A stretch of DNA of 64,000 bases from positions 4,512,001 to 4,576,000 of the forward strand of contig OZ242351.1 in the NCBI GenBank assembly GCA_965208675.1. The letters run 5' to 3'. The number at the start of each line of letters is the position of its first letter. The stretch's first letter is position 1. The DNA comes from Candidatus Poribacteria bacterium (GTDB taxonomy: Bacteria; Poribacteria; WGA-4E; PCPOR2b). The notes below the pieces were generated by a model. It did not search any database, had not been told where the DNA came from, and saw only the letters and a list, made by a program, of their open reading frames with translations. Below, piece by piece: positions 1-64,000 of this stretch. A program made the translations under genes and the position numbers.

Positions 1-2
1 TG

Positions 3-419
3 GTTGATGGTCTGATTGATGGAACGCTTGATGCGATTGCTACTGATCACGCCCCTCACGCTCCGTTTGAGAAAGCGCAGGGGATGAACGACGCCCCCCC
101 CGGCATCGTCGGGTCGGAAACCTGCGTTCCGCTAGTTTTCACTAAACTCATTAATTCTGGGCGGCTTACGTTATCGGAAGCCATTGCAAAGATGACGTGT
201 ACCCCAGCGAAAATTTTGAATATCGACCGCGGTACCCTCTCCATCGGCGCGGCCGCCGACGTAACACTAATTGATCCAAAACGAGAGGTTGAAGTTAATC
301 CGGCACAATTCGAGTCCAAAGGCCGTAATACGCCTTTCAGGGGCTGGGCGTTGAGGGGTTGCCCCGTGATGACCATTCGAGACGGAGAAGTGACCCATTC
401 AGTCCTCAATGACGGCTAA
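3..419 (+). CDS. pyrC: Dihydroorotase, C-terminal part (truncated by window start)
   Basis: The frame from base 3 reads VDGLIDGTLDAIATDHAPH...APPGIVGSET...GTLSIGAAADVTLID...SKGRNTPF. ATDHAPH and SKxxNTPF are type I dihydroorotase motifs, and the gene lies directly upstream of carAB. Confidence 0.93.
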   Translation, partial: VDGLIDGTLDAIATDHAPHAPFEKAQGMNDAPPGIVGSETCVPLVFTKLINSGRLTLSEAIAKMTCTPAKILNIDRGTLSIGAAADVTLIDPKREVEVNPAQFESKGRNTPFRGWALRGCPVMTIRDGEVTHSVLNDG

Positions 420-522
420 TGCCAAAGAATCAGGTAAATTTCATAAGCAGGCGCACACTACTCCGTCTAATGCGCAACACGTACAAAGACTTACGCTCCC
501 AGTGTTGAGGTGATTCAAAATA

Positions 523-1695
523 ATGAAAGCAATATTAGCATTAGCAGACGGCACAATCTACGAAGGCGAACATTTCGGCGCGGCTGGGGAATCTGTAGGC
601 GAGGTTGTCTTCAATACTAGTATGACAGGTTATCAAGAAATCCTCACCGATCCATCCTATAAAGGACAGATTGTGGCGATGACATATCCGTTAATCGGAA
701 ATTACGGTTGCAATGATGTTGATGTTGAATCAATTGTCCCACAGGTCGAAGGATTTGTTGTGCGTGAATATAGTGCGCAATATAGTAATTGGCGCTCCCG
801 CCGCAGCCTAGGTACGTACCTAGAAGAGAATGGAGTTATCGGAATCCACGGTGTCGATACTCGCGCCTTAACCAAAAGGCTTAGAGTTCACGGCGTTATG
901 AATGGGGTTCTATCGTCGGAAGGTTGTGACACCCAGCAACTTATTGCAAAAGCGCGGGCGTGGCAGGGGTTGATAGGCGCAGACCTAGTTAAACGTGTGA
1001 CCTGCCCAAATCCGTACTTGTGGAAGGATGCTAATCCGCATCCGAATTCTTTGCCTCATTCAGATTTAACCAAGCCCCAGAGCAGTCAGCAAATGACAAT
1101 TGATTTCGATTCATCGCCGGTTGGAGCCGTACCGGAGCCGCAGTTTCGTGTTATCGCAATGGACTTCGGGATAAAGTACAATATTTTGCGTCAACTCACT
1201 CAACACGGTTGCCAAGTGCAGGTTGTTCCAGCCCAAACCAAGGCGGAAGAGATTCTTTCGGCCGACCCTGATGGAATCTTTTTATCAAACGGTCCGGGCG
1301 ATCCGGACGCAGTTGATTATGCACTTGAGACAATCAAGAAACTTATTGGCAGAAAGCCAATCTTCGGTATCTGTTTAGGCCATCAACTATTAGGGCTTGC
1401 GGTTGGGGGAAAGAGATTCAAACTCAAATTTGGACATCGAGGCGCAAATCAGCCGGTCAAACGGCTTGAAACTAACAAGGTGGAAATTACCGCCCAAAAC
1501 CACGGTTTCTGTGTGGACATCGACTCATTGCCAAACACCATAGCGATTACACACGTCAATCTGAATGACAATACCCTCGAAGGAATTCGGCATTTGGAAC
1601 ATCCCGTTTTCGCCGTACAGTATCATCCGGAAGCGTCGCCCGGCCCTCATGATGCAAGTTATCTTTTCGGGCAATTTACGGACCTTATGAAATGA
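523..1695 (+). CDS. carA: Carbamoyl-phosphate synthase small subunit
   Basis: GEVVFNTSMTGYQEILTDPSY, LSNGPGDP, catalytic GICLGHQ and QYHPEASPGPHD motifs. Confidence 0.98.
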   Translation: MKAILALADGTIYEGEHFGAAGESVGEVVFNTSMTGYQEILTDPSYKGQIVAMTYPLIGNYGCNDVDVESIVPQVEGFVVREYSAQYSNWRSRRSLGTYLEENGVIGIHGVDTRALTKRLRVHGVMNGVLSSEGCDTQQLIAKARAWQGLIGADLVKRVTCPNPYLWKDANPHPNSLPHSDLTKPQSSQQMTIDFDSSPVGAVPEPQFRVIAMDFGIKYNILRQLTQHGCQVQVVPAQTKAEEILSADPDGIFLSNGPGDPDAVDYALETIKKLIGRKPIFGICLGHQLLGLAVGGKRFKLKFGHRGANQPVKRLETNKVEITAQNHGFCVDIDSLPNTIAITHVNLNDNTLEGIRHLEHPVFAVQYHPEASPGPHDASYLFGQFTDLMK

Positions 1696-1776
1696 AAAGC
1701 GATCAATCGAACGACAAGCGGGTGCGATGGTCTTCGGATGACTATTGCCAGTTGCTCAATTGATGCGACGAAGACC

Positions 1777-4700
1777 ATGCCAAAGCGAACCGACATTGAG
1801 AAGATTTTAATCATCGGCTCCGGACCCATTATTATTGGGCAGGCCTGTGAATTTGACTATTCCGGGGCGCAAGCCTGCAAAGCCTTGCAAGAAGAAGGAT
1901 TTGAGATTGTTCTGGTGAACAGTAATCCGGCGACGATTATGACTGATCCGGAATTTGCAGACCGAACTTATATTGAGCCGATTACAGCGGATGTGGTCGA
2001 ACGGATTATCGCTTGCGAACGTCCTGACGCCTTGCTGCCAACGTTGGGAGGCCAAACCGGGCTAAACGTCTCAGTTGAACTTGCCGAAGCCGGGGTGCTA
2101 GACACGTATGATGTTGAACTGATTGGCGCGAAGCTTGAGGCTATCAAAAAGGCGGAAGATCGCGAACTCTTTAAGCGTTCAATGCAGCGAATCGGATTGT
2201 CGGTGCCAAATAGCGGCGTTGTGCATTCCGTTGAAGACGCCGTAAGTGTAGTTTCTTCAATTGGATACCCCGCAATTATCCGTCCGGCGTTCACGCTGGG
2301 CGGAACAGGCGGCGGCATTGCGTATAACATCGAAGAGTTTCAGGTGATGGTCGAACATGGCTTGGCATTGAGTCCAGTCAATGAGGTTTTAATCGAAGAG
2401 TCAGTTATTGGGTGGAAAGAATTTGAACTAGAGGTGATGCGCGATCATGCGGATAATGTCGTGATTATCTGCTCAATTGAAAATGTCGATCCAATGGGCA
2501 TCCATACGGGTGATAGCATTACAGTTGCGCCTGTACAGACGTTGACAGACAAAGAATATCAGAAGATGCGAGATGCAGCCATCAGGATAATCCGAGAAAT
2601 AGGCGTAGATACGGGCGGATCAAATGTCCAATTCGCCGTCCACCCTCAGACGGGAGAACAGGTCGTCATCGAAATGAATCCGCGCGTATCAAGGAGTTCT
2701 GCACTCGCATCAAAAGCCACAGGATTTCCAATCGCCAAGATTGCGGCAAAACTTGCAGTTGGCTATACGCTTGATGAAATTCGCAATGACATCACCCGCC
2801 AAACCCCGGCTTCCTTTGAACCTACAATTGATTACGTTGTCGTCAAAATCCCGCGTTGGGCGTTCGAAAAATTTCCGGATGCCGATGGAACCCTGACCAC
2901 TCAGATGAAATCGGTCGGAGAAGCGATGGCGATCGGGCGGACTTTCAAAGAAGCATTGCAGAAAGGCTTACGATCGTTGGAAACAGGGTGGTATGGGCTT
3001 GGAGATCGGCACGTGCAAAATCTTCCAGTTTCTGAATTGCCCGAAAAACTAACTTTTCCGAACGTTGAGCGGCTATTTTATATCAAACAGGCGTTCCAAG
3101 GCGGTATGAGTGTAGATCAGGTGTACGGCCATACAAAAATAGATCCCTTCTTTTTGTATAACGTCAAGGAGCTAGTAGATTTTGAAACCCACCTGACGAA
3201 ACAGGGAAGGGAGGAAATGAAAAAATCGACATCAGAATCGCGTATTGCCCCGCTGCCTCGCGAGTTGATGTCCCTGCTCTGCAGGTCGAAACAGTATGGA
3301 TTTTCGGACCGCCAGGTTGCCGAGCTGTGGGATGTTTCTGAATCAGACGTCAGGTTGTTGCGGAAGAAAGCTGGAATCGAAGCAACATATAAGACGGTTG
3401 ATACATGCGCCGCTGAATTTGAGGCGGTAACACCCTACTACTATTCAACTTACAGCAGCGAGGATGAAGTTCGCCCAACTTCAAAAAGCAAGATAATCAT
3501 TTTGGGCGGGGGGCCAAATCGGATTGGCCAGGGAATTGAGTTTGATTATTGTTGCGTTCACGCAGCCATGGCGCTCAAGGAAGATGGATTTGAGACTATT
3601 ATGGTCAATAGCAATCCTGAAACGGTGAGTACAGACTATGATACCTCGGACCGTCTGTATTTTGAACCGCTCACACTTGAAGATGTGTTGAACATAATAG
3701 ACCGTGAGCAACCTGACGGCGTTATCGTTCAATTCGGCGGGCAAACCCCCTTGAATCTTGCGCTTGCACTCAAAGACGCAGGCGTACGCATTATCGGAAC
3801 CAGTCCCGATGACATTGCGCGGTCGGAAGACCGAAAATTGTTCAAAGCTGTACTGGATGAAATAGGTCTAGTGCAACCGCCAAACGGAACTGCAACATCG
3901 ATTGAAGAAGCCAAACCGATTGCCGCGTCGCTTGGCTATCCCGTGATTGTTCGCCCCTCGTATGTTCTCGGCGGGCGCGCAATGCAGATTGTCTACGACC
4001 AAACTCTGTTGCAGGAATACATGGACTCCGCAGTTGCCGCTTCACCCGAACATCCGGTTTTGATTGACAAGTATTTGGAAGATGCAATCGAGGTGGATGT
4101 CGATGCAATTTCAGACGGCAGAACAACCCTGGTCGGGGGTATCATGGAGCACATTGAAGAAGCTGGAATCCATTCCGGAGACAGTGATTGCGTGCTCCCC
4201 CCTTATACTCTTGTGGAAGAGCAACTTGACGAACTCAAAAGGTATACATACGCACTGGCAAAGGCACTCAACGTTCGAGGACTGATGAACGTTCAGTATG
4301 CTATCAAGAACAACGAAATCTATGTGCTGGAGGTCAACCCGCGCGCCTCGCGGACTATACCGTTTGTCAGCAAAGCGATTGGGGTACCGTTGGCAAAACA
4401 TGCGGCGCGGATTATGGCGGGAAAAACCCTTGAGAAAATCGGATTTACCAAAGAAATCGAAAGGAACTATTTCTGTGTGAAAGCCCCCGTATTTCCGTTC
4501 AATCGCTTTCCCGGAGCAAATTCGCAACTTGGGCCCGAGATGAAATCGACAGGCGAGGTGATGGGCATCGACGAAGATCTTTCTCAAGCCTTTGCCAAAG
4601 CACAAAAGGCGTGCGGCTACACGTTGCCCGTCAATGGGCGGGCGTTCATCAGCGTAAAAAACAAAGATAAGCGCGCTATCATTTTTATCGCCAAGAAGCT

Positions 4701-5034
4701 CTCCGACATCGGATTTCAATTGATAGCAACGCACGGGACTGCGAAGGTGTTGCGAAGGAATGGGTTGGAGGTTTCGTTAGTCCATAGTATAGGAAAAGGA
4801 CGCCCCACAATTCACGACTATGTGAAAAATCAAGACGTAGACCTTATTATCAATACTCCCACAGGTTACGACCATCATCCCGCGGAACAGTTGATAAGAA
4901 AGATAACAATTGATTATGGTGTACCACTGTTTTCCACTATCCCCGGTGCATCCGCCGCTATCAACGGCATTGAGGCGCTTCGCCGTGAAACGTTAACTGT
5001 TACGCCGCTTCAGGATTATTACACAAAGATGTAA
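1777..5034 (+). CDS. carB: Carbamoyl-phosphate synthase large subunit
   Basis: Canonical start MPKRTDI...[17 protein letters not shown] at 1777 (ORF track starts at 1738), two ATP-grasp halves ([18 protein letters not shown]) and a C-terminal MGS domain. Confidence 0.98.
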
Positions 5035-5118
5035 ATTGGAATACGCGTCCACACTAGGACAGCACGGTATACATCATGTTAACGGTAGTCAAACCAGGTA
5101 AAAAGAAATGAGGAACAG

Positions 5119-6564
5119 ATGAGAGATTTGAAAATGGAATCTTATTCTAACGACTGGAGACAACGGGAAGAAGCCGCCGAGTCAATGATTCCACTGATTG
5201 GAGAGCTGTATCGGAATCATGGCGTGGTTACTACCGTTTACGGCCATTCTCTAGTTCATGGCTCGACCATTGATATTCTAAAGGCTCATCGTTTTTCTCG
5301 GCAGATTGTCCAAGACGAACTTTCTGCTTTCACAAGCTTACCCATTCTTAAAGCGATGAGCCAATTGAACCTTTCACCAGCCCGCATTGACATTGGCAAG
5401 TTAACTACTATGTATCTGCGCAACGAGACAGGCGCGTCCCTAGAAACCTTTGTCAGAACGGAACTGGCTGATATCAACAATGGTAAAAAGACGACCTTGG
5501 CTGCCCCTCAAGATGTCGTTCTTTATGGATTTGGACGGATCGGGCGAACTCTCGCTCGGATTCTCATTCAAAGAAGCGGCGGCGGCGGCAGGTTGAGGTT
5601 ACGGGCAGTCGTAGTGCGGAACGAAATCAGAGGCGACCTGCCAAAGCGGGCTAGCCTCCTACGACGTGATTCCGTCCATGGTTCGTTCAAAGGGACCATC
5701 ATAGTCAACGAGGCAGAAAACGCCTTCATTGCAAATGGAAACATGATTCGTCTCCTGTACGCAGACCGCCCGGAACATGCCGACTACAGCCGATATGGCA
5801 TTCAAAATGCGATTGTCCTTGACAACACCGGCGTTTGGCGGGATCGGCGCGGGCTTGAACGGCATCTCAAAGCCGAAGGCGCCGCAAAAATTATCCTCAC
5901 TGCACCGGGCAAAGAAGAAGTTCCAAATGTTGTTTACGGCGTAAATAACCACGCCATTTTGGATGGCGAGAAGATTGTCTCCGCTGCTAGCTGTACTACT
6001 AACGCAATTGTTCCGGTTCTTAAGGTGATGCACGACCGATTCCAAATTGAAGAGGGGCACATTGAAACTTGCCACGCTTACACCAATGACCAAAACCTGA
6101 TTGACAATTACCACAAAAAGAGTCGAAGAGGGCGTGGCGCGCCGCTGAACATGGTTATTACAGAAACAGGCGCTGCTGAAGCGGTAGGCAAAGTATTGCC
6201 GGAATTGTCAGGCAGGCTAACAGCTAATGCGATTCGGGTTCCAACGCCGAATGTATCACTCGCTATCCTGCATTTAACGCTAAACGAAGTGAGTACGGTA
6301 AGGGAAGTAAACAACTATCTGCGCGCCATTTCGCTCGACTCGCCGTTGCAAGGACAGATAGATTACACCAGTTCGCCGGATGCGGTTTCGAGCGACTTTA
6401 TCGGGACTTTGAAGACGGGAATAGTTGACTCGCTAGCAACCATAGTGTCAGGCAATCGGTGTGTGTTGTACGTATGGTATGACAACGAATTTGGTTACAG
6501 CCACCAAGTGATTCGCATTCTCCAGTACATTGCAGGTTTGGAACTTCCCGCTTTTCCGCGGTAA
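5119..6564 (+). CDS. gap: Glyceraldehyde-3-phosphate dehydrogenase, long (~480 aa) type with N-terminal extension
   Basis: YGFGRIGR, catalytic ASCTTN, HAYTNDQ, TETGAA, RVPTPNVS and WYDNEFGYS, preceded by a ~130 aa extension typical of the long GAPDH subfamily. Confidence 0.93.
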   Translation: MRDLKMESYSNDWRQREEAAESMIPLIGELYRNHGVVTTVYGHSLVHGSTIDILKAHRFSRQIVQDELSAFTSLPILKAMSQLNLSPARIDIGKLTTMYLRNETGASLETFVRTELADINNGKKTTLAAPQDVVLYGFGRIGRTLARILIQRSGGGGRLRLRAVVVRNEIRGDLPKRASLLRRDSVHGSFKGTIIVNEAENAFIANGNMIRLLYADRPEHADYSRYGIQNAIVLDNTGVWRDRRGLERHLKAEGAAKIILTAPGKEEVPNVVYGVNNHAILDGEKIVSAASCTTNAIVPVLKVMHDRFQIEEGHIETCHAYTNDQNLIDNYHKKSRRGRGAPLNMVITETGAAEAVGKVLPELSGRLTANAIRVPTPNVSLAILHLTLNEVSTVREVNNYLRAISLDSPLQGQIDYTSSPDAVSSDFIGTLKTGIVDSLATIVSGNRCVLYVWYDNEFGYSHQVIRILQYIAGLELPAFPR

Positions 6565-6732
6565 CCCTTTCAGTCTCGAAGATTTAGCATCCGATTGATT
6601 TTCGCCGAGCTAGTCGTATTCGAAAATCGGCGTGAATTCAGTTGCCGTAAATATCACACACGTTTACAGGATAAAATTTCCTCAATACTTGTCTTCCTAC
6701 ATCCCGCATAGTTGAATTGTCTCCCATGCATA

Positions 6733-8076
6733 ATGAAAAAAGTTGCTTCTGTTCGCCAACTTGCGTTGGACTGTTTAATCCGATTGGAAGAAGACAGCAC
6801 AACTATTGCTCCGCTAGTTAATTGTACAATTCTTCAAAGCCGTTTGGATGCTTTAGATTGCGGGTTGCTAAATGAGCTTGTTTATGGTGTGGTTCGGTGG
6901 AGGAAGAAACTTGATTGGATTCTCCGCCAATTTGTGGATTCCCGCTTTCATTTGGATTTGAAAAGCCGCAACATCTTGAGGCTAGGGGCATATCAGTTGC
7001 TTCACTTGAATAGGGTTCCACCGCATGCGGCTATTTATGAAACAGTCGAACTAGCGAAACCTAAACGGAAACAGGCGCAATTCATCAACGCGGTACTACG
7101 TTCGGTACAGCGAGACGCAAATCGCCTTGAGTTTTCTTCACTACAAGCCGATCCGCTTCAGCATATCTCAATTTCTCTTTCCTATCCACAGTGGTTGGTG
7201 AAACGGTGGCTAATTCACTACGATGCCGCGTGGACACTGGCGTTCTGCCGCGCAAGTAATCAGATTGCACCGCTATCTATCCGGCTTAATTCCCTGAAAA
7301 CTAACCGCGAAGAATTAATCGAATCGCTCACGGCGGACAGCGTTTCGGTTAAGGAAAGCCAGATTTCGCCCGACGGATTGATTTTGGCGGATTCGCGTTC
7401 GTTACAGTCGCTGCAAGCTTACCGCAATGGCTGGTTCTACGTACAGGACGAAAGTGCGATGTTAGCGGCGCACTTGCTTAGTCCGCAACCGGAGAAGAAG
7501 GTCGTGGATCTATGTGCCGCACCCGGCGGGAAGACTAGCCACATTGCGCAACTCATGGGAAACACGGGACAGATTGTTGCTGCAGATATTTCGCAGGACA
7601 GGGTTCGAAGCGTTGAGGAGAACTGCCAGCGACTCGGTATAACAAATGTCCTGCCACGGATTGCAAATTCCGCAAACGACTCGCTCGAATTTGTCAGGGA
7701 TGCGGATTATGTCCTAATTGATGCACCGTGTTCGGGATTCGGAACCCTTCGGCGCCATCCGGACATACGGTGGAAAAAATCCCCTAATCAGATTAACGAG
7801 CTTGCTCAACTGCAGCTAAACCTTTTGGAAAACGCAGCGCGCAAGATTAAACCCGGCGCCGTATTAGTTTATAGTACATGCAGCATAGAACCGGAAGAGA
7901 ACGAGATAATTATTCGCCGTTTCCTCAAAAACCATCCGAAATTTGTAATCGAAGACGCAGTAGAATTTCTACCGGCTGCGCCTCCGGACGCTATCACGCC
8001 CGAAGGGTTTCTACAAACCTTTCCGCATGAACACGGCACTGACGGCGCTTTTGCGGTGCGTCTAAGAGTAACATAG
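6733..8076 (+). CDS. rsmB: 16S rRNA m5C967 methyltransferase RsmB/Sun
   Basis: NusB-like N-terminus (ELVYGVVRW, PPHAAIYETVELAK), then VQDESA, DLCAAPGGKT, DAPCSGFG, YSTCS...EENE and DGAF. ATG at 6733 preferred over TTG at 6712. Confidence 0.95.
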   Translation: MKKVASVRQLALDCLIRLEEDSTTIAPLVNCTILQSRLDALDCGLLNELVYGVVRWRKKLDWILRQFVDSRFHLDLKSRNILRLGAYQLLHLNRVPPHAAIYETVELAKPKRKQAQFINAVLRSVQRDANRLEFSSLQADPLQHISISLSYPQWLVKRWLIHYDAAWTLAFCRASNQIAPLSIRLNSLKTNREELIESLTADSVSVKESQISPDGLILADSRSLQSLQAYRNGWFYVQDESAMLAAHLLSPQPEKKVVDLCAAPGGKTSHIAQLMGNTGQIVAADISQDRVRSVEENCQRLGITNVLPRIANSANDSLEFVRDADYVLIDAPCSGFGTLRRHPDIRWKKSPNQINELAQLQLNLLENAARKIKPGAVLVYSTCSIEPEENEIIIRRFLKNHPKFVIEDAVEFLPAAPPDAITPEGFLQTFPHEHGTDGAFAVRLRVT

Positions 8077-8136
8077 AAATTAAACTCAATAGAAGCAATC
8101 TGCGGTTAATCGAAGGCGATTCACTATTGTTTTACT

Positions 8137-9678
8137 ATGACACACCCGCTTCTCGAAATGCAATCCATAACAAAAGACTTCCCGGGCGTCCGCGCGGTTG
8201 ATGATGTTTCATTCGATGTGCAGCGCGGCGAGATTCACGCGTTGTGCGGTGAGAACGGCGCGGGTAAGTCGACACTGATTAAGGTGCTTGGCGGTGTGTA
8301 CCCTCGTGGCACTTACGAGGGTACGTTATGCATCAACGGTAGCGTTCATGATTTTAGCTCTGTCGGCGACTCTGAATGCGCGGGCGTAGCCATAATCTAT
8401 CAGGAGCTCGCATTAGTTCCAGATATGACTGTCGGCGAAAATATCTATCTGGGCCGAGAACCCAAACGGATCGGGTTCATTGATTGGAATCGGTTGTATC
8501 ATCGAGCAGCTCGTTTGCTGTCAGATTTTGGCCTTCCTCTAGAACCTCAAACCGTAGTGAATCAGTTAGGTATCGGAGGGCAGCAGTTGGTGGAAATCGC
8601 CAAAGCTCTGTCACGCGACGCTCGCTTGCTTGTATTAGATGAGCCAACCGCAGCGCTAACAGAAAGTGAAATAGAAAAGTTGATGTACATTCTGCGCCAG
8701 CTGCGTGAACAAGGTGTGTCATGCATTTACATCACGCACAAGCTCAAGGAAATCTTCGAGATTGCAAATCGTGTAACTGTCCTACGCGACGGAAAAACAG
8801 TGGGTACGTTCCGGATAAATGAGTGCAGTGAAAGTGAACTGATTGCTCGGATGGTTGGACGTGAATTGACGGATTTCTACGCGAAGAGCGAAACGAGAAT
8901 AGGAGAGACCGCATTGGAAGTGCGGAATCTCAATGCATATGATTCAGATAGACCCGATCGGCAGTTCCTGAAAGATATATGTTTTACTGTGCGGTACGGG
9001 GAAATTCTAGGTATCGCGGGACTGATGGGATCGGGGCGGACGGAACTAATCAATGCCGTTTTTGGAGCATATCCGGGCAAGTCCACCGGAGATATCGTTG
9101 TCGACGGCGTTCAAGTTATAATCGATTCTCCCCGTGACGCGATTAGATACGGGATAGGGCTTGTCAGCGAGGATCGCCAGCGGTACGGGTTAATTCTTGG
9201 CGCTAATGTGCCTTCGAACATGACGTTAGCCAGCCTTGACGCTCGGTGTACCGAACCAGGAACGCAGCTTGCGCCTCATGGGATTATCAATCGGAACGAG
9301 GAGTTTCGCCAGAGTCGCCACTATGTTGAATCTCTGCAAATTAAAACTCCGTCACTTGATGCACCAGTAAACCATCTTAGCGGCGGCAACCAACAGAAGG
9401 TAGTTTTGGGGAAATGCTTGATGACCCTACCGAGGATTCTTCTCCTTGACGAACCTACCCGCGGCATTGATGTGGCTGCCAAAGTGGAGATTCACAGGTT
9501 GATTGCTCAACTTGCCCGCCAAGGTGTTGCAATCGTGATGGTCTCGTCGGAACTCCCCGAAATTTTGAACATGAGCGATCGAATTATAGTTCTGCATGAG
9601 GGTGAAATTTCGGGGGAATTTGTTAATGACAATACAACGCAAGCTGAAATTTTACGCTGCGCCGCCGGTGAAACGTAA
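8137..9678 (+). CDS. Monosaccharide (CUT2, XylG-like) ABC transporter ATP-binding protein with two ABC domains
   Basis: GENGAGKSTL, LDEPTAAL, LSGGNQQKV and LDEPTRGIDV. KVLGGVYPxGTYEG resembles the XylG subfamily. Confidence 0.92.
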   Translation: MTHPLLEMQSITKDFPGVRAVDDVSFDVQRGEIHALCGENGAGKSTLIKVLGGVYPRGTYEGTLCINGSVHDFSSVGDSECAGVAIIYQELALVPDMTVGENIYLGREPKRIGFIDWNRLYHRAARLLSDFGLPLEPQTVVNQLGIGGQQLVEIAKALSRDARLLVLDEPTAALTESEIEKLMYILRQLREQGVSCIYITHKLKEIFEIANRVTVLRDGKTVGTFRINECSESELIARMVGRELTDFYAKSETRIGETALEVRNLNAYDSDRPDRQFLKDICFTVRYGEILGIAGLMGSGRTELINAVFGAYPGKSTGDIVVDGVQVIIDSPRDAIRYGIGLVSEDRQRYGLILGANVPSNMTLASLDARCTEPGTQLAPHGIINRNEEFRQSRHYVESLQIKTPSLDAPVNHLSGGNQQKVVLGKCLMTLPRILLLDEPTRGIDVAAKVEIHRLIAQLARQGVAIVMVSSELPEILNMSDRIIVLHEGEISGEFVNDNTTQAEILRCAAGET

Positions 9679-9725
9679 ATGTATTAAACTCACATGACGG
9701 AAGTCAAACTTTACGGAAAATTACT

Positions 9726-10694
9726 ATGGAAAACCCAAAAATTGTATGTACAGGTCCCATCGATAACGCCGCCATTGAAATCCTGCAGCCATACGGTGAA
9801 ATCGTCATTGCTCCAGTTTTCGAGGAGGAGGCGTTGCTTTCGCTCATTGATGGCGCCATTGGCTTGGTAGTGCGGGGTGCTGAAGGAAGCGTAAACGCTC
9901 GGGTAATCAATGCGGCCGCAGACCTAAGGGTAATCGGCCGCTCCGGCGTAGGATATGACAACGTGGACATTAGTGCTGCCACAGCACGAAATATTCCGGT
10001 GGTTTACACACCCGGAGTTAACGCCCGAGCGATAGCAGAGGCAGCGATGGCACTTATTTTCACCTTGTGTAAGAAGGTAGTCTTTTGGGACGCTCAGCTA
10101 AAACTGGGCAACTGGAGCAGCCGTTTTCAAAACCAACCAGGGGATTTGGACGGCGCCACGTTGGGTATCATCGGTTTCGGACGAATCGGACAGATGCTTG
10201 CACAGTTAATCCGTCCATTTAATGTAACAATTCTAGCCTATGACCCCTACGTGTCACACGAACGGGCGAACGAGCTAGAAACAGAACTAGTCGATCTTGA
10301 ATCATTATTACAGCGCTCAGATTTCATTTCTATTCATGCAGCCTTGACGCCTGAAACACAGGGACTCATCAACCGCGACCGTTTGCAACATGTAAAGCCG
10401 GGGGCTTACATCGTTAATCTGGCGCGGGGCGGCCTAATCGAAAGTCTTGACGTACTATATGAATCGTTGAAATCAGGCAGATTAGGAGGCGTTGGACTAG
10501 ATGTATTCCAACCCGAGCCGCCGGACGTCAGTCATCCAATTTTTCAATTGCCCCACTGCATTACGTCGCCCCACGCTCTAGGATTGACGCCGCAAGCGAT
10601 GACGAAAATATTCGAGAGCATGGCTACCGACATGGCAGCAATATTAGATGGAAAGCCGCCGCGGCACGTTGTAAACCCAGAGGTTTTAGGATAG
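9726..10694 (+). CDS. D-isomer-specific 2-hydroxyacid dehydrogenase (SerA-like, no ACT domain)
   Basis: GVGYDNVD, GIIGFGRIG, NLARGG, LDVFQPEP and SPH motifs. Confidence 0.9.
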   Translation: MENPKIVCTGPIDNAAIEILQPYGEIVIAPVFEEEALLSLIDGAIGLVVRGAEGSVNARVINAAADLRVIGRSGVGYDNVDISAATARNIPVVYTPGVNARAIAEAAMALIFTLCKKVVFWDAQLKLGNWSSRFQNQPGDLDGATLGIIGFGRIGQMLAQLIRPFNVTILAYDPYVSHERANELETELVDLESLLQRSDFISIHAALTPETQGLINRDRLQHVKPGAYIVNLARGGLIESLDVLYESLKSGRLGGVGLDVFQPEPPDVSHPIFQLPHCITSPHALGLTPQAMTKIFESMATDMAAILDGKPPRHVVNPEVLG

Positions 10695-10760
10695 GATGGC
10701 CCCGTTGATTCCGTATTGTTGTTGCCCGCTCACATTAATGGCTTAAATTAAGGTGACAAC

Positions 10761-12689
10761 ATGAATAACGCTCATGAGTTCGAGACGAAAAGCGCCAGCG
10801 GCCTTACATTTCGTGTAATATTCATCGGGCTGATACTCGTTATCATCAACTCCTACTGGATTAATCTGTTCATCCCCTTCTACGGCGGCATCCTTCACAG
10901 TTACATGTCGCTCTTCTCGAACACCGTCTTTACCCTGCTAGTTATTCTTCTGCTAAATCCACTCCTGGCACGTATGCACCCTCACTATGCCCTGCATGGA
11001 TCGGAGGCGTTAGCAATTTACATCATGCTAATCATGGTCTCCACTGTAGGCGGGGCACCGCACCTGAGCTATCTGGCTTATATGCTGCCCCATCCGTTTT
11101 GGTTTGCCTCCTCAGAAAATGACTGGTCAAGCCTATTCCTTGGGCACGTTCCCGACTGGATGACGGTAAAAAATCCGCAGGTGTTGCGCGGGTTTTATGA
11201 GGGCGATTCGTCGTTTTGGATGTCACAAGTCTTTAACAGTTGGATAGTCCCGCTGCTGACATGGTCTGTGTTTATGCTGGTTCTATTTTTTGTATTGATG
11301 TGTATGAACACCATACTGAGAAAACAGTTCACGGACTATGAACGACTGACATATCCAATTACGTGGCTGCCGCTGGAAATGGGCAAAAACCCATCTCGCT
11401 TTTTTGCGAACAAGTTGATGTGGATAGGGTTCGGTATCGCTGCAGGCGGCGGGTTGCTCAACGGTCTGAGCCATCTATATCCGGCGCTTCCATCTCTGCC
11501 CATCCGAGCGCTCGACAACCGCATCACACACCTTTTCCTCGAACGCCCATGGAATGCGGTCGGAACAATGCTGATTGCGCTTCACCCGTTTGCTATCGGC
11601 CTCTCCTTCTTTATGCCCTTGGACTTGGCGTTTTCGTCGCTTTTTTTCTTTTTCTTTGGAAAAGCGGTCCTAGTGCTCAGAAGCGCTTTGGGTTTGCAAA
11701 TAGACCTTTATCTCGACGAACAGTCGGAAGGGGCGTGGATCGGGTTAGGCCTTCTCGCATTGTGGGTGGGGCGAAGACACCTGAAACAGGTGTTCTCCGC
11801 AGCCGGGAGAGGGAAAGGGCATCTAGACGACTCGAAGGAACCTATGGCATATAAATGGGCGATATGGGGAATCGTCGGGGGGATGATTTTCCTGATAATA
11901 TTCGCGATTAAAGCGGGTTTTTCACTTTGGGTTTTTCTTCTGTTTATCGGCATCTACTTCTTGATGGCAATCAGCCTGACAAAGGTCAGGGCTGGCCTTG
12001 GCCCGCCGATGCACGAGGTCATTTTCAAAGATCCGGCAACAACGATGGTTTCGGCGCTGGGGACTCGTACAATCGGCGCTAAGAATCTAACGCTTATGTC
12101 GTTCCTATACTGGCTGAACCGAGTTAATACGTCGCACCCGATGCCTAACCAGCTTGAAGCCTTTCGAATAAGCGAACAAGCACAGTTAAACAGTCGAAGA
12201 CTCACCGTTGTCATGCTCGCCGCACTCGCGGTGAGCATCGTTACCACTTGGACGGTCTATTTTTCCCACGCGTATGAGCGCGGTGCCGGTCTGGCTGGTG
12301 GGGGAATTGCTTGGGAATGTTTCAATCGTCTGCAGCGCTGGCTAAATTCGCCGACAGAATATAACTATCCCGCAATAATCGCCATGGGCACCGGCTTCGG
12401 CGTCACCCTTATTCTATCAGCGTTGAAACTGCGTTTTCTATGGTGGCCCTTCCACCCGATTGGGTATGTAATTGGAACAGGCCGGTGGGGGGACCTCTCC
12501 TTCATCTGGTTTCCCATGCTTCTCTGTTGGGCGCTCAAGCTGGGAATTCTACGCTATGGCGGGCTGCAAGCCTATCGCCGGGCGATTCCGTTTTTTGCGG
12601 GTTTAATTCTCGGAGATTATTCCATGGCGTGCTTATGGGGCATCATCGGGTGGGTTTTAAAGCGGCAGATGTATCAGATATGGGTATAG
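10761..12689 (+). CDS. Polytopic inner-membrane protein, probably DUF6785/DUF6784-type putative transporter
   Basis: 642 aa with many hydrophobic helices. Motifs ERLTYPI, WWPFHPIGY, KxxILRYGG and PFFAGLILGD match the recalled family. Confidence 0.65.
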   Translation: MNNAHEFETKSASGLTFRVIFIGLILVIINSYWINLFIPFYGGILHSYMSLFSNTVFTLLVILLLNPLLARMHPHYALHGSEALAIYIMLIMVSTVGGAPHLSYLAYMLPHPFWFASSENDWSSLFLGHVPDWMTVKNPQVLRGFYEGDSSFWMSQVFNSWIVPLLTWSVFMLVLFFVLMCMNTILRKQFTDYERLTYPITWLPLEMGKNPSRFFANKLMWIGFGIAAGGGLLNGLSHLYPALPSLPIRALDNRITHLFLERPWNAVGTMLIALHPFAIGLSFFMPLDLAFSSLFFFFFGKAVLVLRSALGLQIDLYLDEQSEGAWIGLGLLALWVGRRHLKQVFSAAGRGKGHLDDSKEPMAYKWAIWGIVGGMIFLIIFAIKAGFSLWVFLLFIGIYFLMAISLTKVRAGLGPPMHEVIFKDPATTMVSALGTRTIGAKNLTLMSFLYWLNRVNTSHPMPNQLEAFRISEQAQLNSRRLTVVMLAALAVSIVTTWTVYFSHAYERGAGLAGGGIAWECFNRLQRWLNSPTEYNYPAIIAMGTGFGVTLILSALKLRFLWWPFHPIGYVIGTGRWGDLSFIWFPMLLCWALKLGILRYGGLQAYRRAIPFFAGLILGDYSMACLWGIIGWVLKRQMYQIWV

Positions 12690-12834
12690 CGGGCAGTTCT
12701 TTGCAAAAACGGCATGATTTGAGATGGACATCATTCCTAGCGCACGCGGGTCAGGATTCTCCGGCTACAGGGGGAAGATGCGGTGCGGCGAGGAGCGGTT
12801 ACGGTGAGTGGGTAGTGGAATTTCGCGGAAGATT

Positions 12835-12890
12835 ACGGCATACGGAGTGTGCCTACTACTTTGTGCGGGGCAAGATGCCGCGCTTGCAGG
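12835..12890. repeat. Two REP-like short palindromes
   Basis: GGCATAC-GGA-GTGTGCC-TACTAC (12837-12859; GTAG-type foot on the - strand) and GCGGGGCA-AGA-TGCCGCGC (12865-12883). The second recurs at ~27518, 27557 and 42868. Confidence 0.6.
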
Positions 12891-12978
12891 GGTTGGCGGC
12901 GTATGCGGGGCTATCGGGTAAGATTTGTTTTTTTTGGGGCGACATTTCGAATTGACTCGATGTTGTGGACAGGATCTA

Positions 12979-13866
12979 TAGTCATTTCAACTAAGAATTA
13001 TACATTTTGATAATGTAATCAACGGTCGTGTTTTTAGGTGCATATTGCCACCGCTTCTTGATAATCGCAAAATCTTGTTCAATCGGGTTAAGGTCAGGTG
13101 AATAAGCAGGGAGATAAAGCAAGCTATTCCCCGAATCATGGATGATGTCTCTGGTGGCTGCTGTTTTATGAAATGAGGCATTATCCACGATGATAGTGGT
13201 CTGTTTGGGTAGTTCTCTAAACAGATGATACTGTAACCAATAATTGAACACATTCGCATTCGTACTCCCTTCAAACAAGATAGGAGCGATGAGTCTGTTT
13301 TTGTGTCTTGCGGCAATCAGAGTGGTACGGGGTCTGCTGTTCCCACTGACTTCTCCATGAACCTTTTGTACTGCCTGCAAGTGGTAGGCTCAAACCCGCA
13401 TTCATCTACGTGCACAATATGCTGCTTGCCGTTATCTTTAATCAGTTGACGGTATTGGCGCAGATACTTTCCTCGATTGAAATGGTTCCTTTCTTGATAC
13501 TTTGATGTTTTTTTTCCGGCTGAATTTCATTTTCTTGAGGTGATAACAAATTGCACTTGCGGATACCCCAAACAGTTGAGCGCGTTCTGATAGCATTGCA
13601 TCAGGATACACTTGGACATGGCGTTTGAGGAGGTGTTTGTCGACCTTACGGTTGTGATCCGGGTGTGGTTTGGGCGTCAGGTCATCTAGTGCCAACCAGT
13701 TGTATACTGTCTTACGACTGACTTCAAACCGGCGAGCGGCTTCGCTCTTGCTGCCACCGGACTCAACGAAACTAACAACTCGCTTTCTTAAATCTACGCT
13801 ATAACTCACAATAACCCATAAATTAACATACAAATTAACATGTGTAAATATAAATTTAAATGACTA
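12979..13866 (-). mobile_element. IS630/Tc1-family insertion sequence (ISY100-like), 888 bp, probably defective
   Basis: Imperfect terminal inverted repeats: left TAGTCATTTCAACTAAGAATTATACA, right (reverse complement) TAGTCATTTAAATTTATATTTACACA. TA is duplicated at 12977-78 and 13867-68. Contains HTH and DDE transposase fragments. Confidence 0.92.
12991..13833 (-). pseudogene. IS630-family transposase split over three reading segments
   Basis: An HTH ORF (YSVDLRKRV, 13438-13833) is followed, after an A8 run at 13508-13515, by a second frame encoding ...HIVHVDECGF.... A third segment carries DNASFH and YLPAYSPDLNPIE (12991-13380). Confidence 0.85.
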
Positions 13867-13945
13867 TAAGTGCCAGCGGTATTTGTAATCATTATGCGAA
13901 GATGTCTAATCTTTCCCGTTAATTCAAACTCAATATTGGACGGTA

Positions 13946-14881
13946 TTACTCCTCGCCGGAGGCTGCTTCCTTCCCGGATTCTGATTCCACGAGCGTCGAT
14001 TTCAAAGAGAGACTGTAATCAAGCAGCATCCTTGCGTACGGAATATTGTGGAGGCCATAACCGCTGTCGCCTTTAACCATGTCATAGTTCCACTTTGCCG
14101 CTTTGTACGCTTCGCTGTTTGGATCGGCCGCACCGTCCAGCATAGCCTTTACCGCGTCCATTTTGCCGCCAATCTCCTCACGATACCTTTTTAGCCTAGC
14201 TTCCATATCATCGTGGCAATCCCCGCAAATCGAAAAGTCTGCTTTAAAGGTATGCCCGCCGCGCTGCGCAATCTCATCATTTGATTCCTTTTTCGCCATG
14301 TGGCAGTGTACGCATCGCTTCTTCATCACTCTAACGTGCGGTGAAGGTTTTCGCCTGACGCCCTTCCCGTCGCGGCCTAAGAACATCTCTGTTTGAGATT
14401 TGTGGATGATCCCATCTCCGGCGCAGCCGCAATCCATTTTGTGGCAGGATACACAGAGTTTCCGAGTCGATTTTACCAACAAATGCTCGCGGTTACTGCT
14501 ATGCAAATGGCACGACGAACAACTGACAGCGTTCACAGCAGTCTCTAGATTGTAAGGATGGTCTTTCGATCTGCCGATTCTGGAATGTATCTCATAGCCA
14601 GCCGAATGACAGCTAAGGCAAGAGACGCGTACGGGATGGTCGCCGTGATCGAGGTTGATTAACGCCTTCGCGTGTCCAGCCATCTTCCATTCAGCGTAAG
14701 CAGCTTCGCTTCCATGGCATGTGTAGCACTTTTCACGGAAAGGAGAATCTTCATGTGTGTCAACTCCACCGTGCGTTGGCGTTGAATGCCCCGCTTCGCC
14801 CGCTTGCAGACTATTAAATGAGATTAATCCTACGGCTACCATGAGTGCTGTCAGCAAAAAAAACAAGAGCGATTGTTTCAT
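13946..14881 (-). CDS. Secreted hexaheme cytochrome c (c552/c554-like)
   Basis: Signal peptide, six CxxCH motifs (CYTCH, CLSCH, CSSCH, CVSCH, CVHCH, CGDCH) and a helical C-terminus with GDSGYGLHN. Confidence 0.88.
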   Translation of the reverse strand: MKQSLLFFLLTALMVAVGLISFNSLQAGEAGHSTPTHGGVDTHEDSPFREKCYTCHGSEAAYAEWKMAGHAKALINLDHGDHPVRVSCLSCHSAGYEIHSRIGRSKDHPYNLETAVNAVSCSSCHLHSSNREHLLVKSTRKLCVSCHKMDCGCAGDGIIHKSQTEMFLGRDGKGVRRKPSPHVRVMKKRCVHCHMAKKESNDEIAQRGGHTFKADFSICGDCHDDMEARLKRYREEIGGKMDAVKAMLDGAADPNSEAYKAAKWNYDMVKGDSGYGLHNIPYARMLLDYSLSLKSTLVESESGKEAASGEE

Positions 14882-14977
14882 CTGTTAGAGTATTTCTCCC
14901 CTCCTTGCTTCAATGCAATATCGCCGCAGTGGCGGCGCGCGCGGAGAAACTCGGATTCACTCCGCAATTGTGCGGTG

Positions 14978-17170
14978 CTACTTCACAATCACCATCTGCC
15001 GCAACGCGCTGTAATCACCGGCGCGGAATTGATAGAAATAGGCACCGCTTGTGACGCGTTCGCCGTTTTGGTTCCGCCCGTCCCAATACGCTGCGTTCGT
15101 TTTGTCGCGGTAGATTCCGGACTTTTGATGTCCCATGTCCAGTGTTCGCACGATTTGGCCGCTCTGGTCGTAGATGTTTAAGGTCACGAGCGCATCGTTT
15201 GCCAACTGATACGGTATCCAGGTTTCGGGGTTGAACGGATTCGGAAAATTTTGAAGCAACGCTGTCCGTTTAATGTCTCCCAACGTAGTCAAGAAATTTC
15301 CCAACGGTTCCACGCTGACCCCAATGCCGGTATAAGCGTCAAGTTCCCAAAGCAACACGATTCCATCGTAACCCGAGCTAGCCAGGGTGCCTCCGTCAGG
15401 GCTGAATGCAAGGCTATGGACCCACAAGGAATGCCCAGGGAGCGAAGCTAGGAGTTCCCACGAATCGGTGTCCCAGAGACGAACCTTACCGTCGATACCT
15501 CCACTGGCGAGTGTGCGTCCGTCGGGACTGAACGCAAGGCTATTGACGGAATACGCATTCGGGATATTAAGGGTTCGCAGCAGTTCTCCCTTATCAACAT
15601 TCCACAATAAAATTGATTCCCTACCCCCGCTTGCGAGGGTGCTGCCTCCTGGGCTGAACGCAACGCTATAGAAAGGGCCTTTATGCTCATGCAGCTTGCG
15701 CAGTTGTTCTCCTGTATCTACGTCCCACAGAATAAGCGCCTCCCAACCCGCGCTTGCCAGCGTTCCGCCGTCGGGACTGAACGCCACGCTATTCAGATCG
15801 TGCATATCCACGGTGAGTGTATGCCTAGCGTTCCCAGCATCGGCGTCCCACAAACGTACGGTGTTGTCCCAACTTGCGCTTGCGATAATACTGCCGTCCG
15901 GACTGAACGCAATGTCTTTAATCGGAGCCGTATGACCCTCAAGCTTTAGCTGCTCTTCTCCGGTATCGGCGTCCCGCACACGGACCGTGTTGCCCCAACT
16001 CTCGCTGGCAATGGTTTCGCCGCCGGGGCTGTACGCAACGCTGACGCTACCACCAAAATCGCCATCGCCAAACGAGTGTCTGTGTTCTCCCGTTTCGGAG
16101 TCCCAAAGCCGGACAGCGTCCCCACTCGCACTTGCGACTGTGCCGCCGTCCGGGCTGAACGCGACTCTGTGAACTTGGGGGTAGTGTCCGGTGATAGTGC
16201 GTAGCAGTTTACCCGATTCGGCGTCCCACAGTCGGAAAGTCTGGTCATGGCTCAAACCGGCAATCGTGCGTCCGTCGGGACTAAATGTAAAGGTATAGCA
16301 CCAATGCGATTCGTTAAGGCGCCGCAACTCTTCTCCGGTTGCGGAGTTCCACAATCGGACAACTTGCCCTTCCGCGCTAGCAAGGATGCTCCCATCCGGA
16401 CTGAATGCGACTGAATCGACCGAACCCGAAGCGGAAAGTGTACGCAGATGTTGTCCGGTTGATGCGTCCCATAAACGGACAGTTCTGTCATTGCTGCCGC
16501 TAGCGAGGATGTTGCCATCCGGGCTGAACGCAACACTATACACGTACGCCGTATGCCCCTCGAACGTGCTTAAGAGGTCTCCAGTATCGGCGTCCCACAG
16601 GCCGATGGTTCGGTCTGCGCCCGCGCTAGCGATAATGCCGCTATCCGGGCTGAACGCTAAGGCGTTGACCCAACTCCCGTACCCGTTGAGCGTGCGAAGG
16701 TGTCTTCCCGTTTCCGCATCCCAAAGTTCAATATCTCGGTTCCCAGTTTCGCTTGCTATTGTGCGTCCATCGGGGCTGTACGCAAGGCTGTTGGCTGCGC
16801 CCGATCCTTTAATCGTTTGCAGATGTTTTCCCGTTGCGGCGTCCCACAATCGAATGTCATCGTTCCAACTTGCCCCGGCGATTGTGCTGCCATCGGGGCT
16901 AATAGCAATGCTGTCGACGTCCGTATTCCCGACAAACAGATTGGTTTCCTTATGAGTCGCCGTATCGTAGAGCCAAACACCGATTCCACTGGCGAGCGCG
17001 AGTCCGGTACCATCGGGCGTATAAGCAATTTCGTGTATCCGGCCTTGCCCAATGCGCAATTTGGCGCCTTCGGGAAGCCCCCATTGCAGAGAATGCTGGG
17101 CGTCACTTTGAGGTAAACACAGAGCGGCAACGAACAACAAGCTGAATTTGAAAACCAGTACCTTCTTCAT
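14978..17170 (-). CDS. Secreted 14-blade WD40 protein with FlgD-like/T9SS-like C-terminal domain (paralog 1)
   Basis: SD AGGAGG before ATG 17170, signal peptide, QWGLPEGAK cap, 14 (F/Y)SPDG-type repeats, then LLQNFPNPFNPETWIPYQL...YWDGRN. Confidence 0.9.
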   Translation of the reverse strand: MKKVLVFKFSLLFVAALCLPQSDAQHSLQWGLPEGAKLRIGQGRIHEIAYTPDGTGLALASGIGVWLYDTATHKETNLFVGNTDVDSIAISPDGSTIAGASWNDDIRLWDAATGKHLQTIKGSGAANSLAYSPDGRTIASETGNRDIELWDAETGRHLRTLNGYGSWVNALAFSPDSGIIASAGADRTIGLWDADTGDLLSTFEGHTAYVYSVAFSPDGNILASGSNDRTVRLWDASTGQHLRTLSASGSVDSVAFSPDGSILASAEGQVVRLWNSATGEELRRLNESHWCYTFTFSPDGRTIAGLSHDQTFRLWDAESGKLLRTITGHYPQVHRVAFSPDGGTVASASGDAVRLWDSETGEHRHSFGDGDFGGSVSVAYSPGGETIASESWGNTVRVRDADTGEEQLKLEGHTAPIKDIAFSPDGSIIASASWDNTVRLWDADAGNARHTLTVDMHDLNSVAFSPDGGTLASAGWEALILWDVDTGEQLRKLHEHKGPFYSVAFSPGGSTLASGGRESILLWNVDKGELLRTLNIPNAYSVNSLAFSPDGRTLASGGIDGKVRLWDTDSWELLASLPGHSLWVHSLAFSPDGGTLASSGYDGIVLLWELDAYTGIGVSVEPLGNFLTTLGDIKRTALLQNFPNPFNPETWIPYQLANDALVTLNIYDQSGQIVRTLDMGHQKSGIYRDKTNAAYWDGRNQNGERVTSGAYFYQFRAGDYSALRQMVIVK

Positions 17171-17472
17171 TGGAATTTTCCTCCTTGTTGAGTTCGCGGG
17201 GGCATCCCCGTGATTTCTACTTCCGGCGTACATCCCTTGTTTTAAAGCCTGGCTGAAGACGAAGAAAAAGTTACATGAACGGTTGGAGTTCGCGACTATT
17301 CATTTCAGAAGTTGATTCTAAACGAATTGAAGAAGGAAATTTAATCTGCTAGAGGAATGCCCGCAAGTTGCGAGATGTTCAGTTGGAACATCCGACTCCA
17401 CGCACTAGTTCCATTACAACGAAGGCAATCATGCAAACCTGTATCTGGTGCGATAGTACCATTTACACGTAA

Positions 17473-17501
17473 ATTATACACCATTAGGTGATTTACTTCA
17501 A
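17473..17501 (-). promoter_or_regulatory. Putative sigma70 promoter for WD40 paralog 1 and possibly the cytochrome
   Basis: - strand TTGAAG-N17-TATAAT. Confidence 0.55.
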
Positions 17502-17641
17502 CTGTGACGCGAAAAACCTAATGTATCAAGTCACGCGACAGTTTGAAATTCGTCATCTAGAGTGTTGGGTTTCGCACCAAGGTGCGCTGATTGAACAAAT
17601 CCTTTGAAGAATAACCGTGCGTCGTACCGTTCTGTTAGGCG

Positions 17642-19858
17642 TTACTTAACAATCGCCATTCGCTTAAGCGAGGAGTAATCACCCGCACGGAGTTGATAGT
17701 AATACGTGCCGCTTGTGACTCGTTCGCCATTTTGGTTGCGACCGTCCCAATACGCAGCGTTCTCTGTGTCTTGGTAGACACCCAATTTTTGATGTCCAAT
17801 TTCCAACCTGCGTACGATTCGGCCGCTCTGGTCGTAGATGTTCAAAGTCACGAGCGCATCGTCCGCCAACTGGTAAGGTATCCAGGTTTCGGGGTTGAAC
17901 GGATTCGGATAATTTTGCAGCAACGCGGTTCGTTTGATGTTGCCAATCGTTGTCAAGCGATTTCCCCTCGGTTCGACTCCAACTCCGATTGAAGTACCAA
18001 GGTCCCATAACAGTACGGTGCCGTCCCAACTCCCGCTGGCGAGCGTGCGTCCGTCGGGACCGAATTCCACACCATAGACCATATTGGTATGGCCGTCGAG
18101 CGTTCGGAGGTGTTTGCCGGTATCGACATCCCACAGGCGGATGGTACTGTCTCCGCTTCCGCTAACGAGAGTGCTGCCATCGGGGCTAAAATCAACGCTA
18201 TTGACCCAAAAGCCGTGCCCGGTAAGCGTACGGAGATATTCGCCGGTATCGACATTCCACAGGCGAATGGAATCGTCCCAACTTCCACTTGCAATTGTGC
18301 CTCCGTCGGGACTGAACGCAATGCTCTGAATTGACTGAGTGTGTCCCATAAGGACTCGCAGCCGTTCACCGTTATCGATGTCCCACAGTACGATAGTAGT
18401 TTTACCCCCGCTAGCGAGGATTTTACCGTCCGGGCTGTACGCAAGGCTTGAAACCCCAAACCTAGGGGTATGTACGCTCCTCCGCGTTCGTAAGAGTTCA
18501 CCGGTATCGGCATCCCAAATACGGACGGTATTGTCCAAACTCCCGCCGGCAATGTGACGTCCATCGGGGCTGAACGCCACGCCATAAATCGAATCCGTGT
18601 GCCCCATGAGCGTCCGAATGTGTTCGCCAGTAGCCGTATCCCACAGACGGATAGTTAGGTCCCGACTTCCGCTTGCGATGCGGCGTCCATCCGGACTGAA
18701 CACGACGTTCGTGACGTGCTTCTCATGCCCGGTAAGTGTGCGCAAGTGCTCGCCGGTATCGGCGGCCCATAAGCGAACGGTTTCATCTCCCCAACTCCCG
18801 CTGGCAACTGTTCCCCCGTCAGGACTAAACGCGACACTTCTGACGGAGCCCGTATACCCTGTCAGCGTTCCTAAGTGTTTGCCAGTAGCGGCATCCCACA
18901 CGCGGACGGTACCGTCCCAACTCCCGCTTGCCAGTGTGCGTCCATCGGGACTGTACGCAACAGTGCCAACCCAATCCGTGTGTCCGTTTAGCGTTCGCAG
19001 GTGTTCGCCTGTTATTGCGTCCCACAGGCGGATTGAATGGTCCCAGCTTCCGCTCGCAATGGTGCCGCCGTCGGGGCTGAACAAGGCACTATTGACCGAA
19101 TGCGTATGACCGCTTAGTGTTCGCATCCGTTTTCCCGTGTTCGCGTCCCACAGTAGGATGGAATTATCGTCACTACCGCTAACAATCGTATCACCGTCGG
19201 GACTGAACGAAACACTGTGGACCGGATTCGTGTGATCGTCTAGCGTTAGCAGGTGTTTTCCCGTAGACGTGTCCCATAGGCGGATGGTGGTATCTCTACT
19301 CCCGCTTGCGATGGTGCCGCCATCGGGACTGTACGAGACGATAATGACGTTGTCTGTATGCCCGCGGAGCGTATGCAGACTCTTTCCCGTTTCCGAGTCC
19401 CACAAATGGATGGTATTGTCGTAAGTCCCGCCTGCTAAAGTATCGCCGTTGGGACTGAACGAAACGTTAATCACCCAATCCCCATAGCCGTTCAGTGCTC
19501 TTAGGCGCTCTCCCGTTTCCACATCCCACATACTGAGGATGTCCACACCGTCACTCGCACTGGCAATTGTACCCCCGTCGGGACTGAACGAAAAACCGCT
19601 AATTCCTCCTGTATCCCCGGAAAGGAATGCGGCTTCTTTATGGGTTTCTGCATCGTAAAGCCATATTCCGATGCTGCTGGAAACTGCAAGTCGTTTGCCG
19701 TCTGGTGAATACTGTATTTCGCCTATCGAACCTCTACCCAGCCGCGCTATGGCGGTTTCGGGTAGATGCCATTGAAGAGAATCTTGGGCGTAGCTGAATG
19801 GTACACATAGCGCGGCAGCGAAGAAATAGTTAAGCTTGGAAATTATGGATTTTTTCAC
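17642..19858 (-). CDS. Secreted 14-blade WD40 protein with FlgD-like C-terminal domain (paralog 2)
   Basis: SD GAGGAGG before GTG 19858, QWHLPETA cap, 14 repeats and an LLQNYPNPFNPETW domain. Confidence 0.9.
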   Translation of the reverse strand: MKKSIISKLNYFFAAALCVPFSYAQDSLQWHLPETAIARLGRGSIGEIQYSPDGKRLAVSSSIGIWLYDAETHKEAAFLSGDTGGISGFSFSPDGGTIASASDGVDILSMWDVETGERLRALNGYGDWVINVSFSPNGDTLAGGTYDNTIHLWDSETGKSLHTLRGHTDNVIIVSYSPDGGTIASGSRDTTIRLWDTSTGKHLLTLDDHTNPVHSVSFSPDGDTIVSGSDDNSILLWDANTGKRMRTLSGHTHSVNSALFSPDGGTIASGSWDHSIRLWDAITGEHLRTLNGHTDWVGTVAYSPDGRTLASGSWDGTVRVWDAATGKHLGTLTGYTGSVRSVAFSPDGGTVASGSWGDETVRLWAADTGEHLRTLTGHEKHVTNVVFSPDGRRIASGSRDLTIRLWDTATGEHIRTLMGHTDSIYGVAFSPDGRHIAGGSLDNTVRIWDADTGELLRTRRSVHTPRFGVSSLAYSPDGKILASGGKTTIVLWDIDNGERLRVLMGHTQSIQSIAFSPDGGTIASGSWDDSIRLWNVDTGEYLRTLTGHGFWVNSVDFSPDGSTLVSGSGDSTIRLWDVDTGKHLRTLDGHTNMVYGVEFGPDGRTLASGSWDGTVLLWDLGTSIGVGVEPRGNRLTTIGNIKRTALLQNYPNPFNPETWIPYQLADDALVTLNIYDQSGRIVRRLEIGHQKLGVYQDTENAAYWDGRNQNGERVTSGTYYYQLRAGDYSSLKRMAIVK

Positions 19859-19969
19859 TGGAGTCCTCCTCAGATTTTGCGTTGTGCATCCAAAAAACAC
19901 TCGTTGTGTGTAACTTCAGACAACAATTTTTTTATAAATACCCGGATTATCACCTCCAATCGTCGTTTG

Positions 19970-22177
19970 CTATTTCACAATCACCATTTGCCTTAACGAC
20001 GTGTAATCACCGGCGCGAAATTGATAATAATACGTGCCGCTTGTGACCCGTTCTCCGCTATGATTGCGTCCATCCCAAAACGCTGCGCTTGCTCTGTCTC
20101 GGTAGACTCCCGATTTCTGATGCCCAATGTCGAGTGTGCGGACAACATGACCGCTATGGTCATAGATGTTCAGCGTCACGAGCGAATCGTTTGCCAACTG
20201 ATACGGTATCCAGGTTTCCGGGTTGAACGGATTCGGAAAATTTTGCAGCAGCGCTGTCCTCTTGATGTTTCCTAGCGTAGTGATTTGACTTTCCAATGGT
20301 TCTACCCCCAACGCAATTAAGGAGGTAAGGTCCCACAGCAACACGGTCCCGTCCAAACTTCCACTGACGAGCGCGCGTCCATTGGAATTGAACGCAACGC
20401 TCCGGACATCGTCCGTATGTCCGATTAAGGTAACCAGGTGTTGTCCAGAATTGGCTTCCCACAGCCGGACAGTATAGTCACCGCTTCCACTAGCGATAGT
20501 TTTGCCATCCGGACTGAACGCAACACTATTTACCCTAGCCTCGTGCCCGGTTAGCGTTCGCAGGTGTTTTCCACTATTAGTGTCCCAAAGACGGATGGTA
20601 GCGTCTGCACTCCCACTGGCGACGGTGCGTCCATCGGGGCTAAACGCAACGCTCCAAACCCAATCCGTATGTCCTTCAAGTGTTCGCAGAAGTCTTCCCG
20701 TAGCTGTTGCCCACAGACGGACTGTATGGTCCCCACCTCCGCTGGCGATACTGTGTCCATTTGGACTGAACGCAACGCTTTCCACTGGCGATGTGTGTCC
20801 ATTGAAGGTGCGCAGCCGTTTTCCGTTATTAGCGTCCCAGAGGTGTATAGAAGTGTCCGCGTTCCCGCTCGCGATTTTCTGTCCATCCTCGCTGAATGCA
20901 ACGCTTATCACCGCCAACGCATTGCCCTTAAGCGTCCGTAGGGGTTTTCCAGTATCGGTGGACCACAGTTGAATGGTATGGTCCCAACTTCCACTGGCGA
21001 TGGTGCCGCCGTTGGGACTAAACGCTACACTAGGAACCACCGATTTGTGCCCTTCTAGGGTTCGCAAGTGGTTTCCCGAATCGGGGTTCCACAAACGAAT
21101 GTATCGGTCATTACTCCCACTCGCAAGCGTATTGCTAATGGGATTGAACGCTACGCTAGTCACCGGCCTTGTATGCCCGGCGATTGTTCTCCGGAGTTCC
21201 CAGGTATCGGCGTCCCACAGACAAATTGTCCCGTCCAAACTCCCGCTGGCGAACATGCCGCCGTCGGAACTGAATGCGACGCTGTCGACCCAATGCGTAT
21301 GCCTGACGAGCGATCGAATGGGTTTCCCCGTATCCACTGCCCACAGCCGAATTGTGTCGTCCAAGCTGCCGCTGGCAATCATGAGTCCATCGGGACTGAA
21401 TTCTACGCAATCGACCATAGCATCATGTCCTAGGAGGGTTCGCAGGTGGTCACCGGTATCGGTGCTCCACAGGCGAATGGCATTGTCGCCGCCTCCGCTG
21501 GCAATAGTCCCGCCGTCCGGACTAAACGCTATACTCCGCACCGAATCCTCATGTCCTTTTACCCTCCAAAGGCGTTCCCCGGTGTCTACGTCCCACAGGC
21601 GAATTGAATTATCCGCACCTCCGCTCACGAGCATGCTGCCATCGGGGCTGAACGCGACACTATGAACCCAGGACGTGTTCCCAGTAAGCATTCTCGAATA
21701 ATCGCCGGTATCGGCGTCCCACAGTCGGATGGTACGGTCTCCGCTTCCGCTTGCGATAATATCCCCATTAGGGCTGAAGGCAACACTATTCACCGGACCC
21801 GTATGCCCTGTGAGCGTTTGCAGGTGATCGCCAGTATTGGCATCCCACATACGGACCGAACGGTCTTGACTCCCGCTGACAAGCCTACTGCCATCGGGGC
21901 TGAACACTACGCTCCAGACTCGACCCGTATGCCCGGTCAACAAGGCGACCTCTTGACGCGTCGCCGGGTTGTAGATCCAAATACCGATGCTGCTAGCCAC
22001 CGCAAGGCGCGTGCCGTTGGGGTAAAATTGTATTTCATTTATCCTGCCTTTACCCAGCCGCGTTTTAGCACCTTCAGGCAAGCCCCATTGGGGAAAATCA
22101 TGCGCGACGCTGTGTGATAGACAAAAAGCGGAAGCGAAAAAATATGCACTTAATTTGAAAAACAACGCTTTCTTCAT
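19970..22177 (-). CDS. Secreted 14-blade WD40 protein with FlgD-like C-terminal domain (paralog 3)
   Basis: Signal peptide, QWGLPEGAKTRLGKG cap, 14 GH...WD repeats and an LLQNFPNPFNPETW domain. Confidence 0.92.
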   Translation of the reverse strand: MKKALFFKLSAYFFASAFCLSHSVAHDFPQWGLPEGAKTRLGKGRINEIQFYPNGTRLAVASSIGIWIYNPATRQEVALLTGHTGRVWSVVFSPDGSRLVSGSQDRSVRMWDANTGDHLQTLTGHTGPVNSVAFSPNGDIIASGSGDRTIRLWDADTGDYSRMLTGNTSWVHSVAFSPDGSMLVSGGADNSIRLWDVDTGERLWRVKGHEDSVRSIAFSPDGGTIASGGGDNAIRLWSTDTGDHLRTLLGHDAMVDCVEFSPDGLMIASGSLDDTIRLWAVDTGKPIRSLVRHTHWVDSVAFSSDGGMFASGSLDGTICLWDADTWELRRTIAGHTRPVTSVAFNPISNTLASGSNDRYIRLWNPDSGNHLRTLEGHKSVVPSVAFSPNGGTIASGSWDHTIQLWSTDTGKPLRTLKGNALAVISVAFSEDGQKIASGNADTSIHLWDANNGKRLRTFNGHTSPVESVAFSPNGHSIASGGGDHTVRLWATATGRLLRTLEGHTDWVWSVAFSPDGRTVASGSADATIRLWDTNSGKHLRTLTGHEARVNSVAFSPDGKTIASGSGDYTVRLWEANSGQHLVTLIGHTDDVRSVAFNSNGRALVSGSLDGTVLLWDLTSLIALGVEPLESQITTLGNIKRTALLQNFPNPFNPETWIPYQLANDSLVTLNIYDHSGHVVRTLDIGHQKSGVYRDRASAAFWDGRNHSGERVTSGTYYYQFRAGDYTSLRQMVIVK

Positions 22178-22243
22178 TGCAACAATCCTCCGTCAGCAGC
22201 CCGATCATAGCGTCACTACTTTTCTCACCTAAACTGTATGACG
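22178..22243. repeat. 66-bp intergenic spacer, duplicated at 24458-24523
   Basis: ATCCTCCGTCAGCAGC...GTCACTACTTTTCTCACCTAAACTGTATG occurs in both spacers, 2280 bp apart. Confidence 0.9.
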
Positions 22244-24457
22244 CTACTTCACAATTAACATCCGCCGCGCCGCGGTGTAATCGCCTGCACGGAGTTGATA
22301 GTAATAGGCGCCGCTTGTGACGGGTTCTCCGTTTAGATTGCGGCCGTCCCAATACGCTGCGCTCTCTCTGTCGCGGTAGACTCCCGATTTTTGATGTCCA
22401 ATGTCGAGGGGGCGCACGATTCGGCCGCTTTGGTCGTAGATATTCAAGGTCACGAGCGCATCGTCCGCCAACTGGTAAGGTATCCAGGTTTCGGGGTTGA
22501 ACGGATTCGGATAATTTTGCAGCAACGCCGTCCGTTTGATGTTGCCCAACGCCGTGATGCGTCTTCCAATCGGTTCCACCTGATATGCACTTGTACCAGT
22601 AAAATCCCACAACAGCACGGTGCCATCCTCACTCCCGCTGGCCATTGTGAGGCCATCCGGACTGAAAGCAACGCTATAGACCAACGACAAATGTCCTTTG
22701 AGCTTTCGCAGGTGGTCGCCTGTTTCAGCGTCCCATAGACGGACGGTATGGTCCCAACCCCAACTGCCGCTGGCGAGCGTACCACCGCCGGGACTGTATT
22801 TTACGCTAAAGACCGGATACGGATGTCCGTTAATCTTTCGAAGCTGTTTGCCCGTATTAGCATCCCACAGACGGATAGTTTTGTCCCCACCCCCGCTCGC
22901 GATGGTGTGCCCATCCGGACTGAAAGCAACGCTCAAGACCGCAGACGTATGTCCCCTGATTGTGCGCACAAGTTTTACTCTATCCGCGTTCCACACGCGG
23001 ATTGTAGAGTCCACACTACCGCTGGCGAACGTGCGCCCGTCAGGACTGAACGACACGCTGCGGACCGGACCAGTGTGACCGGTGAGCGTTCGTAAGTGTT
23101 TTCCCGTATTAGCGTTCCATAGTCGAATGGTATTGTCCTCACTGCCGCTTGCAATCGTATCGCCGCCCGGACTAAACGCAACGCTCCAAATCGCAGACTC
23201 ATGTCCGGTGAGCGTGCGCAAGTGTTCCCCCGTATCGGTGTCCCACAGGCGGACGGTATTCTCCCAGCCATAACTTCCACTTGCGATCGTGCCGCCGTCC
23301 GGGCTGTACGCCACACTATAAATATCGCCCTCTTGACCGGTGAGCGTGCGCAGGAGTTCACCCGTATCGGCATCCCGCAATAGGATGGCGTTATTATCAG
23401 TGCCACTAGCGATAGTGCCCCCATCAGGGCTGAATATAACGCAAAAGACCGATGCCGTGTGACCAGTGAGCGTTCGTAGGTGTTCGCCTGAATCGGCGTT
23501 CCACAGACTGATGGAACCGTCCCGGCTCCCGCTTGCGATGGCGCCGCCATCAGGAGGGTACGCTACACTGATGACAGAATCGGTATGTCCTTCAAGCGTT
23601 TGCAGGAGTTCCCCCGTATTACCGTCCCAAGCTCGGATTATTACTCCGCCCGTACCTGTGATAGTGCTGCCATCAATACTAAACGCTACGCTGAGGACAG
23701 AACTCCCCTCCCCGCTGAGCTTGCGAAGGTGTTTTCCCGTGTTCGGTTCCCATAGACGGATGGTACCATCAAAACTTCCGCTTGCAATGGTACGGCCATC
23801 GGGGCTGTACGCTACGCAAATGACCGGCTCGGCATGCCGCTTGAGAACTCTCAGATGCTCTCCCGTTTTCGAATCCCACAGACGGATGGTGTTATCTCTA
23901 CTTCCGGTAGCGAGGGTGCGTCCATCCGGACTGAATGCAACGCTTTCGACTGAATCCGTATGCCCCTTTAGTTTGCGAAGGGTTTTGCCGGAGTCCGACT
24001 CCCACAGTCGGATAGTGCCGTCCCAACTCCCACTTGCGATGATGCGGCCATCCGGACTGAACGCAACGCTTTCAACAGAATCCGTATGCCCCTCGAGCTT
24101 GCGAAGGTGTTTTCCCGTATCAGCGTCCCATAGCCGGATTGTTGTGTCCCCACTGCCACTTGCGATGGTACGTCCATCCGGACTGAACGCAATACTCTCG
24201 ACCCTAAACTCATGCCCGGTAAACAGGGCAGCCTCCTGATGGGTCGCGGTATCGTAAAGCCAGATGCCAATAGTGCTGGCAACGGCGAGCTTAGTCCTGT
24301 CAGGAGAATACCGAATTTCACTTATCCAGCCTTTGCCGAGCCGCGATCTAGCACCGTCTGGTAAATCCCATTGTGCAAAATCTTGGGCGAGGCTGTGCGG
24401 TAGGCATAGAGCGCTAATCATCAGTAAGCTAAACTTAAAAACTGTTGCTTTCTTCAT
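22244..24457 (-). CDS. Secreted 14-blade WD40 protein with FlgD-like C-terminal domain (paralog 4)
   Basis: Same architecture as the other paralogs, 737 aa. Confidence 0.92.
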   Translation of the reverse strand: MKKATVFKFSLLMISALCLPHSLAQDFAQWDLPDGARSRLGKGWISEIRYSPDRTKLAVASTIGIWLYDTATHQEAALFTGHEFRVESIAFSPDGRTIASGSGDTTIRLWDADTGKHLRKLEGHTDSVESVAFSPDGRIIASGSWDGTIRLWESDSGKTLRKLKGHTDSVESVAFSPDGRTLATGSRDNTIRLWDSKTGEHLRVLKRHAEPVICVAYSPDGRTIASGSFDGTIRLWEPNTGKHLRKLSGEGSSVLSVAFSIDGSTITGTGGVIIRAWDGNTGELLQTLEGHTDSVISVAYPPDGGAIASGSRDGSISLWNADSGEHLRTLTGHTASVFCVIFSPDGGTIASGTDNNAILLRDADTGELLRTLTGQEGDIYSVAYSPDGGTIASGSYGWENTVRLWDTDTGEHLRTLTGHESAIWSVAFSPGGDTIASGSEDNTIRLWNANTGKHLRTLTGHTGPVRSVSFSPDGRTFASGSVDSTIRVWNADRVKLVRTIRGHTSAVLSVAFSPDGHTIASGGGDKTIRLWDANTGKQLRKINGHPYPVFSVKYSPGGGTLASGSWGWDHTVRLWDAETGDHLRKLKGHLSLVYSVAFSPDGLTMASGSEDGTVLLWDFTGTSAYQVEPIGRRITALGNIKRTALLQNYPNPFNPETWIPYQLADDALVTLNIYDQSGRIVRPLDIGHQKSGVYRDRESAAYWDGRNLNGEPVTSGAYYYQLRAGDYTAARRMLIVK

Positions 24458-24523
24458 TCCAACGATCCTCCGTCAGCAGCCAGATCATGGAGTCACTACT
24501 TTTCTCACCTAAACTGTATGGCG

Positions 24524-26737
24524 CTATTTCACAATCACCATTTGCCTTAACGACGTGTAATCACCCGCGCGAAATTGATAATAATACGAGCCGCTTGTGA
24601 CGGGTTCTCCGTTTTGGTTGCGTCCATCCCAATACGCTGCGCTTGCTTTGTCTCGGTAGACTCCCAAGTTTTTATGTCCAATGTCGAGTGTGCGGACAAT
24701 ATGGCCGCTCTGGTTGTAGATGTTCAACGTCACGAGTGCATCGTCCCCCAACTGATACGGTATCCAGGTTTCGGGGTTGAACGGATTCGGAAAATTTTGC
24801 AGCAGCGCTGTCCGTTTGATTTTCCCCAGCGTCGTGGTGTGTTTTTCCGACAGTTCCACCTGGAAAGCGGTTGAAGAGGAGAGTTCCCACAGCAACACCG
24901 TCCCGTCCCCACTCCCGCTGGCAAGTGTGCGTCCATTGGGACTGAACGCAAGGCTTAAGATTTCACCTGAATGCCCTGCACGCACTTGCAGATTAATTCC
25001 CGTATTGATGTCCCACAAGCGAATGGTACAGTCCACACCGCTGCTGGCGAGTATTCGCCCGTTTGGGCTGAACGCGAGGCTTAAGACCCAATTCGTATGC
25101 CCTTTCAGCGTTCGCAGACGCATTCCGGTATCAGTGTCCCACAGACGGATGGTAAGGTCCCCACTTCCGCTAGCGAGCGTCCTGCTATCGGGACTGAATG
25201 CTACGCTCATAACCGAATTTGAATGTCCGTTGAGCGTTCGCAGGTGTTCTCCCGTATCTGGGTCCCATAGACGCACTGTAGTGTCGCGGCTGCCGCTAGC
25301 AATCGTCCCTCCGTCGGGGCTAAACGCAACAACTTCAATCTCGCTCTTATGCCCTATGAAGGTCATCAGCAGTTTTCCGGTATCGGTGTCCCGGAGCCGC
25401 ACTGTACCGTCGCGTCTCCCGCTGGCAGTTGTGCGTCCATCCGGACTGACCGCAACGCAATTGAACCCTATCCCTTGCCCGTCGTGGGTTCGCAGGTTTC
25501 TTCCGGTATTGGTGTGCCAGAGACTTATGGTATCGTCCGCACCTCCACTTGCGATAGTGCGTCCATCGGGACTAAATGCAACGCTATAAACGCTTAATGA
25601 ATGCCCCTTCAGCGTTCGCAGGTGTTTTCCCGTATCGGCATCCCGCAGTCGAATTGTAGGGATTTCACCGCTGTAAGCGATGATGCCGCTATCAGGACTA
25701 AACGCCACGCTATAGACCCCTAACGTATACCCTGTGAGGGTTTGTCGGTGTTTTCCGGTATTGGCGTCCCATAGACGGATCGTAGCGTCGTCGCTCCCAC
25801 TTGCGATGGTGCCGCCATCCGGACTGAACGCTACGGTATCAATTTCATCCTTATGACCTATGAGGGTTCGGCGGTGTTTTCCGGTATTAACGTCCCATAG
25901 GCCGATGGTATCGTCCCTACTCCCACTTGCGATGGTGCGACCATCTGGACTGAACGCCACACTATAGACGGCAGATTCATGTCCCGTAAGCGTTCGGCGG
26001 TGTTTTCCGGTATCGGAGTCCCACAGACGAATAGTCTTGTCCCAACTCCCGCTTGCGATGGTAAGTCCATCGGGGCTGTACACAACCTTTAAGATCCCAT
26101 CTTCATGCCCCCTGAGCGTTCGCAAGAGTTTTCCGGTATCGACGTCCCACAGTTGAATAGACTTATCCCCAATCGCACTAGCGATGGTACGTCCATCCAG
26201 ACTGAACGTAACACTAGCACGCAAACCCCCACCTATTCCTTCCCTGAGTATATGCAGGAGTCCTCCGGTGCGGGCGTTCCACAGACGGATACTGCCCAAA
26301 CCCGCACTAGCGATGGTGCGTCCATCTGGACTGAACGCAATACTAGAAATCCAATTGCTGTGGTTGAGCGTTCGAAAGGGTCTTCCCGTATCGGTGTCCC
26401 ACAGACGGATGGTATAGTCCCAACTCCCGCTAGCAATTGTGCGCCCATCCGGACTGAACGCAACGCATTTGACATAGTATGAGTGCCCGCTGATTAGGGC
26501 GACCTCTTGATAGGTCTCCGTATCGTAGAGCCAAATGCCGATGCTGCTTGCCACCGCAAGCTTAGTCCCGTCAGGCGAATACTGAAGTTCACTTATTTCC
26601 CCTTTACCGAAGCGCGCTTTAACACCGTCGGGCAGCCCCCATTGCGGTGAATCTTGGGCGACACCAATCGTAATCGGTAGAAGAAACAAAACTCCAATCA
26701 ACAGCGGGCACAGCTTGAAAACAATCGCGTTGTTCAT
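24524..26737 (-). CDS. Secreted 14-blade WD40 protein with FlgD-like C-terminal domain (paralog 5, first transcribed)
   Basis: Same architecture, 737 aa, SD GGAGG. Confidence 0.92.
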   Translation of the reverse strand: MNNAIVFKLCPLLIGVLFLLPITIGVAQDSPQWGLPDGVKARFGKGEISELQYSPDGTKLAVASSIGIWLYDTETYQEVALISGHSYYVKCVAFSPDGRTIASGSWDYTIRLWDTDTGRPFRTLNHSNWISSIAFSPDGRTIASAGLGSIRLWNARTGGLLHILREGIGGGLRASVTFSLDGRTIASAIGDKSIQLWDVDTGKLLRTLRGHEDGILKVVYSPDGLTIASGSWDKTIRLWDSDTGKHRRTLTGHESAVYSVAFSPDGRTIASGSRDDTIGLWDVNTGKHRRTLIGHKDEIDTVAFSPDGGTIASGSDDATIRLWDANTGKHRQTLTGYTLGVYSVAFSPDSGIIAYSGEIPTIRLRDADTGKHLRTLKGHSLSVYSVAFSPDGRTIASGGADDTISLWHTNTGRNLRTHDGQGIGFNCVAVSPDGRTTASGRRDGTVRLRDTDTGKLLMTFIGHKSEIEVVAFSPDGGTIASGSRDTTVRLWDPDTGEHLRTLNGHSNSVMSVAFSPDSRTLASGSGDLTIRLWDTDTGMRLRTLKGHTNWVLSLAFSPNGRILASSGVDCTIRLWDINTGINLQVRAGHSGEILSLAFSPNGRTLASGSGDGTVLLWELSSSTAFQVELSEKHTTTLGKIKRTALLQNFPNPFNPETWIPYQLGDDALVTLNIYNQSGHIVRTLDIGHKNLGVYRDKASAAYWDGRNQNGEPVTSGSYYYQFRAGDYTSLRQMVIVK

Positions 26738-26854
26738 TGGAATAATCCTCCATGCAAGCGTAAGGGGTGTGTCTTCTCAATCTCTATTGAGTTATCCCTG
26801 AGATTTGCCGGCGGTGCAAAGTGAACTAGGCTATTAATCTTGGCGATTGTATAC

Positions 26855-26869
26855 GCAATTACCGTGCCA
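26855..26869 (-). promoter_or_regulatory. Sigma54 (RpoN) -24/-12 promoter upstream of the WD40 array
   Basis: - strand TGGCACGGTAATTGC matches TGGCACG-N4-TTGC exactly, about 120 bp upstream of ATG 26737. Confidence 0.8.
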
Positions 26870-27357
26870 CTGGTACAAAATCAGAGGTTTTTAGATTGAC
26901 CTAAGGGCGGGCGTTGAAAGAGATATAGGTTGCGGATTGAAAATGCAGCGATATTCCGACGTCACTGTGTCAATTTCGCTACACCACTGTAGACTTTTTT
27001 GAACGCGTTCCGCACGCTGAATATCGAATCTCAGTAGGAGTTAAAATCGAAAGATTCAAATTACATTCTCTCTTTTGCGGGAAATGTGAGCAGTGTCGGT
27101 AAGGTAATGTGCAGATGGAGTCGTACAATGCGGCCACTATGTGGTGAGGTTAAATTCAAATTGAAGTAGGGATTCAGAGTTCCAATGAACTTTCCAAATC
27201 TGTCGAATAGGACAATACTCGCTGCGCTATTCAAATTGGCTTTGCGCAAAACCTTCACATCGAATTGGTGAGAGAAAACATTCGGAAAACTGCGGCGAGA
27301 ATGGTAGTGAGGAGCGGCATACTTAACCAGTTTTAGCCAGCGTTGACAGACATCTAA

Positions 27358-27580
27358 GAGTCTGTTTAAGTATTAGGCAACAGAGCCATTCTTTGGCGTT
27401 TGAGTTGCTATAACCGGTGGAACTTCTATGGTGCGGGATTTACTTTCGCCATCGCTATTCGCTCAGTCGATCTTATTCGGTCGCTTGATTCCACGAAATT
27501 CCTTACCCTGGCATTGAGCGGGCAAGATGGCCTGCATACAAGGTGCGGTGTCGTACGCGGGGCAAGATGCCCCGCCAACA
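27358..27580. mobile_element. Truncated copy of a MITE-like element (other copy 42708-42960)
   Basis: Starts TAA|GAGTCTGTTTAA and is colinear with the 42708 copy for ~170 bp, including an identical 32-mer (27398-27429 = 42748-42779). No right inverted repeat found. Confidence 0.65.
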
Positions 27581-27642
27581 TGGTTTTGGGGTGTCATTGA
27601 GGTTGAGCTGTGCGGTCTCTTGTAACCGCCGCAGTCGCACTG

Positions 27643-28683
27643 CTATCTTGACGATGGACTCCCCAACTGCTTAATCCACCCCCAGCTCAGCGGCTGCTTG
27701 CCCGCGGGAGAAACGGCAAATTCGACCACAAAATCGGGATCGAACCAAGCGGGTCCACGGTTAATCGATCCAGCTTCTCCAATAACCGGCAGGATAAACC
27801 CATTTTCGTGATTCCCTTTTCCTGCCGCCGCCTTCACTTCGTATATGATAATCTTCGCAGAACCGCCCCCGAATATAATCGTCGCCACCTGCTTTCCGAT
27901 CGGATTCCAGGTTATATCCTGCTTTTCTTCCTGGCTGAATATTTCAAATATGTTTTGCGCTCCGTCTTCGCCAGCTTCGGCGTCCATTACCCACACATTG
28001 CCCGTTCCGTCTCGCCGCGTAATCCATGTAATCCGGTCTCCTTCGAACGAAAATTCCGGCTGAATATCCTCGCCCTTATGATTTGTGTAATTCACCTGGT
28101 TTCCGCCGTCTGAATTCATCACGTAGATGTCTCCGAGCGTCCGACCCCGTTTGGAGGAGAACGCAATCCGCCGACCATCCGGCGCCCAGGATGGCATTTT
28201 GTCTGGGGCTGGGTCGTTTGTGAGGTTGGCAATAATATTGCCGCCGACCGACATTACGTAAATTTCGAGGTTCCCGTCCCGATCAGAAGCGATGGCGAGC
28301 TTTCTGCCGCCAGGGTGCCAGTCGGGCCAGCTATCTACCCCTTCATGATCGGTGATTCGCTTCAGGTTCTTGCCGTCGGCGTCTACGATATAGATATCGG
28401 TATTTTTCTGCGACGTCGCATGGAACGCAAGTTTTCGGCCATCCGGCGACCATTCAAGTCCAAGCGGACGCGGGTCGTCATTATCTGTTGCAATGTTGAG
28501 CAATGCATTCACAGCGCCTTTCCCTTCGGGATTTGTCAAAAAAATTGACTCCTCGCCGGATACAGCTATTGTCGGTTCGTTGGGTGCGACCGCCTTCCCG
28601 CCCATAGGAAAAACGAGGTTGATTAGGATTACCAAGTTGGATAATGCCAAGATTCTCAAAGTGAATAGCGTTCTTTTTTGCAT
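27643..28683 (-). CDS. Secreted TolB-like PD40 beta-propeller protein (copy B)
   Basis: WSPDGRKLAF, P.W.P.GR and S.RDG..EIYVM repeats; tail FAVSPAGKQPLSWGWIK; near-identical to 29482-30528. Confidence 0.88.
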   Translation of the reverse strand: MQKRTLFTLRILALSNLVILINLVFPMGGKAVAPNEPTIAVSGEESIFLTNPEGKGAVNALLNIATDNDDPRPLGLEWSPDGRKLAFHATSQKNTDIYIVDADGKNLKRITDHEGVDSWPDWHPGGRKLAIASDRDGNLEIYVMSVGGNIIANLTNDPAPDKMPSWAPDGRRIAFSSKRGRTLGDIYVMNSDGGNQVNYTNHKGEDIQPEFSFEGDRITWITRRDGTGNVWVMDAEAGEDGAQNIFEIFSQEEKQDITWNPIGKQVATIIFGGGSAKIIIYEVKAAAGKGNHENGFILPVIGEAGSINRGPAWFDPDFVVEFAVSPAGKQPLSWGWIKQLGSPSSR

Positions 28684-28883
28684 AAGCCTTGCCTCCGCTT
28701 TACAATTTAAATTTCACGGCAGTCGCCGTTTACCTAGAAAACTACTGAGAACCAATTGGAATAGGAAATTAACTAGAGTCGAGTGTTGTGCTGTAGCTCA
28801 ATTTCACTTGTACGCCGCACCATTTCTGGTGAGGCATGCAGCAGGTTGAATTATCCGTGTGATTGGCGAACGAACCGGAACGC

Positions 28884-29430
28884 CTACTTAACCCTGCCAA
28901 TTTTGGCGGCTTCTGGCGCCCGCGTCGGCAAATTCTGCTTAGCCAGCTGATCTTCCGGGATATAGTTGGAGTAATCAGAAATTTTACCGTGGGTCAATGA
29001 GTAAACAACAACGTTTGTCATAAACCGATATACGCCTGGAGAGTAGTGCACGGACCGCGTCGGTAGGCTGACCGCCTCCATCGCGCACATATAATCACGG
29101 CGGACCAGCAGCACCGAAAGCTTTTCGCCGACGGAGATTCCTTCAAGGAAATTCCGCTTCGGCGGCTGTGTGCCAAACCAGAAGATATCGAACCCGACCG
29201 GCGGTCCGCCCATCTCGTAGAAGTTGTTATAGACCTCATGGTCATTGGGAATCCGTTCCAACTGATATTCCGGCATCACATAGCGCATTTGAGCCATGAA
29301 TATGCGAACGGTGGCTTGAGCCGCCCGATTTACGCCGCAATCATCGAATATGAGGACTCCCCCCCTGTCCACAAGGTATCGCCGCAATCCTGCCGCTTCC
29401 GGTTCAGTAAACCTGCTGTTCAGCGTAGTG
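28884..29430 (-). pseudogene. 5'-truncated duplicate of the DUF4159-like gene
   Basis: Matches only the C-terminal ~180 aa of 30719-32191 (FTEPEAAGLRRYLVDRGG...PTRAPEAAKIG). Homology ends at ~29430, next to the 3' flank of the PD40 copy, and the TM anchor and start are missing. Confidence 0.8.
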
Positions 29431-29481
29431 TCATATCGCGGCTGTGCTGTGCGGTCTCTTGTAACCGCCGCTGTCGCAACG

Positions 29482-30528
29482 TTATCTTGCCGCTGAACTG
29501 CCCAACTGCTTAACCCATCCCCAACTCAGCGGCTGCTTGCCCGCGGGAGATACGGCAAATTCGACCACAAAATCGGGATCGAACCAAGCGGGTCCACGGT
29601 TAATCGATCCAGCTTCTCCAATAACCGGCAGGTTAAACCGATTTTCGTGATTTCCCTTTCCCGCTGCATTCTTCACATCGTAGATGACTATCCAAGCGGA
29701 ACCGCCCGCGAACATAATCGTTGCCACTTGTTTGTCGTTCGGATTCCAGGTTATATCTTGTTTTTCTTCTTGGCTAAAGATTTCAAAAATGTTTTGGGCT
29801 CCGTCTTCGCCAGCTTCGGCGTCCATTACCCACACATTTCCGGTTCCGTCTCGCCGCGTAATCCATGCAATCCGGTCTCCTTCGAACGAAAATTCCGGTT
29901 GAATGTCCTCGCCCTTATGATTTGTATAGTTGACCTGGTTTCCGCCATCGGAATTCATCACGTAGATGTCTCCGAGCGTGCGTCCACGTTTGGATGAGAA
30001 CGTAATCCGCCGTCCGTCCGGCGACCAAGAGGGCATTTTGTCAGGGGCGGGGTCGTTTGTGAGATTGGCAATAATATTGCCGCCATCCGACATTACATAA
30101 ATTTCGAGGTCCCCGTCCCGATCGGAAGCGATGGCGAGCTTTCTGCCGCCAGGGTGCCAGTCGGGCCAGCTATCTACCCCTTCATGATCGGTGATTCGCC
30201 GCAGGTTCTTGCCGTTGGCGTCAACGATATAGATATCGGTATTTTTCTGCGACGTCGCATGGAACGCAAGTTTTCGGCCATCCGGCGACCATTCAAGTCC
30301 AAGCGGCCGCGGGTCGTCATTATCTGTTGCAATGTCGAACAATGCATTCACAGCACCGCCGCCTTTCCCTTCAGGATTAGTCAAAAAAATTGTTTCCTCG
30401 CCGGCTACAGCTATTGTCGCATCGTTGGGTGCGAGCGCCTGCCCGCCCATAGGAAAAACGAGGTTGATTAGGATTACCAAGTTGGAGAATGCCAAGATTC
30501 TCAAAGTGAATAGCGTTCTGTTTTGCAT
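29482..30528 (-). CDS. Secreted TolB-like PD40 beta-propeller protein (copy A)
   Basis: Same repeats as copy B; tail FAVSPAGKQPLSWGWVK. Confidence 0.88.
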   Translation of the reverse strand: MQNRTLFTLRILAFSNLVILINLVFPMGGQALAPNDATIAVAGEETIFLTNPEGKGGGAVNALFDIATDNDDPRPLGLEWSPDGRKLAFHATSQKNTDIYIVDANGKNLRRITDHEGVDSWPDWHPGGRKLAIASDRDGDLEIYVMSDGGNIIANLTNDPAPDKMPSWSPDGRRITFSSKRGRTLGDIYVMNSDGGNQVNYTNHKGEDIQPEFSFEGDRIAWITRRDGTGNVWVMDAEAGEDGAQNIFEIFSQEEKQDITWNPNDKQVATIMFAGGSAWIVIYDVKNAAGKGNHENRFNLPVIGEAGSINRGPAWFDPDFVVEFAVSPAGKQPLSWGWVKQLGSSAAR

Positions 30529-30718
30529 AAGTCTTGCCTCCTCTTTACAATTTGAAAATTCACGGCAAACGCCGTTTATCTAAAAACTTCCCGAGAACCA
30601 ATTGGAATAGTAAATTAATTTGTATCCAGTGTTGTGCTGCAGCTTAATTTCGCTTGTACGCTGCGCTCTCATGTAACTTATATGTACAGCCGCGCAATCT
30701 CTGGACGAGCCGTAGTGC

Positions 30719-32191
30719 CTACTCAACCATGCCAATTTTCGCCGCCTCGGGCGCGCGTGTCGGCAAACTCTGTGTTGCAAGCGGATCCTCCGGAACGTAG
30801 CGAGAGTAATCTGAAATCTTTCCGTGGGTCAATGAGTAAATTGCTACGTTGGTCATAAACCGATATACGCCGGGAGAATAGTGCACGGCCCGCGATGGCA
30901 GGCTTACCGCCTCCATCGCGCACATGTAATCGCGGCGGACCAACAGCACCGAAAGATTTTCGCCGACGGAGATACCTTCGAGGAAATTGCGTTTTGGTGC
31001 TTTTGTGCCAAACCAAAATACATCGAACCCGATCGGCGGGCCGCCCATCTCGTAGAAGTTGTTATACACCTCGTGGTCGTTGGGAATCCGTTCGAACTGG
31101 TATTCCGGTATCACATAGCGCATTTGAGCCACGAATATGCGAAAAAAGGTTTGCCCACCCCATTGCATACCGCAATCGTCAAAGACTAGGAATCCACCCC
31201 TATCCACGAGGTATCGCCGCAACCCAGCCGCCTCCGGTTCAGTGAACCTGCTATTCAGTGCCGTGCCTAAACGGCCCTTGTTCAAAAATCTACGCACGAT
31301 AACAGGGGCATGGCCTGTGAAAAACGCAATTGGCGTTTTTTGCAAGTTGGCGTCCGTTAATTTCACCGCGCCGCCTTCAACATTCATGTCCGCCTTAATG
31401 TTCGTCCGTTCATTGAGCCATTTAGTCAGCGCATTCAGCGATGACGCATCTGCCCACCAATCGGCAAGATTGTGCCGGATTCGTGCAAATCGGAAGACGC
31501 CTTGAATGTCGCGTCCTTTACCAATGACGCGGCCCCCAGGCTCACCCCTCGGCAGCGGCGGAACGACTACATTGCCGAGCGTGATGCTTTCTACTACATC
31601 TCCTAATGCATCTCGTGCAGCACCAACCTGCTCAACCATCGTCAGCTCCGGTGAACGTTCAAATGCAACCTTCACCTGAACTATCCCGCCCGCAATCCCG
31701 CGTCCAAAATTCGACGGGCCGGCGCTTGGTGCAGACGCAACAGATCCAGACCACGCCGATGCGCCCGGCGCATCTGATACCGGCAAATCGGCATGAGTCG
31801 TTACTTGAGGAACCCGGGCGTTCGGATTAACGACTTTGGGAACATTAGGATTGATGGGTTGGTCTAGTTTGACGACTTTATTCGAAAATTCGAGCACGGT
31901 TTGTGGCTCGATAGTAGACGTACGAACGACCGCAGCGGTTGTGACTCTGGGTTGAACCTGAACTTGTTCAACGACAACGGTGTTATCCGTTGGAATAGTC
32001 GGTTTAATCTGTTTAATAACCGGCTTACGTACTTGGGGTTTTGGCGGCTCAGGCGGTTCAAGCACTTGTGCACCGACTAAGTCTTTGAATTGCGGGGTTT
32101 GTGTGACGAGATAAACACCTAGAATCAGCACAGCGACGCCGTGAAGAATCAACGATGTCATCAAGGCACCTGAAATCTTCTTGGCACTCAT
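30719..32191 (-). CDS. Membrane-anchored protein with Pro/Val-rich linker and C-terminal DUF4159-like domain
   Basis: N-terminal TM with SLILH (SxxxH, TonB/TolA-like), an extended linker, then FFTGH...LRRYLVDRGGFLVFDDC...IPNDHEVYNNFY, typical of DUF4159. Confidence 0.75.
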   Translation of the reverse strand: MSAKKISGALMTSLILHGVAVLILGVYLVTQTPQFKDLVGAQVLEPPEPPKPQVRKPVIKQIKPTIPTDNTVVVEQVQVQPRVTTAAVVRTSTIEPQTVLEFSNKVVKLDQPINPNVPKVVNPNARVPQVTTHADLPVSDAPGASAWSGSVASAPSAGPSNFGRGIAGGIVQVKVAFERSPELTMVEQVGAARDALGDVVESITLGNVVVPPLPRGEPGGRVIGKGRDIQGVFRFARIRHNLADWWADASSLNALTKWLNERTNIKADMNVEGGAVKLTDANLQKTPIAFFTGHAPVIVRRFLNKGRLGTALNSRFTEPEAAGLRRYLVDRGGFLVFDDCGMQWGGQTFFRIFVAQMRYVIPEYQFERIPNDHEVYNNFYEMGGPPIGFDVFWFGTKAPKRNFLEGISVGENLSVLLVRRDYMCAMEAVSLPSRAVHYSPGVYRFMTNVAIYSLTHGKISDYSRYVPEDPLATQSLPTRAPEAAKIGMVE

Positions 32192-32269
32192 CTTCCGTGT
32201 CGCCTCCGATTCGTATTAGTAAGCGCAGCATGGGACCTATAATTCAACTGCGCCGCCAGTACAAAGCCT

Positions 32270-33298
32270 TTATTCTGGCCTGTAAATCCCTGTGCCTAGC
32301 TGTTTAATCCAACTCCAGGTCAAGGGGCGCTTTTTGCCGGGCGATACTGCATACGGCACAACAAAGTCCGGGTCAAACCAATCCGGAGAACGGCTGCCTT
32401 GCCATTCTGCGCCAAGCGGCAAGACTTTTCCATCTGCACGTACATCGTCGACAACCTTATCTGAATCCATCACGGCAATTTCCACAAACGGAGCATCTGA
32501 CAGGACGAGCATTGTTCCATCGGGAGACCACGCCGGGTCAAAGTTACATCGCGGCCCAGGCGTGAGGTTTTTCACGTTTTCACCGTTGGCGTCCATGGTG
32601 TGCAGATCGCCCGTCCCATTGCGCCTAGATGTCCAGACAATCTTTTGGCTGTTCGGCGACCAACGGGGATAGCTGTCATCGCCGCGGTGGTTAGTCAAAT
32701 TCAAGGGGTTTTCACCACTCGCATTCATCGTGTATACGTCTGAAATAGTTCTACCCCGCTTGGAAGCGAAGGCAATCATTCGACCGTCGGATGACCAATC
32801 AGGTTGCCTGTCGGGAGCAGCGTCGTTAGTCAGGTTCACCCCGACGTTCCCGTTAGCTGTCAATGTGTAGATTTCGTAATTGCCATCCCGATTGGTGGTG
32901 AACACAAGCCGTTGTCCGCTAGGATGCCACGTGGGCCAACTATCCTCGGCTTCATGGTTGGTCAGTCTCTTGAGCTTCTCGCCATCGGCGTTAACCACGT
33001 AGATATCAATGTTGCCGTCCAACTTGGTATGGAACGCCACCTTTTGTCCATCTGGCGACCACCTAACCCCTAACGGCTGTTCGTCCGCTTTAAGCCGTAA
33101 ATCAATTAACGGACGAAGATTTGCACTGTCGGGGTCCATCAGCCAAAGGTCGCCTTCCGGTTGGCTGCTCGAAAACACAATGGTCGGATCCTCGGGTGCC
33201 CGCTGTGCGTCAGCGCCTGCCGCAAAAATCATGCTGCCAAAAAGGAACGTAATCACTGAAAATACAAACCGTGTTGTGAATGGTAATCTATGTTGCAT
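32270..33298 (-). CDS. Secreted TolB-like PD40 beta-propeller protein
   Basis: Signal peptide, PD40 repeats and tail YAVSPGKKRPLTWSWIK. Confidence 0.88.
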   Translation of the reverse strand: MQHRLPFTTRFVFSVITFLFGSMIFAAGADAQRAPEDPTIVFSSSQPEGDLWLMDPDSANLRPLIDLRLKADEQPLGVRWSPDGQKVAFHTKLDGNIDIYVVNADGEKLKRLTNHEAEDSWPTWHPSGQRLVFTTNRDGNYEIYTLTANGNVGVNLTNDAAPDRQPDWSSDGRMIAFASKRGRTISDVYTMNASGENPLNLTNHRGDDSYPRWSPNSQKIVWTSRRNGTGDLHTMDANGENVKNLTPGPRCNFDPAWSPDGTMLVLSDAPFVEIAVMDSDKVVDDVRADGKVLPLGAEWQGSRSPDWFDPDFVVPYAVSPGKKRPLTWSWIKQLGTGIYRPE

Positions 33299-33342
33299 TC
33301 GTGTTATCTCCTCTCGCTGTTTCGGAGTTGCCGGTTAGAGAT

Positions 33343-33371
33343 ATTTTATAACTAACTTCTTCAAATGTCAA
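33343..33371 (-). promoter_or_regulatory. Sigma70 promoter for the PD40-DUF4159 unit
   Basis: - strand TTGACA-N17-TAAAAT, 45 bp upstream of the start at 33298. Confidence 0.75.
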
Positions 33372-33502
33372 TCGATTTAGAGCGTGATTTCGAAACCGCT
33401 CGTTAGGTAAGAGGAAGGGTATGCACGCATGACCCCGGCGTTTCGGTGCCTGCGTCAGACTGCATTAATACCACGGCCCGCGGATAATTGGTAACTCTTG
33501 CA

Positions 33503-35410
33503 CTACTTGCTTAACCTTTGGATAGCTTCCCGAATGGCATCAAGGCCTTGCTGATACGTTTCGTTCTCGGGATGCAGTGCCAGCGCTTTCAGAATTGCGT
33601 CTTCCGCCCTCCCGTAGTCTTTCGTGCGGTATAATAACCAAGACAGCGTATTCAGATAATCCGCCGCGTGGGGTTGAAGTTTGACAGCTTCTTGCGCGAG
33701 TTCAACCGCTCTGTCAAGGTGGATGTCCTGGGCGCCGTATAGATGCGCCAGCCGTTCGTAGGCGTGCGCAAATGAGGTACCTAGAGCAACTGCCCGTTCA
33801 AATGCCCGCACAGCTTCGTCGTTCCGACTTTGCGCCGCATGGATTGTGCCCAAAAAGTAGTATGCATCTGCCATGTCCGGTTGACGCCTCAGCGCCGCAT
33901 TCAAGTTATTTGCCCCGTCATCTAACCGTCCTTCCCGGACAGCGATGACACCGAGGATGTAATGCGGTTCAGCAAGCTCGGGGTCGCTGGCAGTGACCAG
34001 TTTATAGTGGTGAACCGCTTGTTGAACCAGTCCTTGGCGCAAGTAGACGCGGGCGAGCCCCAGAAAAACCTTTGGGTCGCTTAACCCGAACGACAGCAGT
34101 TTTTCAAATGCCGTTTGAGCTTCTTTAAAACGGGATAGTTGAAAGGCGATATTGCCCACGTTCTGCCACGATTCTACAGAGTCGGGTTCAAATTCCAGCG
34201 CTTTTCGATACGCCGAAAGGGCGCGGCCGTAAGCCGCAGCATCTTTGGATGCCTGCGCTTTCTTAAACCAGATTAATCCCAAACCCCGGTGCACGGCAGC
34301 CGACTCCGGTTCCAATTCAACTGCGCGTTGCTGCGCCGTAATCGCGTCGTCAAGTTTGCCGCGCATCGTATAAACATGCGCCAACCCCTTATGTGCTTCC
34401 GTCGAGTTTGGATAGTGCGCCACGGCTTTTTGGAACTGTTTTATTGCTTCTGCATAAATTTTGTCCCGATTGGGTTCCCACCCAGGCTGCGCGGCGAGTG
34501 CATCGGCTTGTGCCATGCTCTTGAGGCCTGCGTCTATAGCATCATTTGCTGTCAACTGCCCTTTTATCCGCCGATACCGCTGCATCTCGGATTCGGCTTC
34601 CGCTGTTCTCCCTTGCTTAAAATACAACAGTCCCAACTGATAGTACGCGCTTTCCATCTGAGCGTCAATGCGAATAGCTTCGCGGAAAGCAGCCTCCGCG
34701 CCATTCTCCTGTTCCTTTGAGAGATTTACCATACCAAGTTGGAAATAGACTTTGGCGAGCGGCGGCCCCAAATTTATCGCGCGTCCGAAATTTTCGGCAG
34801 CTTGGTCAACCCTGCCCTGTTCAAATGCGATTCGCCCAAGAAAGTAAATCACATGCGCGGGCAGCAGCGCATCCACGCCATACGCGCCTAATCCCGCTTG
34901 AGGCGAGGACGGTGCAGTACGGTATTTCGGCGCGTCCGGCGACACCATCAGTGCGAAGGCCTTTTCGAATTCGGCGATTGCGCGATCATAATCATGGCGC
35001 TGAAAGTGAACCATTCCCAGCTGCGCGTGAGCCTGGTCCCAATCTGGGAAGAGCTGAATAGCTCGCTCAAGCACGGGTATCGCCCGCTCATATTCTTCTC
35101 GCAGGTAGTAGATGCCGCCCAAGCGGTGGTAGATACTGGCATCTTCTGAATCTAACCGAAGCGCGTTTGAAAAAGCCGCTTCCGCTTCGTCTGTCGCATC
35201 AAGCGACAGGTACGCCAATCCCAGATTCAAATGGGCTTCGGCCGAGTCGGGGTTTTCATCGACCGCCTTTTTGTACGGAGCGACCGCTTGCGACAACCCG
35301 AATGCCGCATCTTGGGGCTGTGAAACCGTGCACAGTCCAATTAGCATGACCGAAATAAAACCCGCAAAAGCGAAACTCCGGCTTGTTCGCGGAAGGAAGC
35401 AGGTAATCAA
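33503..35410 (-). CDS. Secreted tetratricopeptide-repeat protein
   Basis: Many 34-aa TPR units (AHLNLGLAY, AYYQLGLLY, AYYFLGTIH) after a hydrophobic N-terminus. Confidence 0.88.
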   Translation of the reverse strand: MITCFLPRTSRSFAFAGFISVMLIGLCTVSQPQDAAFGLSQAVAPYKKAVDENPDSAEAHLNLGLAYLSLDATDEAEAAFSNALRLDSEDASIYHRLGGIYYLREEYERAIPVLERAIQLFPDWDQAHAQLGMVHFQRHDYDRAIAEFEKAFALMVSPDAPKYRTAPSSPQAGLGAYGVDALLPAHVIYFLGRIAFEQGRVDQAAENFGRAINLGPPLAKVYFQLGMVNLSKEQENGAEAAFREAIRIDAQMESAYYQLGLLYFKQGRTAEAESEMQRYRRIKGQLTANDAIDAGLKSMAQADALAAQPGWEPNRDKIYAEAIKQFQKAVAHYPNSTEAHKGLAHVYTMRGKLDDAITAQQRAVELEPESAAVHRGLGLIWFKKAQASKDAAAYGRALSAYRKALEFEPDSVESWQNVGNIAFQLSRFKEAQTAFEKLLSFGLSDPKVFLGLARVYLRQGLVQQAVHHYKLVTASDPELAEPHYILGVIAVREGRLDDGANNLNAALRRQPDMADAYYFLGTIHAAQSRNDEAVRAFERAVALGTSFAHAYERLAHLYGAQDIHLDRAVELAQEAVKLQPHAADYLNTLSWLLYRTKDYGRAEDAILKALALHPENETYQQGLDAIREAIQRLSK

Positions 35411-35476
35411 GAACTAACCTCATTTTTGTGGATGAATTAAATCACTATGGATAAATAGCGTAGGGGCTAGGAATTT

Positions 35477-36529
35477 TCAGTCGCGCGGCCCTAAATTTTT
35501 TATCCATCCCCACGTAAGCGGGCGCTTGTCAGCAGGCTCAACATCGAATGGCGGCGCTGGAAATGCGGGGTCGAACCAAGCTGGAGACCGGGCGCGCCTG
35601 CCTTTATCTAGCACAAGAATCTGTATGAAATTTTTCGCCGCCTTGAGGTCCGCTTCGAGCGTTTCTCCAACGCCAAGCTCGTCTACTGCGTGGTAAAGGA
35701 AGATGCCTTGCGGGAATGACAGGGAGGCGATGCTTTTGCCGTCTGGAGACCATGTAGCATCCTTCTTCTCCTCGGTGCTCTTTACCCACCGCTGATTTTC
35801 GCCATCCGAATCAATGATGTAGACGTCACCCGTGCCGTCTCGCCGGGATACCCACGCCAATGTTTCACCGTCAGGCGACCACCTCGGTTGAATATCCTGG
35901 CCTTTATGATTGGTGATATTCTGCAGATTTTCGCCTTTCGAATCCATCACATAGATATCTGCAATCGTGCGGCCTCGCTTGGTCGAAAACGCAATCTTTC
36001 GACCGTCAGGCGACCAAGACGGGTCAATATCGGGCGCAGCGTCTGCTGTGAGGTTTCCGCCGACATTGCCTTGCGCCGTCATGGTGTAGATTTCAAAATT
36101 CCCGTCACGGTTGGTGGCGAACGCCAGTTTTTGACCGCTCGGATGCCACGTGGGCGAGCTGTCTTCCGCCTCATGCTCGGTAAGCCTCCGCAAATTTTTC
36201 CCGTCGGCGTTCACGGAATATACGTCAATGTTGTCCTTCAAGTTAGTATGGAAAGCCAACATTTCACCGGTTGGGGACCATACCAAGCCCGCCGGCACCG
36301 GCTCGCCGTCAATTTCTAATACCAAGAAAGGAGGGTTTACACCTGCCGGATCCATTGACCAGATGCCTACTTCGCCCGCCACACCGTCGGTGCCCACGAC
36401 TATCGTTGGCACGATTGGTGCTTGAGCCTGCCCGCTCTGGAGCGTAGCAAAACAGTTAATGAGAAGCACGCCGATGAACACGACCGGCATGAATATGTCC
36501 CGAATCTGAAGGTTTTGTCGGATTTGCAT
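35477..36529 (-). CDS. Secreted TolB-like PD40 beta-propeller protein
   Basis: SD GAGGTG before ATG 36529, PD40 repeats and tail FDVEPADKRPLTWGWIK. Confidence 0.87.
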   Translation of the reverse strand: MQIRQNLQIRDIFMPVVFIGVLLINCFATLQSGQAQAPIVPTIVVGTDGVAGEVGIWSMDPAGVNPPFLVLEIDGEPVPAGLVWSPTGEMLAFHTNLKDNIDVYSVNADGKNLRRLTEHEAEDSSPTWHPSGQKLAFATNRDGNFEIYTMTAQGNVGGNLTADAAPDIDPSWSPDGRKIAFSTKRGRTIADIYVMDSKGENLQNITNHKGQDIQPRWSPDGETLAWVSRRDGTGDVYIIDSDGENQRWVKSTEEKKDATWSPDGKSIASLSFPQGIFLYHAVDELGVGETLEADLKAAKNFIQILVLDKGRRARSPAWFDPAFPAPPFDVEPADKRPLTWGWIKNLGPRD

Positions 36530-36681
36530 GGTTATCACCTCATCGTGTTGGTTAAGGTTTATGGACAATCGCTAAGTGAATCCGGGAAGACGAATTCCTC
36601 GGCGCATTTACGCTCGGTATTGCCTGTGAAAACTCGACCGGTTTTTAGCCTGTTGAAACACGCGGTGAAGGCGGTTAAATA

Positions 36682-38331
36682 TTACTCACGACTCGACTCG
36701 GTAACGACAATCTCCTGATTAACCGTTACTTTTTCTAGGATTTGCACAATGCCGCTCGGCCAATGAATTTCAAGACGATCCACAATGGAATTATCGCCGA
36801 GACCAAAGTGGCAGCGCGGATCATTGCTGCACATTATACTTGACCCCGCACGCACCTCTTGAACCCAAGACTGGGTACCCGCCGTCAAAGTCAGCCGCGC
36901 GCCGATGCCGCCGCGATTGCTAAGGACGCCCGCGAGTTTTACCCGCAACCAGTTTTTTTGATTGCCGCCTTCGTTGCGGAGTAACTGCGCTGCCTGATTC
37001 ACCTGGGTCGTGACGATATCGCAATCGCCGTCGTTGTCATAATCTCCAAATATCGCGCCGCGGCTGACGCTCGGTTCATGAAAATATTTTCCCGAACTGA
37101 ATGAAACTTCCCTGAACGTCCCGTCGCCTTTGTTATGAAACAGTTGATTTCGCTGCGCGTAAGTTAGAATGTCCGTTACCTGCGCTATATTGTCGATAAT
37201 ATGTCCGTTCGCGATAAAAATATCCAGATATCCATCGTTATCATAGTCGAAAAAGCGCGTACCAAATCCGACAAATAGAAAACTTTCATCACCGAGATGT
37301 GCGCCGTAGATTACATCGGAAAACGTACCATCCCCGTTGTTCTGGTAAAGCGCGTTCGTTTCATAGGAAAGGTTGGTGACAAAGATGTCCAAATATCCGT
37401 CGCCGTTATAGTCGCCGGCATCAACGCCCATTCCCGCCTGCGCCACGCCGTTGAAGCTATACGCGCAACCCGCCAATAGCCCCGTCTCGGTAAACGTACC
37501 GTCCCCGTTGTTGTAGTAAAGATAGTTCGGCGTATCGTCGTTGGCTACATAGATATCTGCTTCACCGTCGTTGTTGAAATCTGCTGCGACGACGCCCAAA
37601 CCCTTCCCGCTGTGCGGTCCCTCGGCTACTTTGAAACCTGCCGCTTCGGTGACGTTCGTGAATGTGCCGTCTCCGTTGTTGCGGTAAAACTGATCGGGCG
37701 CCCCGTCGAAGTTCTTTGGGTGGCACAAAATGCGGATCCCGTCAACTTCACAAGGTGCATGCGGCACATCCAACGAATACCGCAAGTAATTTACAACGTA
37801 CAGGTCGAGGTTGCCGTCGCGGTCGTAATCAAGAAATGTAGCGCTGCTGCCCCACATCGGGTCCCCTACCCCAGCGGTTTCCGTGACATTGGTAAAGCTG
37901 CCGTCCCCGTTATTCCGATAGAGCACATTGGCGCCGAAATTTGTTACGTATAAATCGGGATCTCCGTCATTATCGTAGTCGCCGCAGGCAGCGCCGACTC
38001 CGTAATTCCCCTTATTGTCCGCGCCCGCCTCACTAGTGATGTCCGTAAATGTACAATCCCCGTTATTGCGGTAGAGAGCGCTTGTGACCGTACTTTCGTG
38101 CCCTTCGTCCGGTAAATCTCCGCTGTTCACGAGATACAGGTCGAGGTCGCCGTCGTTGTCATAGTCAAAAAACGCTCCGCCGGCACCGAGTTGTTCGGGC
38201 AGATGGTAACCGCCTTTCGCCCCGTTTTGATGCCGAAAATGAATCCCCGCCTCCGCGGTAGCATCAATGAACTTAATCTGTTCCCCAACGGCAAAGGCGT
38301 TGAGGCATATCATCATGAACGCCAACGCCAC
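36682..38331 (-). CDS. CRTAC1-family protein (FG-GAP/VCBS repeats plus ASPIC/UnbV)
   Basis: Repeated DYDNDGDxDLY and LYRNNGDGTF; C-terminal SNRGGIGAR...HFGLG...WPSG. The start may lie slightly upstream. Confidence 0.92.
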   Translation of the reverse strand: MALAFMMICLNAFAVGEQIKFIDATAEAGIHFRHQNGAKGGYHLPEQLGAGGAFFDYDNDGDLDLYLVNSGDLPDEGHESTVTSALYRNNGDCTFTDITSEAGADNKGNYGVGAACGDYDNDGDPDLYVTNFGANVLYRNNGDGSFTNVTETAGVGDPMWGSSATFLDYDRDGNLDLYVVNYLRYSLDVPHAPCEVDGIRILCHPKNFDGAPDQFYRNNGDGTFTNVTEAAGFKVAEGPHSGKGLGVVAADFNNDGEADIYVANDDTPNYLYYNNGDGTFTETGLLAGCAYSFNGVAQAGMGVDAGDYNGDGYLDIFVTNLSYETNALYQNNGDGTFSDVIYGAHLGDESFLFVGFGTRFFDYDNDGYLDIFIANGHIIDNIAQVTDILTYAQRNQLFHNKGDGTFREVSFSSGKYFHEPSVSRGAIFGDYDNDGDCDIVTTQVNQAAQLLRNEGGNQKNWLRVKLAGVLSNRGGIGARLTLTAGTQSWVQEVRAGSSIMCSNDPRCHFGLGDNSIVDRLEIHWPSGIVQILEKVTVNQEIVVTESSRE

Positions 38332-38371
38332 CGATAAACGCTTTAGATTCGAGCCGAAAAACTCCGATTGA

Positions 38372-39235
38372 CTATGGTTGATTGTCGATGTCCTTTGCCA
38401 GCCTAAATCCGATAAAACTAGTTCCGACCGCCGGGTGGTGTCCCATGCGTGTAATGCACCGAGCTAACTGCGGCCCATTTGCCCATGACCCGCCCCGCAC
38501 CACGCGCCGACTGCCCACATCAGGACCCGCCGGGTTTTCGGTAGGGCTGCGATAGTAATAAGATTCAGAAAACCAATCTGCAACCCACTCCCAGACATTT
38601 CCGCCCATATCGTATACGCCGTACGGGCTTGCGCCAGTCGGAAATTTCCCGACAGGCGCCAAGACGTTGTCATATCCGTCTCGCCCATTCCACACATTTG
38701 CGTGGACATTTGCGCCGCGTATCGAAACGAAGAAGGCATTCCCCCACGGCCAAACACGTTGGTCGGTTCCCCGAGACGCTTTCTCCCACTCCGCTTCGGT
38801 GGGCAGCCGCTTATTCGCCCATTTGGCATACGCGTCCGCTGCGGCCCAAGAAATACCCACAACGGGATAGTTCGGCTTGGACTGCGCAATCTCGGGCCAA
38901 TCCCCCAGTCCAACCTCCTCGCCGTAACTGACTGGTGTGTGCTTACTGCGCTCTCCGCCATCTGCCATCCAGAAGGCAAAATACTCGGCGTTCGTGACCT
39001 CGTGTTTGTCGATGTAATAAGCGTCAAGCGAAATCTGGTGCGCCGGTTTCGCGCCGATTCCCCCGGAATCGCCGCCCATGGTAAATTCACCGCCCGGAAT
39101 CAACACCATCCCGTCGGGCGGTGTCAACGGATGCGGCGTTGCAGTTACCTCGGCGTGCCCATCGGTAATCGGGAGATGCAGGACAATCCAGAAGAAACAA
39201 AATAGATTGAGGGATAAACAACAGTTCGCTAACAT
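38372..39235 (-). CDS. Formylglycine-generating enzyme (FGE-sulfatase/SUMF1) family protein, secreted
   Basis: IPGGEFTMG, HEVTNAEY, RLPTEAEWEKASRG, DMGGNVWEW, RGGSW and IGFRLA. Confidence 0.92.
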   Translation of the reverse strand: MLANCCLSLNLFCFFWIVLHLPITDGHAEVTATPHPLTPPDGMVLIPGGEFTMGGDSGGIGAKPAHQISLDAYYIDKHEVTNAEYFAFWMADGGERSKHTPVSYGEEVGLGDWPEIAQSKPNYPVVGISWAAADAYAKWANKRLPTEAEWEKASRGTDQRVWPWGNAFFVSIRGANVHANVWNGRDGYDNVLAPVGKFPTGASPYGVYDMGGNVWEWVADWFSESYYYRSPTENPAGPDVGSRRVVRGGSWANGPQLARCITRMGHHPAVGTSFIGFRLAKDIDNQP

Positions 39236-39246
39236 CGTTTTACCGT

Positions 39247-40431
39247 TTAATTTTTAGTCGTGAGGCGCTGATAGACACGGTATTCTTCTTGAGCCTTTGC
39301 CGTGTCCCCTGCTAACTCATAAGCTTTCGATAGATTCAAATGAAATCTTGGTTCGGACGAATCTAAATGAATCGCATTTTCATACGCTTCAATGGCATGG
39401 CGGTATTCCGTCATCATCAAATATACACCGCCGAGGCCGTTATAATATGCCGCAACATCAGGACGGCGCTTTACAACCTCCTGGTATGCCTTCAAAGCTC
39501 GTCCGTAAGCTTTCAATCGAAAATAGACGAATCCTAAAGCTTCATAGCTCCGCACAGATTCAGGGTCGAGCGCTATACACTTTTCAAAGGCGAAGACGGC
39601 AGCGCCCCATTGCTCCCGTCCCATCTGAACGCGGCCCAACGAATACCAGGCATCCAGGTTCGCTGCATCGCTGCCTACGATGCGCTGCAAACGCTCAATC
39701 TCTTCCCCCTCTCGCGTCAACCGGTGAAAGGTTTCTAACGCCTCCGCCGCCTGTTCCAACATGCCCATACGGCGGTAGCAGTTGCCAAGGTTCAAGTATG
39801 CTTTGGCATTGAACGGATCTTGTTCGATTATCCGTTGGAAGTTTGTGCTCGCCGCCTCAAATTCGCCGCGCTGGAAATAAGCCAACCCGAGCGTATAGTA
39901 CGATTCCAATCGCGAAGGGTCGAGTTCTGCGGCGCGCCGGAGTTCGTGAATCGATTTATCCAGGCGTTGCTGCCGGAAGTAGGCTAAACCTAAAAGCCGT
40001 CGGCTCTCTGCATGATGCGGATCCATCTCGACCGCTTTCTGCAGCGGCGGAATTGCCTTCGACACCTGCGCCAACACCTTTAGGTAAGTATCGCCTAATT
40101 TGTAATGGGCTTCGATGTAGTCCGGGTCGGTTATTGCGGCTTGTTGAAATGCACGCGTTGCGCTTTGCCACTTCTGTTGCGACCCGTAGACCATCCCCAA
40201 GTAATAGTGTGCGTCAGCGAGCGACGAATCCAGTTCTACGGCGCGTTGAAACGCTGCCTCCGCCTTATCATAATCTCGATGAAATATAGCCCGCTGCCCT
40301 TCGTCGTAGGCGCGAAGCGCCTGGTGGGCATCGGATTTCGCATGTGACGCTGCTATAGCGCGGAAGGTCAGCGCTAAAAAAAACACGCCAACCAGAATTG
40401 GTGTGTTCAGCGTAATTAGACCACTTTTCAT
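39247..40431 (-). CDS. Secreted tetratricopeptide-repeat protein
   Basis: About 10 TPR units; likely start MKSG at 40431. Confidence 0.87.
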   Translation of the reverse strand: MKSGLITLNTPILVGVFFLALTFRAIAASHAKSDAHQALRAYDEGQRAIFHRDYDKAEAAFQRAVELDSSLADAHYYLGMVYGSQQKWQSATRAFQQAAITDPDYIEAHYKLGDTYLKVLAQVSKAIPPLQKAVEMDPHHAESRRLLGLAYFRQQRLDKSIHELRRAAELDPSRLESYYTLGLAYFQRGEFEAASTNFQRIIEQDPFNAKAYLNLGNCYRRMGMLEQAAEALETFHRLTREGEEIERLQRIVGSDAANLDAWYSLGRVQMGREQWGAAVFAFEKCIALDPESVRSYEALGFVYFRLKAYGRALKAYQEVVKRRPDVAAYYNGLGGVYLMMTEYRHAIEAYENAIHLDSSEPRFHLNLSKAYELAGDTAKAQEEYRVYQRLTTKN

Positions 40432-40577
40432 AACATCGCAAAATGCGAATAGATAGGGGAAAACCCGCCATGCGTAAGTGCACACGACGGGATTTTCCCG
40501 AATTCAAATTCAATCAGAGCGCCGCGAATTGCTAACGGCCAACAATACTAGCGTCGCTGCAGTTGAGTTTAAATTAG

Positions 40578-41459
40578 CTATCTGCGGGTTTTTATATCCC
40601 CCCATGTTGTGGACAGTTTTTCAACCGGTGCAAAACCGAGCGCAGTCGTAACGCCAAGCCCATCATTCATGATCGCCGCGATTTCCGCCCCGCTCAATAC
40701 CCGGCTGAATACCCCGATATCGTCCACTGTAACCTGTGCGGAAGAGCCATACCTGCCGCAAATATGCCAAGGACCGTGTTCATCGGTCCGAACAAACGGT
40801 TCCGTTCCGGGACCGCGATTGACAATTTGACCATTCTGGTATATCACTGTCTCTTTGCCATTTCCCGTAAAGGCGTAGTGGTTCATCTCGGCGCCGTTTG
40901 CGGGAAACCGCCAATGATGGTCCTGGGGAGGCTTGCCGTATTGCCACATCATAAACTCGCCCTCGCCGTCATCCCACGGAAAGTGAACCAGAATTCGGTT
41001 GTCCCACGGCCCGCCGGGCTCAAATGAGAAGAGATCTTTTTGGGCAAAGCTGTCGATTTTGTCGTTTCGCTGCACCCATGCGGTTATTGAAATCTCTGTC
41101 TCGTCGGGAAGATTGCCGGCATTCGCATCGTCTTCGTCAGGCCCTAACCGCTCATCCTTGATGAAGTTTGGGACTATGATAACGCTGCCCTCGCCTTCAC
41201 ATTTCAGAGCCGTGCCGAATTTGCCGTCAACCCACGACGGCCTTAGCGCATCGCTGTCAGGACGATTACCTTGCAGTCTGCCGTCCATGTCGTGGGGGTT
41301 GCCCGACGCGTCATTGGCAGTGACTCCTTCCCCCTCATCAAATAGCCAAACGGCAATAATGTCGTCGGGGTCGAGTGCGGCATGAGTCGGGGCTGTCACC
41401 ATAATCCCAAACAATGAAACGGCGCTGACGCATACCAGCGTTTTTAGCATGAGTTTCAA
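40578..41459 (-). CDS. Secreted LamG/concanavalin A-like jellyroll protein (paralog 1)
   Basis: WLFDEGEG, WVDGKFGTAL, ITAWV, DDIGVFSRVL; tail APVEKLSTTWGDIK. TTG start at 41459 after GGAGG, aligned with paralog 2. Confidence 0.85.
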   Translation of the reverse strand: MKLMLKTLVCVSAVSLFGIMVTAPTHAALDPDDIIAVWLFDEGEGVTANDASGNPHDMDGRLQGNRPDSDALRPSWVDGKFGTALKCEGEGSVIIVPNFIKDERLGPDEDDANAGNLPDETEISITAWVQRNDKIDSFAQKDLFSFEPGGPWDNRILVHFPWDDGEGEFMMWQYGKPPQDHHWRFPANGAEMNHYAFTGNGKETVIYQNGQIVNRGPGTEPFVRTDEHGPWHICGRYGSSAQVTVDDIGVFSRVLSGAEIAAIMNDGLGVTTALGFAPVEKLSTTWGDIKTRR

Positions 41460-41649
41460 TTTGCATTTCCTCCATCTACAGCCGGTACGGTATAGGATGG
41501 CCGAATGCTGCCGCTGTAGAAAAACCCATCCCGTATACCTGTACGCGGCGAGTTTTTCAAATATTGAATCTACATACAACGGCGCCAGTTGCTAAACTGC
41601 AAGCAAAACACCACTCGCGCCGTTGTGGTTATGCGTAGCAATCTCTTAG

Positions 41650-42534
41650 CTAATTTTTGGTTTTTATCACCCCCCATGTTGTTGATATTTTTTCATCCGG
41701 TTGAACATCAAGAGCCGCCGCGGCGGCAAGCCCGTCGAGCATGATAGATGCAATTTCACCTTGGGTCAATACCCGGCTAAATACGCCGATGTCGTCCACT
41801 GTAACCTGAGCGGAAGAGCCAAACCTGCCGCAAATATGCCATGGACCGTGTTCATCGGTCCGAATAAACGGCCTCGATCCGGGACCGTGATGCACCATTT
41901 TACCATTCTGGTAAATCACTGTGGCTTCGCTATTGCCGGTAAATGCGTAGTGGTTCATCTCGCCGCCGTTTGCGGGAAACTCCCACGGATTGTCGAAGTC
42001 AGGTCTGCCGTATTGCCACATTATAAACTCGCCCTCTCCGTCATCCCACGGAAAGTGCACCAGAATCCGGTTGTCCCACGGCCCGCCGGGTTGGAACGAA
42101 AAGAGGTCTCTCTGAGCCGCCGTGCCGATTTCATCGTTGCGCTGCACCCATGCGGTTATGGTAATCTCCGTCTCGTCGGGAATATTGCCGGCAGACGCAT
42201 CGTGTTCGTGGCGTCCCAATCGCTCATCCTTGATGAAATTCGGGATGACGATAACGCTGCCCATACCTTCACATTTCAGGGCCGTGCCGAATTTTCCGTC
42301 TACCCACTTCGGTTTTTCGCCGGCGTTGTGCGCCCGCTTGGTGACTTCCAACCTACCGTCCATGTCGAGCGGGTTTCCCGAAGCGTCGTTGGCAGTGCCG
42401 CCTGCGCCCTCATCGAATAGCCAAATTGCAATGATGTCGGCGGGGTCTAGGACGGCGAAAACCGGGATTATAACGATAAACCCGAACAATGAAACAGTGG
42501 CGGCGCATGCCAGTGCCTTTAGCATAGACTTCAT
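41650..42534 (-). CDS. Secreted LamG-like jellyroll protein (paralog 2)
   Basis: Same motifs; tail DVQPDEKISTTWGVIK. Confidence 0.87.
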   Translation of the reverse strand: MKSMLKALACAATVSLFGFIVIIPVFAVLDPADIIAIWLFDEGAGGTANDASGNPLDMDGRLEVTKRAHNAGEKPKWVDGKFGTALKCEGMGSVIVIPNFIKDERLGRHEHDASAGNIPDETEITITAWVQRNDEIGTAAQRDLFSFQPGGPWDNRILVHFPWDDGEGEFIMWQYGRPDFDNPWEFPANGGEMNHYAFTGNSEATVIYQNGKMVHHGPGSRPFIRTDEHGPWHICGRFGSSAQVTVDDIGVFSRVLTQGEIASIMLDGLAAAAALDVQPDEKISTTWGVIKTKN

Positions 42535-42707
42535 TTTGCATTACCTCCATCTACAGCCGGCACGGTATAGGATGGCCGAATGCTGCCGCTATAGAAAAAC
42601 CCATCACGTATACCTGTACACGGCGAGTTTTTCGAAAACCAAATCTACGTGAAACGACGCAAATTGCTAAACCGCGAGCAAAACATTACTTGCACCGTTT
42701 TGGTTAA

Positions 42708-42960
42708 AAGCCTGTTTGAATAATGGGCGGCAATGCCATTCTTGGGGGTTTGAGTTGCTATAACCGGTGGAACTTCTATCGCGCGGGATTTTCTATCGCC
42801 TTCGCTATTCGCTCAGTTAATCCAATTTGGTCGCTCGATTCCATCAAATACCTTACTCCGGCATTGGGCGGGGCAAGATGCCCCACCTACGGAGGGTAGT
42901 GAGGTACTATACACCTGCCGCACCTATGGTACTGTATAAAATGAATTTTCACACAGGTTC
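42708..42960. mobile_element. 253-bp non-autonomous element (MITE) with IS5-family-like ends
   Basis: Flanked by TAA on both sides (42705-07, 42961-63). Imperfect IR AAGCCTGTTTGAA / rc GAACCTGTGTGAA (10/13). No ORF; partial second copy at 27358. Confidence 0.65.
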
Positions 42961-43009
42961 TAAGAGAATGTATATATAGAATAAATTGCGGCCTTAATCA
43001 CGTCCACTA

Positions 43010-43047
43010 AAGAAAAACCCGCCCTACACACGTGCAGGACGGGTTGT
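43010..43047 (-). terminator. Rho-independent terminator after LamG paralog 3
   Basis: - strand CCCGTCCTGCA-CGTG-TGTAGGGCGGG hairpin with G-U pairs, followed by TTTTTCTTT. Confidence 0.7.
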
Positions 43048-43141
43048 TTTGGAAATCACCTTTGCTGAAGCGCCGCGAGCTGCTAAGCGTATTCACGTTC
43101 ATTACTCACAGTGCTTGAGTTTTAGACACGACAACGCAAAG

Positions 43142-44023
43142 CTATTTGGGAGACGACTTAATTTCTCCCCATGTTGTCGATAATTTTTCAGCCGGTTCAA
43201 CACCGAGGGCTGCAATTGCGAGTCCTTTCTGCTGAATGGACGCGATTTCGTCATCGCTAAGAACTCGGCTGAACACCCCAACGTCATCGACTATAACTTG
43301 AGCCGAGGAACCGAACCTTCCGCCGATGTGCCAAGGACCGTGTTCGACGGTTCGAACAAACGGTTTTGCACCGGCGCCCAGATGGACAAATTCGCCATTC
43401 TGGTATATGACAGTCTCTTCACCGTTGCCGGTAAAGGCGTAGTGGTTCATTTCGCCGCCGTTCCCGGGAAATTCCCAGTTGGTGCCTTGGAACGGTTTAC
43501 CATACTGCCACATAATAAACTCGCCTGCTCCGTCATCCCAGGGGAAGTGGACCAAAATTCGGTTATCCCATGGACCGCCGGGCTCATATGAAAACAGGTC
43601 TTTTTGCGCCGCGCTGCCGAGTTTATCCAGCCGCTGCACCCAAGCCGTAATGGTAATGGTTGTTTCATCGGGAAGATTTCCGGCAGCTTCATCCTCTTCA
43701 TCAGGACCTAAACGCTCGTCCTTGTTGAAATTCGGGATATTGATTACACTGCCTGCACCTTCGCATTTCAAGGCTTTGCCGAACTTGCCGTCAACCCATT
43801 GAGGTCTCAGGTTATCGCTGTCGTTGGCGCCGCCTTCAAGCGTGCCGTCCATGCTCTTGGGGTTGTCCGACGAATCTACGGTCTTATTGCCCTCACCTTC
43901 GTCAAACAGCCAAATAGCGACAATGTCAGCGGGGTCAAGTGCCGCATTGGTTGGGACCGCAACCAATAGCCCGCTCAATGCAACAGCGCTGACAAATGCC
44001 AGTATTTTTAGCGTCGGTTTCAT
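43142..44023 (-). CDS. Secreted LamG-like jellyroll protein (paralog 3)
   Basis: SD AAGGAGG before ATG 44023; tail GVEPAEKLSTTWGEIK. Confidence 0.87.
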   Translation of the reverse strand: MKPTLKILAFVSAVALSGLLVAVPTNAALDPADIVAIWLFDEGEGNKTVDSSDNPKSMDGTLEGGANDSDNLRPQWVDGKFGKALKCEGAGSVINIPNFNKDERLGPDEEDEAAGNLPDETTITITAWVQRLDKLGSAAQKDLFSYEPGGPWDNRILVHFPWDDGAGEFIMWQYGKPFQGTNWEFPGNGGEMNHYAFTGNGEETVIYQNGEFVHLGAGAKPFVRTVEHGPWHIGGRFGSSAQVIVDDVGVFSRVLSDDEIASIQQKGLAIAALGVEPAEKLSTTWGEIKSSPK

Positions 44024-44419
44024 TAGCATTTCCTCCTTTTTAGTTGGCGGATTCGCCAACATTTTTGGAATGGTGTCTGGGCAATTACCGCCCAATCACC
44101 TGTTCAGGAACGCATCGGCCACCGTACCCCTTGCGGGAGCGGATTGCTATGCGCACCATTCAAATTGCACGGGGCCTTATTCTTATTAAGAAATGGAACG
44201 ACCAAAACTCCGTACATGCCCGTTTCCGGGCAAAAATACAGTAATGCTACTATATTTAGCGATAGTATACTATATTTTGTAACATTATTGCAACAAAAAA
44301 ATGAATATAATGACCACTTAATTTCATTGGAAGTTTTTAAAAAACTGATTTTTTGCACTAACAGTATTGCCTCTCCATGCATTGACCAATGATCCCCGAT
44401 GCGTACTTTTTGGAAACCG

Positions 44420-45187
44420 TTACCGATTCAGGATTTTCATGACAATCGGGTGCAATTCCCTATTTGCGGCTACGCAAGATGTCCCTCGCACTGCGTCGCC
44501 GCCAGCCCAAGTCGTAATGACGCCGCCGGCGCCGCGAACGATGGGAATTACAGGGAGGACGTCCCACGGGTTCATGATAGGGTCGAGCATGACGTCAGCT
44601 CCGCCGCACGCGAGGAGCAAATATCCGTAGCAGTCTCCCCAGGTGCGCAAATACTTCACCTTTTGAGACAATCGCTCAAAACCCGACGACTCGTCTTGGT
44701 ATTCGGAAATGCTCAGAACGTCCGTCGTCAGCAAAGTTGCTTCGGCGAGTTTGGCAACCCTTCTCATTTGAACGCGGCTGCCGTTAACACTTGTTCGATG
44801 GTTGTCGCCGAGGCACAATATGTCCAAAATTGGCTGATTGATCGCGCCTAATATTGGCCTGTCTTCGTGAAGCAGACATATGAGCGTCCCAAAGAGCGGA
44901 CAGCCGCTGGCGAACGAGATTGTGCCGTCTATCGGATCAAGTATCCAAACAAACTCCGCACGCTCGTTTTCGTTGCCATACTCCTCGCCGATGATACCGT
45001 GGTTGGGAAATTCCCGCCGTATCAAATCGCGCATCAATGCCTCAGCTTGGCGATCCGCTAAAGTTACCGGTGTTTCATCTTCTTTGATTTCAACCTCAAA
45101 ATTCAAAGCGGCGAAGTAGGGTTTAATTACCTTTGCGCTTTCATCGGCGAGCCGACGGATAAATCGGACATATTCCTCGTTCACCAC
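44420..45187 (-). CDS. hisN: Histidinol-phosphate phosphatase, inositol monophosphatase family
   Basis: KEDETPVTLADR, GEEYG, WILDPIDGT, WGDCYGY and PWDVLP. Start is probably GTG ~45187, because the longer ORF overlaps acyP. Confidence 0.8.
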   Translation of the reverse strand: MVNEEYVRFIRRLADESAKVIKPYFAALNFEVEIKEDETPVTLADRQAEALMRDLIRREFPNHGIIGEEYGNENERAEFVWILDPIDGTISFASGCPLFGTLICLLHEDRPILGAINQPILDILCLGDNHRTSVNGSRVQMRRVAKLAEATLLTTDVLSISEYQDESSGFERLSQKVKYLRTWGDCYGYLLLACGGADVMLDPIMNPWDVLPVIPIVRGAGGVITTWAGGDAVRGTSCVAANRELHPIVMKILNR

Positions 45188-45212
45188 TTCACCATTTTTG
45201 GACAACGACACA

Positions 45213-45482
45213 TCAATACTCGATTCTAAAGGAGGTATATTCCCCGCCCAATCGGCGTTCTTCGACCTCGACAGACTCAACCACGGCGGCCGGCGGACCA
45301 CCCCGAAGGAGCGTTTCAAACTTATCAAGCACGGCTTCTTCTCCTTCGGCGGCAATCTCGACCCCTCCGCTGCGCAAGTTCCGCACGTAACCACGAATGC
45401 CGAGCCTTTGTGCAGCCTGTTGCGTAAAATAACGGAAATTTACGCCTTGCACTCTGCCGTGAATGAGAATGTAGCGTTGCAT
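45213..45482 (-). CDS. acyP: Acylphosphatase
   Basis: GRVQGVNFR, GYVRN, GGVEIAAEG and GPPAAVV; 89 aa. Confidence 0.95.
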   Translation of the reverse strand: MQRYILIHGRVQGVNFRYFTQQAAQRLGIRGYVRNLRSGGVEIAAEGEEAVLDKFETLLRGGPPAAVVESVEVEERRLGGEYTSFRIEY

Positions 45483-45682
45483 GGTTCGATTTGCTAGAAT
45501 GGTATCTCCATTCGTCGATTTGCTGCTCAGTTATTTTACCGCAAAGATCTCGGATTGCCCTGAAGCGGAATTGGAATCGGATTGACATCCTCAACACCGC
45601 GACGTTGCCGCACAGGTGCCGTATTTCAACCTCGCTTTAGGAAATCAAATCGCGGGGGTACATCTGCTACCCCTGTCCCGCT

Positions 45683-47974
45683 TCAGCCGCCTGTTGAGAG
45701 ATTCAATCTTCTGAGCGTAAATTTCGTGTATTGTTCTTCGCCTTCAACAATCTGGATAAACTGGTTGCATGAAACATCGCGGAATGTCTGTGTGATATTG
45801 GTGGTTGGCCAGAAGACTTCTAATTTTTCAATTTTTGAAGCGCCCCCCAACCCGATGGTTTGCCGCAGCGGATTGCCGCCAAAGGTGCCGCCGCTGTTGA
45901 CGTGCTTGTAAATTGAGCGCGGGGAACCGTTTTCGATGACTTGGGCATGGATGCGCGCGCCGATAGCAGAACGATTGGATTGATGTCCGACGAGTTTAAC
46001 GGTAATCCAGTGATTGCCAAAGCCGGGATTCTCATATAAGATGTTGCCGTACGCGTCTCCGGGGAGCGCACCGCCCATCTGCTCAAAGATGTCCTGGTCG
46101 CCATCGTTGTCGAGATCAGCGAAAGCCACGCCGTGCCCCTTCTGCAAATTGCTGAACCCGCCCGCAACGCTCACGTCCGCGAAGCGTAGCCCACGGTCAT
46201 TGCGGTACATGACGTTAGGCATGATATTTTCGTAGTCCGGGTAACCGGTACCGAGGTAAAAATCGAGATAGCCGTCGTTGTCCAAGTCGCCAAAGTTGGA
46301 TCCCATGGGCGCTGTAGGGCGAATCAGGTTATATTGTGTTGAAACCTCTTCAAAGCCCCCGTTCCCATCTCCGCGGTACAGACGAGCCATAACAGCGTTC
46401 ACTTGTTCGGTATGCAGTCCAATCCAACTCGCTGTGAGGTGTTCGAGTTTTGCAGAATAAGCCGAGACATACAAATCCAAGGTTCCGTCGTTGTCAAAAT
46501 CCCAAAACCAAGCCGGGAAGCTTACCTCTGGAAGGTCAACGTTGAGTTTTCTAGCCATAGGCGTGAACGTTCCGTCACCATTGTTGTGATACAAGCGGTT
46601 TCCACCCTTGAAATTCGAAACGTATAAATCTTGCCAGCGGTCCCCGTTGTAGTCGCCCCAGACAACCGCCTTCGCGAATCGATTATTCTGCACGCCCGCC
46701 TGGGCGGCGACATCTGTGAATGTCCCGTCTCCGTTATTGCGGAACAGTTGGCAAGGTGCGCGCAAGTTCTTACCATTACGCCCTTTAGAGGTTTCGTTGC
46801 CAATGTACACATCAAGGTCGCCGTCGTTGTCGTAGTCCCCCCAAGCCGCGGTGCCTGTAGGATAGTGCACTTCAGCCAATCCGGCATCGAAAGTGACGTC
46901 TGTGAACGTACCGTCGCCGTTATTGCGCAGGAGTGAGTTTGGGTGCTGTCCCTGCGCAATTAGCCAGGCGCCGCGCAATACTAGTATATCAGTGTCTCCA
47001 TCGTTGTCATAGTCCGCTTGTACCATATTCAATCCGCCGTAGACACCCGTCAGTCCCACCTCGTGTGTAACGTCCGAAAACGTGCCGTCCCGGTTATTTT
47101 TAAAGAAGTGCATCTGTCCTCGGGTGTCCCATGTCGACGTTACGATGTCGAGGTAATCGTCATTATCAAAATCGTCCACAATTGCTCCGCCCGACAGGTC
47201 AAAGGTATCAAGCCCTAACTTTGGTGCGATATTCATGAAACGCGGAATATTCTCGTCAGATTCGAAGGCTGTGCGCGGAATGAGGTATGCCTTGGGTACC
47301 TGCTCGGGGTAACCGCCGATTGTCATGTACGCGATGTTTAAAAGCCAACGTACCGCTAGATGCAGCGATTCATACGTTGTCGTATTTTCCAGTACGCGGC
47401 TGAAATAAGAGATTGCTTGTTTTGACGGCCCCTGCTGGACATGAATCCCGCCGCCTCGAATCGGGAGAACACAACTATCCGCAGTATTGCGAAGACAGCA
47501 GTTTTCCGTTTCGCCGCGCCGCATGTATGCAACTCCAAGCCGAAATAGCGTATGATTCACAATCTCCGCTGGTACCGTACTTTTCATGATTTCGGTTAAT
47601 TCTAGGGCACGCTCGAGGCAAGAGATTCCGTCTTCTTCATCTCCCAATCGAAGCAGTGCGTGTCCCAACTGCATATTCGCCATCCATCTCGTCCGATTGG
47701 ACGCTTCATCGGGCAAGCTAGATAGGTGCTTGCGAAGAAAGTGTAAATCCGAATTTCCCAAATAAGCGTTGTTCTTAGAAGTTTCATCGGCAATTGATTT
47801 AAGCAGCACAAGCATCCGCTGGTGTCCTGTCGTTTCTTTTGGCGCCGTGGGTTCGGTATTCGATGACACCTCGGATGTTGAAACCGCAAATTCAATATCA
47901 GCCGAAATACCAGCTATTTTGCCGAAAAACAGTAAGACTGACAAGAGAACTAACAGCATAGCATCCTTTTGCAT
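45683..47974 (-). CDS. CRTAC1-family protein with N-terminal TPR-like/Cys-rich region, FG-GAP repeats and ASPIC/UnbV
   Basis: Signal peptide, ENCC...DSCVLPIRGGG, DxDNDG repeats and SNRSAIGAR...IGLG...WP. Confidence 0.9.
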   Translation of the reverse strand: MQKDAMLLVLLSVLLFFGKIAGISADIEFAVSTSEVSSNTEPTAPKETTGHQRMLVLLKSIADETSKNNAYLGNSDLHFLRKHLSSLPDEASNRTRWMANMQLGHALLRLGDEEDGISCLERALELTEIMKSTVPAEIVNHTLFRLGVAYMRRGETENCCLRNTADSCVLPIRGGGIHVQQGPSKQAISYFSRVLENTTTYESLHLAVRWLLNIAYMTIGGYPEQVPKAYLIPRTAFESDENIPRFMNIAPKLGLDTFDLSGGAIVDDFDNDDYLDIVTSTWDTRGQMHFFKNNRDGTFSDVTHEVGLTGVYGGLNMVQADYDNDGDTDILVLRGAWLIAQGQHPNSLLRNNGDGTFTDVTFDAGLAEVHYPTGTAAWGDYDNDGDLDVYIGNETSKGRNGKNLRAPCQLFRNNGDGTFTDVAAQAGVQNNRFAKAVVWGDYNGDRWQDLYVSNFKGGNRLYHNNGDGTFTPMARKLNVDLPEVSFPAWFWDFDNDGTLDLYVSAYSAKLEHLTASWIGLHTEQVNAVMARLYRGDGNGGFEEVSTQYNLIRPTAPMGSNFGDLDNDGYLDFYLGTGYPDYENIMPNVMYRNDRGLRFADVSVAGGFSNLQKGHGVAFADLDNDGDQDIFEQMGGALPGDAYGNILYENPGFGNHWITVKLVGHQSNRSAIGARIHAQVIENGSPRSIYKHVNSGGTFGGNPLRQTIGLGGASKIEKLEVFWPTTNITQTFRDVSCNQFIQIVEGEEQYTKFTLRRLNLSTGG

Positions 47975-48195
47975 GCCTAATCACCCGCTAAATCAGATAG
48001 AATTAACAGTTTCATGCAACCCAAAATTTACACCGGCGAACTTCCCGTATAGTATTGTTGAGTTGAGCGTGTTATCGAACACCATTCATCCTGTTGATTA
48101 TCGCCACAGATTGCGACGCTTCTCGCCAACCGAACCGACGGCTAATAATTGAATAGATTGTTTCTAATTGACCGCAAATTGCGGACATTTTTTAT

Positions 48196-48224
48196 TGGAC
48201 AATTTGCGGCGATTGCTCTAAAAT
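48196..48224 (+). promoter_or_regulatory. Putative sigma70 promoter upstream of adk
   Basis: TGGACA-N17-TAAAAT. Confidence 0.45.
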
Positions 48225-48510
48225 GGAAACGAATTACATACAGGCCTTAATGCCGTTATTGAATTCAGCATTCCGGAATTAATTCGAACCCATCCAATAT
48301 CGTATCACGCCGAAAAACACCTTGTCAAGAGGGGAGTCTTGTACTCACCAAGGACAAAAAATGAGATAATATGCCATTTTTTTCTGTGGGTTCGGCGAGC
48401 CTGTTTGAGGCGGTATTTTGCATTAATAGACGGCAGGATTACTAAATATATGAACATCGTTATATGAACCCGAAATTGCGGACATTTAAGAGGAGGAAGG
48501 TTTTTAGCTA

Positions 48511-49134
48511 ATGAGCGATACGCAACGCCACAAATCTCTACTACTATTTGGCGCACCCGGCGTAGGCAAAGGCACGCAAGGGAAGATGCTTGGATCCATG
48601 CCGGGATTTTTCCATGTCTCGAGCGGCGATATATTTCGTGCGCTTGACGCAAATTCCAGGCTTGGCAAACTTTTTCATGAATACTCATCGCGCGGCGAAC
48701 TTGTTCCGGATGATATTACGATACAAATCTGTACAGCGTACATCTCCGGCCTAACTCCCGAAAACGGCTATGAATCCGGCACAAGTTTGCTTATCCTTGA
48801 CGGTCTCCCGCGGAATGTCAATCAAGCACGCCTGATGGCTGAGCACGTCGACGTGCTCAAAATCGTCCACCTCGTGTGCGAAGACTTGGAAACGCTCATC
48901 GAACGGCTTCGCGGCCGTGCCATCAAAGAGAACCGAACCGACGACGCGCAGGAATCGGTTATCCGACGGAGATGGGAAGTTTATCGAGAGGAGACATCGC
49001 CGCTGCTCGAACATTATCCGGAGTCAATTATCGCTAACGTGAACGGCATCGGCAGCCCCGCCGAAGTCTTGCATAGGATACTTGAAATCCTGATTCCCCT
49101 GCAGAACCGCCACCTCGACAACCCGCTCATATAA
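48511..49134 (+). CDS. adk: Adenylate kinase, short type (minimal LID)
   Basis: GAPGVGKGTQ, HVSSGDIFR, GELVPD, LDGLPRN and RTDD. Confidence 0.9.
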   Translation: MSDTQRHKSLLLFGAPGVGKGTQGKMLGSMPGFFHVSSGDIFRALDANSRLGKLFHEYSSRGELVPDDITIQICTAYISGLTPENGYESGTSLLILDGLPRNVNQARLMAEHVDVLKIVHLVCEDLETLIERLRGRAIKENRTDDAQESVIRRRWEVYREETSPLLEHYPESIIANVNGIGSPAEVLHRILEILIPLQNRHLDNPLI

Positions 49135-49284
49135 CTGCGGACGCTTGGCAGTTAGCTGAATATGCTTTATCAGATAAACCAAAAATGCCCTTAAGGCGTC
49201 TTTTGCATAAGAGTTTCACGGTCACTCAAAAGGGGAATACCGCCCGCGAACGACAATTCTGAATGATTCTACGGAGACATTGTT

Positions 49285-50337
49285 GTGATTGAAGTTGATA
49301 ATCTCACGAAAAATTACGGTACCACAGAAGCTTTGAGGGGCGTTTCCTTTAAGGTAGATAAAGGCGAAGTGGTAGGCTTCCTCGGCCCAAACGGCGCGGG
49401 CAAAACAACGGCAATGCGCATATTGACCTGTTTCATGCCCGCGAGCGGCGGGAGTGCCGCGGTTGCGGGGCACGATGTCTTCAAGGAATCCCTCGAAGTC
49501 CGCAAACACATCGGCTATCTTCCCGAGAGTGTGCCGTTGTACCCGGAGATGACTGTCACGGGGTATCTCAAATTCGTCGCTAAAATCAAAGGGACGCCCC
49601 GCGGGGTACGCGCGGAGCGGTTGAACCTAGCCATTGACGCCTGCGGATTGAGCGACCGCCGCAACCAGATAGTCGGTCATCTGTCCAAAGGGTTTCGGCA
49701 ACGCGTCGGATTAGCCCAAGCGCTTATCCATGATCCGGATGTCCTAATACTTGATGAACCCACGTCGGGGCTGGACCCGCGCCAAATTGTCGAGATTCGC
49801 GAACTCATCAAAAACTTGGGCAAGGAGCGCACAATCATCCTCAGCACACACATACTGCCGGAAGCAAGCATGACCTGCGAACGGTTGATTGTAATCAATG
49901 AAGGGCGGATTACCGGGAATGTAAAGCTGGCGGAAGGACGCGCCGTCTCGGTTGAGGCGGGTGAGGGCGAGAACAACCAACTAGGCGGTGAGAATGAAAT
50001 TTATCTTGAAGTGGCAGCGCCGGCTGGCGCCATTCACCCGGCGTTAAGCGAAATTCCGGAGGTCAACCGAGTTGAAAGCCGGGGTTTGAGTCCGGGAAAC
50101 AACCCGACTTTCCATGTCGGTTGCGATGCCGACGTTGATATTCGCGCGCAATTATCATCGCGAATTATACAAAACGGTTGGGGGCTGCTTGAAATGCGTT
50201 CGGTAGAAATGACGCTTGAAGAACTCTTCCTGAAATTGACGACGCAAGCGGACAAGAGGTCCTACGAAGAGGGAAATAATTTTCCGGACTCCGACGTGGA
50301 GGCGGTAAGCGGCCCGACCGCCGATCAGCCTGAATGA
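49285..50337 (+). CDS. ABC-2 type exporter ATP-binding protein (GldA-like)
   Basis: GFLGPNGAGKTT, LSKGFRQRVGLAQA, LDEPTSGLDP and STHIL. Confidence 0.9.
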   Translation: MIEVDNLTKNYGTTEALRGVSFKVDKGEVVGFLGPNGAGKTTAMRILTCFMPASGGSAAVAGHDVFKESLEVRKHIGYLPESVPLYPEMTVTGYLKFVAKIKGTPRGVRAERLNLAIDACGLSDRRNQIVGHLSKGFRQRVGLAQALIHDPDVLILDEPTSGLDPRQIVEIRELIKNLGKERTIILSTHILPEASMTCERLIVINEGRITGNVKLAEGRAVSVEAGEGENNQLGGENEIYLEVAAPAGAIHPALSEIPEVNRVESRGLSPGNNPTFHVGCDADVDIRAQLSSRIIQNGWGLLEMRSVEMTLEELFLKLTTQADKRSYEEGNNFPDSDVEAVSGPTADQPE

Positions 50338-50350
50338 GCGCGTGAGTGCG

Positions 50351-50758
50351 CTAGGATTGCCTTGCAACCCTCAAGCGGTTTTCCGCTCTAGCTAGCGCGG
50401 CTTCGGCGCGCCGGCGGTTAATCCCCCGATCACGCGACTCCAGAAGTTCCTTGGCGCGCTGGCGCGAGGCTTCGGCGCGCTCAATGTCAATGTCGGACGC
50501 CCACTCTGCGGTGTCTGCCAACACGGTAACGCCGGTGCGCAGCACTTCAAAAACGCCTCCGCTCGTAGCAAGAGATTTCACCGCCTCGGATTCGCGGATT
50601 CGAATCTCTCCAGCCTCTAAGACCGTCAGAAAAGGAATGTGCCCCGAGAGTATCTCAAACAAGCCGAGTTCACCGGGGGCTCTCACGCTCGTAACTTCCC
50701 CTTCATAAATTAACTGCTGGGGCGTTCTGATTTCCAAGAGTAGTCGTTTTTCAAGCAT
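50351..50758 (-). CDS. atpC: ATP synthase F1 epsilon subunit
   Basis: TP...PGxxGxFxILxGH, SGGVFEV and a C-terminal helices RA..RL; last gene of the operon. Confidence 0.95.
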   Translation of the reverse strand: MLEKRLLLEIRTPQQLIYEGEVTSVRAPGELGLFEILSGHIPFLTVLEAGEIRIRESEAVKSLATSGGVFEVLRTGVTVLADTAEWASDIDIERAEASRQRAKELLESRDRGINRRRAEAALARAENRLRVARQS

Positions 50759-50772
50759 TTTTTTCGGGGTAG

Positions 50773-52206
<1,434 letters not shown>

Positions 52207-52389
52207 CTATTTTGCGAATGTTTTCAGTAAATGAGGCGATTCAATATGCTCGCCGGATTTTATCCGGAAATAAAAAGTCTCTTGGTCTGCTTTGGCGAAA
52301 ATGCGTTATACAGCGAACCTTCAAGGCTCCACGAATTGAGGTACGGTCTCCAAAACTCTCGTTTTGTGAAGCCGTGCCAATCTCAACGG

Positions 52390-53196
52390 CTACTCCTCGG
52401 CGTAGTCCAAACGCTGTGCGTACAGAAGCTGGGATGACCGGCTTGTGCGGTTCGGCAGTTCAATACTAACAGCCAGTGCCGCTTCGTTTTCCATGTACCT
52501 ATTGGCTTCCGCGATGCTATCGAACTCAAACTCAACTAACCGGTGAGGAGTTGCGCCGTGAATATTGTCGTATGAGGCTATCCGCTTAACCTCTTCGGGT
52601 TCTTGCAAACCGGGTGCAACAGTCGCAATCCAATCCAGATACGCCTCTTTTCCGCCAAGTGGGTAGTCGACTAAATAAACTAGTTTGACCGTCCGGGTTG
52701 GGTTTTCGTCCTTTGTATATTCCGCAGAGCGTTGCGCGAACACGTGCGTACTAACCTGGCTGCTGCGGTTTGGGAGATCCCGGAAAACCGCAGCCACATC
52801 AGGTCGGCGTAGATAAGTTGCCGCGTCCGATAAATTATCAAATTCAAACTCTACCAGCCGGTGCGGATTCTCGCCCCGCACATTATCGTAAGATGCGACT
52901 CGATTAAGCTCTTCGGGCGCCAGCAACGTCGGCGCGACTTCCGCTATCCAAGCGAGATACGCGGCTTTTCCGCCGACCGGATAGTCGACTAACCAGACTA
53001 CTTTCACCGGTAAGGTTTCCAGCTCAACCATGTCGGTGTCCATGGGCGGCATGATGTCGATCGGAGGCGTCGTGTCCGGCTCGTCATCCTTTGGGATCAT
53101 CACATCCATCATCATGTCTTGGGACAGATCGCAACCGGTCAAAGCAGCCACAGCCAAGACAGCAACAACTAAAATGCTCCTTATCTGAAATGTCAT
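52390..53196 (-). CDS. Lipoprotein with two tandem EthD/dimeric alpha-beta-barrel-like domains
   Basis: Lipobox LTG|C, Met/Asp/Pro-rich linker, then two ~105-aa repeats VDYPxGGKxAYLxWIAxVAP...ASYDN...PHRLVEFEFD...LPNRxS. The fold assignment is inference. Confidence 0.7.
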   Translation of the reverse strand: MTFQIRSILVVAVLAVAALTGCDLSQDMMMDVMIPKDDEPDTTPPIDIMPPMDTDMVELETLPVKVVWLVDYPVGGKAAYLAWIAEVAPTLLAPEELNRVASYDNVRGENPHRLVEFEFDNLSDAATYLRRPDVAAVFRDLPNRSSQVSTHVFAQRSAEYTKDENPTRTVKLVYLVDYPLGGKEAYLDWIATVAPGLQEPEEVKRIASYDNIHGATPHRLVEFEFDSIAEANRYMENEAALAVSIELPNRTSRSSQLLYAQRLDYAEE

Positions 53197-53354
53197 CAGT
53201 TTGCCTCCTTTGGTGTAACAAATTATGAACAGTTAAGTTTTGGCCGTCCGTTCACATCGGTTTCGTGAAACCGAATTTCCCTTTGCATCCTGATTCTGTT
53301 TACTGACGGTGTAAGGCACGTTTCACACCTGAACACACCGTGAAGTACCGGCGT

Positions 53355-53753
53355 TTACTCGTCGAAATGGTAGATGATTTGGTCGAAGCGGTCGCACGCG
53401 AATGAGAACACGAAAATCAACGGCTCGCCGCCGATGCACTGCACGGCGTGTTTCGCATTAGACGGGATATAGACCGCTGACCCGGGGCCTATATCCGCTT
53501 CGTGACCCTCGATTGTCATAATGCCGGTGCCGCTGGCTACGTAATACGTCTCCGCAGGCTCGTGGTGGTGAAGCGGAAGCCGTGTACCTGCCGGAAACTC
53601 CGCCACGCCCGTGACCAGCCCGCTGCTCGGTCCCAGTTCTCCGGAAACCAGAATTTTCCAGCGAATCTGGCTTTTGGCGGCAATGGCGGGATCATCCCAA
53701 CCCTCCCAAGCTAACTCTGCTTGATTGATGATTATGGGTTTCTGGCCGCTCAT
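53355..53753 (-). CDS. Cupin protein resembling DddK/DddW DMSP lyases
   Basis: RWKIL...SSGL..GVAEF...LHHHEPAETYY..SGTG...VYIPSNAKH...F..DRF...Y. Metal ligands HxHxxxE plus a distal H and the ExY tyrosine are present. Confidence 0.7.
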   Translation of the reverse strand: MSGQKPIIINQAELAWEGWDDPAIAAKSQIRWKILVSGELGPSSGLVTGVAEFPAGTRLPLHHHEPAETYYVASGTGIMTIEGHEADIGPGSAVYIPSNAKHAVQCIGGEPLIFVFSFACDRFDQIIYHFDE

Positions 53754-53800
53754 AGCTCTCTTGTATTTCCGGCATTGGTCAAGGTTGCCGCATCAGGATT

Positions 53801-54667
53801 TTAACCCTCGAGCGCCGCGGCGCCGCTCACAATCTCCGAAATCTCCGTAGTAATCTGCGTCTGGCGTGCCCGGTTCCGCTGTAGGACTAAATCGTCAATG
53901 AGTTCCTTGGCGTTTCGAGTGGCATTCTCCATCGCCGTCATCCGCGCCGCTTGCTCGGCGGCGTTGGAGTCCAAAAGCACCTTCCACATCTGCATGTTCA
54001 GATGTTTCGCCAGTACCGACTGAAATATTGCGTCTTGCCCCGGCTCATAGACATAATCGAGGAACAGGTCGTCGCCGGTCGGAATCTCGGGCGTAAGCGG
54101 CAGCAACTGCTCGACCAAGACAGTCTGTAGAATTGCAGATTTGAAATCGTTGTAGATGACCTCCACCTTATCGACCGTTTTATCCCTGTAAAGATGTTCA
54201 AACTCTGACACTATGGCGACCGCCGTCTCAAATGCGAGTTGCCGAAATATGTTCACGTATTCCGCGATCACATTATAATTCCGCCGCGCGAAATGGTCGC
54301 GCGTGCGCCTGCCGACGCAAATGACCGACACGTCCGCGCCCTGCGCTTCATAGTGAGCCCGCCGCTGTGTTGTTGTTCGGATGACGTTGCTGTTAAAGCT
54401 GCCGCACAGCCCGCGGTCCGCGGAAACGGAGATAAGGCACACCCGCTTGAGTTCGCGCGACTCCAACAGGGGATGGGTAGGATTTTCAATCTGCGAAATG
54501 AGGTGGCCCAATATAGTGTTGAATTTTTCCGCGAACGGGCGCGTCGCGAGGATATTTTCCTGTGCGCGCCGCAGCTTCGCCGCGGCGACCACTCGCATCG
54601 CATCCGTCACCTGTGCAATATTTTCGATACTTGCGATTCGGCGCCTAATTTCACGTAGTGTTGCCAT
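53801..54667 (-). CDS. atpG: ATP synthase F1 gamma subunit
   Basis: ADRGLCGSFN, EQAARMTAMENAT and RARQTQITTEISEIVSGA. Confidence 0.98.
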   Translation of the reverse strand: MATLREIRRRIASIENIAQVTDAMRVVAAAKLRRAQENILATRPFAEKFNTILGHLISQIENPTHPLLESRELKRVCLISVSADRGLCGSFNSNVIRTTTQRRAHYEAQGADVSVICVGRRTRDHFARRNYNVIAEYVNIFRQLAFETAVAIVSEFEHLYRDKTVDKVEVIYNDFKSAILQTVLVEQLLPLTPEIPTGDDLFLDYVYEPGQDAIFQSVLAKHLNMQMWKVLLDSNAAEQAARMTAMENATRNAKELIDDLVLQRNRARQTQITTEISEIVSGAAALEG

Positions 54668-54707
54668 GGTAAAACCTCAGATGAGTAATAGAGTAAGGCG
54701 TAATGAG

Positions 54708-56231
54708 TTACTGATCGCCAAACCCATCCTTAAAGCTTTTAGCCGCCTCATGCAGCTTCCCAATCAACTCATCACTGAGTTGCCCCGTGTCGGCAATTTC
54801 CGTTAGGACGTCCGCGTGATTTCTCTCCATGTATGCCAAGAATTCGGATTCAAACCGCGCCGCCAAATCTGTCTCAATGTCGTCTAGATACCCGTTCGAG
54901 CCGCAGAAAATAGAGGCAATCTGTTTCTCGACCGGCATCGGCTCGTATTGCGGCTGTTTCAGCAACTCAACCAACCGCTCACCGCGCCGAAGCTGGCCCT
55001 GGGTCGAAGTGTCCAAGTCGGAACCGAACTGCGCGAAGGCGGCAACTTCGCGGAAACTCGCCAAATCAAGTTTGAGCGTGCCCGCAACTTCGTCGGATTT
55101 CATCGCTTTGGTCTGGGCATCACCGCCGACGCGAGACACCGAGGTGCCGACATCGATCGCCGGTCGCACGCCTTGGTTGAAGAGTTCGGATGTCAAGTAA
55201 ATCTGCCCGTCAGTAATTGAAATCACATTTGTCGGGATGTAAGTCGTGAGGTCGCCCTCGAAAATCTCAATAATCGGCAACGAGGTTAAAGAACCCGCGC
55301 CCAAGTCGTCGCTGAGTTTGGCGGCGCGTTCCAACAGGCGGGAGTGCAGATAGAATACGTCGCCCGGATATGCTTCGCGCCCCGGCGGGCGGCGTGAGAG
55401 CAGCGACATTTGGCGGTATGCCCACGCATGTTTGGTCAAGTCGTCGTAAATGACAAGTGCGTGCTGCCCCTTGTCGCGGAAATATTCGCCCATCGAAGTG
55501 CCCGTATAGGGCGCAAGATATTGGAGCGGAGAAGGCTCGCTCGCCGGCGCGGAAACGACAATGGTGTAATCCATCGCGCCGTGCTCTTCAAGGATATCCA
55601 CGACCTGCGCAACCGTCGAACCCTTCTGTCCGATGGCTACATAGATGCAAAAGACGTCGGTATTTTTTTGGTTGATGATGGTGTCAATCGGGATAGCTGT
55701 TTTGCCCGTTTGACGGTCGCCGATAATTAGCTCGCGCTGTCCTCGGCCGATCGGCGTCATGCTGTCAATCGCCTTTAAACCGGTGTAAAGCGGCTCGTTC
55801 ACCGGCTGGCGTTGCACGATTCCCAGCCCTTTCCGCTCGACGGGGAGAGTCTGTTCGGTCTTAATCTCTCCTTTGCCGTCAATCGGTTGTCCAAGCGCGT
55901 TCACTGCGCGCCCAAGCAGCGCTTCGCCGACGGGCACTTCAAGTAGCCTGTTCGTCCGCTTGGCGATATCGCCTTCATGGATGAGCTTATCCTCGCCGAA
56001 GAGGACGCAGCCCACGTTGTCCTCTTCCAGGTTGAACGCCATGCCGAACACCTCGTTTGGGAACTCGACCATTTCGCTCGCCATGACATTGGCGAGCCCG
56101 TGCACGCGGGCGATACCGTCGCCGACATCCAACACCGTCCCGGAATCGTATACGTCGACCTGCTGGCTGTATTGCAGCAGTTGTTGCTTTAATATGTTTG
56201 AAACCTCATCGGGTCTAACTTCTCTTGCCAT
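54708..56231 (-). CDS. atpA: ATP synthase F1 alpha subunit
   Basis: [18 protein letters not shown] and [22 protein letters not shown]. Confidence 0.98.
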
Positions 56232-56246
56232 GAACTGTTTTCTCCC

Positions 56247-56789
56247 TTATCCCCTCGCAAGTAATGTTCTCATTCGCTGAAGCTGTGTGACAACGCTGCC
56301 GTCGAATACGGTGTCCCCCAACCGAACAACGGTACCGCCTCGGATATCCGCGTCTATGCCCAACTCGAGCCGCACCTCCGCCGCGCCCGAATATTCCATC
56401 AGCCGCTGCGTGAGGTCCGCCTGCTGCGCATCGTTTAGCGGCACCGCTGAAGTCACTTGGGCGACCACCCGCCCCGCTTTCCGATCCACTATCTCCAAAA
56501 ATGCCCTCAATATTGCTTCCAAGAACCGATCACGCTGTTTCGACGCAAGCAGCAGCAGGAAATTGAGCGTTAGCGGCGCTACCGTTGCGGATAATAGCTG
56601 CTGAAACATCTCGCCCTTGAACCGCGGGGATAGAATCGGGTTGCTCAAGAAGTTTTCGAAATCTTCCGATTCACCAGTCAACTCGATAAGCCGGTTGGCA
56701 TCCGCAACGATTCGGTCCAAGGCATCCTGCTCTATGGCTGCATCATACAGCGCTTGCGCGTAGGGTTTGGCAATGCGAATCTCTCTCAT
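56247..56789 (-). CDS. atpH: ATP synthase F1 delta subunit
   Basis: IAKPYAQAL...SAVPL...IRGGTVVRLGDTVFDGSV; operon position. Confidence 0.95.
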   Translation of the reverse strand: MREIRIAKPYAQALYDAAIEQDALDRIVADANRLIELTGESEDFENFLSNPILSPRFKGEMFQQLLSATVAPLTLNFLLLLASKQRDRFLEAILRAFLEIVDRKAGRVVAQVTSAVPLNDAQQADLTQRLMEYSGAAEVRLELGIDADIRGGTVVRLGDTVFDGSVVTQLQRMRTLLARG

Positions 56790-56820
56790 TGGATAGTTTC
56801 TTCAAATTGAATGCTTTAAA

Positions 56821-57420
56821 TTATTGTGTGTTCTGCGCCGGTAGGCGGCTGATTGACTCGTCAATAATATGCCGATGTTTCTCGGCGTCGAGCGTCTGAT
56901 CTATGATTTTGCCGGCGGCGTCGATAGCGATTTCTGCGACAGTCCCGCGCAATTCGAGAATGGCTTCCTCTTTTTCGCGCTGAATCGCGGCACGCGCCTT
57001 TTCGAGTTCCAATGCTGCGTCTTGGCGCGCTGCATCAAGTATGCGCTGCCGCTCCGCGTTCCCTTCGTCAATTGCCGCCTGAATCTTCGCCTGCCCCTCG
57101 GATTCAATCTCGCTGAGCCGCTGACGTGTTTCAGCGTTCAACCGGTCCAACTCGTGCTGCTCCGCCTCGAACTTCTCCATACGCGAGGTAATCTCCTGCT
57201 GGCGGTCATCCAATAGCCCGCCGATGCGGCCGAAGACGAATTTCCAAAGCACCAACAGAACAACCAGAAAACCGATTACTTGAAGGATTATTGTCTGCGG
57301 ATCGATTCCAATGGCGCCCAATAATCCGCCGCCGCCGCCGGCTTCCGCGGCAAATGCGAACGGAATCGCCGCTATAGTGAACGCACAGAACGCTAAGATT
57401 ATAACTGAAATTTTTTTCAT
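56821..57420 (-). CDS. atpF: ATP synthase Fo subunit b with N-terminal signal-peptide-like extension
   Basis: TM helix QVIGFLVVLLVLWKF followed by a long charged coiled coil; position between atpE and atpH. Confidence 0.92.
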   Translation of the reverse strand: MKKISVIILAFCAFTIAAIPFAFAAEAGGGGGLLGAIGIDPQTIILQVIGFLVVLLVLWKFVFGRIGGLLDDRQQEITSRMEKFEAEQHELDRLNAETRQRLSEIESEGQAKIQAAIDEGNAERQRILDAARQDAALELEKARAAIQREKEEAILELRGTVAEIAIDAAGKIIDQTLDAEKHRHIIDESISRLPAQNTQ

Positions 57421-57495
57421 AATGTTTCGCCGTCTCATTGTTGCTGAAACATAGTGCGCGACCGAAACGATCGCGCATTATGTTTCATGGCCCTT

Positions 57496-57825
57496 CTAGT
57501 GGCTGTGGTCTGCGTCGGGGTGTTCCTCGGACGACCCTACCTGCATTATCTTTTCAAGCGCGCTGACCTTTTCGCCTTCAGCCGGCGTTACGTCCGGCAG
57601 TTTTCCCATCAGCAAGAAAAAGATCAACAGCGAGTAGATGACCAGCGATTCGATGAGCGCCAAGCCGATAATCATCGCCGTCTGAATCCGAGGCGCCGCC
57701 TCGGGTTGACGCGCAATGCCTTCGAGAGCGGTGCTCGTCGCCTTTCCTTGTGCAGTTGATGCCGCGATCACGGCGATGGGCAGCCCAAGCGCCACCCCAA
57801 AAGCTAAAACCGCGAGATAAATCAT
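57496..57825 (-). CDS. atpE: ATP synthase Fo subunit c with C-terminal extension
   Basis: SD GGAGG before ATG 57825; hairpin with ARQPEA loop and essential Glu in LIESLVIY; 109 aa. Confidence 0.93.
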   Translation of the reverse strand: MIYLAVLAFGVALGLPIAVIAASTAQGKATSTALEGIARQPEAAPRIQTAMIIGLALIESLVIYSLLIFFLLMGKLPDVTPAEGEKVSALEKIMQVGSSEEHPDADHSH

Positions 57826-57912
57826 GAATGTTCCTCCTTTGAATTTTATGCCGAAATAGAGTTTTGAAACCGAAAAAACGATAATTTGCGGACGGCGTGA
57901 GCCGCCCATTGT

Positions 57913-58758
57913 TCAAGGATGCGCCTCCGCGCCGTGTGCATCATCATCGTGGGAAAGAAATGTCACGATGTAGATTGAGGTCAACATCGAGAAGACCAGT
58001 GCTTGCAGGAAGCCGCCAAACAACCCGAAAAACAGCATCGGCACCTGGATAGGAGCCCAAGGGATCATGCCCGCGATCGCCGGAATTGCAAGCCCCAACA
58101 GCGTCAAATTTATGACGACGGACTCCTCGCCGAAGATATTGCCGAAAAGCCGAATCGCCAAAGAGCCGGCGCGTGCGGTTTCGCCGATGATGTGCAGCGG
58201 AAACATCAATGGCCCCAACCACCACGGATCGCCGATGAAGTGCCGCAGATAGCCGACCAGCCCGTTCTCCTTAATCGCAATGATATGAACACCAATCAGC
58301 GCACTAATGCCGAGCGCGAGCGTCGTGTTCAAATCTGCCGTCGGAGCTTGAAAACCGGGTATGAGGCCGAGGTAGTTCAAAAACAGGATAAAGATGAAAT
58401 AAGAGCCGACAAACGGAACATATTTCTTTCCGTGGTCGCCCAAGATTCCGCCGAAGAAGTTTATTAACCCGCCGACGAACAGTTCCAGAAAAGTCTGTCC
58501 TTTACCTCGCGGGAGGCGCCTTAAATTCCGCGTGGCAACGATGAATAGGATTGCGATAAACAACACCACGAAATAGGCATTGGGAATGAGATCCGGCTGA
58601 TGCCATCGTTGGGGTTCCGGAACAACTTCGTTCGGCAGCAGTTTCGAGATAGGGCTTAACCAAGAACGGTGCGCATCTTCGCCCGCAAAGGCGGCGGGAA
58701 CCGCAGCCGTAGCGGAGATTAAGATTGTGAATAACAGCGTGAAAACCAATTTTTTCAT
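57913..58758 (-). CDS. atpB: ATP synthase Fo subunit a
   Basis: PTADLNTT, SLAIRLFGN (essential Arg) and LQALVFSMLTSIY. Confidence 0.96.
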   Translation of the reverse strand: MKKLVFTLLFTILISATAAVPAAFAGEDAHRSWLSPISKLLPNEVVPEPQRWHQPDLIPNAYFVVLFIAILFIVATRNLRRLPRGKGQTFLELFVGGLINFFGGILGDHGKKYVPFVGSYFIFILFLNYLGLIPGFQAPTADLNTTLALGISALIGVHIIAIKENGLVGYLRHFIGDPWWLGPLMFPLHIIGETARAGSLAIRLFGNIFGEESVVINLTLLGLAIPAIAGMIPWAPIQVPMLFFGLFGGFLQALVFSMLTSIYIVTFLSHDDDAHGAEAHP

Positions 58759-58771
58759 AGTGTATCGTTCG

Positions 58772-59188
58772 TTAACGCTTTGTTGCGCCGCCTCTGAACA
58801 GAATCCCCGCCATCAGCCCGAAGGCTTTGAGAATTATGACAACCTGCACAAGCCCGACACCTGCCGCGAGGGTGTAGATGTTCAACCAGTTCGCTTTCAT
58901 CAAGAAATAGAAGCCGCCGAAGATAACTGTAAATTTGCCGATCGCGATGAATCCAAGCCACCGCTTCGCTTTGGGCGAACTACCGGGTACTACCATACGG
59001 CGTACGACAAGTTCCAGCGCCAATACAGCGCCCAAACTGAACAGGCTGCCGATGGCAAAACTTAAGCCAGTCGGAAACCCGTATATTCCCCATAGCACCG
59101 CCGTCCCGAGCAACGCAAGTATGGTCGACCAGCGGTAAACCTGTTGGAGGAATCCATCGTCCACTTCAATCGGCCCACGGGGATTCAC
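58772..59188 (-). CDS. atpI: ATP synthase protein I (4-TM)
   Basis: Four hydrophobic helices, immediately upstream of atpB. Confidence 0.8.
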   Translation of the reverse strand: MNPRGPIEVDDGFLQQVYRWSTILALLGTAVLWGIYGFPTGLSFAIGSLFSLGAVLALELVVRRMVVPGSSPKAKRWLGFIAIGKFTVIFGGFYFLMKANWLNIYTLAAGVGLVQVVIILKAFGLMAGILFRGGATKR

Positions 59189-59189
59189 T

Positions 59190-59462
59190 TTACGAACCTT
59201 CCTCCGAATCCTCTACTTCTTTGCGCTCACTGCGCTCCATGCGTCTGTTCCAACGAGACACGGCTCGAAACATCTCAATAAAACCCGCCGCTGTGCCGAA
59301 TAAAAATCCGATAATCGATCCGGCGGTCGGGTTTCCCAGCTTCCCGCCAATCCACCTGCCGGCGAAAAACCCGATGACTATGGCGAGCGCGAGCGTTAAA
59401 CCGATGGTGCCCAAATCGCCCGCGCTGATCCAATCGCTGCCTCTCTTCTTGGACCAAAACAT
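59190..59462 (-). CDS. atpZ: AtpZ/AtpI-family (ATPase gene 1) 2-TM protein
   Basis: IGLTLALAIVIGFFAGRWIG...GFLFGTAAGFIEMFR; first atp gene. Confidence 0.8.
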   Translation of the reverse strand: MFWSKKRGSDWISAGDLGTIGLTLALAIVIGFFAGRWIGGKLGNPTAGSIIGFLFGTAAGFIEMFRAVSRWNRRMERSERKEVEDSEEGS

Positions 59463-59513
59463 CTTGAACTCGCCCGCCCCGTAAATTCAACCCCGGGGCT
59501 TAATGTATTTCGA

Positions 59514-61040
59514 TTAACGCAGAAAAACGAAGGTCACCGCCACAAACAGCGGGAAGAGTATGACGACCGACCAGAGCATGAATCCGAAAAAACTCGGCAT
59601 CTTGATGCCGCTGCCTTCCGCAATCGACTTCACCATAAAGTTCGGGGCGTTCCCGATATAGGTGTTCGCTCCCATAAAAACGGCGCCGACGGAAATCGCC
59701 GTCAGAATCCTGACAAACTCGAGATGTTGTGCTCCGGTGAGCGATCCGTTCAGGATTTGCGGCACCACGGCTTCCGTCAACTCCAGCTTCCCGAGCGCCG
59801 TGTTGAAGAACGTCAAATAGGTCGGTGCGTTGTCCAAGAAACTCGATAGTATGCCCGTCACCCAAAAATAGTGGAGCGGTTCGGTAACCGACCGAATTAA
59901 TCCGCTTAGCGCGCCGTGTTCCCCAGCTTTGAGAATCGCCAACGCGGGGATAATCGTCATGAAAATGCCGGCAAACAGCTTGGCGACTTCGGCGATCGGT
60001 TCCCATTCAAAGTGGTTCTCGCGCCGCAGCGCGCCTTCGAAGGGTGTGAACTTCAACGACATCAGCCCCATACCAACGATGAGCAGATCCCGAAGCAGGT
60101 TCTGCCACGCCACGTGGACGCCCAGAATGTTCACCTCGCCCAGACTGGCGGTGCCGCTCATCAAAACTGCCCCGACAATGCCGGCGAGGAAAATCAGGTT
60201 GTAAAGCCCCGCAATGCGAATCGGCGCGCGCTCGCCGTCGTCCGGCGCCTGGCCGCCCTCGCGTTTAAATAGAATCGTGTCCAAAACGAAGAAGATGCCC
60301 AGCAGCAGCACGCTGATAAACACCATTTGCGGGAAAAGCGCGGTTGTCGTCCAGAAAAACGGGACGCCGTGCAGAAATCCCAAAAACAGGGGCGGGTCGC
60401 CCAACGGCGTCAGCGAGCCGCCGATGTTGCTTACCAAAAAGATAAAAAAGATTACCAAGTGCGTCTTGTTCTTGCGGTATGCGTTGGCGCGAATCAGCGG
60501 GCGAATCAGCAGCATTGACGCGCCGGTTGTGCCAATCCACGAAGCAATTGCCGTTCCAATCAGCAGCAGCACTAGGTTGACAACCGGCGTGCCGCGCAGC
60601 GTGCCGCGAACCACAATTCCGCCCGCGACCGTGAACAGTCCCCAGAGCAGTATGATAAATGGGATATAGTCGATCAGATAGATATGGAGTATGTCGTAAA
60701 ACGCAGCGACTCGAAAGATTGCGAGATACGGCAGCGCGAAAATTAACGCCCACGCTAACGAAATCTTGCCGTAATGCTGATGCCAGAAATGCGGCGCGGC
60801 AAGCTGCCAAAACGCAATCGAAAGCAGAATGCCGATAAACGGGATTACGCTCCAAACCGGCAATACGGCGCCGTCAACGCCGTGGTGCTCCGCATGGTGC
60901 GGGGCGTCTGCGTGGTGGGATTCAACGCCGTGGCTGGTATGGGTATGGCGATCGCCTTCCGCCGAAAAACCTAAAGGTGCAAACAGATGTAACGATGTGC
61001 CTAAAAGGACAAATGGTAGAAAACTGCGGCTAATCTTCAC
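59514..61040 (-). CDS. Putative sodium:proton antiporter (ion transporter superfamily, CitMHS_2/NhaD-like)
   Basis: GTTGASMLLIRP, SNIGGSLTPLGDPPLFLGFL, SSFLDNAPTY and GANTYIGNAPNFMVK; signal-like N-terminus plus a His-rich segment. Confidence 0.82.
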   Translation of the reverse strand: MKISRSFLPFVLLGTSLHLFAPLGFSAEGDRHTHTSHGVESHHADAPHHAEHHGVDGAVLPVWSVIPFIGILLSIAFWQLAAPHFWHQHYGKISLAWALIFALPYLAIFRVAAFYDILHIYLIDYIPFIILLWGLFTVAGGIVVRGTLRGTPVVNLVLLLIGTAIASWIGTTGASMLLIRPLIRANAYRKNKTHLVIFFIFLVSNIGGSLTPLGDPPLFLGFLHGVPFFWTTTALFPQMVFISVLLLGIFFVLDTILFKREGGQAPDDGERAPIRIAGLYNLIFLAGIVGAVLMSGTASLGEVNILGVHVAWQNLLRDLLIVGMGLMSLKFTPFEGALRRENHFEWEPIAEVAKLFAGIFMTIIPALAILKAGEHGALSGLIRSVTEPLHYFWVTGILSSFLDNAPTYLTFFNTALGKLELTEAVVPQILNGSLTGAQHLEFVRILTAISVGAVFMGANTYIGNAPNFMVKSIAEGSGIKMPSFFGFMLWSVVILFPLFVAVTFVFLR

Positions 61041-61185
61041 CTTAACTGAATCGCCTCATCGCCGCTAACAAAGGTCGGTGCTGCAACCTTCGGCGGCGTC
61101 GCACGAAAGATTGACTTGTCATGAACCGATTGAATCTTTGACAAGTTCGCTTCCAAAAAAGAAATGTACAAAAACGCCATGAAGT

Positions 61186-61203
61186 TTGTGAAATTTTTCA
61201 CAA
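61186..61203. promoter_or_regulatory. Rex-type operator upstream of the antiporter-atp operon
   Basis: TTGTGAA-ATTT-TTCACAA matches the Rex consensus TTGTGAANNNNTTCACAA exactly; the palindrome extends over 61183-61206. Confidence 0.8.
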
Positions 61204-61254
61204 ACTCAAGCCAAAAAAAAATGTATTACGCGCACTTTCATCACGCAAACACGT

Positions 61255-61283
61255 ATTGTCTCACATTTCTGGGAGCGTGTCAA
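61255..61283 (-). promoter_or_regulatory. Sigma70 promoter of the antiporter-atp operon
   Basis: - strand TTGACA-N17-GACAAT with an extended -10 TG. Confidence 0.65.
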
Positions 61284-61323
61284 GTTTTTTTTCGGAGGGG
61301 ATTTTGAAAAAACGGAATGTGGT

Positions 61324-61473
61324 TTATTTTTCGGCGGACGATTTTTCGACGGCTTTGCGGCGCGCCCGCGCTTTTCGGGCGAGCTGCCGTTTCATAGCAT
61401 CGAGCTGGTTTTTGCGGTTCAGTTTCCGGCTAATGTCTTCCGCAATAGTTTTTGGGGCGCGCTTCGTTTTCAT
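61324..61473 (-). CDS. Small, very basic hypothetical protein (49 aa)
   Basis: GGAG upstream of ATG 61473; MKTKRAPK...RKARARRKAVEKSSAEK. Confidence 0.45.
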   Translation of the reverse strand: MKTKRAPKTIAEDISRKLNRKNQLDAMKRQLARKARARRKAVEKSSAEK

Positions 61474-61601
61474 TATAGGTCTCCGTGCCAGATAAATTGA
61501 CGCATCGTTTCGGCGTGCATAAATGAAAACGACAATGGGGTTGGGTGCGGTTTCACACATTTCAACACGTGTTGTGGAAGCGCGGCGAAATTCATCCGCT
61601 A

Positions 61602-61631
61602 TTGACGGGTGAGGTGGCTTTTTGGTATACT
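61602..61631 (+). promoter_or_regulatory. Sigma70 promoter toward cstA
   Basis: TTGACG-N18-TATACT with an extended -10 TG. Confidence 0.6.
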
Positions 61632-61730
61632 AAACATCATAACGATGGTTGGGGATTAGGATTTGTTAGGAGGGTTTGTCTGAACTGTGATTTGTGTGAT
61701 TAAATGATTGGCTATGATAAAGAGAGTTCT

Positions 61731-61991
61731 TGTAGGTTGGGTTGAGCGGAACATACCTTAATATGTTAATCAGATTATTAACGGTGGCGATTTAGGAAAG
61801 ATGTCGTGGGCAATACGCGTGGAGCGTAACCCAACGCTTTTCGGTATTCTGGACACATTTCAATACGCGAAAAGTGTTGGGTTACGAGCGTTGGGTTACG
61901 CTAGATTGTAGGGAATTAATAATTCATTAAAACACGAAACGCCTGCGGTGAAGCTAACTGTTTCGATTAACACCGCTTAACCCAACCTACA
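61731..61991. repeat. REPIN-like nested inverted repeat (GTAG-type REP pair)
   Basis: Outer IR TGTAGGTTGGGTTGAGCG / CGCTTAACCCAACCTACA (17/18); inner perfect 16-bp IR at 61823-61838 / 61887-61902. Confidence 0.8.
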
Positions 61992-62067
61992 AAGACATGA
62001 AAATAGAAACACAATGGAAATGCGGTAAATATCTGGTTTGCCGAGTGCACAAGGAGGCGGGTCGCCT

Positions 62068-63756
62068 ATGAACGCTGCGGTAATTGCGGTTGTCGTGTTG
62101 ATTCTGTATTTCTTGGGGTACCGCTACTACTCGAAATTTCTTTCCGAGAAGATTTTTCGGTTGTCCGACGATGAGCCGATGCCCTCGCATGTGCTGGAAG
62201 ATGGCGTGGATTATGTTCCGACGAACAAGCACGTGCTGTTCGGACACCACTTCTCATCCATTGCCGGCGCGGCGCCGATTATCGGGCCCGCGATTGCCGT
62301 GTTTTGGGGTTGGCTGCCCGCGATTATCTGGGTGGTGCTCGGCACAATCTTTATGGGTGCCGTGCACGATTTCAGTGCGCTCGTGGTTTCGGCGCGGCGG
62401 AAGGGGCGGTCCGTCGGGGATCTCGCCGGGATTCTGGTGAATTCCCGTGCCAGAACGCTGTTTCTGATAATCGTCTACTTCCTCATATTTTTCGTCCTCG
62501 CGGTCTTCGCCTACGCCATCGCCACCCTGTTCGTCAAATATCCGACAAGCGTGCTGCCCATCAATTTCGAGATTGTAGTCGCGCTCGGGATCGGGTTTCT
62601 GCTCTATCGAAAAGGGATTCCGCTGCTCTGGCCGTCTATAATTGCGCTGCTCATGCTTTACGTCATGGTCTGGGTCGGCACGCGTGTGCCGATACCGCTG
62701 CCCGAGATTATGGGCAGCCAAAAGGTGACGTGGATTATCCTGCTGCTGGGTTACTCATTCGTTGCGTCGGTGCTGCCGGTGTGGCTGCTGCTGCAGCCGC
62801 GCGACTATATCAACTCCCACCAACTCTTTGTCGGTTTGGCGGTGATGTTCTTGGGGCTGATGGTCGCGCATCCGTCGATGCATGCGCCCGCAATCAACCC
62901 CAACCCCGTGGGCGCCGTCCCCATGTTTCCGTTCATCTTCGTAACCATTGCCTGCGGCGCGATCAGCGGTTTCCATGGTTTGGTTTCGAGCGGCACGACA
63001 TCCAAACAGTTGGAAAAAATGACGCACGCGCGGCACGTCGGTTACGGCGGGATGCTGGGCGAGGGAACCTTGGCGATGTTCGCCACGCTCGCGGTCGCCG
63101 CCGGGTTGAGCCAAAGCGAATGGCTTACCCACTACCACGATTGGCATGCGGCGAGCAGCGGCGGCATCACCAATTTCGTGCTCGGCGCGTCGACGTTCTT
63201 GCAGGCGCTGAAAATTCCCGAACTGTTGGCGAATACCTTTATCAGCGTCATCGTCATCAGCTTCGCCGCGACCTCGCTCGACACCGGCACGCGAATACAG
63301 CGACTCATCGTCGGCGAACTCGGCGCGGCGTATAAGATAAAAGGATTTCAAAACCGCTACGTCGGCGCGGCGTTGGCGGTCGTGCCCAGTCTGCTGCTGG
63401 CGCTGCTGGTCGAAGCCCCGAACCTCGGACCCGGTTCCGGCGGTTTTCTGCTCTGGCCGCTCTTCGGCGCAAGCAACCAACTCGTCGGCGGGTTGACCTT
63501 GCTCGTTGCGACGATTTTCCTCTGGAAATCGGGGCGTCCCATCATCTATACGTTGATACCGATGTTCTTCTTGATATGCATGACGACGGGAGCCATGATT
63601 TTAAACTTTAAGTCGTTTTGGCATAACCCGCTGCTGCTCGTCCTTTCTGCCATTATTCTGGCGCTCGAAATCTGGCTGATTCTGGAGGCGGTCGTCGTGT
63701 TCAAGAGTCGGCGCGGCGGCGAAAGCGGCATCCCGCAAGAGGCGGAGATGGATTAG
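62068..63756 (+). CDS. cstA: Carbon starvation protein A family peptide/pyruvate transporter
   Basis: DGVDYVPT..VLFGHHFSSIAGAAPIIGP, LLQPRDY, ITIACGAISGFH-like, YGGMLGEG and LWPLFGASNQL. Confidence 0.95.
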   Translation: MNAAVIAVVVLILYFLGYRYYSKFLSEKIFRLSDDEPMPSHVLEDGVDYVPTNKHVLFGHHFSSIAGAAPIIGPAIAVFWGWLPAIIWVVLGTIFMGAVHDFSALVVSARRKGRSVGDLAGILVNSRARTLFLIIVYFLIFFVLAVFAYAIATLFVKYPTSVLPINFEIVVALGIGFLLYRKGIPLLWPSIIALLMLYVMVWVGTRVPIPLPEIMGSQKVTWIILLLGYSFVASVLPVWLLLQPRDYINSHQLFVGLAVMFLGLMVAHPSMHAPAINPNPVGAVPMFPFIFVTIACGAISGFHGLVSSGTTSKQLEKMTHARHVGYGGMLGEGTLAMFATLAVAAGLSQSEWLTHYHDWHAASSGGITNFVLGASTFLQALKIPELLANTFISVIVISFAATSLDTGTRIQRLIVGELGAAYKIKGFQNRYVGAALAVVPSLLLALLVEAPNLGPGSGGFLLWPLFGASNQLVGGLTLLVATIFLWKSGRPIIYTLIPMFFLICMTTGAMILNFKSFWHNPLLLVLSAIILALEIWLILEAVVVFKSRRGGESGIPQEAEMD

Positions 63757-63850
63757 TGAATAGACTGAAAACTTTGGAACGGCAACCGCACTGAATTTGT
63801 GTCATAAGGATAATATTGCCGACTCTTCAACTGAACGAAGGAGGATGGAA

Positions 63851-64000
63851 ATGAAAACGCACTGTCGGATTTCTTTTGCAATTATCGTAGCCTTTATTTG
63901 CAGCGCATTGATAGGCATCGAATTCGCCAGCGCAGATCATGATGCAGTAGTTGATAACGACAAGGAAGCGCCGGATTTTACCCTGCCGGACACGAATAAT
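63851..64000 (+). CDS. Secreted redoxin/thioredoxin-like protein, N-terminal part (truncated by window end)
   Basis: SD GGAGG; MKTHCRISFAIIVAFICSALIGIEFASA...KEAPDFTLPDTNN. APDFTL is typical of AhpC-TSA/redoxin starts. Confidence 0.65.
   Translation, partial: MKTHCRISFAIIVAFICSALIGIEFASADHDAVVDNDKEAPDFTLPDTNN

Follow-up and report, generated by a model that had tools for sequence, protein, structure and literature searches.

C-terminal tags shared by unrelated exported proteins usually point to one dedicated machine, and several described systems resemble the peptide reported here. Like the T9SS type A C-terminal domain (CTD; TIGR04183 Por_Secre_tail / PF18962, FlgD_ig-like), it is portable, C-terminal and found on Sec-exported, beta-rich cargo of many families; that CTD is, however, a folded beta-sandwich of 70–100 aa, whereas the tag comprises 15–18 aa and is disordered in both of our models. 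As in the PEP-CTERM/exosortase, LPXTG/sortase and GlyGly-CTERM/rhombosortase systems, one short, lineage-restricted C-terminal signature is borne by unrelated exported proteins, and as in those tripartite signals basic residues come some way after a V-x-P signature, but the tag has no transmembrane helix between the two. Dockerins, which dock to cohesins, are likewise a C-terminal add-on on many extracellular binding proteins and enzymes that recognises a common partner, and this is the mode we favour for the tag; dockerins are, however, calcium-binding domains of ~70 aa, and no scaffold with repeated receptor domains was found. Finally, the C-terminal Lys of Braun lipoprotein is read by L,D-transpeptidases and the beta-signal of outer-membrane proteins by BamA/BamD, so that in both cases conserved C-terminal residues serve envelope machinery. 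The attached Lys of Braun lipoprotein is terminal, though, while the conserved Lys of the tag never is (135 matches at E<0.05), and the beta-signal ends in an aromatic residue where the tag ends in variable, polar or basic ones.

The genome under study (one contig, estimated 96.4% complete) was searched for the enzymes of the tripartite systems. It gave no match to exosortase (PF09721) at E<=0.01 and none to sortase (PF04203), and the tag has no hydrophobic C-terminal segment of the LPXTG kind; the best rhombosortase match (TIGR03902) reached 53.7 bits against a cut-off of 84, with a model that also matches in all 14 control genomes. Membership of the PEP-CTERM, LPXTG and GlyGly-CTERM classes was rejected on these grounds. 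No Pfam or NCBIfam model was found to cover the tag and our literature search returned no description of it. We therefore report it as an undescribed portable C-terminal tag.

The window, the 64,000-nt stretch of this genome that was analysed, encodes 12 proteins in which the original prediction had noticed a shared motif. Each motif was recovered at its predicted place, with the sequence as first written, and all lie on the minus strand. The tag has a consensus of ~17 residues, [LF]-[AS]-V-x-P-x-G-K-L-[AT]-T-T-W-[GA]-x-[IL]-K, followed by 1–10 variable residues, mostly polar or basic; the window copies are given below as 15-mers. Five of the carriers are WD40 proteins: 14978..17233 (751 aa, with a signal-like N-terminus; tag 15269..15313, aa 641–655, in which L replaces W), 17642..19900 (752 aa; tag 17933..17977, aa 642–656), 19970..22177 (735 aa; tag 20261..20305, aa 625–639), 22244..24457 (737 aa; tag 22535..22579, aa 627–641) and 24524..26737 (737 aa; tag 24815..24859, aa 627–641). 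In all five the 15-mer ends 96 residues upstream of the stop and is followed by three residues and then by the T9SS type A/FlgD-Ig-like domain, which makes up the last 93 aa (14981..15259, 17645..17923, 19973..20251, 22247..22525 and 24527..24805, respectively). In a whole-genome scan with TIGR04183, four of these five ORFs exceeded the 23-bit cut-off, and the fifth scored 20.9 bits, or 23.4 bits when its in-frame neighbours were included. The match falls on the 93 aa after the tag and not on the tag itself.

In the remaining seven carriers the tag stands close to the C-terminus. Four are PD40 propeller proteins: 27643..28683 (346 aa; tag 27670..27714, aa 324–338), 29482..30528 (348 aa, 90.5% identical to the preceding one; tag 29509..29553, aa 326–340), 32270..33298 (342 aa; tag 32303..32347, aa 318–332) and 35477..36568 (363 aa as the longest ORF; tag 35498..35542, aa 343–357), with 8, 8, 10 and 6 residues, respectively, between motif and stop. 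Three are LamG (Laminin_G_3) proteins with 3, 3 and 4 such residues: 40578..41579 (start probably an internal Met ahead of the signal peptide; tag 40590..40634, aa 316–330), 41650..42534 (294 aa; tag 41662..41706, aa 277–291) and 43142..44095 (317 aa as the longest ORF; tag 43157..43201, aa 299–313). The six tail-only proteins of the window that were scanned (three PD40, three LamG) gave no match to TIGR04183 at E<=0.1; with no such match and no folded domain, the tag itself was not assigned to the T9SS CTDs. A signal-like N-terminus was present in all 12 carriers, as had been predicted, although some show it only when an internal Met of the longest ORF is taken as the start. The intervening TPR, ASPIC/FG-GAP, FGE-sulfatase and DUF4159 ORFs had no motif match, as anticipated for the first three.

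The closed genome (4.89 Mb) has 18,352 ORFs of 60 aa or more, over all of which a profile built from the 12 window motifs was iterated. At E<0.05 the profile matched 135 ORFs and none of the same ORFs reversed; a wider set of 157 was formed by adding borderline matches picked by position. The tag thus occurs on 3.5% (135) to 4.1% (157) of the 3,836 gene-like ORFs, and the 12 proteins of three families first noticed are real members of a set that is far larger, with ~150 carriers genome-wide from at least nine Pfam families. The motif ends 1–20 residues before the stop in 119 of the 135 ORFs, and exactly 96 residues before it, just ahead of a T9SS type A CTD, in the other 16. Among the gene-like ORFs the core W-[GA]-x-[ILVM]-K was found 135 times in the last 25 residues and 19 times elsewhere, a ~96-fold difference in density. 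V, P, K, W, G/A and K are near-invariant across the 157 ORFs, which come from unrelated families, while all four codons are used for the conserved V, P, T and G and both codons for Lys. Because each conserved position is encoded by alternative synonymous codons, it is the peptide, rather than an element in the DNA, that is under selection.

The tag is specific to the phylum and spans it. A strict DNA pattern was present in 174 of 176 Poribacteria genomes, mostly in 10–80 copies each (a control pattern gave 0–1), and in the two genomes that it missed all four loci read had variant tails. In a scan of GTDB species genomes, 72 of the 80 entries listed were titled Poribacteria, and a stop lay within 10 codons of 129 of 133 matches. 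The tag is a portable, phylum-specific C-terminal element, conserved at the peptide level in all sampled Poribacteria.

The Pfam families on which it occurs number at least nine: Laminin_G_3, PD40, WD40, FG-GAP_2, Big_5, 3keto-disac_hyd, Cohesin, HmuY and DUF3108-like; three further carriers tested had no Pfam match. One carrier itself has a cohesin domain. Within the LamG family collected by BLAST the tail was flagged in 77 of 81 members, with a degenerate tail in two of the other four, and it was kept in relatives at only 26–34% identity. An N-terminal hydrophobic segment was detected in 147 of the 154 carriers of at least 150 aa and in 1,135 of the 3,008 other gene-like ORFs, so the motif is not equally frequent in cytoplasmic proteins. 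Lipobox-like signals, scored with a crude pattern, were rarer on carriers (7/150 vs 157/1,284; odds ratio 0.35, p=0.004). The tag is thus an addition to beta-rich binding modules that are exported by Sec and belong to many unrelated folds. A surface location of the tail-only proteins is an assumption, as nothing in them is recognised as a signal for passage across the outer membrane.

Two AlphaFold2 models place the tag outside the passenger fold. In that of the LamG protein 41650..42534, built from a 37-row alignment, residues 276–294, which include the tag, follow the terminal helix at pLDDT <50. In that of the C-terminal 178 aa of the WD40 protein 24524..26737 the tag forms a low-confidence linker (fragment residues 69–80, pLDDT <50) between the last blade and the CTD (block mean pLDDT of 73–95 over fragment residues 81–178, and of 87–95 over residues 101–170). 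As modelled in these LamG and WD40 contexts, beside well-modelled domains, the tag is flexible and not integral to either fold. It contains no transmembrane segment, in agreement with the original prediction; the conserved Pro and the last Lys are separated by only ~8 residues, whose mean hydrophobicity is near 0. The tag is cationic, with a net charge of +2.67 when counted from the first conserved Lys onwards (+0.30 in other C-termini), and the beta-periodic moment of the tail is 0.369 (0.278 in the comparison).

Taken together, we consider it probable (roughly 80%) that the peptide is a sorting, anchoring or processing tag recognised in trans. As to how it is used, docking, cleavage and amphipathic anchoring had been put forward from the outset; the first is favoured here, the second is its main rival and the third fared poorly. 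We tentatively favour a non-covalent docking or retention peptide, which would be read in trans, in an extended, beta-strand-like form, by one shared envelope component. Docking would tether lectin-like and propeller proteins to the cell envelope, probably at the surface, in place of a lipid anchor or of attachment through a CTD. In WD40 and FG-GAP cargo the tag stands three residues upstream of the T9SS-type domain, and if that domain were removed these proteins too would end in the same tail. A search of genes near tag genes found PhyH enriched (27/81, p=8e-8), with weaker enrichment of SDR, TPR, VWA, DUF6785 and ASPIC; only multi-copy families were enriched, and this analysis found no single-copy partner and no receptor.

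The main rival, which we regard as possible though rather unlikely, is a signal for processing and attachment: a C25 peptidase of the PorU type (the "T9SS sortase") or another envelope protease would cut after the Lys, the stub of 1–10 residues or the whole T9SS domain would be discarded, and the new C-terminus would become covalently bound to an anchor at the surface. Of the 157 ORFs, 155 have Lys at the last motif position and two have Arg. In all 135 ORFs at E<0.05 this position is followed by one or more residues, most commonly three (47 ORFs), mostly R, T, A, Q, S or K in varying number; none of the 135 ends on the Lys. In the WD40 proteins, too, the conserved Lys and the first CTD strand are three residues apart, and T9SS cargo in Bacteroidota is cut at such a position, ahead of the CTD. 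A Lys that is never terminal, with variable residues beyond it, fits a cleavage site no less well than a docking peptide. Candidate enzymes are also encoded: two proteins of ~2,000 aa combine Propeptide_C25, Peptidase_C25 and a CTD of their own, and one scores 427.7 bits against the PorU model (cut-off 420), its catalytic His and Cys aligning with those of PorU (6za2) and gingipain R (1cvr). In the S1 pocket, the position of gingipain R Asp163 is Glu in this protein and Asp in P. gingivalis PorU. In other Poribacteria, 7 of 120 matches had both tail and CTD, and in two of the seven a W-type tail stood directly ahead of the CTD. The genome has 60 T9SS type A CTD matches. Against this reading, 29 of 51 CTD proteins have no tail-like segment ahead of the domain, so CTD processing can proceed without the tag; tail-only proteins, moreover, have no CTD to deliver them to PorU, and fifteen conserved upstream residues are long for a protease site.

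A version that links the tag to T9SS display without a CTD on most clients, in which it would be the handle for the PorU-like C25 enzymes or for a dedicated outer-membrane receptor, is in our view doubtful. Quite unlikely, too, is an outer-membrane export signal, whether as a minimal substitute for the T9SS CTD or for a different translocon, for example either of the two secretins that the genome encodes. The carriers are of typically extracellular kinds (cohesin, HmuY, Big_5 and lectin-like modules), a SprA/Sov-like protein was found in all 41 Poribacteria genomes sampled, and PorV-like barrels are present. However, the known T9SS signals are folded domains of 70–100 aa, type II secretion has to our knowledge no linear signal, the tag is retained in proteins that already have a CTD, and the SprA-like (160.5 bits vs 200) and PorV-like (100.6 vs 250) matches lie under the curated cut-offs. 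Other T9SS components scored 31.6 bits vs 90.55 (PorP-like), 16.4 vs 180 (GldM) and 110.4 vs 350 (GldK), the last on FGE-sulfatase-type proteins that include the window ORF.

That the tag is a passive linker, a conserved stretch once ahead of a T9SS domain and left without a sorting role when the domain was lost, would accord with its treatment as a linker by AlphaFold2 and with tail-only proteins ending most often three residues past the Lys, where a CTD would start. Such a remnant would be expected to decay, though, while the near-invariant residues of the 157 ORFs are kept phylum-wide despite free synonymous change and the tail persists in distant LamG relatives, which makes this reading very unlikely. 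An amphipathic helix anchored in a membrane leaflet, as in the tails of PBP5 or MinD, is barely tenable: Lys residues do flank a Leu/Trp/Ile cluster and there is no transmembrane segment, but the helical hydrophobic moment of 0.28 lies below the background of 0.297 (the tail median is reached by ~47% of background 10-mers), the tail is on average neither hydrophobic nor hydrophilic (mean ~0) and no confident helix was predicted. The chance that the tag forms an integral strand in every passenger fold, such as a propeller closure strand, is close to negligible given the same peptide on so many families and its low pLDDT outside the LamG and WD40 folds, the PD40 proteins offering the best case for it, as the TolB alignment of one spans residues 79–259 only and leaves its last 80 residues outside.

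Poribacteria are sponge symbionts, dominant in many sponge microbiomes, and we know of no cultured member. They have a large set of lectin-like, propeller and "eukaryote-like" repeat proteins, through which they presumably make contact with the host matrix and with food polymers, and identifying the machinery that reads the tag would explain how these proteins are arranged. If T9SS-linked display were true, more than 100 lectin-like and propeller proteins would be captured per cell, possibly cut after the Lys and ligated or docked into a dense, cellulosome-like binding coat that would form the interface of the symbiont with the sponge matrix. Identifying the reader would also extend the list of known C-terminal signals by one with no membrane-spanning segment, and the tag itself offers a cheap marker with which to predict, for any poribacterial genome, the set of exported binding proteins.

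All 12 motifs described in the original prediction were found at the claimed positions within the window, each on the minus strand; the window spans positions 4,512,001–4,576,000 of the contig. In the five WD40 proteins the 15-mer ends 96 residues before the stop, and the tag is followed after three residues by a domain (CTD) matched by models for the T9SS type A sorting domain and for FlgD-Ig. The stop lies 6–10 residues past the tag in the four PD40 propeller proteins and 3–4 residues past it in the three Laminin_G_3 (LamG) proteins. Signal-like N-termini were recognised on all 12 proteins, as had been claimed, in some cases only when an internal Met of the longest ORF is taken as the start. 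The motif was lacking from the TPR, ASPIC/FG-GAP and FGE-sulfatase ORFs lying between them, again as claimed, and also from the DUF4159 ORFs. The same region contains a recent tandem duplication (window 27643–32191), with two PD40-tag genes of 90.5% identity, each followed by a DUF4159 gene; one DUF4159 copy is complete at 490 aa, and the other is truncated to its last 167 aa and shares 82% identity with it. Directly adjoining the WD40 array is an exported multihaem cytochrome c with paired CXXCH motifs (cytochrome c7-like, window 13946–14881), and an IS630-family transposase split between an HTH_Tnp_IS630 ORF and a DDE_3 ORF (window 12991–13833) is placed between a DUF6785 gene and this cytochrome/WD40 array.

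A profile derived from the 12 motifs was iterated over every ORF of 60 aa or more (18,352 in total) in the source genome, which consists of one contig of 4.89 Mb with 49% G+C. At E<0.05, 135 ORFs matched the profile, and the same ORFs reversed gave no match. The distance from tag end to stop was 1–10 aa in 116 matches, 15, 16 and 20 aa in three, and exactly 96 aa in 16; C-terminal placement, which the original prediction had proposed as a check, was thereby observed at 1–20 aa before the stop for 119 of the 135. Inclusion of 22 borderline matches, which were picked by position and lend no support to the positional claim, gave a set of 157 ORFs, or 4.1% of the 3,836 non-overlapping ORFs that are 90 aa or longer. 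With 135 occurrences in the last 25 residues and 19 elsewhere, the core W-[GA]-x-[ILVM]-K is about 96 times denser at the C-terminal end. Over the 157 ORFs, the conserved columns were V (150), P (120), K (119), W (138), G (112) or A (39), I/L/V/M (155) and the final K (155). This last Lys was never the C-terminal residue among the 135 matches at E<0.05, the commonest extension past it being three residues (47 ORFs). Every synonymous codon form is in use at the conserved positions, and this free variation places the selection on the peptide and not on the DNA; on the same grounds, the motif was ruled out as a nucleic-acid element, whether DNA or RNA, marking the ends of genes.

BLAST clustering of the carriers gave 79 LamG-like proteins of about 260 aa, 57 PD40 or WD40 propellers and about ten small groups. 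Laminin_G_3, PD40, WD40, FG-GAP_2, Big_5, 3keto-disac_hyd, Cohesin, HmuY and DUF3108-like were the Pfam families represented, while three tested carriers had no Pfam match at all. Under a stricter family clustering the tag was flagged in 77 of 81 LamG members; two of the four others have degenerate tails, and one of the remaining two carries a lipoprotein-like signal instead. In keeping with the predicted export, 147 of the 154 carriers that reach 150 aa have a strongly hydrophobic N-terminal segment, compared to 1,135 of 3,008 other ORFs. A crude filter for a hydrophobic N-terminus passes 1,434 ORFs of the genome. Lipobox-like signals, as judged by a crude pattern, were scarcer on carriers (7/150 vs 157/1,284, p=0.004).

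The taxonomic range of the tag was examined with the strict DNA pattern T-T-W-G-x-[ILFM]-K, using the reversed pattern as a control. The strict pattern was matched in 174 of 176 Poribacteria species genomes, mostly 10–80 times each, against 0–1 matches per genome for the control. The two genomes without a strict match gave 30 and 32 LamG matches, and at all four loci read in them a variant tail was found, with A replacing G and one or both T; their “negative” status was therefore dropped. The tail is kept in LamG relatives only 26–34% identical to the window protein, and the atlas clusters nearest to this protein are commonest in Poribacteria, the phylum to which the source organism belongs. 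A broader scan of one genome per species, covering 185,579 species, returned at least 133 matching stretches. Poribacteria was named in the title of 72 of the 80 listed, and a stop followed within 10 codons in 129 of these 133 matches. Four single matches outside the phylum were read as chance: three, from Synechococcus, from a record titled “uncultured bacterium” (locus L063) and from locus L115, had no nearby stop, and one from Mycoplasmopsis had a stop immediately after. In a sponge MAG of 1.9 Mb that bears the label Pseudomonadota (G176), five strict matches are spread over four contigs, and the two that were read (L072 and L073) belong to non-LamG passengers. Either bin contamination or gene transfer could account for them.

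The structural context of the tag was modelled for two carriers using AlphaFold2. For the LamG protein (37-row alignment, mean pLDDT 70.6), the jelly roll closes with a helix at residues 258–272, and the tag residues 276–294 have pLDDT below 50. This model resembles lectin-like jelly-roll domains such as the trans-sialidase lectin domain and a carbohydrate-binding domain from a GH43 arabinanase. For the C-terminal 178 aa of one WD40 protein (17 rows, mean pLDDT 81.6), the tag, at residues 68–82 of the fragment, lies between the last blade and the CTD; residues 69–80 have pLDDT below 50 and CTD residues 101–170 have block means of 87–95. Both of these contexts thus show the tag, as modelled, as a linear peptide that is free of the fold. 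The TolB alignment of a PD40 protein stops at residue 259, short of the PD40 C-terminus. The tag is strongly cationic (+2.67 vs +0.30), with a somewhat raised beta-periodic moment (0.369 vs 0.278), and a transmembrane segment is absent, in line with the original prediction. A complex prediction combining the WD40 propeller (residues 26–622) with the LamG tail (residues 252–294) scored 0.01, which counts neither way.

No model in Pfam or NCBIfam covers the tag, and a search of a protein atlas with the tail alone gave a best score of 0.84, under the lead level. Exosortases and sortases were not found in the genome, nor was a rhombosortase over cut-off. Full-text literature searches on Poribacteria yielded no description of the short tail, which is also absent from the searched passages of Kamke et al. 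2014 (PMC3909097). In those passages, TIGR04183 is reported for many repeat proteins of Poribacteria, most of all those with WD40, and Por structural genes are stated as not found. T9SS-like parts, among them PorU-like and SprA/Sov-like proteins, are encoded in the source genome. Two PorU-like C25 proteins of about 2,000 aa, each with its own CTD, are located at 4189040–4195087 and 3854386–3860562 of contig OZ242351.1 (one scoring 427.7 bits against a cut-off of 420), and a SprA/Sov-like protein of 2,130 aa at 3218107–3224499 scored 160.5 bits, below 200, with counterparts in 41 of 41 sampled Poribacteria genomes. No convincing match to GldM was found in the genome. PorV-like barrels, about 310–380 aa long with an aromatic last residue, form a family of ten that includes those at 179307–180242, 2043729–2044682, 3045565–3046704, 4410921–4411859 and 4419762–4420856. 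Several of the family directly adjoin genes for large CTD-bearing proteins; cargo beside PorP/SprF is a known arrangement in Bacteroidota.

The genome contains 60 CTD matches. The CTD start motif is present in 51 proteins, of which the tag profile flagged 19; a further 3 resemble the tail on visual inspection, and the sequence differs in the remaining 29. The CTD-linked tails of the source genome always have L, I, M or F where W is expected. That this switch marks redundancy of the tag beside a CTD was considered and dropped, as W is kept in two of seven tail-plus-CTD proteins from other Poribacteria. Many poribacterial CTDs are preceded by a second conserved element in place of the tag, a helix-like stretch ending P-K-E-T just ahead of the CTD start (proteins P0040–P0045; e.g. 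2215847–2218360 and 3803378–3810710).

Overall, exported binding modules throughout the phylum bear at their C-terminal end a portable tag, flexible and cationic and under selection as a peptide, which would be recognised in trans by a single shared envelope component. We tentatively favour a role as a non-covalent docking or retention peptide (probability roughly 40%), because the conserved stretch is long (15–17 residues), disordered and rich in beta-formers, and because no enzyme family stands out as a match. The strongest alternative, which we regard as rather unlikely, is that a PorU-type enzyme cuts after the invariant Lys and the new end is attached. Cleavage would account for the Lys never being terminal, for the varying extension after it and for the modal three-residue extension equalling the Lys-to-CTD spacing; however, 29 CTD proteins lack the tag, and the CTD, which brings cargo to PorU, is absent from tail-only proteins. 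Setting the S1 pocket of the poribacterial PorU-like enzyme against those of gingipain R and PorU was uninformative. The other readings are less likely than either docking or cleavage. That the tag is the export signal proper appears improbable, and that it is a passive remnant slightly more so. The amphipathic anchoring peptide favoured among others by the original prediction was rejected as very improbable, the helical moment (0.28) not exceeding background (0.297) and the mean hydrophobicity being about 0, and a strand integral to each fold is the least credible reading of all.

The tag genes are grouped into 68 clusters, the largest with nine genes. Enrichment among their neighbours did not point to a single-copy candidate reader. 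Large paralogous families occur around them: PhyH-like dioxygenases number 81 and DUF6785/DUF6784 membrane proteins, each about 640 aa long, number 24, with some of the latter beside PorV-like barrels and one at window 10761–12689. Elsewhere on the contig (4145219–4161154), five tandem genes encode proteins of about 920–970 aa, of which the one scanned is an ECF sigma-70 region fused to a PD40 propeller and the other four, alike at the N-terminus, group with it in one BLAST family; all five lack the tag. PhyH dioxygenases lie near tag genes more often than expected (27 of 81 within three genes, p=8e-8), together with short-chain dehydrogenases, TPR and VWA proteins, DUF6785/DUF6784 membrane proteins and ASPIC/FG-GAP proteins. 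These neighbouring families suggest that the tagged proteins are part of substrate-capture loci.
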